Shown here: positions 1-64,000 of the stretch, one piece after another
How positions within the stretch are numbered: the stretch's first letter is position 1
How the letters are laid out: each line of letters begins with the position of its first letter
Origin: Bispira polyomma
Lineage: Eukaryota
Length of the DNA: 64,000 nucleotides
Reading direction: 5' to 3'
Assembly: GCA_965649765.1 (NCBI GenBank)
Contig: OZ287754.1
Coordinates: 33,914,001 to 33,978,000, forward strand
The notes under the pieces: model-generated
What the model saw: only the letters and a program-made list of their open reading frames with translations
Databases searched by the model: none
What the model was told of the DNA's origin: nothing
Translations under genes and position numbers: made by a program

Positions 1-575
1 CTGCCTTCTCCTGACCATACCTACCTGTTTTTCCATACCTACCTGTTCCAAATATGGAGTAGCATTATAAATATTCCGCATAGCTTGTACTTGAACCATC
101 ATAGCTTGTTGCAGGACCTTGCATAAGTAAAACATCCTAGACGTATCCAATGCGCGAGGAATATTATTAACATAATGGAAGCATGAGGGACATAATAGGC
201 ATAATTGAAGCGTGCCTGGAGCCTGAGTGAAGCAGCTGAAGCGTAATAAATGCATCCTGAACGTTGTAAGCGGAATCAAAACGTTAGGGAAACATGTGTA
301 ATACATTAAAGTCTCAATTCTTAAGACAGTTTACAGGTACGAAATTGTGCAAGCAATAATCATTCTCTTTGTCAAATATAAGAAAATAAGAAAAATAAGA
401 TATAATATTATGAAAACGGATTAAATGTGCCTAAAGCGTAAACAAAGCAGCTCGGACGTAATTTTAGGCTTACTCTCATTTATGCTCAAAATAATGACTT
501 TGTTTACTTGCGTTTCCTCACGTTTGCGAAATTTTAAACGTAAGCAAAACATACTCAGTGGGTTAATGTGTAATT
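1..575. mobile_element. Terminal/subterminal part of a Harbinger-like non-coding DNA element
   Basis: The reverse complement of ~500-565 (cactgagtatgtt...tttcgcaaacgtgaggaaacg) resembles the start of the TIR element at 59655 (cactgagtacgtt...tttcgtaaacg...gaggaaacg). Ngaro protein similarity starts only after ~577. Confidence 0.35.
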
Positions 576-576
576 A

Positions 577-2390
577 CCAACCTGTGTGGGGTAAACCAGT
601 TACTAGAAATTACCTCCAATGTGGCTCACTTGAACAATGGGCAGTGGCAACACACAAGGCTGTGAGTGATTGGGGTTGCCCCAATTATATGGGTGTGCGT
701 ATACCAGTACCATCTGAGTTAAATATTGGCGCTTGGCGGGAAGCATTTAAAGGGGATGGGGACACAAAACTCTGTGAATATCTCGAGTTCGGAATTTCCC
801 TTGACATAAGAGCTGAGAGTTTTAATTTTAACAGTGAAGTTAAAAACCATGACATTGCTTTAGAATTCCCTGAGAGCATGGATAAGTATTTTATCACTAA
901 AACACCTTCACAAGGCCATAGCAGGCCCATTCAAAGAAAACCCTTATAAGCAATTGCATTGTTTCCCTGTCATGACGTAGCCTGAAGACGATAACACCCG
1001 ACGTCTGATTGTTGACCTCTCGTGGCCCTATGACAACACATTTGTCAATAGTGTGGTGACAGATGGGGTGTACGATGGGCAAAGCTTTGTTCTAACCCTT
1101 CTGACTATAAACATGATATTGGCCCTACAGCAAAAATATATAAGCTGGATCTCTCACATGCTTTTAGGAACCCACGGATCGATCCGGGTGACTATAAGTA
1201 CACAGGTTTGCATTGGGGTGACAGTACATATATAGATTTAGCCGTCATGATGGGTTATAAGCAAGGTACGGCTATATGTGAGCGGGTCACATCATATTAA
1301 GAAAGCAATTCAGGATCTATGATCTGGTTGCCGTAGAAACCAGTGAAAAGGCAAAAGAATCATTTGACCAATTGTGCGGTTTGATTGAGCACCTAGGCCT
1401 CCCTATAAATCCAAAGAAAGTATTTTCCTCTGCAGAACAAGTTGTGTGTATGGAAATTATGGTTAACACTAGGACGGGCATGCTCAAAACACCTGAAGAT
1501 AAATTAGAGCAAATTAAGCTTATGTGTGAACAATAGAAGGGAAAAATCCGGTGTACTAGAAAAAGTTTGCAGTCTATACTTGGAAAATTGTTGCGTGTCT
1601 CCCGCTCGTCTGTTTTTAAATAAAATGTTAAGAATATTGAGGGAAACATACCCCAGCAAGAACATCACACTCACTAGAGAATTCAAAGCGGACATAAATT
1701 GGTTTAATGAATTTTCGGGGTCACTTAATGGGGTTGTAGAGATGCACCTAAAAAGTGGACCAGTGCATGACCTATATGTAGACCCTTCTCTGGTGGGCAT
1801 TGGGGCTATGTGGAGTAAAAATGTTCATGCTGCATCCCTCCCTGTCCAAAAACCCATGTGTTTTAGAATAGTGCATTTTGAAATGTGAAACGTCCTAATG
1901 GTGTTGCATGTATGGGGACATTGTCTCAAAAATTGTACTGTGATAATGGCTGTGGTGTGATAATGGAGCGGTAGTAGCAGGACTAAATTCTAGTCGCTTT
2001 CATGATCAAAACTTGGGTATCATGGCCCGTTCTATTTGGTTGGAAACAGCCAAATATAATATTAAACTTGACGTTGTGCATATAGCGGGAGTAAAAAATA
2101 TCTATGCAGAATATCTGTCCAGAATGTTAATTCCTGGTTATAACAATGAAAGAGTGCATGGTGAAGTTTCTAAAAAGAAATGGTGGGATGTTACCTACAG
2201 TCATTTTGTATTAAATACAGAACTTTAATTTACAATTTCAGGTTCTCTACTGCAAAAATACCTCACCAGTACAGCCCAAGCTAGGTTAGAAAATGCTTTG
2301 GCAACTAGAACAAAGCTAGCTTATGGCAACTGTTTAGGATATTATGTATTTTTAATTTCAATGACTTCAACCCTCCAAATTTGTTTCAAT
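577..2390 (+). mobile_element. Ngaro-type YR retrotransposon copy 1, left part: decayed RT, RNase H and YR N-terminus
   Basis: Frameshifted motifs PNYMGVRIPVPSELNIGAW, RRLIVDLSWP, KLDLSHAFRN, ARLFLNKML, DINWF, LYVDPSLVGIGA, IVHFEM, VVHIAGVKNIYAEYLSR; YR start ARLENALATRTKLAY. Confidence 0.85.
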
Positions 2391-2911
2391 TATCCCACTG
2401 AAGGCAGGCATTAAGAACTGAACCCACGACCACATAATTTCCATCAGGCACCTCTGAATGGGACAAGTGGCTTTGATATTTTAATGATTTTGGATCAAAA
2501 TTAAGTCTAACATAGAACTTTTAAGCCAGTTTGACCTTGGTGAAATGTGAATATATCAAAACATTCAAAGGACACAGGCCCTGATCAGCTACACCTTAGT
2601 TTCATATTCCAAACATGTTGGACCACTAATGAGCAAGGTATAGCTATAGGCAATTATAAGTTTCAGAATCCAAACTTGACTTTAACCAACAGGTGCAAGG
2701 TCAAATCTGAAAAAATTAAATAATACTTACAACAAATTTACAAAACAAGAGATATTTAACTGTCTCGTCTTTATTAAAAATTTAAAAAATGTTTCTTAAG
2801 TAACAGTCTCACACGGCTGCACAGATGTGTCTTCATAAACAGTCACAATGGGTGCAACCTACTGGATGCGGCTGTCTGTGGTTTCCTCAAAACCAGCCAG
2901 TAATGTCCCCA

Positions 2912-5874
2912 TCAACACCTGGATTTCAGCAACCGAGATTGTAAAGGTTCACCAAAAGCTGTAGAGGCAGCCATTTCCCTTGGCTTTGGTGTAGATAACG
3001 AACTAGGTGATGGGATTGAAAGATTGGGAGATGTGTCTATTTGTGAGGGTAGTGTGAAGTCCATTCCCCAGTTGTCTTGCTCCTGTTCCAGGGAGGGGGA
3101 TCTGGTCAGCGTGGAAGATGCAGCTGTCTGTGTAGATGTCACAGCTCTCTGTAATGCAGCATTGTCCCTGTGAAATACAAAATCAATACCTTGTTTGATT
3201 GAGGTGGAAAAAGTAGTAAAAACATTGGACAGATGGAAACATATTCTAATTGTTTTAGACTTTTATAGCACTGATTCTGCTGTTAATTACAGATAGGGCT
3301 TAAGGCTGAGAGGTGGAAAAACTTGTAAAAACATTGGACAGGTGGAAACATATTCTAATTGTAATTAAACTTTTATATTACAACATATTTTGGGGGGCTC
3401 ATTGATGTGGCCTCTATATAAAACTTCGCTGTAGTTGCCGTCAATTGGTTACTTGCACCGCTAATTTCAAAGCATGTTAACTTCTGCAACCATTACAATC
3501 TCCACGAAATTTTAACTTTTATTTTGACAGGTTCTGAAATCTAACTTATCCCAAAAACTACAGACAAGGCATAAGGTACATTCTAAATCATTGTATTTTG
3601 ATATTTGAATATATATCTACAGCTAAAAATTACATTAGCTTACCACACATACCTCACTAATCAATATATTGTTAACAGAAGAAAACAAACCGTCATTGAA
3701 AGTTTTAATAAAATTTCATTTAAATTTAATTGGTAATTACAGTATAACCTTGATTATCCGACCATATTGGGTAAATACTTTGTTAGTTCTGATAAGAGAA
3801 ATGTCAATAAATGGCACATGTTAGGATAAACAAAGAATGGGACCACGGCCAGTAAAATTAAATATTTGGATAATAGAAGTTCTAATGTTTTTTACATAAG
3901 AAACATAAATTTACTTATTCTACATACGAAACATATAAATTTACTTACACATATTTGTCCAGCAGTTGAAGCACCTCGACACTGTACTGGCAGAAGGATC
4001 TGTCGTCCAACTGCCGACAGCTGTTCCCAAGCATCACCTTAAACTGTAACCTGGGGTTAGTAGAAAGACCTTGCTGTTGCGCCAAGGTGTCATACATCAT
4101 TTTCTGTAGGCGCGATGTCTGGTTTGCCTGTTCGAGGATCTTTTCCATGATCTGCTGATCATCGGTATCTTTGGAATTCCCACGCCTTGGCCTCTTCAGG
4201 GTAGTAGCTTGTGTTGGTGTGGGAGTTCGAGTCGGACCTACGGGAGTTCCCTCAGGCAACTCATCAGCCTCAGCCTCTTGGCCAAATGCTGGTTCCATGT
4301 CCCGGATCTCTGCTTCTGCTTCGGCTTCTGTTGGGCCAGAGGTTTCAGGAACTTCTCTCTCTATCATGGTGATCCGAATCACATGGTCTCTGTTGTACTT
4401 GAGCTGTAATTGAAAAGACAAATACTGAGACATTTAAAAGAAAGAAACTGAAATTCATAAAGACATTTTTGCAACTGTTTAGCCTGGCCTTTAAAATCTA
4501 AAATATTTAATAAGCACATTTTTCGTGTATTTCATCCTGGGCTGCATCCTAAATGCATTCTAATTGGAACCTTTTGAAATCAATTATGTTACCTTCAGTA
4601 TTATCCATGTAAGTGGAGTGATATTTCTGTAATGAAAACAAATAATATCTCCCCACCATGGTCGGATAACCAAGGTCCTGCTGCACATGCAATAAAAATA
4701 TCCTAAGAAGAGAACTATTCCTTTTTTGTATTTCAAAACTATATTTTACAAACTCGTCATAAATATACATACTATAGACATAGCCAAACAGGTTCATATG
4801 ACTAATTCATTATGAGAGACATTGTTCAACCATAATACATTATTGTATGTCCTCTTTGTCATATATTATCTTCAGTTGACTTAATAATGGTAAAACAAAA
4901 TTAAACACAAACTTACTGTGGTGTTCTTCCTCTTTTACAGTCTGGAAATCTGTCCAGACAGGAATGTGCAGTGTTGTAGGATCCACTCAACACGCTTCGT
5001 GGGCTTTCTGTATCCTGCCCCTGACGGTGGCAGCTCTGTGTGGCGGGCATATGTGTTCTTAATATTGGTCCACCACTGGCGGAGCTGATCACATGTTCAA
5101 AGTAAACAACACTTCTATTTATTACCCAAAATGTTTGGATAACAGGACTCATTAGTTATCAGTAAAATAAAATCATTACATGTAACAGTTACAAGTAAGA
5201 ATATCTATTATCCACACATATGATGATTACATCAGATGTTTGGATAACAGGACTCATCAGTTATCAGTACAATATAAGCATTATATATTATTATTCAGAT
5301 ATAAATGACTAAATCAAAAACTTTGATTTACAATTAAGAACTCTATTATCCACACATCTGTTGATTATACTAAATATTTGGATAACAGGACTCATCATTT
5401 ATCAGTAGAATAAAAGCATTACATATTATTATTCACATTTAAGTGACTAAATTAGAAACATTAATTAACAATCTACATACCTGTGAGGTCTAATTCTGCT
5501 GCTTTGTCCTTCCAAATACCCAGCTTCTCCACATTTGCCAGGCTATATTCACGGGACTCCTTGTCCCACAAGACCTTCTATCCTTTCACCCACTCAATCA
5601 CATCGTCTTTCTGGTCAAGTGGCATTTTTAGACTTGCTTTCTTGTCCTTTTTGGCTTTTTTGTCTGAACCGTGACCATCCGAAGAAAGTGCTGATGCTTC
5701 ATTACCAGCCACATCACCAGTCACACCTACCACATCCACCCCAACAGTCTCAACGGTCTCCCCAAGAGTCTCAACAGTCTTCCCAACAGTCTCAACAGTT
5801 TCCTCAACAACGGCCTCAACAGGCTGAATTCTCTTATTGTTCCTCCTTCTCTCCATAATTAATAAAGTATCCAA
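2912..5874 (-). pseudogene. Four-exon MADF (Myb/SANT-like) plus BESS-like protein pseudogene; exons ~5874-5481, ~5092-4917, 4403-3949, 3167-2912
   Basis: VIEWVKG*KVLWDKESREYS...WKDKAAEL and DQLRQWWTNIKNTY..PSGAG..VEWILQHCTFL form the MADF domain; RQLDDRSFCQYSVEVLQLLDKY is BESS-like. Donors gtatgt/gtaagt and cag acceptors keep the frame; AATAAA at 2775-2770. Two in-frame stops, and the exon 2 acceptor appears mutated (cat). Confidence 0.75.
5125..5460. repeat. Three diverged ~105-140 bp tandem copies in the MADF gene intron
   Basis: tttggataacaggactcat...atcagta recurs near 5133, 5238 and 5377. Confidence 0.75.
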
Positions 5875-6165
5875 AATCCACAGATATTCACAAATATTAG
5901 AAAATTAATTACCAAAAACACCATCCAAAAATACCATTAATCCAGAAAACTGATCCACACTCATGAACTGCTATATTTACACTACACTGTGTGGCTTTGC
6001 ACAGGCACACAAAACATATGGAGAATCTTGCATCATCACATGTGAGACATAATGTGGGCCGGGGGGAGCTTGCGTCCAATTTAGTACAACTTGCGAGAAC
6101 TTGAGTGTTCATACGGCCAGTTTTGCAGCATCAAACGTAGACTTGTGTGTACTTGCGAGTCTTTA

Positions 6166-7556
6166 TAATCTAATCTAATCTAGTCGTACTTTTATAGCGC
6201 TTAATCTTTGTACAACAAATTCTAAGACGCAACAAACCCAAAACGTTAATCGCAAATCAAAAATAGTGGGCGGATGGAAGTCGTAACCAGGGAGACTACC
6301 GTAGATGGTTGCGATGGCTAAGGTGGAAAAGCCTGTTCAAAAAGATAGGCCTTCAGCTTACTCCTGAAAGAGGAGAAAGTTTGAGCCAGGCGAACATGAT
6401 CAGGTAGGCTGTTCCAAATGAGGGGGCCATCATGAGCTAGGCAGTGATTGAACTGAACTTTGGATTTGTGGATGCGAGGGTCGAAAGTGGGAATGTTCAG
6501 GTATAATTTATCAGGGTTACTGCGCCTAGTCCTGACTGAGCATGTATATTTGGATAGATGGGGGCTAAAATAAGTGGGTAATCCAGAATTTAGAAATTTA
6601 TATATTATTGTTGCTGTTTTGAAAGCAACACGATATTTTATTGGGAGCCAGTGCAGTGACTTCAGTACAGAAGTAATGTGGGAAAATTTAGATGTTTTGG
6701 TCACAATACGTGCCAAGGAGTGTTGGATATTCTGAAGGCATCTGAGATCACTACGAGATAAGGAACGGAACAGAGAGTTGCAGTAATCAAGCCTACTGCT
6801 GACCAAAGCTTTGGCAACAGTGATTGCAGTGGATTTTGAAAGATAGCGTCGAATCCGCCTGAAATCACGGAGGCCAACAAAATATGATCTACACACCAAT
6901 GCGACATGGTTCGAGAAGGAAAATTCAGAGTCGAACACCACACCCAGGTTTCGTACTTTGTCAGCTGGAAATAGCCTGCTGCCAAGAATGTCAAGTGGAA
7001 AACAGCTGGACAATTTTTTCCGTTGTGACTTGGAGCCAAACAAAATAAACTCAGTCTTCTCAGGGTTCAGCTTGAGTTTATTTGCTGCCATCCAGTGTTG
7101 TACATCAACAAGGCAGCTCTGTAAGGAAGTGAAAGCTACCTGGGCAGAGTCAGGTGTAAGGTGGATGTACAGTTGGGTATCATCAGCATAGAAGTGAAAG
7201 TTTATGTTTTTGTATGCAGCAATAATCTTGCTGAGTGGAGTGGTGTACATGGAAAACAAAATGGGACCCAGGACGGAACCTTGGGCAACACCAAATTTTA
7301 ACCATGTTGGGTCGGATAAGATATTGCCAATTTTGACTGATTGGAATCTATCAGATAAATATGCCGTGAACCACTTAAGCGCCATACCGCTGATACCGAA
7401 CCAGGATGATAGGCACTCAAGAAGAACTTTGTGATCAATAGTATCAAAGGCTGCTGACAGATCCAGCAGTACTAAGGCAGTAGGCATACCTTTGGATAAA
7501 GATGTATGAACATCATTTTTGATGCAGAGAAGTGCAGTCTCAGTAGAATGATCATT
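6166..7556 (-). mobile_element. CR1/L2-group LINE, 5'-truncated copy A (RT C-terminal half, ORF 6318-7487)
   Basis: LLDLSAAFDTIDH, GVAQGSVLGP, FYADDTQLY, SRLDYCNSL, LHWLP; 3' tail (GATTA)n at 6166-6180. Confidence 0.95.
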
Positions 7557-8040
7557 TTATGTGGCAAACGTACAGCTGCGTGGGACAACATAGACTTGCG
7601 TGTGTTAACGTGGGAAACTGCAACATCAAACAACAATTGACGTGTATTTGCAAGCTCTAGCATACATCAAAGGCGGCTTTAACGTGGGAGTTCAGTGTAG
7701 CGGTTTTGCATCAAAGAAACGGCTTACACGTGGCAGTGAGTATGTACATGATGGGCGCGCCCTTGACGTACACAAACACATTGTGGTCTATATAGATGTT
7801 ACATCATGTTTAAAGACGTAATGCTTACGTGAAAGTTCACACTTGAATACATCACAGTTTTACTGCTCTTGCATGTCAAAATTTTAAACCGTTTGAAATT
7901 ACAAATATCGTGTCAACTCTCACGCTAGTTTATGTGTGTTTCTGTATGTAACATTTGCTCACGGGAATACCACGCAAACTTTATGCAAACCCAAATTCCT
8001 AACGACTGCTTACATGTAAGTCAGTGGGACTGGGGCATTA

Positions 8041-8600
8041 TGTACAAATTTAATTGATGTTTAATCCCTCTTGCAGTCTTCAAGGTTAGGCTAGTCTTTA
8101 GAGAAGTAATTGTTTCTTTGTCCTTTAATCCTCAATAATTTACTTTTCATTCATTTCGACGCTCAGGAGCAACTCTGGCATTTGATAAGAATGTAGAGTT
8201 GCAGGGGATCATGGCGCATGGGGGTGGAGGTCAGCAGCAGTGTTGGCTTACCTCCAGTTTACTCCCAATGCCTCAGCAACCGTTGCGACTTCCCTACAAA
8301 ATATATTACAGCAACATTAAGTATACAGTATGGCGTTTGGGCAAATTAATAGTTATATGTTTATAGTATGTCTAGTAATATGTAGTATGTAGAGGAAATT
8401 CAATTGTAAACTAAACTTGACGTTTACCTTCAAAGGTCACTCTTAAGATAACCTTAACTTAAGCAATTATGGTAACCTTAATTTAAAACATTTTTAAAGC
8501 TTAATCTTAGTTAAAGGTGATCTTAAGTCACCCAATTTATTCTTTATTAAGGGTAAACTTCATTTATGGCGACCTGAACTCTTAAGGCCACCCCTTTTCA
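8041..8600 (+). mobile_element. Ngaro copy 1, right part: YR C-terminus and AT-rich 3' region
   Basis: ~8140-8255 translates to FTFHSFRRSGATLAFDKNVELQGIMAHG..WRS..AYL (HxxR, HG-W and Y catalytic region); followed by ggtaacctta/cttaag-rich sequence. Confidence 0.75.
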
Positions 8601-9135
8601 AATCAAAATTCTTTGGTTGATGTTTTAACCCACTAACCTTAGATTTTAGCTGTTAGATATATATGTATATAATAAATGCCCAAAGTGCTATACACCTTGT
8701 TTTCACTATCACTTTGTTCAATATCATTTTTCCCTTGTCTGGGGTGCTTTGTGGACTGGTAATCTCTATGTTCTTTGACTCAAAAAGAAGGTTTACACTT
8801 TTTCAAAGAGATAAATATCCATATAAATATTTCTGAATTTCAAAATGTTTGCTATAATTCAGATTTATATTCTTTTGGATAACCAGGCTACTACAACATA
8901 TACGAAAAAAGAAACCTATGTGCTATTTTGATCCTAGACTCTCTTTCTCGTCACTTGTTTTGAACATTTGTAAATCATCCACATTACCTCAACTGTCCCG
9001 GTTCTGATTATTACCATTTGTTTGTAGTCACATTAACTATTGTGGATCATTATGGTTTGGTCTATTATAGTTTAACCTTAAAAGACTCGTCAATGTAGTC
9101 TGGGTACAATTGTTATAAAGTCCCCCAAGGTTTAA

Positions 9136-9500
9136 ACAAGGCGCAGTAACCCTGATAAATTATACCTTAACATTCCCACTTTCAACCCTCGCATCCACAA
9201 ATCCAAAGTTCAGTTTAATCACTGCCTAGCTCATGATGGCCCCCTCATTTGGAACAGCATACCTGATCATGTTCGCCTGGCTCAAACTTTCTCCTCTTTC
9301 AGGAGTAAGTTGAAGGCCTATCTTTTTGAACAGGCTTTTCCACCTTAGCCGTCGCAACCATTTACGGTAGTCTCCCTGGTTACGACTTCCATCCGCCGAC
9401 TATTTTTGATTTTCGATTAACGTTTTGGGGTTGTTGCACCTTAGAATTTGTTGTACAAAGATTAAGCGCTATAAAAGTACGACTAGATTAGATTAGATTA
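9136..9500 (+). mobile_element. CR1/L2-group LINE 3' fragment, copy B
   Basis: Near-identical reverse complement of the 3' ends of copies A and C; ends ctagattagattagatta; ttaaacaa is present at both junctions. Confidence 0.93.
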
Positions 9501-9780
9501 AACAAAAACACTCCTTAAGTAAGAAACCTTATTTCATCATTTACAAAATATTACAGTCTAGTTCACCAACTTGCATTCACAAAATTATGTATCTACAGAT
9601 GTCTGCTAGAAACATTTGTATGAGTATGTAGATCTTAAATAAAATAGTCTTTAAAGTGAGACTGACTTCACCCTAGACTTGTGTGACCTGTGTTATCAAG
9701 TAATGATATGTGTGATGTGTGTTCATCCATAACATAAACTTTTGCTTTGCACTGTTAAGAAATACTTCATACTTACACAA

Positions 9781-10440
9781 TTTATAATACAGCCTACCAG
9801 TGACAAACATAAATACTAATCTATAATACAGCCTACCAGTGACAAACATAAATACTAATTTATAATACAGCCTACCAGTGACAAACATAAATACTAATTT
9901 ATAATACAGCCTACCAGTGACAAACATAAATACTAATTTATAATACAGCCTACCAGTGATAGACATGAATACTAATTTATAATACAGCCTACCAGTGACA
10001 AACATAAATACTAATTTATGATACAGCCTACCAGTGACAAACATAAATACTAATTTATAATACAGCCTACCAGTGACAAACATAAATACAGCCTACCAGT
10101 GACAGACATAAATACTAATTTATACTACAGCCTACCAGTGATAGACATAAATACAGCCTACCATTGACAGACATAAATACAGCCTACCAGTGACAGACAT
10201 AAATACAGCCTACCAGTGACAGACATAAATACAGCCTACCAGTGACAGACATAAATACAGCCTACCGGTGACAGACACAAATACAGCCTACCAGTGACAG
10301 ACACAAATACAGCCTACCAGTGACAGACATAAATACAGCCTACCGGTGACAAACATAAATACAGCCTACCAGTGACAGACATAAATACAGCCTACTAGTG
10401 ACAGACATAAATACAGCCTACCAGTGACAAACATAAATAC
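9781..10440. repeat. Minisatellite, 39-bp units switching to 26-bp units
   Basis: Unit tttataatacagcctaccagtgacaaacataaatactaa repeated about 8 times, then aaatacagcctaccagtgacagacat about 12 times. Confidence 0.95.
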
Positions 10441-11243
10441 AAATTTCATCTAGTTAATATAAAAGGTATAAAAATGGAATAACTTTGACGTAAAGAAGGG
10501 TGTTTTCTAATGAAAACGGCTTCTTGCTTCCATATACTTTATCAATTACTATTTTTATAAAGCAAAATGGAAATCTGGTGGGAAATCATGTTCTGATTTT
10601 CTCCTAGCAGGTCTCTGGGTTTGTGTTTGTATCTTTATTGTTGTGTTGGTGTGTGTGTGTGTGTCTATGACGGGTGCCTGTGTCGTTGTGTGTGTAGCCA
10701 GTAAGCCATTGTGATGTATGCAGGCAGTGTTCCAGTCACTGACGAGACCACAGGCTACAGAGGCTCAGTGTGTGTCACAGGAGAGAGTAGTGGTATAGTG
10801 TCCATACGGCGTGGGATCTGGATAAACTAGGGACTTCTACACAGTTGAGGGATACACCAAGTGAACAACAAAATAAACAAACCTTAACTGATTGATACAC
10901 TTTTTTAAGACTGGTAAATAAATCGCACGTATTGTTCAGATAACGTAAATATTGTAGACGTATGCGTGTTTACAAACACTCAGTAAGAGTGGTGTGTAAA
11001 CCAGATTCTGAGTAGGTAATGATTGATACTTCGACCATATCTAAGGTAATCATAATCACTGGATATTTACAGCTATTTCAATGAGGTCTCAGTAAAGGTA
11101 TTTAAAAGACCGAGTTGTATATAAAACATCTTTACTACAACACAATGACCAGTAGGACCACTTTGACAGCTGGTCTTTCAAACAGGCCTGGTGTCCACTA
11201 CTCGTCTTGTAACCGTGGGGAGAACACTACCCAAAGAACAACA

Positions 11244-11351
11244 ATGGGCACACGGTCTAAAGACAAATTGGGTGTGGGCAGTGTGCTAGCAAGGTTCACC
11301 AAAAAGAGAAAACATCACAGACACCAGACTTCACTGAGAGATCTCAACAGA
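11244..11351 (+). CDS. DEG/ENaC (ASIC-like) channel, putative first coding exon (MGTRSKDK...RDLNR; alternative in-frame ATG at 11145)
   Basis: Open frame, acaATGg context, and a strong phase-0 donor AGA|GTAAGT matching the phase-0 acceptor of the next exon. No diagnostic protein motif. Confidence 0.55.
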
Positions 11352-11972
11352 GTAAGTATGTGTGTGATATAAGAAGTAACTTACTGATAGACCTTAACAG
11401 ATTAAAAATGTGTGTGGTATACCTAGTAACTGACTGATAGACATTAACAGAGTAAGAATGTGTGTGGTATAACAAGTAACTGACTGATAGACGGACCTCA
11501 ACAGACTAAGTATGTGCATGGTATAACAAGTAACTGACTGATAGACGGACCTCAACAGATTAAATATGTGCATGGTATAACAAGTAACTGACTGATAGAC
11601 GGACCTCAACAGACTAAATATGTGCATGGTATAACAAGTAACTGACTGATAGACGGACCTCAACAGACTAAGTATGTGCATGGTATAACAAGTAACTGAC
11701 TGATAGACGGACCTCAACAGACTAAGTATGTGCATGGTATAACAAGTAACTGACTGATAGACGGGCCTCAACAGATTAAATATGTGCATGGTATAACAAG
11801 TAATTGACTGATAGACGGACCTCAACCGACTAAATATGTTACATGGTATAACAAGTAACTGACTGATAGATGGACCTCAACAGATTAAATATGTGCATGG
11901 TATAACAAGTAACTGACTGATAGACGGACCTCAACCGACTAAGTATGTGCATGGTATAACAAGTAACTGATA
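11341..11972. repeat. Minisatellite of about 12 units of 50/54 bp starting at the exon/intron junction
   Basis: Unit ctcaacagactaagtatgtgcatggtataacaagtaactgactgatagacggac. Confidence 0.95.
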
Positions 11973-12404
11973 TACCTTTTTGTAAACTGGTGTGTGTGGT
12001 CACTTATCTCCCTGTTTAATACGAGGAAAAAAACCTCTGGCAATGTATTGATATCTACCAGTAGTATGGCCTACCATACACCAATGAAGCATTGTAAAGA
12101 CGGACGCTATAGTAAGCTAATATAAATAACATTAATATAAACATTAATCCAGTGTGCCATTATAATTTCCACATTACATTTAAGTATTATTAGGCTGGTG
12201 TGATATCAGACTAAGTACATGCTTTACTGCTGCTGTATAATTCGAAGCCAAAGTGTTTCAAACCTTTTAGTTTGCTTATAACAACAAAATGGGCAAGCTC
12301 TAAGGAAATTGTATATATTAACATGTAGTATCTTATTGTTATTGTTGTCTTCCATTGATAAGAAGGGAAATATAATAGCATGACATTGGGTATTATTTGC
12401 ATAG

Positions 12405-12538
12405 AGGCGCAGTACAGCTGGTTATCAAGTGGTGGCAGCCTCCAAACAGTGGAACATCCTGCTGAGAGAGTTCACCCAGTCCACCACCCTACATGGCATC
12501 CGATACACCACCCTGGACACACGCTTTGTCTTCAGAAG
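12405..12538 (+). CDS. DEG/ENaC channel exon: N-terminal HG gating motif
   Basis: tag|AGG...; RRSTAGYQVVAASKQWNILLREFTQSTTLHGIRYTTLDTRFVFR(R); donor AG|GTCAGT, phase 2. Confidence 0.92.
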
Positions 12539-12815
12539 GTCAGTATCTACCTCTCACTACTTCAATCATAGCATAAGTATGCTCAAACTCGTCAGCTCTT
12601 AGGCCTACCCTGGTGAAAGCTTGTTAATAGACAGGTTATATCTTGATTATGTCTTATATATTGCTATATTAGCTATATAGTATCTGCTATAGCTGTCTTA
12701 TAGCCTTCTATAGTTAAAGGTCTGAGAAACACAAGAAAGTCTGTTATTTTTGCTATAGATAGTTTCCTGAAGTCCACCTGCTTTTCTTCACACCATCACT
12801 GAAGACAGCCCACTT

Positions 12816-14765
12816 CTAATCTAATCTAGTCGTACTTTTATAGCGCTTAATCTTTGTACAACAAATTCTAAGGCGCAACAAACCCAAAACGTTAATCGAA
12901 AATCAAAAAAATAGTGGGCGGATGGAAGTCGTAACCAGGGAGACTACCGTAAATGGTTACGACGGCTAAGGTGGAAAAGCCTGTTAAAAAAGATAGGCCT
13001 TCAGCTTACTCCTGAAAGAGGAGAAAGTTTGAGCCAGGCGAACATGATCAGGTAGGCTGTTCCAAATGAGGGGGCCATCATGAGCTAGACAGTGATTGAA
13101 CTGAACTTTGGATTTGTGGATGCGAGGGTCGAAAGTGGGAATGTTAAGGTATAATTTATCAGGGTTACTGCGCCTTGTCCTGACTGAGCATGTATATTTG
13201 GATAGATGGGGGCTAAAATAAGTGGGTAATCCAGAATTTAGAAATTTATATATTATTGTTGCTGTTTTGAAAGCAATACGATATTTTATTGGGAACCAGT
13301 GCAGTGACTTGAGTACAGGAGTAATGTGGGAAAATTTAAAAGTTTTGGTCACAATACGTGCCAATGAGTGTTGGATATTCTGAAGGCGCCTGAGATCACT
13401 ACGAGATAAGGAACGGAACAGAGAGTTGCAGTAATCAAGCCTACTGCTGACCAAAGCATTGGCAACAGTGATTGCAGTGGATTTGGAAAGATAGCGTCGA
13501 ATCTGCCTGAAATCACGGCGGCCAACATGATCTACACACCGATGCGACATGGTTAGAGAAGGAGAATTCAGAGTCGAACACCACACCCAGGTTTCGTACT
13601 TTGTCAGCTGGAAATAGCCTGCGGCCAAGAATGTCAAGTGGAAAACAGCTGGACAATTTTTCCCGTTGCGACTTGGAGCCAAACAAAATAAACTCAGTCT
13701 TCTCAGGGTTCAGCTTAAGTTTATTTGCTGCCATCCAGTGTTGTACATCAACAAGGCAGTTCTGTAAGGAAGTGAAAGCTACCTGGGCAGAGTCAGGTGT
13801 AAGGTGGATGTACAGTTGGGTATCATTAGCATAGAAGTGAAAGTTTATGTTTTTGTATGCAGCAATAATCTTGCTGAGTGGAGTGGTGTACATGGAAAAC
13901 AAAATGGTACCCAGGACGGAACCTTGGGGAACACCAAATTTTAACCATGTTGGGTCGGATAAGATATTGCCAATTTTGACTGATTGGAATCTATCAGATA
14001 AATATGCCGTGAACCACTTAAGCGCCATACCGCTGATACCGAACCAAGACGATAGGCACTCAAGAAGAACTCTGTGATCAATAGTATCAAAGGCTGCTGA
14101 CAGATCCAGCAGTACTAAGGCAGTAGGCATACCTTTGGATAAAGATGTATGAACATCATTTTTGATGCAGAGAAGTGCAGTCTCAGTAGAATGATCACTT
14201 TTGTACGCTGACTGATACTTATTGGACAGATTGCTGACGTCAACATGTTGTTTGATCTGTAAGGCAACCGCGCGTTCTACCAACTTAGAGATATAGCAAA
14301 GGCCTGAGACAGGACGGTAATTTTTCAAGTCAGCCTTTGGAAGAGAAGGTTTTTTTATTAGAGGAGTGACAATAGCCTTTTTAAAGTCATCTGGAAAGAC
14401 GCCATTTATCAACGAGAGGTTGATAAGTTTTGTGATTGAAGGCAATAAAATGTCAATACATTCTTTGACAAGGAATGTGGGCCACGGATCTAGCAAGCAA
14501 GATTTTACGGGTGATGCCAGTATAATTTTCCTGACTTCATCAACAGTTACTGTGGAGAAACAGTTGAAGACGGTTGGTGGAGATGTTTGTAAAGGGGCAT
14601 TTGGGGCAGCCAATGTAAAACCGTCACGGATTCTGGTAATTTTATCAGTGAAAAAAGTACTAAAAATGTTTGCCAGTGATTTGCTATTGGAATTTTCTGG
14701 TAGTATAGTCTGTTTTTTACGGTGGAGGGTGCTATTTAGTTTTTGCCAAAGTTTCTTCGACTTGT
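12816..14765 (-). mobile_element. CR1/L2-group LINE, 5'-truncated copy C (full RT domain, inactive)
   Basis: ORFs 13513-14826 and 12984-13682; NYRPVS, DLSAAFDTIDH, YADD changed to YAND; 5-bp deletion near 13527 relative to copy A; (GATTA)n tail. Confidence 0.95.
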
Positions 14766-15589
14766 AAATGGCTCTAGTTGATATTCTTTGTGGTTTAACA
14801 ATTCTCTCTGCCACTGCAGAAGTCAACTCTTGTTCTGTAAGTCTGGTATCCTAGAAACCATGCGTGAAGATTTAGAAAGGCTGGCTCTTGATGGAAGTTG
14901 TGAGACAGCGATTGTTTTAGTAACTTCTGTAAGGAAGTATTAGTAGGGGGATCTGTTGAGACAGTTCTATTAGGTCCCAGAACCAGGACATTTGTGGCCA
15001 ACCTGATGCTATGAATACTATTTGACAGTTGCATACAGTTCCACTGGGTAAGTAATTGTATTGCAATACAAAGAACATTCCCTGCAGCATTTTTAATCTC
15101 TTCTTAAACAACTTGTACGTATTTAACATCATGCAGAAGAGAAGTGTTGAATTTCCAAAAACCCTTGTCTCTTTTCGAATTTTAATTCATCAACAGCAAA
15201 GAATGATCAGTCTTGTATCCAGGTTTAATAAATTGCTTTCTTATAAGCCTGTATAGCCAGGCAATATAAATAAGGAAGACAACATTAATCCAGTGGGCCA
15301 TTATAATTTCCACGTTACATTTAAGTATTCTTACTCTGGTGTGCTATCACTATCTGTAAATTTTAAATTCGTTGTGCTTTAACTTGTGAAGGGAAACTTT
15401 ACCAGTCCATGCATTATCAGATATGCAAACACAATTCTTCAGTTCACTACAAGAACAAAAAATATTCCTGTGATGGCTGCCTTTAGTAAACACCTTAGCA
15501 ATATTGGGTAAACCTTGGTAGAATTTGGGTGGTTTTTCTTTTCATCTTTGATTTCCTGTACATTTTTTATCTTTATTTTGTTTTGTATT

Positions 15590-15907
15590 TTGCATTTTTT
15601 GCACGTCCCACAACGGCTTTTACGTGATATTGCGAGTACTTGCATCTTGTACATGACTTGGCAGCAAAACTACAAAAACACCTGCAAATTAATTTCAGAA
15701 CCTGTTAGCATACTTCAAATCTCGCAAATGTGATGCAGAAATTGACGCTGACACACATTACTACCTAATGGGTTTGTGTGTCCAAATTTCAACAGTTCAA
15801 AATTTGAAATACTTGCATGTCTAATACGTCAAAACCTCATGCAAACCATTCCCAAAATTATTTTTTACATGACATCCAGTGTAAAGGCCGGTGGGACCGG
15901 GGCATTA
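15590..15907. mobile_element. Harbinger-like terminal fragment related to 7560-8040
   Basis: Ends GGTGGGACCGGGGCATTA; shared subterminal words (aaattt.aac.gtt..aaatt, atgcaaacc). Confidence 0.5.
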
Positions 15908-16379
15908 GACTGAGAGACCGATCTGCACCCTTAAAAGCTTTTGCACCCCAGAAAAACTAGCAGGATGGGCAAGATTAAAGTACCTAGAAGTCAAAAGTTT
16001 GTTCATTCTTTCTTTTTTATATTACGATTTAGTAGAACATAACAGAGATAAACGGAGTAATCACAACCAGATATCTCTGTTGTGCTAATTATAAGTGAGA
16101 TTGAAAATACAGGCCAAAGTCACAATGGTCAGAACAGTTATTTGGGCACATATTTCACTATAGATTTCTCACAGAAAGTATGCATTAGGATTCTAGTATA
16201 CAAATGACTTTATAGAACCGAATTGAAAAAATTTCATAGAATAAAACCTAAAATATTCAGCAAAACCCAACTTTGAAGATCAATACATATAAACATATAT
16301 CCAAGGAACATATAATATGCGCATAATAAACACATACTTATAATGTTACCACATGCTGTGCTAATACAATTGGACCCAA

Positions 16380-18120
16380 CTTAAGCATCTGACCATTATG
16401 CCAACTGAGGTCTTTGAGGTAAAAGTTGGTAAACGTATTTCGGAATTTCCAGTAAAATGCATTCGAAATTTCATCTAAGGAAATGCCACCTGTAAATGCC
16501 AAAGAATTCGCCATTGGGTGAATGTCATGTGCTTTGACTTGGAAAATTTGCTGTAACTCACTGTCTGACTTTTTTTAAGCCAAGAGGAAATCGTAACCTT
16601 AAAGATATCTTTGTTTTGGCCTCCATTATAGCTACACACAAGAGTTTCTTTTTCCCTTATGTGTTTGGTTCTACCTAAATAGTACTCCAAAGCTCTAACT
16701 GTGCAGTGACCTATTATCAACTAAACTGGACCTGGACCATCAGAAGCCAATTGCTTGTTTGCTAAAAAGGTTAGTGATGGTGTAAAAGTGATCTGAGACC
16801 AGTTTTCCTTATAACTCAATAAGGAATGGGTCTAGGAATGAATTTCACTCCTTCTTTCGCCAGAAGCCAAGGTAAAAAAGTTTTGAAGGTCAAAATCTTT
16901 AGAGAGGCCTTACCTAAAGGTTCAACAGGTGCCTTAATAAGTAAGGGAGAAACCAGTCGAAGCCCATTTAGGTATGGATCTATTACTGATACCTAAATCA
17001 TCTGCAGTTGTAGTTCTATAACCTGCAATGGTTGCAGTCTCTTTTCCTCAAACAAAATATTAGGGAAATTTGCTACATTTCAGTGATATCTGAGATGTCT
17101 ACCTTACCCTCTTCATACCACTTCCCAAAAATGGACGACCTTACCTTGTAGTTCTTTCTGGATGAAATTATCTGAAGCTCCTTAATTCTTTGAGCCATTT
17201 TATCTGAAAATTTCTGTGAATTTTCAGGGTTGACTGTAGGTGCCAAACATGAAATTCAAATACAAGTAGTTGTTGAATCTGCTGCTTCAACAAATTCTGC
17301 CATAACAGTAGCCTCATTGGTTGCTTTGTGGACAACTCTATGAGGTCCTAAAACCAAGGCATCCCTGGCCATCCTGGTGCAATAATGATAACCCTGCACC
17401 TGTAAGTATGACAGCCACAGGACAAAACACATAAGCATCCAGTCCATGAGATGTTTAACGCATCTATTTCCCATGCTTGACTGTCGGGGACAGGCGACAA
17501 ATACATTGGTTGATGCCACCGTTGGTTGATGCCAAGACCTGAGGATTCACAGACCATTCGGTCTGAATAATTTTGTCTCACCAATATCCGACATGTGCCA
17601 GGACATTTAAACTCCCTAGAATGTGTTTGTCTCTCATCTGGATTCCTCTGGCTTTCGTCCATGCAAGAATCCTGCAACTGAAAACACATTTCCATGGAAT
17701 GTGTGCCTTCCTCCTTGTTGACGTAAGAGACTACTGTGAAGTTGTCTGCGGAAATCAATAGGTTTCCGTTTAGAATATGTTTAGAATAGAATATGTTTTT
17801 GGAATGCTTTTAGTGTTGGAAACACTAAACACCGTAGATTATTTAGATGAGCCCCAGCCCTTCTCTAAAGCATCTGTAAGCAGAAGAAGATTCTACTCTT
17901 TCTGATGAAGTGGTGAACCCTTTAACAGATTTGGAAGCTTTGTCCACCATTCTAAATGTGACCTTGAAATATCCAGCGACTAGGGAAATTTCCAATTCAT
18001 CTTGAGATATCACTGGAATGGCCTCATGTGCAGACTACTCTGTGGTATTGTCTTCCCCATTGAAGCCATGCTCCCAATAAGGGACATTAACTTCCTTAGA
18101 GTTGTTGCACTGACCTTCAA
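16380..18120 (-). mobile_element. DIRS1-type YR retrotransposon remnant: RNase H, methyltransferase-like domain, YR
   Basis: LMSLIGSMAS, HMRPFQW, DNFTVVSYVNKEEGTHS, YLSPVPDSQAWEIDAL, IIIAPGWPGMPWF, CTVRALEYYLGRT, TISSWLK. Confidence 0.8.
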
Positions 18121-19439
18121 CATGGAAACTATTTTTTATCAATTTTCGGAAAGACTACCCAGTTTAGTAAATCAAACCAGTAAACTAGAAACTCGGTGTT
18201 TTGGGATGGTGTTAATTCAAAATATTTTAATTTATCACCCATACTATGCTCATTGGCCTGGTTAGGGTAATGCTATACTTTAGAATTGCAAGTCTGCATT
18301 GGCCAATGAGTTGAACGGTTCCAATAAATAGGTGGCGTTAGGAAATGGTAAGGGTATTTCGCTAACAAATTTACTCATCTTTATCTAAGACCATATCAGA
18401 GGGTAGTGTACAGATACTTGTGTATGCCTCAGTCACCATTTAACCTACAATTATATTATCTATATTACTGTAAAGCTTACAATCTCGAGAGATGTTTGAA
18501 AACGTCTTTTGTACAAAACAGAAAGTAAGTATCTTACGGGCGCCTCCCACTTTCACCTTGGCCTTGCGATTAACTCCATGTACCTTGCATGTATCTGCCG
18601 TGGTGAAAATATGTGTTCATCGCCAATCAAATCTGGTTTCTACTCGCGATCAGCCAGATCATATTATGTATAGAGAAAAGTATAACGATACAACTGCTGT
18701 GTCACTTTACAAAAATTAAGGTTTTTTTTAAATTTTCTTGTTGGGCATGGAAATCTACGCTTACCCAGGATTTCAGATGAAAATCACTGTGGGTTCAAAG
18801 TTTTATACCGCTTACATTGAGAGATGTTTCTGCGACTGGCTAATCGCCATGCACGCACGAGCATTTTGTAAGTCACTGAAGTTGGAGACAGGCATTAAAA
18901 ATGCTGCCTGTTAACTACAGCTTACTGGAGGATTTCGCAAGAGATACACTAAACAGCAAGTGATTTTAAAATTAAGAAAATTGTACGATAAATAATTCGA
19001 ATATTAATTAGTCCCCTAAATTTAGCGAAAATATGGCTTACATAGTGTCATTTTGCATAAGACCCATAAGGTCATTAAACAACCCAAGTTCAGGCTGTAT
19101 ATGAGTAGCATCTCGAATAACAAATCATGAGACAATAATAGGCCCAAAAGTTTAATATGTTTCAAAAATAGAACTATGTTTCTTTCACAGTTGTAATACT
19201 GCCTACCATTGTATCCCACATAACCATCAGATGCTGTGTCTCAAGAAATACATGTATATTGCAGTGTGTTATCAAATAATTGCAACAAAAATAATTGTTT
19301 GTTGGAAATGCATGGATTAGGATACAACTAAACAAAATAACGATTGAGATGTGTGGAATTTTAGAAGAACGTGATGTGTGATGATCTTATATTACTAATT
19401 GTTGGCGTTAACCCATTTGGTGTAATTTATGTTCTTTTT

Positions 19440-19940
19440 GACATTCAGTATCTATAAAAATGAATTGTAGATACTGTGTGTCAACTGCAAATCACATTGG
19501 GACTGAGTGGTGTACAAGATAGGTCCCAAGATTAGTGATTAATCTGCGTATTGACAGACTTTCTCCATGACACAAGTCATGGTATCTGTCTCTTTTTAAC
19601 GGCGTTCTTTTGTTGATTGTCCTTGCACAATCTGTTTTAAGCTGCCAAAGCAGTTTTTCCAGATATAGCTAAATATCACTTATAACAACAACCATTAGGC
19701 TCCATATTATACGTGTTATAGCTTAAAATCATTGAGCTTATCCCTACAGAAAAAAGGGCAGATTTGTAACACAAAATTCTCCTTACTACTGTGACTGTCT
19801 AGTAAAACCGTATATTGTGTGCTCCACTACTTCTACTGTTAAAGCCTTTGTCTTTAACTGCTATTTTGCATGAATGTAGCTTTCCCATTCCTCTCTTAAT
19901 CTTGGACCATAAAAGATGATTTTCAGTGAATCATAGTTTA
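19440..19940 (-). mobile_element. Highly decayed CR1/L2-like ORF2 fragments
   Basis: Minus-strand traces LGPI..LYTT..FAVDTQ; many indels. Confidence 0.3.
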
Positions 19941-20821
19941 CAAAATGGCAGGTTATGGCCAGAAAGTCGTAAACGTGTCTTGGACCAGTTCCAAGTAGAC
20001 TTGTATACTGAGGCTGATTCACATGACAAACACGGTGAAGCAGCCTGTGTTTCCATTACAATTGTTGTTTATGTCTAGTCCGGACATTAGGCTGGTTGTC
20101 AGAAGTCAGTGAGATGGAAGATTTTTATGACAGATTACAAGAAAGTAAACAAATCAATGTCTGGTAACACAAAAATCTACAATAAACTACCAGTTAGGAT
20201 ATTTATTGTATGATTAATTTATGAAAAAACACCCCAAATCTCCATAAACAACGTGTAAACTAAACATACTGAACTATTCTATACAAACAATGTGTTAACT
20301 AAAATACATGAAATGATCAACAAAGATTTCTCAAAGTAAGGAAGTGTTCCTCATAAAAAAATTTCTTTGCGATATCAGTTCTTTTCACCTTAATCAAGAA
20401 TTATAGATTAGAGTGGTAATATAATTTACATCCATAGTACATCTTCAGCGTGTATACTCTAACAAGGTATTATTGTCCAATGAACATACTCCCCACAGTA
20501 AGTACTTATATGTTTTGTGAATGAAACATAAAACCCATATCCTTGACATCCAGCAAATATGTTTTGAGTAGAAATATAAATGTTCTATATAATGTAGGAT
20601 TCAAAATAATTTGGCCCAGCCAAAAGTTATGTCACTTCTAGAGGAGCTGGTTCTGTAAAGCTACTACTGGTATGGTTGAATCTAATCTAACTTTTATCTC
20701 GGTGCTAGCATATTCTAAGGCGCACGAGACAATTGACAATTTCATATAGCCATTGGACATACAGGGGTTGTGACCATGGAGACGCCGAAAAAGGTAAGAA
20801 GGCTAAGCTGAAAAAGCAGAA

Positions 20822-20943
20822 TCATATAGAAATTAGATATTACTTGTGGTGTAGTCATAAGGGAGTTAGATATCACTTTTGGTGGAGTTATAGGAGCCAG
20901 ATATCACTTCTGATAGAGTCATAGGAGGCAAATATCACTTTGA
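20822..20943. repeat. About 4 diverged ~31-bp tandem units
   Basis: gagtcataggag..agatatcactt recurs. Confidence 0.6.
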
Positions 20944-21429
20944 AGCCAAAGGAGCATTGCACATTAACTCGACAGACCTTGGTTGTAAGTTCAGTATTTG
21001 GCTTTTGTCTAGTTCTGAAGTTCTCAGTAGTTTTTTTAGATAGCAAATTGGAGGCACAACCTGCCACAGTTGTGCAGTTGAATAATATTCTAACCCTTAT
21101 TCTAACCCGTATTCGAGAAGGCAAGAGGGTTCCCAGGGAAGATACCACATTTTCTTTCAAGTGCAGCTATTCTAGATGTTCGCATAAAATTGCAGGGGTG
21201 TGTTACTACGAAATTGCTGAGTGTGGCTAGCACTGAAATATAAAGTCGTTTTTAACTTGCTGCCCAAATGAAACAATCAATGTTTTAATTTGTGTAGCAT
21301 TGTACAGTATGTTGAAAACATTATATTGTTAATATACATGTATTGATTACTTTTAATAGCAAGATTGAAGAGTTGTAATACAGGAGTGAGGGAGCGGTGC
21401 TGTTTGTAGAATCTCTATGTCATTCACAG

Positions 21430-21597
21430 GATCTTCTGGTGGTTCATTGTGGGCGCGACTCTGGGAATCTTTATCTTCTATGTGTATAACCGGGTAGAAG
21501 AGTACCTCAAGTACAAGAAGAATGTCAGTGTAGAGGAGAACTATGTGGCCCAAATGACCTTCCCCTCCGTCACCTTCTGCAACCAAAACAGAATCAG
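21430..21597 (+). CDS. DEG/ENaC channel exon: TM1 and post-TM1 FPxVTxCN motif
   Basis: ttcacag|G; IFWWFIVGATLGIFIFYVYNRVEEYLKYKKNVSVEENYVAQMTFPSVTFCNQNRI(R); phase 2 in and phase 2 out (AG|GTCAGT). Confidence 0.95.
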
Positions 21598-22342
21598 GTC
21601 AGTCTCTCGATTTATGCATGTCTTCAGTAAACATACCACACACATGTAAATCACGAACCACTGTGGAATCTAAGCCTCGTGCTAAACACAAGAAACAATT
21701 GTACTGTTAGCTTTACAAGTCCAGCAATGCTGATTGTCTTCTATGTTCTTAATATGCATCTCTAATATTTGTCACAAAGTTAACCTTGTTTAAGATGATG
21801 TCATAAATATACCAGTACAGATGTTATTTATATGTCGCCCATTGCCAATTTGTTTTATCGGAAAAAAGTTTTAGTATACTCAAAAGTAGACTTGTCCTAT
21901 TTGGTATTTTACTAATAGTATAGACGAGGCCCTTGGTTATGCCCCAGTCACACATTGTCGGTAGGTGGGTGGTACTAGAAGGTAGCAGAAGATAAAGTTT
22001 CCTTTCCATTTTTTTAAGTCGGGTGTTACAGATATGCAAAATATAACCTTTGAAACTTGTCCAACAAGTATATACAGGGGTTGTGACCATGAAGACGCAC
22101 ATGATTATAGGGACGGAAGACTTACAGTAGTAATTCAGTACTACTGGAAATGGTGAAACCAAGACTTAAAGAAAATATTAAAAGATCATGGGTGACATTG
22201 AAACTTACCAACTTGTATATCAATTTTGTGGCAGAGATTAAAATTGTGCTATGGTACATTAGACTAAGTCTATTCTGCTTGGACTACATATACTTTAGGA
22301 TAATCTAGGAGACTGTTTCCTTCAAAATTGATTACCTAACAA

Positions 22343-23272
22343 ATTTTAGATGTATACTTTTTGGAACTTCCACAGTAATGAAGTTAGTGCATTGTGTGGT
22401 GACTACTGCAAGCCATTTCAGACTCGATACTTGTGACCTTGGTGAATTATAATCCAAGCAAAAAGTTCTTATTTTGTAACCTAAAAGCTACACCTACAGA
22501 TTAAACCTCCCCAACACGTCCACCTTATTACCTTAAATATTAACTTATCGCTGATCTGGATGTTTATGTATGCTTTGGATATTGCAGCATAGGTTTAACT
22601 TCAATCACAAACAATATATACCCCTCATCATTGCCCAGTGTTCTCTGACAGAGCTGAACGTCTTACCAATCGAGTTTCCTTTGTAAGACCATCTCTGCGT
22701 GTTTCCCCAGAAGTAACTCCTGTGTACAGTTTCATTATTTCCGAGGAAGTCAATATATATATACGCAGAGATGGTCTTACAAAGGAAACTCGATTGGTAA
22801 GACGTTCAGCTCTGTCAGAGAACACTGGGCAATGATGAGGGGTTTATATTGTTTGTGATTGAAGTTAAACCTATGCTGCAATATCCAAAGCATACATAAA
22901 CATCCAGATCAGCGATAAGTTAATATTTAAGGTAATAAGGTGGACGTGTTGGGGAGGTTTAATCTGTAGGTGTAGCTTTTAGGTTACAAAATAAGAACTT
23001 TTTGCTTGGATTATAATTCACCAAGGTCACAAGTATCGAGTCTGAAATGGCTTGCAGTAGTCTAATCTACCACCACACAATGCACTAACTTCATCACTGT
23101 GGAAGTTCCAAAAAGTATACATCTAAAATGTATATATATATTTCCGAGGAAGTCTATATATATATATATATATATATATAGACTTCCTCGGAAATATATA
23201 TATACATTTTAGATGTATACTTTTTGGAACTTCCACAGTGATGAAGTTAGTGCATTGTGTGGTGGTAGATTA
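22343..23272. repeat. Long inverted repeat (arms 22343-22700 and 22763-23129) overlapping a perfect 210-bp palindrome (23063-23272) centred on (TA)13
   Basis: Direct reverse-complement comparison; mirror ORFs 22628-22825 and 22638-22835. Confidence 0.9.
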
Positions 23273-23573
23273 NNNNNNNNNNNNNNNNNNNNNNNNNNNN
23301 NNNNNNNNNNNNNNNNNNNNNNNNNNNNNNNNNNNNNNNNNNNNNNNNNNNNNNNNNNNNNNNNNNNNNNNNNNNNNNNNNNNNNNNNNNNNNNNNNNNN
23401 NNNNNNNNNNNNNNNNNNNNNNNNNNNNNNNNNNNNNNNNNNNNNNNNNNNNNNNNNNNNNNNNNNNNNNNNNNNNNNNNNNNNNNNNNNNNNNNNNNNN
23501 NNNNNNNNNNNNNNNNNNNNNNNNNNNNNNNNNNNNNNNNNNNNNNNNNNNNNNNNNNNNNNNNNNNNNNNNN
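23273..23573. other. Assembly gap (301 N)
   Basis: Run of N. Confidence 1.
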
Positions 23574-26500
23574 CTATTAATATTGGCACAAATTACTGTT
23601 CCCAGAGTCACATTTCATGATTTTAAGTTTCTAGTTTTACATGATTGGTTAATATGTATAGACAGTGGTATATACAGCTCTGATGCAGCGTAAATTCGTT
23701 GATGTAGGGAAAATATGAATCTAAAAATACTGTACTAGTTTACTCAAGTCACCCTCACATTAGCCCTTATTGTGACATGAAATAGTGGTCTGTTTACAAA
23801 GTGACAGTTCTTCATCCACTGTTTTGTAGGAGTGGGCTTGTGTTGTTACAGTTTGTTAAGGTGGTCAATAGATCCAGACACACCGGTAATACAACAATAC
23901 CAGAGCTCACTAGAAGGCTCTCCACTTTAGTTACATGTGTTCTCTTTGTCTATTTACCAAATATACTGAATATTCTGAAAAGATCGTTAGAATGGCCACA
24001 CGAAATAAGCCCCTTCAGCTCCAGGTTTTATTCTATTTAAGTGGCTTTATTTTAGCTGCATTGTGTGGTTATTTTTAGATTCCATATCCTTTTTGTGTTG
24101 ATGTTTAATAAACACAAAGCCGTTCTACCTTTAAGTAAAACGGCCTTCGTGTTCGGCCTTCTAGTTTTTTACAGTGTTTGCAAACAATAACAATTCAAAG
24201 GCACAAACAATACTAAATGATTGTATTAAAACTATTAAATCAGTTCCTTAAACAGGCATAAATCAATGATGTTCTTTCATTAATATGATTTAAAGAGAAA
24301 TGAGTGTGTGGGTTACAAAAGTTAGGCAATAATCACGTGAGGAGAGCACTGAAATGTGGTTCATGTCTGTTGTGATATGCATATGTAATGGGGCTATGCC
24401 CTATGATTGATAACCCTGTAGAGTGTTTAACCCACACTGGGCTAGGATTACTTCAACCTTTTGCTATTACAAACACAGCCCCACCAAACTCATAAATCAC
24501 AATAAACTGTGGGCAAGTCCACTAATAAGGCAATCTCTACAAATAAATCTTATTGGCTGTGTTTTGTGGTTGTGTGCTGGGTAAGTGACTTCACCAGAGA
24601 GGGTTGTCACACACAAACACTCATACCCAATAATTGGAGACTTCTGTATAGCTTACTACAATTAGCACATTTGATCTGAATTCTAACAAAGCCTCACTCA
24701 CTGTTTGCTTACAGTGGTGGCCCTACCCTGCCGTACATTCAGTATCTAACACAATCATTAAAATCTTAGTATACACTATATTTATGAATACCTGATATGC
24801 AGTGTGAATTATCAAAAACCAACCTCCATCTTGAAGGTATTTTTATCAAAGATATTGTAACTGTAGAGTGACATCTTTCCCAGGTATCTATCATCAGGGT
24901 TTAAAACGTTAGGAAATGTAATACAATAAATTGTTGGATAGAGAAGCTATTACTCACGCACCAGGTAAACCCGATATTGTGTGGGCACGTGGGATGACAT
25001 CTCTAGTAAAGCCCCTTCACACAGTTTTCACATAGATGTACCAGATATACGCTGATAAACAATGTCTGTCACCTGTGGCCATCCATACGTCATTTTAAAG
25101 AGTGGTTTCAGTCACATTGCATCTACATATTTGTTGTGGTTGTTATGGCTAAGTATACACAAGTGTATACACAAGTTTACATACGGGTAACTATATATAT
25201 GAAAACAAACATCATATGCTATAGATGCACATAAACACAACTGTATTAGTCACCATCCTCTAGGAAACATGGTGTAGGTATGCACTCTACTGTATACTAT
25301 TATAGTCTTTATCGACATTGCAACCATTGGCAGTTGACATACGATGGTCTCTGTCTTTGCTTGTCTTATTATGTTCCTACAGCAGCGACATACATGAGCC
25401 CGAGCAATTGATTGTCCTTGTTTGCATGAAAGGTCTTCCACAAGATTGCAACTGGTCGCATATGTCTACTACTGAGATCTGGGGATAAAGTGTAATGCCC
25501 CTGTTCCATTATACCGACCATTACCACCGGTCACTAGGGGCCACTCGTAACCTACTCCTGAGTTATTGTCACTATCCAACGACTTATATTTTCAGTCTGC
25601 ACCTCCAAGGACCAAAGTTGTTTAAAAATTCACCACTCTACATTCCGACTTATCTTCCCATCTCTTACGATACGTCAGGTCATTAGGATAGTCCATAGTC
25701 GGATCGTATTATACGTAAATGTTCAGATCGTACCGCCCTAGAGCCGGTTAGCAAGGCTCTTTAGCAAAATGAGAAGCCTTCAAACTATTTTAAAATCATG
25801 TTATCTGGCCATATAAATAGGTGAGGAATTCCGCATATTGTTTCAAATGGCGTGACTACAAGATTGATTGAACTAACAAGTATATTAAATGAACATAATA
25901 TGTATTTGGTAAAGTGTTCTCATAAATAAGTAAAAACTAATTCATATATGTCTAACAAATTTAGACTCAGGTAATCAAAATCTTGGAACTGTTTCTAGTT
26001 TGTCTCTCTATTTAAGAGCTGAGCATTTGACCTTTGAGCCTGTTGCTGACACCCACCCGCAGTAATCTACTAATTCGTCATTTAGTAGAGTTATCTTTTT
26101 ATTGACTCTGGGAAGATCTCACCTATCCATGGTACCTGTTTATGTATGAATATTTCAATCAAATATTCAAAGATCAATCCGAAATTTAATATTCAGATAG
26201 TACAGGAAAGAGTACATTAGGCCTTTATTCAGTGCCGGTTTCAGAAAAGCTTGTTCAAGGAGAAAATTTGTCCAACAAAATCCACAATCTGAGTCAGAGC
26301 TCTGAAGACCCTTACTCTGACATATCTTGTGCACAGGAAAACAGTGTACACAATGTAAGATATTTGTCTGATAGATCTAGACATTGACCAAATCCCTGAC
26401 TTTTAGAGATGCAATGTTGGACTCGAAATGACACAACCCAAAAGTCCAAGGTTAAGTAGCACAACAACACACTTTAGATTGTATACATATATACCCAGTC

Positions 26501-27741
26501 GTCTCCATTATAACAACAAATTGCCGAGATTAGCCAGTAATGAGAAAATCCAAGGGGTCAATGTAATAGAGTGGGATGTCTGGAGACCACTGCCAGCAAG
26601 CAGGTGCCTAATAATAGCATTAAAGTATGAGCAGACCGTTATTTACCAATCAAGCGTCAATAACTGTAGAACCTATTCCCAACGGCCCTTATTTCACAGC
26701 TCTTGGCAATGTTATTTGTGACCTACTTTATTGCCTTTTGTTCCTTTAATAGGACTGCTCAGGCCGAATCTGATTGTTGCTGTACATTAATAATTCTGTA
26801 GCTTTGCTGCTAATATGCAAAGTGATTAGTGCCTACTGAGCACACCTATTCCCTGTTTAAGTGTTCAAAACTATTTACTGTGCATCATTAATGATAGTAC
26901 TTTACTTAAAGAGAAATAGCAATTTGTCTGGTGAGTTACATATAAATTTGTGAAGATGCAGAAATTTAAATGATAGCATTGACCTGAACAATTATCAAAT
27001 AAAGTAGTAACATAATGAAAAATACAATTATTTTATGTTTTGAAACGATTACTAAATAACTAAATGATAATCTGATATGTCCACAATAATTTTAGACTAT
27101 TATTTTGACTAAGTTGTAAGAATACTCTAAATCTGTGACACTGGGGTCCAAGCTAGTTATTAACATATCTTATTAAATGTTGAAGGGCCATTTTAATAGA
27201 AAAAAACACTTTCTTCCTCTTTGTATGTTTCCACCGTACTGACCTTCTCCTGAAGGTTGAAGGATTAATGAAGTTGTACTTAACACCATTGTGCGGGGGT
27301 GATGGGGTAAAGTGCTGATTTGCATCTGGGCATTCCCTTGGAGCCCAGTCTCCACCCTTTTACTGGAAAACACCAGGTCCTCTATGGGGGGACTCCTAAC
27401 CTTCAAGAGTGGGGTGTGGAAAATAGCATCCATCTGGTTAAAAATTTGTATATTATATCCTATGTAGTCAACAATTGTATTTATGAGTCTATGTTGTGTA
27501 TACCAAAAAATAATGTGTAATATTAATTGTTGCTATTTATGTGTGTATGAATACATACCGAAACTACACTGAGTGTTTCAGATAATCCGTTGGAGAAGCA
27601 TCATTGCTCTTCAGTCCCAGCAGCCTCAACCATTATCATCTCATAGGATACATGAACTCTCAGAATCCAGGCGGCTTGGACTTTAGAATGGGCACTCTTT
27701 CATTTTTTTTAACTAGGAGGTTATTAGCCTGTGTTATTTTC

Positions 27742-27966
27742 GGCCACCTTACGTCTAATAAGCTTGAATTTAAAATTAATCCATACACTTAAACTTAGTT
27801 AAAGGTAACTCTAGAGTGAATATAACTTAAACTTAATGTTTACACTTAAACTTAGTTAAAGGTAACCTTGGAGTAATATTACTTTATACTTTAAGTTAAC
27901 CATAACTTAAGTTAACACTATTAAACTAACAGTTAAATTAATTTCAGTTAACTCAGTAAGGTGGCC
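27742..27966. repeat. AT-rich module with perfect 11-bp inverted ends GGCCACCTTAC/GTAAGGTGGCC
   Basis: Ends read directly; internal repeat tacacttaaacttagttaaaggtaac occurs twice; a related module lies at 51036-51342. Confidence 0.75.
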
Positions 27967-28765
27967 TTTTAATCAGTTTGTAAAAGATTGCTAGTGATAA
28001 CATAGTCATTCAACTTATATACTCCAAATGTGTCATTTCATTGTGTCCAAGGTCAAATAAGCAATGTCATGGAGAGGCACCGATCATGTACTCTCCATAA
28101 ATATTAAGATTTTGCAAGGTTTCATTTCATTTAGTTGTCTCTATGAGGAATAGTATAATGGCTTGACATATAACCCTCTAATTGGCACACTTTAACAGCT
28201 GTCAACCTGTATGTAACATTTGGTTGATAATCATTCCCATGCTTCTTTTTGCATTACCTTTATCGGTTCAATATTGAGATTCTATTTATGTATTGGAACA
28301 ACAGGCCGTTTTAGTCACGTTGTTGTGTTACTTGGTAAAAATATTCTAATGTCATTTCACATTTCTTCATTTTACCTAAATTATTACCTTTAAGATAATA
28401 CTTCATTTAAAAGTAAGAATTATCATCTCTACCAATGAATTCATCTCAAAGCCTAAACATCAAATTGAGCACTTTAATATCAAAATATATACTTCGGTGA
28501 GTATAATTTTAAATATGAAAACATATACCAAAGTGCATTCTTATGAAGCTCTTTAAGTGTCTACATGAGCATTGAGCAGTCTGATTGGACCCACAACCAA
28601 ACCCAAGAACAGCTTATATACAGTGTGCTAGTGTGTGTGTAACTCCATCGAGTTGGATTACGACTCAGTCATAATGGACCAGACCAAATTATGAACTATT
28701 CTGCCAAAAGGTATTGGCTAATCACAGCGCGCTGCTGAGTATATAAACGGCAGTGTGCCATAGTT

Positions 28766-31700
28766 TTTTTTTTGGTTTTTCTTGACAGTTCAATAGACTT
28801 TAGTGTTTCTTTCAATATACATCAATAAATATAATACAATACATAACATTGGTGACATATGTATAAATAAAGACAATACAGACAGACAAAATCTTTTCTG
28901 GCCACCTTCTTTCCATTAAATAAAAATACTTACTCTGAAATTATCAATGATTTCCAATTATTCCATCTTTTGTTAAAATTTTAGTTTTGCATATTTTATT
29001 TGCTTAATAGTTCTTCCTCCAAAAAAACTCTCTGGAAATCTTTCTGTAACATTTTAAAACTTAGTGGGTAGTTCTTATTAGAACATTTAAAAATAAATCT
29101 TCGTGTTAATAACAGCAGGAAATTTAGTGGCCAAAAATAATCGTCCATGTTAGTATATCCAAATATTTTCATTTCCTCACTGAAAATTATAGTTATTTTT
29201 AAGTGGTCTTTAATTAATACACATAAGGTATTCCATAAACATTGTGTTTTTTCACATTGTACAAACAGATGGTAGACAGTTTCTGTGCCTTTTTCACATA
29301 GACTACACATATCATTGTTTGATACTTTAATCTTATGGAGATATTCCCTAGTACCAAGGATGTTATATATAATTCTAAATTGAAACCATTTCAGCATAGT
29401 ATCATTCACTGTGTTAAAGCATATTTTGTAAATTATTTTCCATTTTTCCTTTTCTATTTTTAAATTCAATTTGTTTTGCCATTTTGATTGGCACTTTGGG
29501 ATCGGAACAGATATATTTTTATTTAGCATTTTGTAAATTTTCTTACTTCCTTTTCCAGATTGATACAAACTTTTAATATGAAATGGATGAAATGGCCTCA
29601 TGAGAATAAATGTATCACCTTGTTTATGTACTTTTATGTACTGTTTTGTAGCCATTTTTAATTCTAAAAAAGTTTAGAATATTTATCTTTATATCATATA
29701 ATTGTTCAATTTCATTAACTGTTCTTATACATACATGTTCATTTACTAAGTCCCCAACTATAGATATTCCCTTGTTTTCCCATTCAGGAAAACACATGTG
29801 GTTTTCAGAAAATTGTTTGTTGTACCAAAGTGGAGTTTCTAAAATATCAAAATTGTCTTTAACTTTTAGTAAGGAACAAAAGTTTTCCCATTTATGAAAA
29901 ATTTGTTTCCAAAATTGGTTGTTTAACTTTTTTGCAATGGCAAAACTCCATTCTCCCCCTCTTGAGGGTAGTTTTTTTAATTTTACATATTCTCGTCAAT
30001 ACTTGGTACCAAGGAGGCTCATTTGATTGATTACATTCAAAAATTCGCTTAATCTATCTCAATTTCATAGAGTTTACAAAGTTAAAAATATTGATCATGT
30101 TTAGACCTCCATGAGGGTTGCTCATACACATATTTTTTCTACTAATTTTATCATTTTTTCCATCCCTAATAAATTTGAATAGATTACTATTAACTTCATC
30201 TATGATTTGTTTCACTACTGGGATTGAAGTGAATAAATGATTAAGAATTGGTAATAGCAACTGTTATTTTACCTATGGGTGTCAAAAAACGATTTGACCA
30301 ATGTGCTATTGTAGATTTTACTTTTTTTATTGACTTATCAAAATTTTGTGTTGGGATACTCTTCAAATCTACAGAAAATTCGAGACCCAGCAAGTTGAAG
30401 TCAGTTACTCCCCAGCTTAAATCCATATTTACATGAAGCTTGTCTTTAGAATATCTTTTTTTTCCAATCCAAATCAATTTTGTCTTATCTGTATTTACTT
30501 TTAAGCCTGACCATGAACTGTATATTTCAAGAACATTTAGTGTTGTCTGTAGGGAGATGGTACTGCCATTTAACATTATGGTTGTGTCGTTTGCGAACTG
30601 AGTTAATTTATGCTCTACCTCTCCAACTTTAATTCCACAAATATCAGTATTTGCTTAGTATTTCTGCTGCAATTATAAGCAGATATGGTGATATTGTGTC
30701 GCCTTGTTTACAACCTCTTTTAATTGGTATAGCATCCGATAACACCCCACACTGTTGTACATGTGCTGTGATGTTATTATAAAAAGTTCAATCCATTTAA
30801 TATAAGTTTTACTAAATCCAAAGAAGGCCAATACTTTATATAAGAATTCCCATGAAATTGAATCAAATGCCTTTTCAAAATCAATTAGCATCAATAGACC
30901 AGGTATGTTTTTTGTTTCTGTGTAATACATTATATCATATACAAATCTTGTACTCTCACCTATGCTTCTACCAGTGACGAACCCTGTTTGTGTATGCGAT
31001 ATTATCTTATTTAAATACGGTTTTAACCTATTGGCGATAACTGAGGATGCAATCTTATATGTGGCACATAAAACAGATATTGGTCTCCAATTTTTCATGT
31101 ATGTTCTATCTTTCGAAACTTTTGGCAAACATGTAATTACTGATTTTTTCAGAGTACTCGAGAATGTACCTTTTTTATAGCAGCTATTTATAGCACCTGT
31201 CACGTAATATTTTAGTTTATTCCAAAAAAAATTGAGAAATTTACCTGTAATACCATCTAAACCTGGAGACTTATTATTTTTCATCGCTTTCAGTGCTAAA
31301 CCTGCTTCCTGTACAGTAATAACACCTCCTATCTCTATATCATTAACTATATGTATTTTTTTATTTTTAAAAACTTCATCCAGATTAAAATGATATAAAC
31401 TTGTGCTCTTGTTATAAAGGTTTGCATAGTAATCCTGTATGTTTTGCAAAACGTCTTTCTGTTCAGTTATTATTTGACCATTTGGTAATTTTAATTTTTT
31501 TATAGTTTTTTTCTACAAAACTCTTTTTTTCTAAATTACAAAAATATTTTTCGCCATCACTCAACCACTTTAAACTTCTAACCATATGTCTTTTCATTTT
31601 TATTGAACGTAATTGCTCTAATTCCTGTTTTTTGTCCTGTAATAACGAATTGTTTACTGAAATCGATGTATTAGTTGATTCAAGGTTTTCTATCTTTTCT

Positions 31701-33060
31701 TCAAAAGCTCTTTTTTTTTACATTTTTTTTCTTGACATTTGATGCAAACTTTATTGTTTCCCCCCGATCCTTAGATACAACAATTCCAAGAAGTTGTCCA
31801 TATTTAGTTTCATTTGTATATCGTTATTTCCCTCATTTAGTAGGTATTGGTATTCATATACAGGAATCGCGTATTCTAGTTTTTGTTCGAATATTATTTT
31901 ATGAATTGAATCTAGATAATCACTATTCTCTAACAAGCTATTATTCCTTTTCCATATACCTTTACCTATTGTAAAATCGTTTTGTGTTATTTCTAGTTGT
32001 ACTATTGAGTGGTCCGACCTATAACCTGGTTTGATTGAGCAATTTTGGACGATATCTAACATTATATTTGAGATAAAAAAATAGTCTAGTCTGGCTTGCT
32101 TTACTGGCGTTTTTCTCCTCCAGCTATACCTTTTTGTTTCTGGATGGATATTTCTAAATACATCCACTAGATCGAATTCATTTAGCACTCCCTTGACTAC
32201 ATCTCTAGCTTTACGATTGTTTATGTTTTTATAGTTATAACTATCTTTTTCTGCTTCCATAACAAAATTAAAATCTCCGCACATTACAATATATTCGGTA
32301 TTACAAGTAGTAACTAGATCTTGAATATCCTTAAAAAATTGTGGATTATCATTATCGTCAGTAAATTTATGTGAAAATTACCTAGTTTGAGTATTAACTG
32401 CAAGTAGTTCCCTTTTAAATCTTTAGTACATTTGAGTACTTCGTATTCAAAATTGTCTCTCAATAATATGGCTACTCCCCTTGCATTTGTTCTCTTCCTG
32501 CTAAAATAAAACTCATTTGGCCATATCTTTTTGAAATATTTACAATCTGACTCTGTTAAATGAGTGTCCTGTAAACATATTATGTTCACCTTTGTGTCTT
32601 TTAAATAATTGACTACATCATATCTTTTTTCTAAACTACGTATTCCTCGGCAGTTCACAGACAACACAACCAATTTATTATCCAAATTTGTCATTTATAA
32701 TTGTTACTCTCCCTACAGATTTAGTCACAATGTTATCAGGTAAAAGTAACTTTCATTGATACAATATTCATAAATAATGTCATTTTTCTTTTGCCTATTA
32801 TCAATATCTAATATTGAACAAACACAACACAAGAGAACAAACATATACACATTTACACTAAAAAAAACCCAAAAGGATTGTGACTTTAAGTTACCCCTTC
32901 AAAATATAGAATATATTATAATACATTATGATACAATAAACTCTCACACCTGTGGCCCACCTAATAATCATATATGCATACCACTGTTGTTATAATATGA
33001 TATTGTATAATGTGTAGCCCTAACAACATATTATACTGTATATAATTTGTATCCCTAACA
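28766..33060 (-). mobile_element. Tx1/L1-clade LINE: decayed ORF2 (APE endonuclease, RT, CCHC zinc finger) with poly(A) tail
   Basis: VNCRGI, CLQDTH, CGDFN, ARLDYF, SDH; KSPGLDG, NWRPIS, DFEKAFDS, QGDTISP, QFAND; CSLCEKGTETVYHLFVQC; T-tract at 28765-28780. Confidence 0.93.
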
Positions 33061-33139
33061 AATTATTTCAAACTGCCGCCTATACACCTTCATGATATAC
33101 ATGTATATAATCAACCCGTTTGAATCCATGCTCACTATA

Positions 33140-35120
33140 AATTTGGTATACACTGGATGGCAAGATTGGATGACTTGCTTGATTTTAGCTTCGGTCTGGG
33201 CCATGTTAATATAGTTACATTACATGAAAACTGTTTTTTGTAACACCACATATTAATCTTGGGAACACAACAAAACTTGTCTGCCTTGCTCTTTGGCAGA
33301 CTACAGACCAAGATTATATTACCAAACCTTTTGGTCTACCATATTAATAACAAATTTTGATATAGTCAAACTTATTCAAGTAAGACTCTGATAAGTGGAA
33401 TTCCTTGCTAAGTAGAATTTATTTTAAAAGTTCCATTGATCAACCTTTTGGTCTACCACGTTCATTTAAGATAAAACATACAAGAGCAAGTCGAAAATTA
33501 TCAAATAAAACCATTTTATCCATGTGATATTTTTCTTGGTCAGCCATATAGACCTACACAAAAGACCTTTGACACAATTTAACATACAATAGTAGTAATC
33601 AACCTGTTCAAAACGTCATATCCACTAGTTTTGATTTACACTGGCTTGCAAGATCCACATGATTCTAGGTTTGGTCTGGGGCATGTGAACAGTTAACTGA
33701 CACATTATTATATAATGCAAAATGTTGTTTCTCAAATTATCATACCACATATTAAGCTTAGAACACGATCAAAGTATATTTTGGGCATTTGACACTGACT
33801 ACAGACCAAGATTATACCCTGTTGGTCTACCCTGTTTATTTAAAGTTTTTGGCATACTATAAAAGTTTCACCATCCACAAAGTTTTAGCTTTGGTCCGAG
33901 ACATATAAAACATTTTTAACATGCAAACTATTATATAATGTACATGCACCACATATTAATTTTAAAAACAGAACAAAACAAAATATGGCAAAGCATTTGA
34001 GACAAAACTTCAGAGCAAGAGAATAAGATCAACTTGTGTCAACCCTGTTCCTTAATATTTAGACGTACTAGAAAGTTGGAAATTGTACAATAAAACCATG
34101 TTTTCATGTGTTATTTTTCTTGGTCATGGACATATAGACCTACGTAGAATGCGGCTTGACACATTGTAAACAATATTACTAATCCACCTGTTCAAAACAC
34201 CATCTTCACTGATATATACTGGATGGCAAGATTGTATGATCTACATGATTTTAGGTTTGGCTGGGACATGTAAACATAGTTAACCGACACCATTATGAAT
34301 ATTATAAAAAATGTTGTTTGTGACACCACATATTAATCTTGGAACAATACAAAATATGCCAAGGCATTTGATACAGACTATCCATTGAAATTTGTACAGA
34401 ACAGTAAAAAAACTCAATTTTATAAACATCTTGAGAGAGTCAAAATTTGTTTCTAGAATAGAAGGTCCGTAAAATAAAAGTTGCAGTTTAGTGTAAAACA
34501 ATAGTGTGAAATAAGTTTGGATGAGTGGAATCAAGTTCGTAAAATCGAACATTTGGATAATAGAGGTCACATAATAGAGGTTCTGCTATACTAGCAAATT
34601 TTGAAATTATACAATAAAACCATTTTATCCATGTCCTTTGTCCTGTATATATAGACCTACACAAATAATACTTTACACACACAGTTTAAACAATAAAAAT
34701 AATCAGTCTGTTCAAAACACCATCCTCATTGCAGATTTCATATACAGTGGATACTACAATTGTATAATATGCATGATTTTACTTTGTTGCGGATCATGTA
34801 AAACTTAGTTACAGACACATTATTATACATGTTACTGACACATTATTTTACATATATAATACAAAATTAACAATCTTGGAGCAAAACATAATGTACCAAG
34901 GCCCATCAACAGAGACTGCATGGCAAGATTTATGATCACCTTTTAGGCTACCATGTTCATTGAAGGTAATAACTTTTTCAAAATGCCGTCCTCATTATAG
35001 ATTTCATATACAAGATTATATTACCTACATGATCTGATATATGCCTAGGAATTTGACACAGACTAAAAGAAAAACACTTGTATTTATATCTTTTTGGTCT
35101 AACATGTTCATTTAACATAG
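33140..35120. repeat. Diverged tandem array of about 5 units of ~250-600 bp
   Basis: gattttag.tttggtctggg..catgt, caccacatattaatctt and gactacagaccaagatt recur near 33180, 33660, 33885, 34250 and 34775. Confidence 0.7.
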
Positions 35121-36107
35121 ATAGGTCCTTCATTTCTTCTTGACACAGCTACAAACACATTTGATATATCCATTTCAGTTACTGTAGTCAGTAGTCACCA
35201 GATCTGGCCATAGTTAGCTTTATTATTTTAAGTATTTTTAGCGGGAGGCATCTCCTTTTATTTTTAAATTGAGTTTTATAGTGGTTTACCTCCTGTTGTA
35301 GCGTGATATAGTTATGAGTAGTGTGGACACTCCCAGTACAAGGAAAGTTAGCTTCTGCAAGAAGTGTAAATGCGACCATGATAGACCAATAGAGGGGGTA
35401 AAGCAGCAGATAGGCTGACAAGATCGCAGGCCCAAGAACATAAACAAGATTCCCAGACTCGGTTATGGCAACTCTCATGTTGACCATTCAGGGTTTCGTG
35501 GAACAGGTGGGGGCAATGGAGAAACAGGTGGTGGACTTAGCTGCCAAAACTGACAAACCACGCAGGAATTCAGACAAAAGGCAGAGCGAGAACACCAATG
35601 AACTGGTTGAAGTAGAACATAAGTACAATCTGACCTAAGGGTAAAGCAAATGTTTAGTGATACGGCAGTCGTCTTTAAGGAGCCAAGACCCACACTCCCA
35701 AAACCAAGAAGACTAAGGCCAGGGAGGAATTAGTTTTCCCAGATACCAACGCTACTTCCATTATACAACCCAAGGAGTACTCAAGACGTAACAGACATAG
35801 GGAGCACCTACATGAACATACTGGCATCTGGACCGAGTTACCAACTAGCACAACATTTTCACATTTCACATTCAAGTAGTGGTGGTGATTCAAGGGCCAG
35901 TAACGGTCCTGCTACTTATTATTTTTCTTCAAAATCTGTTTCTTCTAAATTTGTGTCATCAGACACCTGTTGCTTTACAGACTTGGCTTTTTAGTGACCT
36001 TAGTTGGTAATTCAGTAGACTTTAAGTCAAGTAAAGAACAGAATATAGTTAAGCGAGACCTGGAACAGAGTTAAGTAATTAAGGTAAATGTAGATAAGGA
36101 GAAATGT

Positions 36108-37530
36108 AACAACATAACATAACGCATTTGATATTGCGCATTTTTACAATTCTGTTTCAAATGCTCATTTACATGAAAGTCTACTTGTAATACTTGTCAA
36201 AGAGATATTTCTTAACTTTTTTTTTAAACAGTTTTAGATTGTTACAGTCCTTGATGTTGCAGTGTAACTCATTCCACAACGATGGGCCGCTCACACTGAA
36301 TGATTTTGATGCAAAAGTGTGTCGGCTTGTCTTAGGTACAAGAAGATTGTTTGAGAAAGTCGAGGATCCGAGTCCTTTTCTGAATATTGGTTTTTAAGAT
36401 TTTGCATTTCCGTGCAGGCAATTGTACACAAGCACCATAATTTTAAATTCAATCCTGGCAACAATTGGTAGCCAGTGAGCTTTCTGGATTCAGTCGAGCT
36501 TTCATATTTTGTCCTGTTAAGTACTAATTTGGCAGCTATATTTTGAACTCTTTGCAATTTCTTGATTGAGTTTTGTGGTAAACCAAACAGTGCACTATTG
36601 CAAAAATCGAGATGTGACATTACTAAGCCTAGAACTAGTGTGCGTGTTGCTTCTGTTGTAAGGGTGGATCTGATGTTTCTAATTCGGTGAATGTTTAGCA
36701 TAGCTACTTTGCATTTATGGGTAATGTGTTGTTTGAAGTTGAGGTGGTTATCCAAATAGACTCCTAGATACTTAACGTCAGCACTTGAATTAACATCTTC
36801 GCCATTCACTTTTAAACTATGTAAGAAACCAACTGCCCTGAAATCTAGTGGAGTTTTATTAGAATAGCTTTTACCTATGTTCACACAGCATGATCTTGGG
36901 TTTAGATAGTTATTGAACCATTTCAGAGCACTTCCAGATATACCATATTGTTTGTTTAGAACTTTAAGTAGGATTTCATGATCAACTGTGTCGAAATGCA
37001 GCTGATAAGTCGATCGCCATCATTGCAGTTACTTTTTGTTGTTCCATGGCCCACAAAATGTCATTTGTTAATTTTACCAGTGCAGTCTCACAGGAAAAAC
37101 ACATGGTCATTGAATTGTTTCAGAACTGCCTTTTCTAAAACCTTGGATAAAAATGACAAATTACTAACTGGTCTGTAGTTACACAATTCTAAGTCTAGTC
37201 CTTTTTTTTTCTGAGGAGTGGTCTGATAACTGGGTTCTTCCATGTACTTGGGAAGGGTACCAGTTTGCAATGACTTATTGATTATGAGAGTGATGTGTTT
37301 AATAATGGCTCCAATAACTTTTTTTAATACTTTGGTTGGAAGAGCATCTAATTCACAAGTTTTGATAGCCATGCCACAAATTATGCTTTGTGCTTCATCT
37401 TCACTTAGGGGAACAAAGTTATGTAGTATTGTACAATCCCTTTGTTGTGGCTCAAATTTGGGACAGCTTTCTAAATCTGTTCCAATTTTCTTAGTTTTGT
37501 TCAGGAAGAAATTGAGAAGTTATATATGAC
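36108..37530 (-). mobile_element. Older CR1/L2-group LINE fragment nested in Ngaro copy 2
   Basis: NYRPVSNLSFLSKVLEK, DLSAAFDTVDH, KYLGVYLD, SHLDFCNSAL, LQRVQNIAAK; (TTATG)n-like tail near 36110. Confidence 0.88.
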
Positions 37531-38325
37531 AGCCATTTAGGTTTTGTTTCTGTAGCTAAGGACGCCTTGCAGAGGGGGTGAATGAATCCTATGATTCCCG
37601 TGATCATACTCAGTATAAAGAGATTATTGACAGAGTTACAAAATCAGGGAGGGTCCCCAAGTACATAGGTGAGTGCATTGTACTGCACTCAGAATTTTAC
37701 TTACAGTATTGGGCTGACAATATTAAAGGCTTTTATGATCAGTCTTTGAGGGACTTTGTCAGGTTTGGCTTCCCACTGGGGATAAATCACAAAGAAGTCA
37801 TTCAAAAGAATCACTCCTCGGCTAGGCAATACCCCCAGGCGGTGGACAAATACTTAGACACTGAAATGGCTCATTAAGCCATTATATGCCTTTCTATGAC
37901 CATTGCCATGATAACTTCATTTATGCCCCACTGATGATGAAACCTAAGGACCTTGATCAACGTAGAGTGATCTTAGATCTGACATTTGGAGACAATTCGG
38001 TCAATAACGCCACATGCAGAAACCAATACGAGGGAAACCCTTACAAGCTAAAGTTACCGACATTGGATGAGTTAATTCCACATCTCATGAGACTAGGTGA
38101 AAACGCGAGACTAATAAAAGTTGACATATCTCGCGCATTTAGGAACATGCACATTGATCCTAGGGATGCAGTCCATTTGGGGATTCATTGGAAAGGACAA
38201 TACTTTTTATATCAGAGTCTCGCATTTGGGGCCGTCAATGGCATGGCCATCTTTCAAAGGATTTCTGACTTTATTAGATACCTCATGAACAAACAGTGTT
38301 TCAAGGTGTACAACTATATAGACGA

Positions 38326-38476
38326 GGGAAAGGTGATAGTTCCTTACTGTGGGCCGCTTGTTTCAGTGCAGAACCTTGATCAACTGTATGCAATGTTTCC
38401 TCCAGTATTTCCAACTACCCGTCCCAATATAACCTAAACAGGTACTAGAGTGGACGTTAAATATCCCAATTCAAAA
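38326..38476 (+). mobile_element. 5'-truncated SINE copy inserted at the RT YIDD motif of Ngaro copy 2
   Basis: Close match to 56674-56826 in the same orientation, although the two host Ngaro elements are in opposite orientations. Confidence 0.75.
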
Positions 38477-40419
38477 TATTGCAGTTACAGTCATTACTGG
38501 GTAAGCTATTATATGTGCCCAGGTGTGCCTTGAATAGGCTACTTGGGTTGTAAAGATAGCATAGATATGATAAAGACTTTGTGCCGGATGAAGGTTCTTA
38601 CCTAGACATGACTTGGTTTGTTAGGTTCCTCCCGCAATTTAATGGGGTGGTGTTCTTTAAACAAGATCGGGAACAGCAGCAGGTTTTTGTAGATGCGACT
38701 TTGTAGGGGATGGGGGGGGGGGGTCTGGCGTGATCACGTCTATACTGTGGCAATACCACAGTACCTGGTTAATACCTAGACCATTTCTCAGTTTGAGTTG
38801 TACAACGTGTTAGTTGCAGTGAGGTTATGGGCCCACAAATGGAAAAATAAACCCATTTGCATAAGGTGTCATAATGCTGCTGCAGTCCAGGTCATTAATA
38901 ACGGGAGTACCCGTGACCCTTTTATGAGTCTGTGTATAAGGATAAGGGTGGTGTGCAGCAGTAATCAATATAGATATAACTGTTAAACACATAGCAGGTA
39001 GAGAAAATGTGTTGGCAGATAGACTATCCAGATCTAGCCATGAGTAGGTCATAAGGGATTATAGTTATATGGTGGTCAAAGATATTACCAATCATATGTT
39101 ACTTTTACATTTGAATATTTGGGGATCCCACAACACATAAAGCCTCTGCTGACAGCAGTTTAGGACTTATTTGGCCTTTCTCATTCATAACGAGATCTCG
39201 TTTCCCACAAGTGTCGTGGGTGTGTTCCTAACAGCACAAGCAATGACCTACCGAGTAATTAACAATTATGTATCTGGTAGTTTGTTCCACCATGTATGGC
39301 ATGAATATGTTGGGAACGTGTGGCTGTCTCTCGTTTCCTCAGAGCTGTCAAAATTACTTGGACTAGGGTTACAAATAAGAAAGGGTCCTTTTCATTGAAA
39401 AATATTAGGCATATATCGGAGGCTTCTGCAGTATTTGAAAGTACGGCAGTTTATAGGACGGCTTTCCTCAGTGCATTTTATGGCTTTCTGAGGATTTCCG
39501 ATGTGGCCCCAGTCAAAGCAGGGGATTTTGATACAGAGAGGTATATATATCTCAAGGGGGGATGTGGTGTTAGCACACCCGGGAGTTCAGTTAACGTTGA
39601 GATGAGCAAACAACATGCAGGAACAACATCTGTCACATGTAGTTATTTTACCAAGAGTGAGAAACCTGTTGATGTGTCCCGTACAGGCTTTATAAGCATT
39701 ATTATCAACAAAGAAACTTCCTTTTTCGGACCCTTTATTTGTGGATGATAGTTACCATTTGATAACTCAATGTTGAGACGGCGTTTGGCATCAATTCTAA
39801 GAATAATTGAGATCCTGTTGCAGGGACATGGGTTTCACACCTTAAGGCTGCTACTTTAGTTTTTGATATCCAATGTCTCGATGGACAATATCCGCTTGCA
39901 TGGAGTATGGAAAAATAATGCTGTATGGGTATATATTAAACAAAATTCACAGCAAGCACATTTGTTGCACTTTCTCGAACATTGTTGATTCTACCTTCCA
40001 AAGGCTACTGTTATAAATGCTTTTTGCGTTGGGGTTTGTTTTGTAATTTTATATGTTGTCAACAGTATTCTGATTGTGTGTCAGTAATAGTATTTTTCAT
40101 GTGAAAGAGTGCTAATAAATGGTAGTAGCCCAACATATATGACTAATTTCTGGCTTTATGACTGTGTGTGTAACTCCATCGAGTTGGATTATGACCAGAC
40201 CAAAGATTCTGCTAATCACAATTCTGCCAAAAGGTATTGGCCAATCACAGCGCGCTGCTGAGTATATAAACGGCAGCGCGGCCTGTTTAACTTTATTATT
40301 TCTAATATTTTTAGCATTATTTTAAAAATATTTTTCATGTGATAGAGTGCTAATAAATGGTAGTAGCCCAACATATTTGACTAATTTCTAGCTTTAGGAC
40401 TGATGTCAAATTCATTTTT

Positions 40420-40881
40420 ATTTAGTTTGGTTTGAGGTTGCTTTCAACAGCTTAGGCCATATGACAATGGCCAGATTTAATGGAGAAAGAACTCAGTGCT
40501 AAAGCACTTTAAAACAGGATTCGAACCCACATCGATGAGAGACACATATGGACATCACCAGTGGTATATATAGATGAAAGAATATGATGATAATTTAAAA
40601 AATAACTATTTGTTTAGACTATGCAATCTCTTAAGATTAAGTTAAAAGCTTAGATATTTAAATTTAGTTTTCACATCAATTTCAACACCTTAGGTCTTAT
40701 TGTGATGACCAGACTCAATTATGCAAGAAACCAGTGCTAAAGCATAGTAAATCTCCGACCTGTGGCAAGTACCTGATAAAATTTTCCCACATGAAGAAAC
40801 GAGGAGGATTCAAGCCCACATTGGTGAGAGGCCAGTGATTGTGAAGCAATCACTTCTAACCACTAGGTTAATGCAGCCCCC
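40420..40881 (-). mobile_element. tRNA-derived SINEs (partial ~40420-40540; near-complete ~40662-40881)
   Basis: Minus strand: ggggctgcattaacctagtggttagaag (box A-like), gcctctcaccaatgtgggcttgaatcc and gggttcgaatcc (box B); 3' end gacctaag.tgttgaaa. Confidence 0.65.
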
Positions 40882-43800
40882 AGCATGAATATATGTAATA
40901 GGTTGACAGGCCTTGTAATTTGATTATTACAGATATGTATTATCATTTAAAGAAACGTCCAACAGAATAAAATTCTTAGTTTTAATTTAAGTCATTGAGA
41001 CTATTTTGTTATTGACACTTTTTGACTGAGATCTTCCAAACAGGATGTTTTTTTAACCTTTAAACCTTGCACACTAAACTATCAGTCGCATTAAAGGTGT
41101 AGTATTGCATGGGATGACAAGCCATTTTACTAGTTTTAACATAAAATAGATCATATCCTATTAAATAATCCCTATCTACAAAAAAGAAGAGATAAATCTA
41201 ACAGCTGCAAACCCCCAGTTTATTTACACAATTTAACCACTTCCCCAACAGAAACTGTGTGAGTGGAGAGTGTGTGTGCTATGTCATCGGGTGTGCCCAG
41301 AAAGTCTGTTTGGGTTTGTTTACACTTTTAAACTGTGTATGATAAGTTAATGTACTCCTTTTTGGGGGGAATAAAAAGCTTCTATTCTACAGTCATAATA
41401 CATTAAACCTTCATATATATTTAATATTACAGAGGTGTAAACACATCTGTTGAAATTCATTTGCCAAACGTACACTAATTTGATTCTGATGATAATATTA
41501 AGATAACAAGTAGTAAGAGTGATCATGATAAAAATAGTACAGGTCAAAATGATGGTAGATTGAACTTTGAATATCATACTGTCCCTTCTGTTTCAAATGA
41601 AGGTGTTTCACATGATATCACAAGACAACAGAATACAGAGTGGTGAATTTAACCAAATAATATGTACAGCTTTGTCCCCAAAAAATTACTCGATCAATTT
41701 TAGCAAAATTTTTAACTGTGTAACTATTTTATTACCACTAAAATCAGTATACAAACTTTCTAGTATTATTACCTCAGTTATAAACATATAAATTCAGTGC
41801 ACAGCCAACACACACAGATTCCTTATTCACAAAAGGTCTTAGTCTTAAAATAGTCTTAAGCTTAAGATTTGGTCTTTAATTTTGGCCTTAAATATTAAGA
41901 TTTTTGTCTTTTGGTCCCCCCCCCCCCTCCCCCCCCCCCGACAGCAAATGAAGTTATTTGCTTAGTGTTGATTCTGCATTTAACACTACAGGTATAAACA
42001 TACACAGCCGTATACAGATCTACTGGGTCAAATATGTACAAAAATAAATCATTTCCTGAGATATTCCTCCTCAAAACAAGTGGTCACACCACTTTTAGGG
42101 TTTTGAACCCAGTTTTGTAAAGAATGATCCCTGAGACTGAATGGCTCATAACCTATCTATTGCAGGGGAATCTTAAGGTTATATACTATGGGGGCCCACA
42201 GTAGGAATTTATAATGTCAGTGTAAGGCCTTGGGTTCGAATCTGTTTCAGTAAGGAGTTTCTTTCATAAATGTGATCATCAAAAATATTACATGTATAGG
42301 TGCTGGGTTTGAACCTTATGGAATGTGTTTTGTGTCCTACATTTTGTGTCAATCTGGAGTTTAAAACTAACTTTTTTTCCTGGATATTTATACTTTTTAA
42401 TGTAAGGTGTCTTTTAATGGTTTTACAAAAGAAGAATATTCCTAGGTTGAAAAAATATAGGCGAGTATCGGCCATAATATTTATCAAGAGACCTAGTTCA
42501 AGGTCACAGTAAATAAAAAAAAATTTCAGATTTTAAAATTTGCGAGTTTGTCCTCCATCCAGTGTCCATCCAGTGTCCATCCAGAGCCAAATTTTGTCCA
42601 AATTTTGTCCCAACAAATTTTCAAATTTCATATTTTTTTTCTAGATATTCGAACTTTATCTAGTCTATTGTGTGATTTAATGCTTGGTAAAGTTTAGGAA
42701 AGCTACCATAGTCCTAACTTGAAGAAAACTATGTGAGTCTGTCCTCTATCTGAGTGTTACGGACTGACGGACAGATAAACCAAAAGCATGATGCTTTGTT
42801 ATAAAAATGCTCTATAAAGAAAAAAAATAGTTACATTTATAGGTTGTCATCTATACTATATATATAAATAAATAAACTTTATATGCTCTGTTTTAATAAG
42901 AACATTTTTTGTCACTATTAAAATTTCAATCTTGCAAGATTAAATTTGTCTTGATTTTTACCTGTACCATATACATAGAACAAAGTTTAAAAGTATGGAA
43001 CAAAGTCCTTTAGGGGGTAAGATCAGAACTAAAATTGTAAACTGGAAAAATAGTACTGTAGGGAAACATTTAGAAAAACTTTAGTGTGATATCCACTTAG
43101 CTGGGTATATTGTTAGCCATAAGGTCCTACTACGAATAAAAGTTCAATTTTAATTAAGGAGATCTTTGTGGGACTATAAAGTAAAATACATGTAGCTCTA
43201 CATTAATATTTGTTTAATAGTTATTTGAAAAGTTGGGTTATAAAAATAAAAAGGTTTATATTTTTATTTTTATATTTCAGCATTTTCATGTATTTAGTAT
43301 ACATTACTGGTTAATAAGTTTGAATACACTATGTGTCATTACCAAGACATTTAGCATCTAAATTTCTAGTACATTTTAAGGTGTGATACATTTCAACAGA
43401 GCTTATTAATAAACTATTTGAAAAATATCATTGCAGCCTATTGTATAGTTACACTGTAGGAGTGAGAGTAATAACTTTCAGCTAGCTATATGTGCATTAG
43501 CAGATTCATGCATTTTTATTTAAAACATTCCTTAAAAGTTTCCTAAATACCAAAATTTATAAAGACACTTATGGCTACTCACCAGTGGATATTTAAGCAC
43601 AACTTTTTTTTAGTAACAATAACATTGAAAGAAAGATTAACAAATTCTCAACATGGCAAAAAAAAAACACATACATGTATATGTATTTTCTTATGGAGTT
43701 AAACACACACAGAGTCCTCCACACAAACAACCCATACCACTAATGATGTGAAAAACAAGAGCAACAATGGCAGATACTTGTTGTAAAGAGAAGGTCAGAT

Positions 43801-43946
43801 TTCCCAGAAAAAGGGGAATATTTGTCTAACCATAGAAGTGGGATTTGTTTACTGATGTGTACTGAGATTTAATTGTGTTTCTCTGGGATATACCTGGAGA
43901 TGTACACATTAAGCAACTACTTTATCTGTGATGAATTTTTTTTCAG

Positions 43947-44014
43947 ACTCACAGCTGCTGCGGAAAAAGGCTGGTATCATAAAGTTAAAGAAATGTTCCC
44001 AGAGGAAGCCAAAT
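43947..44014 (+). CDS. DEG/ENaC channel exon following CNQNRIR
   Basis: ttttttttcag|A; (R)LTAAAEKGWYHKVKEMFPEEAK; phase 2 in (matches the 21597 donor), phase 1 out (T|GTAATT). Confidence 0.72.
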
Positions 44015-44382
44015 GTAATTACACGTATAGTATATATGTGTTATTTAGGCTAAATTGGAACGTTGTTATTTTTAACCTGCACCTTTGCTTTTTATTTGTT
44101 TGGTAAAAACATGTGGCGTTGGCGATAACAAGATAAATTTTGAGTTCATTACACTATTAGAGACATTAGTTGATATTTAGCCTTAAGTCAAACTATCAAA
44201 TAAATATGCATCTAAAATGCAGGAGATTTAAAATTAAATAGCATTAGTTTAGGTTTATAAAAATTACTTATTAACTGCTAAGACATTTTTGGGGCGAAAA
44301 GTTAATTTCTCACAGTAATAAGAAATTATAGTTGCTGCATGTTAGTATGATAGGTTAAGTATTGACCTTTTCATGGTTTTAG

Positions 44383-44502
44383 CTTTGAGGAGCTGTCACT
44401 CAGATGAGTTCCGCTGTCTGAAGTTGAAGGAGTGTGTACCACTCAGCAGAAGATGTGATGGCTTCCCTGACTGCAAGGATGAAAGCGATGAAACTTCATG
44501 CG
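44383..44502 (+). CDS. LDL-receptor class A (LDLa) module exon, phase 1-1
   Basis: ttttag|CT; [40 protein letters not shown] (six Cys, CDGxxDCxDxSDE); donor G|GTGAGT; 120 nt. Confidence 0.92.
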
Positions 44503-45203
44503 GTGAGTCCTCACACAGATACACACTAATAATTTACAAAAAGGAGACATTCTGGCACTGCATATAGTTGCATTCTAATATGTATTATGCCAAGCTACCT
44601 ATGTTCATGCTAAGTTGTGTACTGGTAATAAAATTAACGAACTTTAATGCTTGACTTAGACTCCAATATGTCTATCTAAACCATGCTACATTGTTTTGTA
44701 TAGCACAGACGTGTCGTATTTTGCGGGGTATCCACAAAGGGGATAGTTAGTTCAGTGCTACTAGTATTTTGTTAAACTTCCACCTGGAGTCATAAACTGA
44801 GAGCCCCTTCTGCCATTGGCGAACTTTGCACTCAGTGACCTCAGGTTTCCTTCTCTTTCTATAGAACCAGCACTTTCAATACTGAAGTCAAAGAGGCAAC
44901 ACCGCCATCTTAGAAAATATAATTTAATTCTTTTTCTGTCTTTTATTTTTACTTATTTTACTTTACTGTTTATTGAATGCTACCAATGAACTTCTTAAAC
45001 GGTGCATCATACTGTGTTACGTACTAAGGAAGGATCTCACTGGAATTCTGATGCTGTGTTCCTGTGTTTTACTCAATCTTTGAGTCTTGCTTATATATGC
45101 TCGTTTGAGTGGTGGTAAAGGGAAGTGCCAAACTGATTTCATTTCGCTTACGTTTTGATAATGAATCAGCTATTTCAATTCCTCACTACCTTTACTAATA
45201 TAT

Positions 45204-48200
45204 TTGCAAGTATCAAAGGACCGAGCACTTTATTATTCAGAGGTTATGTCCCCCAGAAAACAATACGTTTGTAATAAATGCGGAACAAGTCATGTGAAAC
45301 TAATTGATGATGAATGTACCCATAGTGGTAATGAGGACACTGATAGTGATATGCAGAACTCTGTGGCAAGTGATGGTGTAACTGCTGCCGACGTAAATTT
45401 GCAAATTTTAGCTGAACTGCGTGCGTTAAGTGGTCGGATGACCCAGGTCGAGCAGCAAGTTAATCACAGTCCACATGGAGCTCAGGCCTCAATGGCGTCG
45501 AGTCTGGGGAGTGCAACCCCACTGGTGCAACAGGCGCAGACCCCAACCCAAGAACTACTGATGCCCTCCTTCCAGACACTGCGTTCGTCCGACACCCTCC
45601 AGACAGCAGTTGACTCCCGACCTAAAGAGCTAATGGCCATCAATGAGTTAGGTATGTGTAAATCTCAAAGAGGTGGTACAGACACGGTATGGGTGAAGAA
45701 TAAGGTGCCCGGCCGCAGAATGTTATTTTTGGGGGGAAAGAACAGATCGAGGGTATCCTATAATTCACTTTCCATGGCCCAGTGGGTCTCTGGCTTCGCC
45801 TGCATTGCTAGGGACGAGAACAATGTAGAAATTAAAAATCAAATGTTTGACTATCTTACCGACCTCATGGAGGATGCTCATGATTTTTCTTGGGCCTCAG
45901 CCAAAGGCAGTCATGCCGTGGTGCTTTGTAAAATGAAGGAGGGTAAGGTAACCTGGGGATATTCCCACAAGTTGGACAGAATCAGGCGGGCACATGCCCA
46001 AAGGGTTGTAACCCAAACCTCTAGTAATAATTTTCAAAATAATCCCAAGAAAGGTCAGGAAAAATCCATCCATGTAGGTAGTTTCAGAAAGGTATGTGCC
46101 CTCAAAAAGGGGACCACGAAACCAAAGGTATTGCCTACAGCCATGTATGTAGTCACTGTGCTCAAAATGGCCGTCATTACCCACACCCTGCTAAAGACTG
46201 CAGAAAGACTCCGTTAAAAAACGAATAGGGCACTGCAGAAATACAGTGCCAAACCATGTATCTGCCAGAACTAAATCAGTTATCAAAGATTCTGTTGGTA
46301 ATTCTGTAAATGTATCAAAGGTGTTTTATACTAGAACTGTTTACAATAGTAGTAATTGTGATCAAGGTAGCACATATTGGAGGGCTGACTGGGCGAGATT
46401 TGATAAAAAGTACTATGCAGAAATTGTTAAAAGAAATGTCACCTCCAGATCTGCCGACAAAAGGTCTTGTGTAAATAGTATTAATGTTCAACAATTGTGT
46501 GTAAATACCCATGCCAAATGTACTCCATGTGTAGATAAAAACCAGTTTTCAGGTACCACAACAAAGGCAAACCTTGGGAGCAGAAACGAAAGTACAATTG
46601 TTACAAATAATACCCCAAATTCTAGCAACCTCACAGCCAACAAAGGTTATAGCTATGTCAAAGGTTATTCTTCCAAAAGGGCCAAGCCCATCCCTAAAGT
46701 GCGACATTTGTCTTCACACCTTTATTAAAACCATTTATGAGGTGAGACATACAAAATATCATGATCGCAAAGGTATTAACAAGGAAAAATTTCCTCCAGA
46801 GGTGTGACTTTCAATTTTACACCCTCAGACAATGGGTAATAAGTCTAAGCAAGAGGTGCCAAAATCATTTCCTCACCTTCCACATCAATGGGTCCTACAC
46901 ACTCACAATAGGTTTGCTCTATTAGATCAAAATGATACTGAACAAAGGGTCTTGACTGGGGTCAGTGTAAGTACAAATACCCAAGACACAGACAACCTGG
47001 GTTCGGGTCCAAAACTACAATACCTAGTACAAGGGGTAGTAAGGATGACAAATATGATTAAGAATTACAAGCAAAACCAAAGATTAGGGAAGTTATCTAA
47101 CAAGCTTATCTTGAACCCCAGTTTCAGCACTGGGACAGTCAAACTACAGATAAATATGGTTTCATTCCCTTGAACCTATGGTTCCTGAAACAGTCAGGCG
47201 TATAAAGTCAAACAAGTTGCTACTGCAATTACATTCGGTTTTCAAAAATTAAAATTGCCCTATTTATTTGGGTGCTCAAATTGAAATTAAATCTGAATTG
47301 AAACCGGATGTGTGGCAGAAATATTTAGTTGACTATGGGGACTAGTAGCTCCCCTTTTTGATAAGATACAGATTTCCTCTGGACATTAATCCAGGTAGTA
47401 AGCTCTCCCACACTTTAAATAATCACTCATCTGCTACACAGTATCCAGATGATGTAAAAGCTTATCTGAGAGAAGAGACTGAGCTAGGTGCCATGTTAGG
47501 TCCATTTGACAAAATACATATAAAAAACCTTCACATCTCTCCGTTTATGACCAGGGAGAAGCCAGGTGGGGTGCATAATTGATCTGAGCTTCCCACATGG
47601 TAATTCGGTAAATTCAGCTATATCTAAAGACAAGTATCTGAAAACTTAATTTGCTTTGACATTGCCAACTATAGATACAATTACCAGTAAAAAATGTCGC
47701 GTGGAACCCATTTATATAAAATTGATGTCATTCGGGTGTTCCGTCACGTAAAGATGGACCTAGCTGACTACAACCTTTTAGGCCTAAAACTAGATCAGTA
47801 CTATGTAGATTCGTGCTTGCCGTTTGGTTTTTAACATGGAAGCGCCATTTTTCAGTGTTTAAGCGACGCCGTCAGGTATATTATGAAATGTCACAAACTA
47901 TATAGACGACGTGATTGGATACAGTGACGTCACAGACAGTAAACACTCTTTTGACATGCTACATGAATTGTTGCAAGAATTAGGTTTCATCCTCAGCCAG
48001 AAAAAGCTCGTTCCCCCCCAGTATCACAGTCATGTGTCTTTCGCTATTAGTTAATACTGTTGACCTCACTGTCTCTCTTCTTGACAAAAAGCTCGTTGAA
48101 ATTAATGCTCTTGTCCAGAAATGGCATACCAGAAGTAGTTATAACAAAAGGGAACTCCAATCACTACTAGGCAAATTGCTCTATGTCTCTAAATGTGTGC

Positions 48201-51200
48201 ATGTCTCCCGGGCATTTCTAAACCGGATGCTCGACGTCCTCAGATCTGTAGGCGCCAACCAAAAAGTGAATCTTACGCCTGAATTTCACCGGGACATAAA
48301 CTGGTTCAAAAAATTTCTACCCAAATTTAATGGTAAAGCCTTTTTTTGAACATAAACCTGCTACAGACTGTATTCAATTCGATGCCTGCCTTCAGGGCAT
48401 GGGGGACGTTGTAATAACGAAGTATATCAACTTCAAACCATCTGGGATACCTAGACCTTACAATAGTCCACCTTGAAATGCTCAACATCTTGGTGGCTAT
48501 CAGGCTATGGAAATCAGTGTGCAGGTAAAAGATTGTTCTTACAATGTGACAACGCCGCAGTGGTGACAATACTCAATTCAGGCAAAACTAAAGATTTTAC
48601 TCTGGCAGCAATTGCCAGGAACATTTTTATGGAGGTAGCCTCCCAGGATATTAGTCTCAAGACCATTCACATACTCGTTAAACTTAATACAGTGTCTGAC
48701 CTTCTTTCTAGATGGCATCTCACAGCTAACAATAAGGATAAGTTACGAGACCTTCTTCCAAATCCTAAGTGGTTAGAAGTCAATAATAGAATGTTAGGCA
48801 TAGACTGGTCTATTTCAATTCCAGACGTACTCTCACAGTTAAGAAAGATTGCATCACAAGCCTCACAAAGATCTCACCAGACCTTCAGAACAGCCACTGA
48901 CAGGGCCCACACAAATATGTTTCGGATTTTCTTGGCTTACTGTAGTTTTGCTCAGGTCAGGCCTCAGAACATTTCACCTCTCATTATCTTGGCCTTCTTA
49001 GAAGTGCTTGTAGTTAACCATTTAGCTTTCTGCAATTAAAGCTAAAATGGCCCTATATGGCCTCAATGTAGATTTGGGGACCCACGTATAAAGTATTACC
49101 AAAAAGCCCTGGTTTTTAATAGCCCCTTCAGGGCTAAAATTAAAGCTATCATTGACATATCCCTCCTTCATCAAATTATACAGACATGTGATAGCATGTA
49201 CATGCGGCATGTGTTCAAAGCCCTTTATTTAATTGCATTCTTTTCTTTTCTCAGAATTTCTAACCCAGTTCCACATGCTGTATCTCAATTCTCACCTCCA
49301 GTTCAGTTGGCTGGGGGGGGGGGGGGGTCGTGCTATTTGCCCCCTCCCCCCCCCGGCCTCCATTTAATCATAAAATGGACCAAAACCCTCTAATCTTCAA
49401 ATGTAGCCAAAGTCTTAAAGATACCAGCCTTAAATGGCTCCCCTCTCTGTCCAGTTACCTCCACAAGGGCCTTGTTAGCCATTACTCCTGGGCATAAAAA
49501 TTCACCTCTTTTTCAGTGTAAGAAAGATGACAAATGGCTTCCCCTAACTGATACTAAGGTTATGGCAAATTTGACACAAATCCTCAGGCGCCTGGGCCTG
49601 CAGCACTCTGACATTTCTTTCCACACCTTTCGACGTTCAGGGGCCACACTGGCTTTTAACAATAACGTTCCCATTCAAGACATTCAAAGACATGGCATCT
49701 AGACATCGGACTATGTGTGGAAAGGTGGCACTTACCTTCAAGGCCCTCCTTTCCTCTACTACCTCCTAATTGGGCTTTGGGGATTTTATTTACATATTCA
49801 TATACAATAAATATATTTAAATGTTAAAGCTAAATCTTTTGGGCCACCTTAGCACCTTATTCAATCAAAACTCTCATACATATATCTTTACAATCTATTT
49901 GGCAACCTTAAACAAATCAAAGGTTACCTCAAATTTTATACTTTAACTCAATTTTAGTTAACCCTAAATGATTTCAAGTAAGGACTACCCTCAAAATTTT
50001 AAAACTTTAACTAACTTTTAGTTCACCCTAACTTCCAGGTTTTAATTCTTTACCTCAGACTTTCCCTACTACTCCCTTTACAGTTTTCAGCTATTCGTCC
50101 GTCTGTGGAGTGTTGCCTGCAGTCCCTGGAGCTCCTGATGCCTCTCTTTACACCTTGGCGCAGAGGGGGGTGGGGGGTGGGGGGTGGGGGGGGGGGCTGG
50201 GGGCTGTGGGCCCACGAGTTATGCATTACTGTTGGCTTTCACAGTACTCGATCCTTGCGGGTCTTCAGGGGCTTCGGGCGACGTATCTCCCCCCCCCCCT
50301 TTTCTAGGTAACACCAGGGTTCCTATGGGTCCACACTTACTGTAGGTAGCTGATTGCTGTTTAGACTGTTTCCCTATGGTTGTCATAAATTGTGTTTCAT
50401 AATGTTGTTTTCAGGGTTTACCCTATTATACTTTAAACTAATGTTGTTTACTTAATACAAAAGTAACCTTATGCTAAGGCATCTCCTTGTTAGACGGGAT
50501 GCGCAACGTGCATGTTATGGTAAATATATTAAGGTAGTGGAAGTATAAATGTTATGTAACTGTGTATCAATTTGCCTTATATGTCCTCGCGTAACTTTAG
50601 TTGACGTGTATTATTTTACAGTGATTATTGTTCTTTTGCTCATATAGTTCATGCAGGTGCATGTTGTGTAACGATGTGATCATGTGTTAAACTGTAAGCA
50701 TGTAGTTTCAGGCATACTGCATCCATGCGCAGCTATGGCTCCTCCAAGAATGAACTCTCACATGTCATGGTCTCCTCCTGGATGACAAGATCAACTCGAT
50801 TTCAATTTACATTATTGTCGATATGCATGTTTTCACAGACCATGGTATTGTATATGCTAGGGGTGTAAGGCTCAGTGAGGTTCTAGTTGCTCTCTTGGAC
50901 TGTAATTCGAGTAACTCCGGTTTTTAGGGTTTTAGCTAGAACCTAGGTTTTAACTTCGATTTTACCCTTTTTGGGGGATTTTATTTACATATTCATATAC
51001 AATAAATATATTTCCATGTTAAAGATAAATCTTTTGGACCACCTTAGCACCTTATTCAATTAAACTCTTATACATATATCTTTACAATCTATTTGGCAAC
51101 CTTAAACAAATCTAAGGTTACCTCAAACTTTATACTTTAACTCAATTTTAGGTAACCCTAACTGCTTTCAAGTAAGGGCTACCCTCTAAATTTCAAAACT

Positions 51201-51235
51201 TTAACTAACTTTTAGTTCACCCTAACTTCTAGGTT
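45204..51235 (+). mobile_element. Ngaro-type YR retrotransposon copy 3, most complete coding region: ORF1, RT, RNase H, YR, B1-A2-B2 end
   Basis: ORF1 from ATG 45246 (CNKCGTSH; QWVSGF; C-terminal C-C-H/C-C-H-C after a frameshift). RT ~47200-48350 (SPFMTREKP, CLPFG, NYIDD, LQSLLGKL), RNase H 48350-48815, YR 48825-49760 (FFSFLRISN, KWTKT, CPV, FHTFRRSGAT). Direct repeat 49777-50041 / 50974-51235. Confidence 0.92.
46216..46250 (+). promoter_or_regulatory. Putative -1 ribosomal frameshift signal, ORF1 to ORF2
   Basis: A_AAA_AAC in phase with the ORF1 C-terminal frame, 6-nt spacer, stem GGCACTG/CAGTGCC; the -1 frame runs into ORF 46246-46728. Confidence 0.65.
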
Positions 51236-51342
51236 AGGGCAACCTTAACTTAAATTATTACGGTCATCTTAACTTGAAATCCTCAAGTTAGGGTCAACTT
51301 TCAAAATTTCAAAGCTTAAACTCATAGTGCTAAGGTGGCCCC
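51036..51342. repeat. AT-rich module with inverted ends GG(A/G)CCACCTTAGCAC / GTGCTAAGGTGGCCCC
   Basis: Ends read directly; the left ~200 bp is duplicated at 49841-50041. Confidence 0.8.
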
Positions 51343-53854
51343 AATGTTTGTATGTAAATAAAACTTCTAGTCATAACAATTAAACTAATATCCCCAACCT
51401 ACCTCTTTTCATTTTCCTGTGTTACTCACCACCTCCAAGATTACAGGGTAGGGTACTGGCAAGCTCACTAATACTGTGCTTTGGCGGAAAGTGGGTACAA
51501 CCATTTACTTCAAATTAACTTGGCTTTCTCCTGAGCTAATAGGGATCAACTGGTTGTCTTATATGATCATGAAATTCATGTACACGTACTTGCCACATAT
51601 AGGTGTTTTACAATAAAACATTTAGGCCATCGTACCATGTTTGAGTTTTAAAGGTCAAGTAAAAGCTAGATGTTTTTGACCTTTGAAGTTAAGAGTGAAG
51701 TTTTTGGTTTGAGGAGGTAGTTTGAAGATGGAAGTTTAAAAGTTGTACAAATATATGCTGTTTGAAGTAATCTATTTACAATTTTTACAACTGTACAGAA
51801 TTTTGTAAATATTTGATTTTGGCTATAGTCCCTAGATTTGAAAATCACCAATACTGACAAAACAATTAACACAGGTTACGCCATGACTGGATGTGTAAGA
51901 GTCAAAATTCTAATTTTAATGTCCAGCCAATACAAAGAAACTGTTGACCAATTATTCGGATATGCAACTTTCATACTTGATTCATTATGGCTTCCCCTTA
52001 GATTTCAATGAAAATAAGCTGATTAGTATTAGAAACACAGTTCAGTCAAATCGTTCATGACTAGGGAAAAGCCGGATGCCCCATGAAGGTGCATTATCAT
52101 AGATCTAAGTTTGCCGCATGGTAATTCTATTAACTTTCCTATACAGAATGACAAATATTTAGATACTCCTTTTATACTCACACTTCTCACAGCGGATGAC
52201 ATCACAAACAAAAGTTTTAAACTAGGTAAAAGAAGTCATGCATTTCAGCACATCATATTAGATCCGGCAAATTACAAGCCCTAGTGCAAAAAATGTGATC
52301 AGTATTTTATTGTCTCCTATTTGGGCACAGGCACGGAATCATCATTTTTAGTGACTTAGCAATGCTGTGAGGTTCATTATTTCAAGCAGAGATCCGGATG
52401 TCATTGAGTTTGGGTCCCCATGAAAAGTTTTCAAATTTGTTTACACTCCTACAGTAACTAGGTTTCAACCAGTGTCATATGATGCAGAAAAAATGCGATA
52501 ATAAGCTGCTAATACAGAAAAAAAAACCCAAAAGTCATAAGGAATATGGTGCTTAACATTTGTAAGTGAACAATATCAATATTACATAAGTCATTCGGTA
52601 CATTAATAACATTGCTGATCATACACAGCCCCAAAATCATAAAAACATAAATTTGATGTTTAGTAGAATGTGTAGGTGTAAAAACAATTATACTATTAAA
52701 TAAAATGCAATCTAACCCTGATTAGGAGCTCATCCAAGCATAACTAACATTCTGGTAACAAACGAGCGTGCTTGACGCACAAACTTACTAATGTACAATA
52801 ATTTACCAAGTAAACATTGAAGTTGATGTTTAGTAGCATTAGACGTAGCACACGAAGACTCACAGAAAGATTTAATAGCTAATAATTTATCACTAGTAAT
52901 GCTAATACTACCTGCTCACACATTAAATTGTATACCAAGGCAGGTATAACATTTGCAGGAAGCTCTAATCTGTTAACTGGTAAGCCCAGTTCATTCAACA
53001 AAAATAATAAGTAATTATCAGCAGCCATGAATTTATGATCAGACTCATGAATACCAATGAGGTTTTCACAGTTTTTCCAGATAATGAAGCCCTAACGGGC
53101 CAAAGATACCTAATCACCCGTCTGGTCAATGAGAAAACACTGTTAAGAAAGACCTGTTTTTAATGTGAGTATTGACTGCTCCATCAGAAGACCAAGACAA
53201 ATCTACAATTACACATATATTGTCTAAAGTAGGTTTAGGTTTAGTAAATATAGGGAAAGTATGTAAATTATCTAAGGGGCTAGAATTATATGGCCCCTCC
53301 ATGACAGAATGTGCAGTCTCAATAGCAATAAATGAGCAACATGAGATTTATACGCTTGAGCAGGGAGATCATTATAATCATTAGAATGTAAATGATCAGA
53401 ATTACCCATACCCAAAGTAAACCTGAATAATAACAATTGGAGCAGCTGACGGTCTAGATAATCAGCCAAGTATTATGTCCAGTTAGAAATACTTATATCA
53501 GATTTTTGGAAAAATGAAATTATAACTGTTAAAGCATGAGGTATTTCATTACAGTCAGTAACACAAGGTAATAAACACTTGTGAATAGGCATAATAACTA
53601 AGTTTATGTTGCATAATGAAAAAAAATTAGTATGCATAATACAAAAAAACACGGAGCCAGATACAGAAAAGCAAAATCCCATATAACATTGTGAGGCCAT
53701 AACATGAAAATACAGACAAACACTGGAAAAAATATGAAACAATAGCATTGAACTCAGTGAGCCAGTATAAAGATTGTACGTTTAAACCAAGAAGTCATTC
53801 TTCAGAAAAATATTCCCAATAACATTGAACATTATAAGACTTGTGTATGAAATA

Positions 53855-54175
53855 GTGATCCCCCGTGGTCTAGTGGTTAGGGTGTTGGTCTGTTGATCAG
53901 AAGGTCCCAGGTTCAAGTCCTGGTACCGGCTGCTAGTTTCATTTGGTGGGATAACATTCTTAGGCAAGATGTGAACACAGGTTTGCCTAGTGGCTTGGAT
54001 GACCACTTAAAATGGCGGTCTTCTGTCACTGAGTAATATCTCCAGTGGCAGATTAAAGATCCTTGGGGACGTTAAAAAATGGTCATCCTCAAGCACCTCG
54101 GCGCCCATAGTGGCTGCACATGAAGAAGCGCATTTGAAAGGACCCTGTGTTCTATAAGTGCGAAATGTATTATTT
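53855..54175 (+). mobile_element. tRNA-derived SINE
   Basis: Box A TGGTCTAGTGG, box B GGTTCAAGTCC, central CTTAGGCAAG, L2-like 3' end agcgc...ctataag...tattatt. Confidence 0.8.
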
Positions 54176-54225
54176 CTTTTATTTCAAATACCAACAGGGT
54201 CAGTCTCGCTCTACCAGTTATGTTA

Positions 54226-57200
54226 TACATACGGGATTTAGAAAACCCAAGTGAGAAGTCATTCATTGGGGTGTTTATTAAAATTCTAAGTTTTGTTAGG
54301 ATGTATATCAGTACCAAATTTGCCCCTTGCTATCCACATAAAAAACTAAAACAATAAAACAGAAAGACATTTATACTGCAAGAGCCCAGATGGGATGCCT
54401 TTTATAGTAGTTGAAATATTTTGATTGGCTGGTCTGGTCCACTTCTGACTGATACATAATTAGCACCGTGCATAATTATCTGCACAGTCGCGCCCTATCA
54501 GTGATGTTCTACATACGGGATTTGGGAAAACCAAATGAGAAGTTATTTAGTCAACAGGTTTATTAAAATTCTAACAAAAGTTAGGATGGACTGCCCCCAA
54601 AGTTAAAAAAGCAATATTTTAAAAAGTAGAATTCATGAGAGTTTGGAAAGTAGAAGGGACCAGGCGAGATTGTGCAGATTCACGTTGTATATTTGGCCAC
54701 ACGGCATTACTTTTTCCCCATACACCATAAAGTTTAATGTTATTCAGAGGAACATACGCTATGGTAGCAGCTGAACACCGAAACGTGTGAAATCTGTGAC
54801 CTTAAAAAGCCATAACCATTGTTTCAAATAGGCAGCATTTCTGCACTAGCCGCCCAAGTCATGGCCATATTTAACATGGGGACATAAGGCCTGGGCACAT
54901 CTACAATAAACTATACAAATACATATTATCAGCTGCTATATATTCATGAATTTCCTTACTAAATATCTCATGTAATGTCTTCTGCCCTGACCGTGACAAG
55001 GCATCTGCCTGTACATTTAATTTTCCCGCTATGTAATTTACTGTCAAATATTTTATTATATTTTGTAACTTTTGACAAAATATTTTCGAATACATAGTTC
55101 CATAAAACTATCCGGTGTAGCACCAGTAGTTTTTGGACTGCCGCCTCATTGTGACACCTGACACACACACATTCCTGTCCATTAAATATGGTTCCCAAAT
55201 CCTAAGGGAAATTAAAATATTATAAAGTTCATATTGGCTGATTGTATAGGTGTTTATCAAATCTCAGACAGGAACAGTGTAAACTCGGTCTCCCCAGATC
55301 CTCCCCATTCTAAGTATCGTTAAATCAAAAAAAAATTGCTGTTGTTCTTGCACCCGGTTAATGAAGACCGAAACGTTGAATCTTTGAAAAAAATTAAAAA
55401 AACAAGCAATGCAAAAGATAGAAACCTTGATCTGGATTAAAATTTTTGTGATCCCTTTGTTCTCTCAATTTTGCCAATAAACGATTCATGAAAACTTGTA
55501 AACCAGGGACACACGGTGGAGTATATAAAAGTTTGCCTAACAGTGATTGCAATTGAGTTATTGAAACCACGTCCAGCAAAATACTCTACCGACAAATATC
55601 TTGAATCTCGCCTATTTTTACTTTACAAATACTAAAGATGGTCAGACATTTGTTGGAGCCACTAGAATTATACTTTATTCAGGCTTATGGGAAATCCGAG
55701 ACCTCGAATAATTTCTAGCAATGCTTGAAAAGCTTCCTTTGCCCTATACTCATGTATGCAAGCATATATGTCATTGATGTAGTTATGAACTATGAAACCA
55801 TGTTCACTCATTAAAAATCCGTTAATCTCTGAAAAATTGCCGTGCCATTAACAGCACCAAATTATTATTATTATGAATTTTTAACGCACTTTATTGATGC
55901 TAGGCATCTTCTGAAGCGTAACAGCAGATTCATTGATTCTAGATTTTGATCCAGATATTACTGATCGTCTTATTTCATGCCCAAATAGACTGCATCTGCA
56001 AGATTGATTTTCAGATTTCTGAAGGCCCATGAAATGTCAGCTTTGAACAGTCGTGCATTTTGGCCATACTATTTGAGAGATGGTATTAAAGAATTCAAAT
56101 TTTGCAAATGCAATATGAAAGGGTTTCCGAAATATGTGTGTTTGGTTACTGAACCTTCACCATATGAAAGGTCCAAAATAACTCTTTTGGCATGGTCATT
56201 AAAGGAGCCCAAGTGTACTGTTTGTGGGGTATATGGGGAAAGGGCCCATATGGGCATTATGCTTTCATTAACTATATGTTTTTTAATGTCAGCAGGGAAA
56301 GCTAATGCTGAGGAATGATCATTGGTGGTTTGTTTGCTCTTGTTCAAACCTAATTGGAACCCATATTATAAAAGGCTTAATAATAGTGTCTGTCTGTCCA
56401 TTCAGCTCCTCTTGAATGCTGTCCTGCTGTAACTGAACTAACACTAAACTAGTGGTTGTCCCACAAACATTAAAACCTTTAAGTCTTTCAAGTTGCCATA
56501 AGGGCCACAACTGTGCATTCTTTGTACAACAAGCAGACTGGCCTGAATACACCCACGACACCCCTGTTGTGCCCCCTGCCCCCCAGGTACACCCGTCTTG
56601 TGCATGTGCTTCATATCGCCTCGGGTCTCTCACCTCTGGGCGGCATGAGTTCGACCTCTGTCAATGCCTATGTGGGAAAGGTGGTAGTTCCTTACTGTGG
56701 GCCGCTGGTTTCAGTGCAGAACCTTGATCAACTCTATGCAGTGTTTCCTCCAGCGTCTCTAACCACCCGTCCCAATATAACCTAAACAGGTACTAGAGTG
56801 GACGTTAAATATCCCAATTCCAAATAAATTCATATTGCCCCGGTTATTAGGAAGAGATGCGGGTTGGTCCGTCATCTGGTGGGTTTTAGTTTGTTCGCCG
56901 TGGTTAAAATGTACTCGCGTATCATCACCCCTGTCTGTTGTGTCAAAAGTTTTAGACTGATTGGCATGTGCCCACAAACTAAAGTCAAATTGAGATTGCC
57001 CAGCCAGTGAGCAAGCTATATTCCTCTGGTTAGAAGAATGATGAATGTCCCCGTAAAGTGGGGGACCATAACCAAAATTTTTATCATTACTGCACTGAGT
57101 GGGGTCGACCTTGACATTGTCATATAATTACTTATAGTTTGAACTTTAAGAAGAACAATATTTCCATAAAAAACGTCCTCTTTTTGTTGTTCTACTGTGC

Positions 57201-58070
57201 CTCTGTATGCTGATTATCTTGCTTCAATGTTTTTGCACAGAAGGGACATACGTGTTTGAAGTAGGTGGCCCCTGTAGAGCCGTGGTGATCCTGGCTGTGT
57301 ATACAGCTGTCCTCGTTGAAATACTTACAAACCACCCTCTTTGGCTTGGTGTTAGCTTCTGTATTGTTAGATTTGGGTTTAGGTGCCATTGTTACTGACC
57401 CACCAAGACAGTTGACTGTGAATACGTCAACATGTTATCTGTAAAAACTGCTGCAGTGACCCACTTGACTGCCTCCTTGACCATATGCATGGAAACAGCA
57501 AATGCTCCTCTGGCTATTGTCCAGTAGAGGTTTTCGAAAACGTCACTGTTTTCATCAGCTCATTAAGTATATTACATGTCACCGTATTTTCCTGTGTCTC
57601 CTGGGCATTCTTTAGTACCCATATCACAAATTATCATCATGAAAGTCATGTATTTTCTTGATGGTCCTACCAAGCATGCCTCGTTAGGCCAGCTCAGGGC
57701 TGGGTTAACATTGGGGGTGTCTGTGGTATTGTATCGGCTACTCTTTTGTGCCAGGTGATACCTTGAACAAATTCGGTGGAACTCACAACTCCATCACGAC
57801 TCCTTTTGTGCCGGGTGTTACCTTGAATAAATTCCTGTGGAACTCATGACTCCGTCACTCCATCTGTTCCTCTACCAGGCATCAGACCACGGGATTCTGC
57901 CTTAGGCCTTCCAGTGAGTCTGCTGCAGCATATGCTGGCGTCGCATGTAGAGGCACTACTTGTGACTGTGGTGCAAGTCCCCCATACATCAGAGTCTGAA
58001 TCTGTCCTGTCCCCGGGTTTGGCATAATCTGATGTGTTGTCATCAGAGCTGAGAATTGGAGCTGTGTATT
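54226..58070 (-). mobile_element. Ngaro-type YR retrotransposon copy 4 (decayed, YR mostly deleted) with B1-A2-B2 end
   Basis: ORF1 remnant (SWPNE; VCKYFNEDSCIHSQDH..KHVCPFC), RT (KRVILDLSYG, KADIS, NYIND, LQSLLGKLLY), RNase H (IAGKLNVQADALSR), YR tail (FHTFR). Repeat 54511-54588 / 54226-54303. Confidence 0.85.
56621..56828 (+). mobile_element. tRNA-derived SINE (5'-truncated) nested in Ngaro copy 4
   Basis: ctctcacctctg..GAGTTCGACCTC (box B-like); 3' end aatataacctaa..gacgttaaa; flanked by ttcatat(c/t)gcc direct repeats at 56610 and 56829. Confidence 0.75.
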
Positions 58071-58494
58071 TGATAAAATCATATACTTGTAGACAAAAGA
58101 GAACATTATACTAAAATATGTAAGCTTGCATTCATGTACAAAAGTGTCTAGCTGTTGTTGTAAACCTAGATTTATAGTCAATTTACAAATGAAGTACTTT
58201 AAGTAAACGTATATCAGGATTCAAAATACTACAATTGGTTCAACATTAGGATTAATTGTATAATTACTGAAAAAAATGAAACTTCTATTAATTCTACCAT
58301 TTCCTTCCGTAATAATAACCACAGGTAAGAGCGAATTTAAAATTGCACAGTTAGCAGACAATATGTAGCTCTAAATTGATCTTTCTCATGCCTAAAAATA
58401 AGTTCTAATAAAACTTGTGTATATTTAATGATTGTTTTTAATTAGGTGGGTCCAGTAAATCACAAAGACAAGGGCAAAATGTCATGTTTAACAA

Positions 58495-58800
58495 AATAGT
58501 CTATCAGCCCAACCCTAAAAAATGTGTAATTGTGACCAAACAGATTAACAAATGCTACCTGTACTTTTTTAAAGCCAGATATTTACTGATTTGGAAAATG
58601 CATGATGGCATTGTATTTGTGGCAGCTTTATGTGAAAAAACCCAGAAATTGTACATGTACCCCCATGCAGGTATTTCGCCATTTCATCGACAACTTTGTT
58701 TCTATATGTTTTCACACATATCAATTTAATGGGTTACAACTATTTGTGTTTAGAAAATCATCTATACCATTGGAAATCTCATAGAATTATCTTTCAGTTG
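58495..58800 (+). repeat. ~300-bp dispersed repeat, inverted relative to 63285-63585
   Basis: Shared aaatgctacct, aaagccagata, catgcaggtatttcgccatttcat and ataccattggaaa; ORFs 58484 and 63451 both read KCYLYFFKARY. Confidence 0.85.
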
Positions 58801-59394
58801 ATGTGTTATACTTTACAGATAACCTCATTCTAAATACTTAACATTATACATCATACATTTCAACTTCGGTATAAACATTATTTCAATGGATTGGTTATTG
58901 GTAATCTTTTAGTTCCGATGCAGAAAACATGCAATAAACAAGTGGGGACACATGACGCCACCCGGCATAGGGAATCATGTTGTATATTTTGTAAGAAATT
59001 TTGATACAACTAATACTTTGGAAAGATTCTGGGGTGGAAGGTAATCCATACACAGTCATAATAATGAAAATGTGGTATGTATGTTTGGGTGCATATAAGA
59101 TGAATACGTAATTTAAAAGAAAGAAATAGTCATTTTGTGCCTTTCTTTGCCTCCCACGTCAGCTATATTACATTACAGTGGCCAACTTGAATTTTTTTTC
59201 TGAGTCTTTTATTGGACAACTGTGGGATACAGTTATACCAAAAGTGAAATTTAACCCATAGGATCCGAGTCACTCATGCCTACCTAAGAACACACTCTAA
59301 ATACAGTAAATGTTCGCCTTGTGTGGCCTCCCGCGGCGGCCATATGGTATTTTTTCGAAATTGGAAATATACATTTTCATTGCCTTATATCACA

Positions 59395-60503
59395 TTGTCC
59401 AAGTTCATGCCCCGGCATGGCCCCGGCATGGCCCCGGCATTGCCGTTTACTCAAGACCTGAAGAACTTGGCTAAACTTGGCCGATCGGGAGAGAAAAGGC
59501 GGAATAATGTTCATTTGCATATATTTGCATCCCCCGTTTATGACCATTTTAGCCCCATTTTAGACCCTTTTAGCCTTGTTTATGCCCAGGTTATGTTACG
59601 TTTTCTCAAGTGCCCTCCAGTTCTGGCCAGATCACACAAGTTCTAAGCAGTTTATGCCGTGGTCACACTGAGTACGTTCACGTTGTGTTGTTTTTTCGTA
59701 AACGGGAGAAAATGAGGAAACGTAGCCAAAATCTATGTATGGGTCATTTTGTATACGTTCAGTACGCATCTGTACACATTTGTACATGCACTTAATACGT
59801 TTTAATAGCTGTTTCAATTATGTTTAACTCGTCAGCCACGTCTTAATAATACGTTAGCCTAGTTAGCCACTTCATCCACGTTTTTAGAAATACGTTTATA
59901 AAACTTGTTTTGTTGTCGTTCTCCTCATCCTTAATATTATTTGTAGGTATAGTTCGTTTTACTCCCGTCATTTATGTCAAATCCACATTGAATACATTTC
60001 ATACGTCTGCTGAGAACGCAGCACCTGTTTCCAGAAAAGTTTTAACAAGCGGCTAAAAATGTAAAAAATTTTGAGGAGTTCGAAAATTAAGACATTTTAG
60101 AAAAAAACAGGATTTTAAGAGACCATCTTATCCCCACATGCTTACGTTTTCTTACACACACTACGTTTTGCTTACGTTAGCCATTTTTCGTGTGTAAGCG
60201 AAGCATAAGCTCAATGTGACCATAGCAATTACACAAGTTCTGAGCAGTTTAACTCTCGTTCATGCCCCGGCATTGCCGTTTTCTCAGGTTCTCTTAAAAT
60301 GTGTTTTCAGAGCCGTCCTACCACGGAAGTTATGAACATTCAAAATTTCCGGCTGTAGCTTACGTTCTTGCCGTTCGCCGCAGTTCGCCCTAGGTCTACC
60401 TCCGTTTTATGCCCAGTTCTGAGACGCTTGTTCAAGTTCTCACATGTTCTCAGAACGGGGGAGAACAAAGACAGTGAACGTGGTCAGTGTAAACGCTTCT
60501 TTA
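59395..60503. mobile_element. Harbinger-like non-autonomous element containing a nested TIR element (59655-60230)
   Basis: Outer element is rich in catgccccggcattgccgtt. Inner element has ends TGCCGTGGTCACACTGAG / CTCAATGTGACCATAGCA. Confidence 0.55.
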
Positions 60504-60840
60504 CTATGGGTTACACTCTGTCGTCTGAGAAAACGTTGCAAATATCATATAATATGATAGATTTTTCAACAGCCTAATTAATGGCAGGTATCTTCTAAAG
60601 TCCCACATCATTGACCGTTTCCAATGTGAATTAATGATCAGGGAGGTGATGTGGACAAGAGAGATGTCTATGCAGGGTACACTAGGTTGGTTATGAGAGA
60701 TACGTCCTATAGTTGCTTCTGAAACCAGAGGGTATTCTGGGATCTTATGTTGGCTAATAAATTGTTCTGACAAAATTGCTGACAAGTACATTTGCTTTGA
60801 CTTTGGCAGTTTGATGGAATCAGTGTTTTCTTATTCTCTT

Positions 60841-60960
60841 GTGGTCAGTGTGGCCTAGTGGTTAGACTGTCGGACTTTGGATCTGAGTGACCTTAAAGCC
60901 TGGTTAGATACTTGCTGCAGGCCTGGAGATTGTACCCTTGGACAAGGTGCTTTCCATGTT
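60841..60960 (+). mobile_element. tRNA-derived SINE 5' fragment
   Basis: Box A TGGCCTAGTGG; tgtacccttggacaagg central motif. Confidence 0.55.
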
Positions 60961-61489
60961 AACAGCAGTCTAGACTACTGTAATTGCCTTTCGCTTGGAG
61001 CAAAAGAGTCTCACATATACAAGTTGCAGTCCATTCAAAACTGAGTCATCTTTCATTTGGGTATCATATCTCAAAAAAAATACATTGGCATTCTATTCAC
61101 TACCAAATTTCCTTTAAGTCCATGTGAACACTTTCAAAGCTGTTGTTTCAATTTATTTCTCAACAGCCCTGATACCTTGCTGCTCACCATTCTTCCTTCT
61201 CTTCAAACTCGCCCATCCCCCATAGTTCCCTCCCTGTCCACCCTCACATCTTTCCTTACAAGTTACAACGTTGGCTATGTTTTGGGACTTCTCTATTAGT
61301 TTACTGACCCTGTTGTTGTGCTTTGGAGATGCCTCACATCAATAAAGCACATTCAGTGCCTCCCCAAAGTGTGGATGTATGAATATTATATATATATATA
61401 CACACTATTCTTTAGGCGTATTAATTTAATTCACTAAAGTTAGATCTACAGATTATGTACAGATTGTATCAGTTAACACAGACAGTAAC

Positions 61490-62970
61490 AGATTGTAAGT
61501 TAAAAGCATGAGTTTAAGTCCATGCCTGAGTTTAAGATGTTGACTTAAGGTTATTTAAGATTACAAAAAACTTGAAGTGACGTATGGTTACTAATCTTAT
61601 TACTTAATTTACGATTACATTACAGTTTAAGTTACATAAGGTTAAGGTAGCCTTAAATTTTGACTAATAGTACATATAAGTGATATATAGTGTATATAAA
61701 TGCCATTTGGGTTTATTGTCTAAACTAAAAAGCAACCAACATCAACTAGGAGGTAGAAGAGGAAGACTGATGTAGTGAATTTTGAAAGGCCAACGCCACA
61801 TGGTCAGAGAAATCATGATCTTGGCTTGTGTCGTGCCATACGCATTCTGAGGTCCAAGTACCATGACTTTGGATATTTTGAATGGAAACATTATTGTTAA
61901 AGGCCCATGTGGCTCCAAAACGTCTAGAAGAATGAAATGTGACGTTAAAATCTTGGAAACCAAGATCTTTAAGAATGATAGCGAGGTTGTGTCTGACTTT
62001 GGTGTCAGTCATAGCAAGCCATGTGGCCAAGCTTTTGCATTGAAACAGAGGTGAGTTCCTCTGACCAGGTGTGATGGCAAACAAATTGGAAATGGCAGCT
62101 ACTGGACACAGTGGGGAACCACCAAGTGAGGGTATTTTTATAAGTCTAACAGTATCCCTGCTCTGTAATGTCTTACTCCATTTAATCAATAGGTCAAGAC
62201 CAGGAGGTGATATATGATGTCACTTCTGGCTAAGTGTTGTAGGGGTGAGTAAGTAGCATTAGAGTGAGGAACCAGATTTGATATTCTCAAGAATGAAAAA
62301 TAGGCAAAGAGGTAAACGGCCTTGTAGACCTGACCCATATACATGAACTCACATTTTTAGATAATTTGTATCAGCAAAGAAATGTCAATGGTGGATTTTA
62401 GTTGTACCTGAATGTGTTTGTGGAAAGCAATTGCCTTTTGAAAATACTTTACTCTAGGGTCCATGAAGGCTGAGGCGTTTAGGCCATATAGGGCTCACTT
62501 TGCCTTGATTGCAGTCAAATAATTTCCTATGCCTGAATGTGATCTGTTGTTTTCAACTAAGAGCTCTAGGAAAGCTAAGAGAACAGTAGCATTGACTGGT
62601 TGTATTACATATTTGTAAACACACAGTAAGATAGAAAGTTTAGTGTAATTGTAAGATTTTTGAGTGGAGGGTTTGAAGGATGTATGAGCCCTTTGAGCTG
62701 CTCTGCCATCTGCCTTCGTCAGCTAGGCGTTTGTACCTAGGAAATACAATCAAATATTCCAGTCAAGGTGGGTGGATTCCACCCCTAAAGCTAACCAAAT
62801 CAGTTCTACTATTAATTTCCTTAATTTATTTGACAGTTCAGTGGTTATTGCCTATCTGGATAGCAAGACTGCTACCTCATTATTTTTACCCGAACCATAT
62901 ACTACTCCTATGTCAATATCTGCCCTGGTAGCTTCCAACTGGATGTTTCGGCCTATGGCTGAAAATAGCG
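61490..62970 (-). mobile_element. Ngaro-type YR retrotransposon copy 5, 3' part: RNase H end, YR, AT-rich tail
   Basis: FSFLRISNL, IKWSKTLQ, LCPVAA, FHSSRRFGATWAF, HGTWTSECVW; RNase H end LDWNI*. Confidence 0.9.
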
Positions 62971-63284
62971 TAACTCAATCTTGAAACATACTCGCATGCT
63001 AGAGGTTTTCTATATATTATTCCGTTTGATTGGTTGTAAAATTTGATGTATAAAAGTACAGGTGTATAAATTTGATGTATATTAAATCATTAAATATTAA
63101 AATAAGAAGATAAAAGCACTTTCCTCTAACAAAGCTCAATGAGCAGTACGAGCACAACTCAAAAGATTGAGTATTTTATAAATCTTGAATACAGGAATAG
63201 CAAACCAGTCGCAGCAAGATGAGCCACGTTCAACACTAAAATATCCAGTAAATGAGATTATGCACAAGTACATTTGTTACACAA

Positions 63285-63585
63285 TAACTGAAGAAAATTC
63301 CATGAGCTTTCCAATGGTATGGATAATTTTCAAAGCACAAATAGTTACAACCCATTAAATTGATCTTATGTATGAAACCCTAAAAAAAAGTTGTCCATGA
63401 AATGGCGAAATACCTGCATGAGAGTATATGTACAATTTCGAGTTTTTTTTTTAACAAAAAGCTGCCACACATACAATGCTATCATGCATTTTCAAAATCA
63501 ATACATATCTGGCTTTAAAAAAATATAGGTAGCATTTGTCCATCTTTTTGGTTATGGTCAGTTTTTGGGCTGATAGACTAAAAGT
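63285..63585 (-). repeat. ~300-bp dispersed repeat, inverted copy of 58495-58800
   Basis: Reverse-complement match. Confidence 0.85.
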
Positions 63586-64000
63586 TAAAAAAATAAGGTT
63601 GCACGTTTCATTATTATTTATTTGTTTTTTTTTTCTGTTCAGATTCATGTCCAAGACTTATGTTGATTGGGAAAAAGTGGAATGGTACCGTGTTTGATGA
63701 GCAACCTAACACATTTGAAATAGCAGGTATTGCATTGTCATGATAACTCTATACACTTTATTTTATAATAACTATTATAATAGCTACAAATATAGGTAGG
63801 GTTAGAACAATGCCAAAGAGCTGCATCTACCTAGCATGAACATTTACACTTATAAAGGACATGTTACAGACAACTGTTGTCGTTGCCAAGAAGATGCTTT
63901 TATCTAGGGAAAATAAAGGCACTATAATGTTCCAATAGTTTTCTTGAAGTGATGATGTGATATTAAGTTCATTGCTTTGTGTTTTTAAAATATTTAATCT

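Follow-up and report, generated by a model that had tools for sequence, protein, structure and literature searches.

The finger is the variable part of DEG/ENaC channels and decides which stimulus opens them, whether protons, peptides, proteases or force. LDL-receptor class A (LDLa) modules occur beside other ion channels, in the CUB-LDLa auxiliary proteins of ligand-gated channels (NETO1/2, SOL-1 and LEV-10). The EGAS channels, which offer a parallel to the locus described here, produced no currents when expressed alone, and the parallel itself is uncharacterised. In ENaC, gating is controlled by the GRIP domain, which is inserted between helices alpha1 and alpha2, on the periphery of the ectodomain (PMC6197857).

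Our analysis concerns a 64,000-nucleotide stretch of the Bispira polyomma genome (the window), which holds the first five exons of what is probably a 12-exon gene of ~102 kb. The predicted product is a DEG/ENaC (ASIC-like) subunit of ~1,046 residues with an LDLa module in the finger, between alpha1 and alpha3/beta3. The sequence-only reading that first described the locus knew of no characterised channel of such architecture; none was found in the literature that we searched, nor was any paper on an ENaC-family channel with an LDLa module.

Gene model and channel exons

The exons were searched singly against domain, PDB and sequence collections. All five exons of the window lie on the + strand and chain in frame through phases 0, 2, 2 and 1, with canonical AG/GT sites. 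The putative exon 1 (11244-11351, +) comprises an ATG start, 36 codons of open frame, a phase-0 exit and a GTAAGT donor, and has no homologue support. Exon 2 (12405-12538, +; phases 0 to 2) encodes the cytoplasmic N-terminus with the HG motif TTLHGIRY, and the paralogue profile recovers it at E 0.003-0.01. Exon 3 (21430-21597, +; phases 2 to 2) carries TM1 and FPSVTFCN and matches Pfam ASC at 3.4e-13 (49.9 bits against a cut-off of 23.6); its PDB matches are ASIC5 (8.6e-07) and ASIC1 (3e-04), and the TM1 exons of relatives are 75% and 61-63% identical to it. The finger helix alpha1 (LTAAAEKGWYHKV...) is encoded by exon 4 (43947-44014, +), which is 68 nt long, runs from phase 2 to phase 1 and lies between the acceptor ttttttttcag and the donor GTAATT. 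It is followed by exon 5 (44383-44502, +), which consists of 120 nt, begins and ends in phase 1 and encodes a single six-cysteine LDLa module (PF00057, 8.9e-12; 45.5 bits against a cut-off of 24.1). The remaining 19.5 kb of the window (44503-64000, +) form the beginning of intron 5. This intron is ~48 kb long, and the next exon lies 28.5 kb past the window end.

The five-exon chain and the DEG/ENaC hallmarks claimed by the sequence-only reading are borne out by these searches, in which every peptide that it quoted was found. Its account of the exons is correct for the window and incomplete for the gene. The thumb and TM2 exons that it expected downstream were found together with the palm, in seven further exons 28-50 kb past the window end (G000:C7:34006494-34027668), and these, like a large insertion in the knuckle, lie outside the window. 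The first of them (G000:C7:34006494) has a phase-1 acceptor, which is compatible with the donors of both the LDLa and the alpha1 exon. Further exons match a profile of 24 same-genome paralogues at model positions 157-488, and the alpha3-beta3 and TM2 exons have PDB matches to ASIC5 and ASIC1. TM2 is in exon 12, with a G-A-S filter (GLLLGASVITIFE, aligned to ASIC1 FIGASILTVLE). By phase arithmetic, the 12 exons amount to 1,046 codons.

The thumb has seven cysteines in the phase-consistent model, compared to the usual nine, and the boundary between exons 9 and 10 on which this count depends is provisional. A C-x6-C pair would be gained by reading through in frame past exon 9, but such a reading is incompatible with exon 10, whose phase-1 acceptor is kept in L043. 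The knuckle insertion is ~510 residues long and mostly helical, with a predicted structure of too low confidence for a fold search (mean pLDDT 44.7). A word search with the 580-residue exon-10 ORF returned two genomic ORFs only, within a collection whose lengths reach 1,015 residues and are thus exceeded by the 1,046-residue model.

Introns 3 and 5, of 22 kb and 48 kb, are filled with transposons. Intron 5 is full of transposon ORFs, one of which, at 45165-46214, occurs more than 116 times genome-wide; those long intronic ORFs that could be assigned by Pfam or copy number are transposon genes, and six others are without a match. Weak tblastn clusters in intron 3, at 34.3 kb and 37.2-37.4 kb, were rejected as noise, as they contain stops and no motif. 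An assembly gap (23273-23573) also falls within intron 3, in AT-rich DNA beside a (TA)13 run, ~1.7 kb past the TM1 donor and 20 kb ahead of the alpha1 acceptor, and touches no exon. The reading frame is independent of this gap, and the intron length and the scaffold join alone depend on the assembly. The TM1 and alpha1 exons are adjacent, with the same phases, at seven loci in relatives.

The LDLa exon in relatives

The three runs that cover the locus are all of DNA type, and splicing was therefore judged by comparison with relatives. In L045/L047 and L057-L061 (five other assemblies), the exons for TM1, alpha1, a microexon and LDLa follow one another on a single strand, and their phases and boundaries are identical. 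The alpha1 orthologue reads LT(T/I)AAP(K/R)GWYSIAKEL and has the same phases in L045, L046 and L057-L061, and the LDLa orthologue in L045/L047 and L057-L061 is likewise unchanged in position and boundaries. The claim that the LDLa exon is internal to a DEG/ENaC gene, in the finger right after alpha1, is thereby upheld, since order, strand, boundaries and phases are all kept in these five assemblies.

A rival reading assigns the LDLa exon to a separate gene. In this genome the distances leave room for such an arrangement: the nearest unmistakable channel exons are TM1, 22 kb upstream of the LDLa, and the alpha3/beta3 exon, 48 kb downstream of it, so that alpha1 and LDLa together, or LDLa alone, might form a gene nested in a channel intron of ~71 kb. 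In the compact loci of L057, L059 and L061, however, the next channel exons come within 0.3-1.5 kb of the LDLa exon, among them the next conserved exon at 0.3 kb and the beta3 exon at 1.4 kb, on the same strand and with unbroken phases, and the conserved, beta3, palm and thumb exons all follow within 0.3-2.9 kb. Channel exons thus flank the LDLa so closely in these loci that there is no space for a nested gene. In addition, neither another LDLa exon nor one of signal-peptide type lies nearby, and the neighbouring ORFs that can be classified are transposon genes. A separate gene is therefore extremely improbable. In L045/L047, only transposons were met over the 14 kb that follow the LDLa exon.

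The LDLa of this genome and those of the relatives share 50% protein identity and keep the six cysteines and the acidic cage, while the flanking introns cannot be aligned. Among the relatives, the exon is under purifying selection (pN 0.05, pS 0.4, pN/pS ~0.13), and the alignment of L059 with the more distant L045 is approximately limited to exons, including that of the LDLa, plus three weaker blocks of 54-77 nt. The microexon and blocks A and B, three finger exons that border the LDLa of the relatives, were absent from 184 kb here in tblastn and profile searches. Because these parts are missing, the finger appears to be built differently in this species, and function cannot simply be transferred from the relatives.

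The same losses could be taken to mean that the LDLa exon is itself a relic, no longer spliced in, in this species. We consider this very unlikely, as the frame is open, and the six cysteines, the acidic cage and the two splice sites have been preserved, despite divergence beyond the point at which introns can be aligned. Moreover, the exon is identical in two samples, whose DNA contigs also agree without difference over intron 4 and over the alpha1 exon, in whole or for the most part (43893-44800 in one sample and 43947-44800 in the other).

In the preferred reading, the LDLa exon is probably in use. The sequence-only reading had pointed out that a symmetric exon can be skipped in frame, and this holds: phase 1 is found at both ends of the 120-nt exon, at the alpha1 donor before it and at the downstream acceptor, and the relatives have the same exon symmetry. 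The LDLa may thus be a cassette, with a main isoform that joins alpha1 directly to the exon at C7:34006494 and an LDLa form that is rare or restricted to certain tissues or stages. This is possible but rather doubtful, given that the acceptor and donor are strong and that purifying selection and deep conservation indicate that its translation is frequent enough to be of consequence. Such a cassette concerns the frequency of usage and is compatible with the architecture.

The LDLa exon is single-copy in this genome, and no second LDLa was present in the 184 kb around the locus. No EGF match was obtained in any exon scanned, and no furin-type site was seen beside the LDLa. An exhaustive search with the TM1 exon returned almost nothing but exon-sized genomic fragments, none of which had an LDLa tail; the LDLa ORFs of this genome and of L059 gave no match in word searches, and the ESM Atlas yielded no usable one. 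The proposal that exon shuffling had placed an LDLa in the finger is retained as to the placement; judged by sequence comparison, the module is old and was not recently shuffled.

Possible roles of the module

Against the PDB, the LDLa exon matched 61 sequences at E <= 0.001, among them LDLR, VLDLR and LRP2 as well as relaxin-receptor LDLa modules and an 'NMDA receptor auxiliary protein'. The acidic Ca2+ cage (CDGxxDCxDxSDE pattern) is intact, with D, D, D and E in place, and in the relatives it reads CDAFPDCED(Q/E/K)(S/T)DE. In LDLa modules of the LDLR family, an aromatic residue two positions before the fourth cysteine usually helps to dock a lysine of the ligand. The residue at this position is Arg here (..SRRCDG); L045 and L057-L061 have Tyr or Phe. 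The docking aromatic is dispensable for the LDLa fold; an Arg in its place counts against a docking role.

With regard to mechanism, the LDLa exon would be included in the mRNA, perhaps as a cassette, and the module would project from the periphery of the finger. This is also the site of the protease-sensitive GRIP domain in ENaC, and the finger is where ligands bind in other members of the family. There the module could dock a protein partner in a Ca2+-dependent manner; this partner might be a ligand, soluble or from the matrix, or an auxiliary subunit. Binding might then be relayed to the gate through the finger-thumb interface. The helical knuckle insertion is probably part of the same enlarged extracellular apparatus. 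We tentatively propose, while regarding it as unlikely in this full form, that the LDLa and the knuckle extension constitute a receptor or tether apparatus atop the pore, and that the channel is gated by, or mechanically coupled through, a bond that depends on Ca2+ and links it to an extracellular protein or a matrix component. The subunit would then be a pore with a built-in receptor head, one of several 'decorated' channels in the lineage.

A different role is suggested by the relaxin receptors, in which the LDLa is required for activation and not for binding of the hormone. The module might be a Ca2+-stabilised structural cap or an intramolecular gating element instead of a ligand receptor, and the channel would then be sensitive to extracellular Ca2+. 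The combination in this species of intact cage residues with an Arg at the docking position is consistent with such a role, as are the presence of one module only, compared to the arrays of lipoprotein receptors, and the relaxin-receptor modules among the PDB matches; the Tyr or Phe kept at the docking position in the relatives argues against it. We would give it some weight without expecting it to be correct. The LDLa module offers a handle for finding an extracellular partner of an orphan invertebrate channel. A conserved module of protein-binding type at the GRIP site would also represent a natural experiment in adding gating inputs to a pore.

Comparison with known channels and their partners

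ASIC1 and ASIC5/BASIC, for which structures have been solved, share with this gene the HG motif, TM1, FPxVTxCN, alpha3-beta3 (...GKCYTF), the palm strands and the G-A-S of TM2. One or the other of them is the best PDB match of each channel exon searched (TM1, alpha3/beta3 and TM2), with low identity over the matched stretches (HMMER E 1e-3 to 1e-6). Thus, 'ASIC-like' describes resemblance by best match in sequence searches and not membership of the ASIC subfamily. Compared to ASIC1 and ASIC5, the gene adds the LDLa after alpha1 and the ~510 knuckle residues, and its thumb has fewer cysteines in the model.

The ENaC GRIP domain resembles the LDLa of this gene in being an extra domain in the finger after alpha1 (PMC6197857). 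The two differ in kind: GRIP is made of beta-strands, occurs in ENaC alone and is freed by proteolysis, whereas the insert here is a disulfide-rich, Ca2+-binding LDLa. The EGAS channels are likewise DEG/ENaC subunits with a shuffled extracellular module of receptor or matrix type, which in their case is EGF and here is LDLa. Finally, NETO1/2, SOL-1 and LEV-10 also bring an LDLa to the outer face of an ion-channel complex; in those complexes it is carried by a separate subunit, whereas in the gene described here it would lie within the pore-forming subunit itself.

Exons and reading frame of the channel gene

The sequence-only reading had chained five exons of an ASIC-like DEG/ENaC channel in frame, with an LDLa module shuffled into the extracellular finger. 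The five-exon observation was confirmed by a check against the window: all of the quoted peptides were located on its forward strand, and canonical splice sites delimit each exon. Exon 1 (11244-11351, phase 0 out) supplies the ATG start, exon 2 (12405-12538, phases 0 to 2) the HG motif, exon 3 (21430-21597, phases 2 to 2) TM1 and FPSVTFCN, exon 4 (43947-44014, phases 2 to 1) the finger helix alpha1, LTAAAEKGWYHKV..., and exon 5 (44383-44502, phases 1 to 1) the LDLa module, all on the forward strand. The HG and TM1 exons were the sole window matches of a profile built from intronless paralogues in this genome. The TM1 exon matched Pfam ASC (3.4e-13; 49.9 bits, cut-off 23.6), with ASIC5 as its best PDB match. 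Exon 5 matched Ldl_recept_a (8.9e-12; 45.5 bits, cut-off 24.1) and, in the PDB search, LDLa modules of LRP2, LDLR, VLDLR and relaxin receptors, and it retains the calcium cage CDGxxDCxDxSDE. In this animal genome of 1.04 Gb (window, G000:C7:33914001-33978000; its G + C content, 37%), exon 5 is single-copy, the next-best LDLa matches being 51-57% identical, and no second LDLa was found within 184 kb at the locus.

The thumb and TM2 exons, expected downstream by the earlier reading, were found in the 120 kb beyond the window examined for missing exons, 28.5-50 kb past its end and on the same strand. This interval holds an alpha3/beta3 exon (...GKCYTF), two palm exons, a thumb exon, exon 10 (1,594 nt; G000:C7:34024843-34026436, or L035:6843-8436 in the downstream piece of the contig) with the thumb end and knuckle insertion, a beta11-12 exon, and an exon for TM2, with G-A-S, and the C-terminus. 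Matches to ASIC1 in the PDB confirm the alpha3-beta3 and TM2 exons, and by length and phase arithmetic the 12 exons sum to an unbroken 1,046 codons. The phase-1 acceptor of the alpha3/beta3 exon is compatible with the LDLa and alpha1 donors alike; thus the LDLa exon could indeed be skipped in frame, as had been proposed. This acceptor region (G000:C7:34006431-34006510) is tandemly duplicated, with two 26-nt copies 53 nt apart, and because the upstream copy meets a stop codon, the downstream copy alone is usable.

The tested defining features of DEG/ENaC channels are present, leaving aside the thumb Cys count, which is provisional in the model. Beyond the phase-1 donor of exon 9 the frame remains open (G000:C7:34011239-34011282), encoding RVKACPTKHAVCSQ, which resembles the thumb Cys pair missing from the model. 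However, a phase-1 acceptor comes next, in this genome as in L043 (ERZ22147071), a contig from a closer relative, so the placement of this boundary is provisional. The last three exons are 63-91% identical in L043; the whole gene is thus maintained. The term ASIC-like denotes an apparent resemblance, drawn solely from best PDB matches.

Between the thumb end (..SLSFAAIS) and the beta11 strand (KNYLQLDLFY), exon 10 encodes approximately 510 residues, in effect a giant knuckle insertion. This stretch matched no Pfam family, shares 63% identity with L043 (protein entry P0151) and 34% with clustered ORFs of 527 residues (P0152), and was predicted by AlphaFold to consist almost exclusively of long helices, with a mean pLDDT of just 44.7.

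Assembly, repeats and paralogues around the locus

The single gap in the window (301 N, 23273-23573) lies within intron 3, adjoining a (TA)13 run. No exon is affected, the phase-2 donor of TM1 fits the phase-2 acceptor of alpha1, and the two exons are directly adjacent in seven loci of relatives; the gap therefore bears solely on intron length and on trust in the scaffold join. Three runs contained the locus, all DNA-type; their contigs reproduce 43893-44800 exactly in one sample and 43947-44800 in a second, and they place the alpha1 and LDLa exons on a unique 0.8-kb island between repeats. The bordering high-copy repeats (43700-43922 and 44720-44800) have summed contig depths 10-400x that of the island.

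Where classifiable, the long intronic ORFs are transposon genes of LINE, LTR, Harbinger or Ngaro type; six of the 18 scanned lacked a Pfam match. The reverse strand, within and upstream of the gene's introns, carries ORFs for LINE-type reverse transcriptase, endonuclease and zf-RVT (6321-7556, 13516-14850 and 28999-32377). Just 3' of the LDLa exon are three forward-strand ORFs without a Pfam match (45165-46214, 46195-46725 and 48467-49036), the first of which, with 350 residues, has >116 scored copies in the genome (7,846 candidates) and is thus a transposon protein.

ASC matches in this genome number >100, and many lack introns; they include a tandem array of seven intronless genes with identical scores at 13.3 kb spacing (G000:C12:5792399-5873588, loci L017-L023). 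Two intronless DEG/ENaC paralogues on the reverse strand, L048:1329-4241 (971 residues) and L049:975-3812 (946 residues), carry a finger insert of ~400 residues without a Pfam match, placed between ASC profile positions ~108 and ~120. A polybasic tract, KKKRRRK, follows shortly past the FPxVTxCN motif in the L030/L048 paralogue.

The LDLa exon in relatives

Since no RNA run contains the locus, comparison with relatives was used. The TM1 exon, as query in an exhaustive search of proteins, matched exon-sized fragments of other assemblies, and the contigs containing these supplied loci from five assemblies: ERZ25070786 (L045/L047), ERZ25072384 (L057), ERZ26695794 (L058 and L059), ERZ25072724 (L060) and ERZ25069580 (L061). 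All of them show the same single-strand order of TM1, alpha1 (LT.AAP.GWYSIAKEL), a 48-nt microexon and LDLa. Their LDLa exons (Pfam 1.8e-10 in L059) have a phase-1 acceptor, the same first codon (x-LR-x-C) and a phase-1 end a few codons past the sixth Cys. Three loci, L057, L059 and L061, have a compact gene: block A follows LDLa by 0.3 kb, then come block B, the alpha3-like block C, the beta3 exon 1.4 kb past LDLa, and the palm and thumb exons, in an unbroken phase chain (2 | 2-1 | 1-1 | 1-1 | 1-0 | 0-1 | 1-2 | 2). A nested gene therefore has no room there.

When L059 is aligned with L045, which is more distant, conservation is concentrated in TM1, alpha1, the microexon, LDLa and block A, with three additional short, weaker aligned blocks of 54-77 nt. 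For the LDLa exon compared between L059 and L061, pN is 0.05 versus a pS of 0.38-0.42. The LDLa proteins of this genome and L045 are 50% identical with all structural residues kept, and the introns share nothing. This conserved gene structure, a comparison at the sequence level, supports the earlier placement of the LDLa exon within the channel gene, and with it the architectural reading of an LDLa module built into the channel.

The acidic microexon (YPIPFSFDDDESRYD; L059:7106-7153), block A (59 residues; L059:9212-9390) and block B (45 residues; L059:9776-9911) are also present in L057, L058, L060, L061 and L045; neither block matched a Pfam family. Searches of 184 kb of this genome with tblastn and with profiles detected none of the three, and its beta3 exon is fused with block C, indicating a minimal alpha1-LDLa-alpha3 version in this species. 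The other lineage carries a composite finger insert of ~170 residues.

The literature search found no ENaC-family channel with an LDLa in the papers searched, in agreement with the sequence-only reading, which knew of no characterised channel with this architecture; papers naming both terms concerned proteases such as TMPRSS. Uncharacterised database entries with the same architecture may exist; the protein word search covered proteins up to 1,015 residues, versus the 1,046-codon model.

Position and possible working of the LDLa

LDLa modules bind Ca2+, and their acidic cage and an aromatic residue dock a lysine of the protein ligand. In the LDLa of this genome the cage is intact and the aromatic position is Arg; the relatives have Tyr or Phe. 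A Ca2+-dependent docking site on the LDLa would feed into finger-thumb gating, and we infer that such a docking role is the most likely one, ahead of its main rival, a structural or intramolecular gating role that would likewise depend on Ca2+.

The LDLa lies after alpha1 and ahead of the segment aligning with ASIC1 alpha3-beta3. Compared to ENaC, it occupies the site of the GRIP domain, which is 'located between alpha1 and alpha2' (PMC6197857); compared to the ASICs, it occupies the place of alpha2.

Follow-up and report, generated by a model that had tools for sequence, protein, structure and literature searches.

How do Ngaro-type retrotransposons make their tyrosine recombinase (YR), whose frame lies behind gag and the reverse transcriptase/RNase H (RT/RNase H) frame? 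Poulter and Butler 2015, whose account is quoted in PMC13003380, have YR overlapping RT/RNase H in the -1 frame and consider programmed frameshifting its probable mode of synthesis; according to a passage of PMC3783388, in all groups fungal YR ORFs either share the frame of RT-RH or are frameshifted against it. For the window, by which we mean the whole 64,000-nt stretch of Bispira polyomma DNA that was analysed, the original prediction was a different one, namely that a spliced mRNA joins the N-terminus of Gag to the recombinase. Here, we follow this prediction through the copies in the window and through their relatives in metagenomes, given below with L numbers.

A cluster of decayed Ngaro-type elements

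The window contains at least five decayed YR retrotransposons, which we call copies 1 to 5 (Table 1). A pol profile built from relatives matches all five of them, while Pfam recognizes RVT_1 in copy 2 (E 2e-4) and, above the cut-off, in the relatives P0173 and L005, and gives a weak match to RVT_3 in copy 3 (E 0.0097). The recombinase domain PF00589 is found in the YR of copy 3 below the cut-off (E 5e-4) and in the relative P0010 above it. As expected of Ngaro, YR lies downstream of RT/RNase H on the same strand. The RNase H frame ends ca. 35 residues past the DxLSR motif in 11 elements, and Pfam finds no methyltransferase domain after RNase H in the pol of P0173 or L005. Complete split direct repeats of the form A1 ... 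B1 A2 B2 are present in copy 2 and in the relative L015, and copy 3 has B1 and B2 with no match for a 5' A repeat. The first frame, ORF1, is judged to be Gag-like by its position and its C-terminal Cys/His finger; Pfam finds nothing in ORF1 of copy 3 or P0123 and a weak zf-CCHC match in L015 (E 0.039). In copy 3, ORF1 comprises an N-terminal Cys/His knuckle, a long helix, a helical core and the C-terminal finger, and it is broken by a frameshift near 46050. With four Ngaro features found, we class the elements by these features as decayed Ngaro-type tyrosine-recombinase retrotransposons of the order DIRS. The order of gag, RT/RNase H and YR, the absent methyltransferase, the split direct repeats (in full in copy 2 and L015) and an optional SGNH hydrolase (here in L009) are all shared with Ngaro as portrayed in passages of PMC9210276, PMC3783388, PMC4157794 and PMC8547959. 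The family is of high copy number and was seen across three sequence-run contig sets; none of the joints listed for these contigs runs from 45651 to 48825, which carries no weight for or against splicing. Mollusca is the commonest phylum in two of the four Atlas clusters listed, based on few records.

Table 1. Positions of element parts and of observed or predicted expression signals in the window.
Feature	Position	Strand	Remark
Copy 1 RT/RNase H	731-2225	+	pol profile built from relatives
Copy 1 acceptor	2220..2241	+	exon start 2242; 13 nt past RNase H stop TAA
Copy 2 split repeats	28632-28753 / 40163-40276 (A); 40085-40164 / 40323-40402		self-comparison of window
Copy 2 RT/RNase H	37707-39080	+	pol profile built from relatives
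Copy 2 position homologous to acceptor	39101..39122	+	TGG replaces YAG; no acceptor scores there
Copy 3 gag-like ORF1	45246..46228	+	49 homologues; profile match 45252-46052 and 46043-46222
Copy 3 predicted phase-1 donor in gag, TAG/GTATGT	45649..45657	+	Gly of ELG-MCKSQRGG
Copy 3 predicted GT-AG intron	45652..48824	+	3,173 nt, with gag core, RT and RNase H; inferred
Copy 3 A AAA AAC heptamer at gag end	46216..46222	+	followed by stem-loop; predicted -1 frameshift into pol
Copy 3 RT/RNase H	47310-48817	+	decayed; pol profile built from relatives
Copy 3 pyrimidine tract and CAG acceptor	48803..48824	+	exon start 48825, phase 1
Copy 3 tyrosine recombinase frame	48825..49723	+	YR homology; four in-frame stops, local frameshift
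Copy 3 repeat B1	49776..50041	+	93.6% identity to 50971-51235
Copy 3 repeat B2	50971..51235	+	partner of B1
Copy 4 RT/RNase H	56383-54949	-	pol profile built from relatives
Copy 4 acceptor	54901..54922	-	exon start 54900; its TAG doubles as RNase H stop
Copy 4 donor-like AAG/GTAACA in decayed ORF1	57816..57824	-	frame too broken for independent phase
Copy 5 RT/RNase H	62965-62750	-	pol profile built from relatives
Copy 5 acceptor	62737..62758	-	exon start 62736; after RNase H stop TGA

Several further features of the window belong to these elements or to their neighborhood. The A repeats of copy 2 contain CCAAT and TATA boxes, and two LINE-like elements on the minus strand, at ~29.0-32.7 kb and 36.3-37.5 kb, separate its A1 from RT, a stretch in which a profile search found no gag. 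The 930-nt spacer between the B repeats of copy 3 (50042-50970) has no match 5' of the element, and a strong-looking acceptor motif within it ends at 50083. Fragments of YR or RT/RNase H at 8046-8246 (+), 17803-18135 (-), 51935-52278 (+) and 52706-53484 (-) are remnants of at least three more elements. There are also CR1/L2-like LINE copies that are 96-97% alike (6169-7558, 9136-9500 and 12815-14850), a palindromic repeat (22343-23129) and tandem arrays (9779-10446 and 11333-11970).

No conserved start codon and no fixed frame for the recombinase

The YR of copy 3, with its stops written as X, served as the query for a search that returned 331 homologues, and an alignment of 43 of them led to 23 metagenome loci. 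The YR N-terminus is present in 18 of these loci, of which 11 were scored and the others set aside, i.e., the near-copies of L008 (L007, L010, L013, L014 and L015) together with L018 and L009. Identity in YR among the scored loci is mostly 25-45%. Searches of viral and prokaryote collections for such loci found none.

Just as had been proposed from the window, no conserved in-frame ATG opens the YR frame. A Met at position 0 is seen in a single one of the 11 loci; three others have their first Met at 9, 34 and 35 after the acceptor, and seven have none within 40 codons. In L011, an ATG immediately follows the AG of the acceptor. In copy 3, the first Met is 30 codons into the frame.

Nor is YR tied to the frame of RNase H. 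Across the seven relatives with an intact RNase H end, its stop lies 24-312 nt upstream of the acceptor, and YR is found in each of the three frames. In six of them the RNase H frame ends 3-293 nt before YR opens, and an overlap, of 4 nt, exists only in the seventh (L005), so that the -1-frame overlap of the review's model is mostly absent here. Two of the seven (L004 and L011) have YR in the frame of RNase H and five in another one, and in L004 two more stops separate YR from the RNase H stop. Within the window, YR and RNase H are in one frame in copies 1, 3 and 5 and not in copy 4, as first described, and likewise not in copy 2; copy 3 has no stop in between (TCA).

These observations bear directly on the possibility that YR is translated from unspliced RNA as a Pol-YR protein, either by a -1 frameshift as in the quoted proposal or with the ribosome reading past the RNase H stop. 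The shared frame in copies 1, 3 and 5, L004 and L011 would suit this route, copy 3 would not even have a stop to overcome, and two single-member gene calls (P0172 and P0173) run from RNase H into YR; yet the gap between the frames, the five relatives with YR in a different frame and the extra stops of L004 all speak against it, and it would leave the pyrimidine tract, the phase and the donor described below unexplained. Judging from the arrangement of the frames, the -1 frameshift is excluded for these families because YR mostly has no overlap with RNase H and all three frames occur. Read-through, which had been named as the alternative to splicing, is likewise excluded as a general route and fails in six of the seven relatives, while it is geometrically possible in copies 1, 3 and 5 and in L011. 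We therefore regard translation as Pol-YR as very unlikely for these elements, though the subfamily to which copies 1, 3 and 5 belong could use it as a secondary path, or vertebrate Ngaro whose frames truly overlap could use it as their main one.

A probable phase-1 acceptor at the start of the recombinase

Acceptor-like sites were found at the predicted coordinates of copies 1, 3, 4 and 5, all in phase 1 and at the start of YR homology, with each of them weak when taken alone. Counted from position 1 of a YR profile derived from relatives, copies 1, 3 and 5 have their sites at +7, +4 and +4 nt, all in phase 1. Copy 4 has lost the middle of YR, and its frame is placed solely by likeness to the start of copy 2 (DVPRPYVPML / GIPQHIKPLL). 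In copies 2 and 4, which represent a second type, the acceptor position falls where the RNase H frame ends, and the suspected loss of the acceptor in copy 2 is seen as TGG/ at 39123 where copy 4 reads TAG/ (the slash marks the splice junction). The cited site is the top acceptor of its 165-nt stretch in three of the four copies and the second in copy 3. However, 14-35% of 770 stretches drawn at random from the window attain such scores (3.1-5.1), and for this reason the window alone is suggestive and does not prove the acceptors; it is the relatives that make the case significant.

In all 11 scored loci, the best acceptor between -120 and +45 nt of the YR start is in phase 1, compared to 33 of 105 windows taken from pol and YR as controls, which also have lower scores than the YR start (P 2e-5). 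The 11 loci collapse into 8 lineages at below 55% identity, for which the chance expectation would be (1/3)^8 = 1.5e-4. Since the acceptor score was handmade after the sites had been seen, three plain pyrimidine-count scores at three window sizes are given for comparison; with these, phase 1 is recovered in 6-11 of the 11 loci vs 24-35% of controls, a result that includes ties containing phase 1 under two of the scores. Of the loci left unscored, L009 (with only 11 nt upstream) reads TTTGTTTTCAG/AA and is in phase 1, and in L015 and L018 the homologous site is in phase 2 to the anchor and 1-2 nt off that of their sister copies, which we read as indels. A branch-point-like YTRAY is present in only 5 of the 11 loci.

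The proteins predicted from relatives carry a trace of the same site. Among 268 YR proteins, 45 gene calls extend upstream, and 37 of these show a junction pattern (N-Y-A, G-N-N) made of the residues expected from translation through the pyrimidine tract; the same pattern occurs in 166 of 1442 background 9-mers (11.5%). On the acceptor side, both position and phase are kept in the 8 lineages.

A recombinase that starts on its own, by an internal promoter or by a leaky or non-AUG start, with splice-like motifs arising by chance in an AT-rich spacer, could account for the ATG directly after the AG in L011, for the many YR gene calls that begin at profile positions 6-12 and for the modest score of any single site in the window. 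It is countered by the seven loci with no Met in 40 codons, by the constant phase, which a chance AG would not hold, and by the GC-rich L008 family, which still has a C-rich tract with CTAAC upstream. We consider an independent start exceedingly improbable and use of the acceptor before YR very likely.

A predicted phase-1 donor in gag

The donor proposed for copy 3, TTAG/GTATGT at 45651/45652, is confirmed to be in phase 1, with 406 nt from the ATG at 45246 to position 45651, and it tops the 38 GT sites before the gag core. Readable gag DNA is available for five elements (copy 3, L002, L005, L021 and L015), and in all five the best GT of the stretch from the frame start to the core motif is in phase 1 and sits 18-47 codons ahead of that motif. 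In the same order, these donors read TTAG/GTATGT, ACAC/GTAAGT, TCAG/GTAATA, TCTG/GTAAGT and TCTG/GTGAGT. Their scores are moderate (3.8-6.7), and phase 1 accounts for 28-50% of the GT sites in the respective gag stretches. Copy 4 has a donor-like CAAG/GTAACA in the corresponding part of its ORF1, which the original prediction did not mention; this motif (57821) is duplicated at ~57761 (minus strand) by a 60-nt tandem repeat.

At the protein level, 46 of the 49 Gag homologues cover the donor site and 45 of these have Gly there, though the 49 form only 5 groups at 60% identity, probably from few assemblies, and are not 45 independent cases. The residue after this Gly is K in 13, R in 15, T in 10, M in 5 and N in 2, so that K, R, M or T follows in 43 of 45, compared to 27% after any Gly and 0-26% when five further conserved Gly columns are taken. 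These four are precisely the residues encoded by A-N-G codons, the codon type imposed by A at position +3 and G at position +5 of a donor. Exchange among them is not chemically conservative, but K or R after the Gly could also reflect a constraint on the protein instead of a donor. An AlphaFold model of Gag (mean pLDDT 76.6) places the junction Gly 142 between a helix at 122-140 and the core that begins at ~163. According to this model, the predicted splice keeps the Cys/His knuckle and the helices at 50-79 and 122-140 and drops the helical core together with the C-terminal finger. Fold searches with the model gave nothing clear (best Z 5.1).

The acceptor might be used with another donor, be it in a leader exon upstream of gag, later in gag or at the end of pol, the last of which would again give Pol-YR. 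Stronger GT sites do exist further down gag in copy 3, L002 and L015, but they differ in place and phase, and for the final 80 codons of pol in 11 elements the top phase-1 donor never exceeds a score of 2.8 and is found at no shared place. As to a leader exon, a weak phase-1 AG (score 1.8) lies 5 nt before the gag ATG of copy 3, whereas gag has its own ATG and is open across the internal donor. Over five elements, the best acceptor before the gag ATG scores -0.6 to 3.5 with phases 0, 0, 0, 1 and 1, and at the pol start of six loci it scores 0.1-3.9 with mixed phases. Neither place thus has a strong or phase-consistent acceptor for a leader-exon layout. Use of another donor thus appears unlikely to us, and we infer that the gag donor is paired with the YR acceptor.

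A probable spliced GagN-YR message

The conserved acceptor, the phase-1 donor in gag, the lack of a conserved ATG and the free spacing and frame of YR argue for the spliced GagN-YR message of the original prediction, which the comparison of sequences thereby supports. We conclude that YR is probably translated from a spliced RNA that joins the first ~135-200 residues of Gag to the whole recombinase, and we regard this reading as a whole as likely. Unspliced RNA would serve both as genome and as the message for Gag, with translation running straight through the donor. Pol would come from the same unspliced RNA, either via a -1 frameshift at A AAA AAC with its stem or via read-through of UGA, according to the family, and removal of a 2.0-3.2 kb intron with gag core, RT and RNase H would give GagN-YR. 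Guessing from the anatomy of the fusion, the Gag N-terminus may recruit the recombinase to the Gag particle, the nucleic acid of the element or its cDNA.

The gag ends carry motifs that we take to be recoding signals, namely A AAA AAC with a stem and TGA CTA. The stem after the heptamer has z-scores of -2.5 in copy 3 and -3.5 in L002 vs mononucleotide shuffles, and the last two residues are KN in 27 of the 34 Gag homologues that are complete. TGA CTA is found in L015, L014, L007 and L021 and an in-frame TGA in L005, and the gene call P0171 runs from gag into the pol frame that the predicted -1 frameshift of copy 3 would enter. The Gag-to-Pol signal thus varies by family (window 46216-46300, L002:1057, L015:1877 and L021:1635).

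No fused Gag-YR protein was found among the 120 listed of 331 YR homologues of near length, in the best 150 of 13,491 representatives or in Atlas. Such a protein is expected to be missing because the homologues with a source are ENA or Logan gene calls. The two long YR homologues are both Pol-YR, and lengths of 526-622 aa fall outside both length searches.

Two relatives show additional features downstream of YR. L009 has a GDSL/SGNH hydrolase ORF after YR (L009:1042-1692; PF13472, E 5e-12) with a pyrimidine tract and a phase-1 TAG in front and no Met in its first 60 codons, and this hydrolase is possibly a second spliced product; by eye, no such acceptor was found at the similar downstream ORFs of L019 and L021. 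L001:1100-1991 runs from the YR stop through a terminal repeat and TATA box to the start of gag, the layout that a collapsed assembly or a circle junction would give.

Relation to known systems and implications

Close precedents exist in other retroelements, and what we propose is a variant of a known splicing strategy. Foamy viruses make pol from a spliced RNA. Plant Ty1/Copia elements produce a spliced RNA for a short Gag (PMC5580714). As the elements studied here would, both Copia and foamy virus set protein ratios by splicing and keep an unspliced genome, but Copia splices for Gag and foamy virus for Pol, and the integrase is part of Pol in both. Closer in layout is the idefix subclade of errantiviruses, which, in the portion of bioRxiv 10.1101/2023.08.03.551782 consulted, splices env to a Gag peptide, so that there, as proposed here, the third ORF is expressed from a spliced subgenomic RNA with a piece of Gag attached. 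The product in errantiviruses is an envelope protein, however, whereas here it would be an integrating enzyme joined to ~40% of Gag.

For Ngaro, the passages of PMC9210276, PMC3783388, PMC4157794 and PMC8547959 that describe these elements make no mention of splicing, and the term "splic" has no occurrence in PMC9210276, PMC3783388 or PMC8547959. No statement on splicing of YR was found in the consulted portions of PMC3783388, PMC9210276, PMC8547959, PMC6681497, PMC3266345, PMC4157794, PMC7192593, PMC2632668, PMC9341512, PMC12477816 and PMC6431247. [quoted passage not shown] The review model quoted in PMC13003380 derives a -1 frameshift from an overlap that the invertebrate-type elements examined here mostly do not have. 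As far as sequence comparison goes, the splice-site pattern around YR is a real conserved feature that contradicts the quoted frameshift model for this family.

We tentatively extend this reading, at somewhat less than even odds, to animal Ngaro in general. A single N-terminal exon of Gag would be spliced to the recombinase and, where present, to the SGNH hydrolase, so that one RNA would combine unspliced reading, recoding and alternative splicing, with the Gag N-terminus as a packaging tag for cargo enzymes. If this is true, the genuine N-terminal third would be missing from all annotated Ngaro recombinases. For the lineages compared here, a conserved splice would replace the frameshift proposal, and the true enzyme would be a Gag-tagged recombinase, which would account for both the missing start codon and the free frame and is relevant to anyone who annotates or assays Ngaro recombinases.
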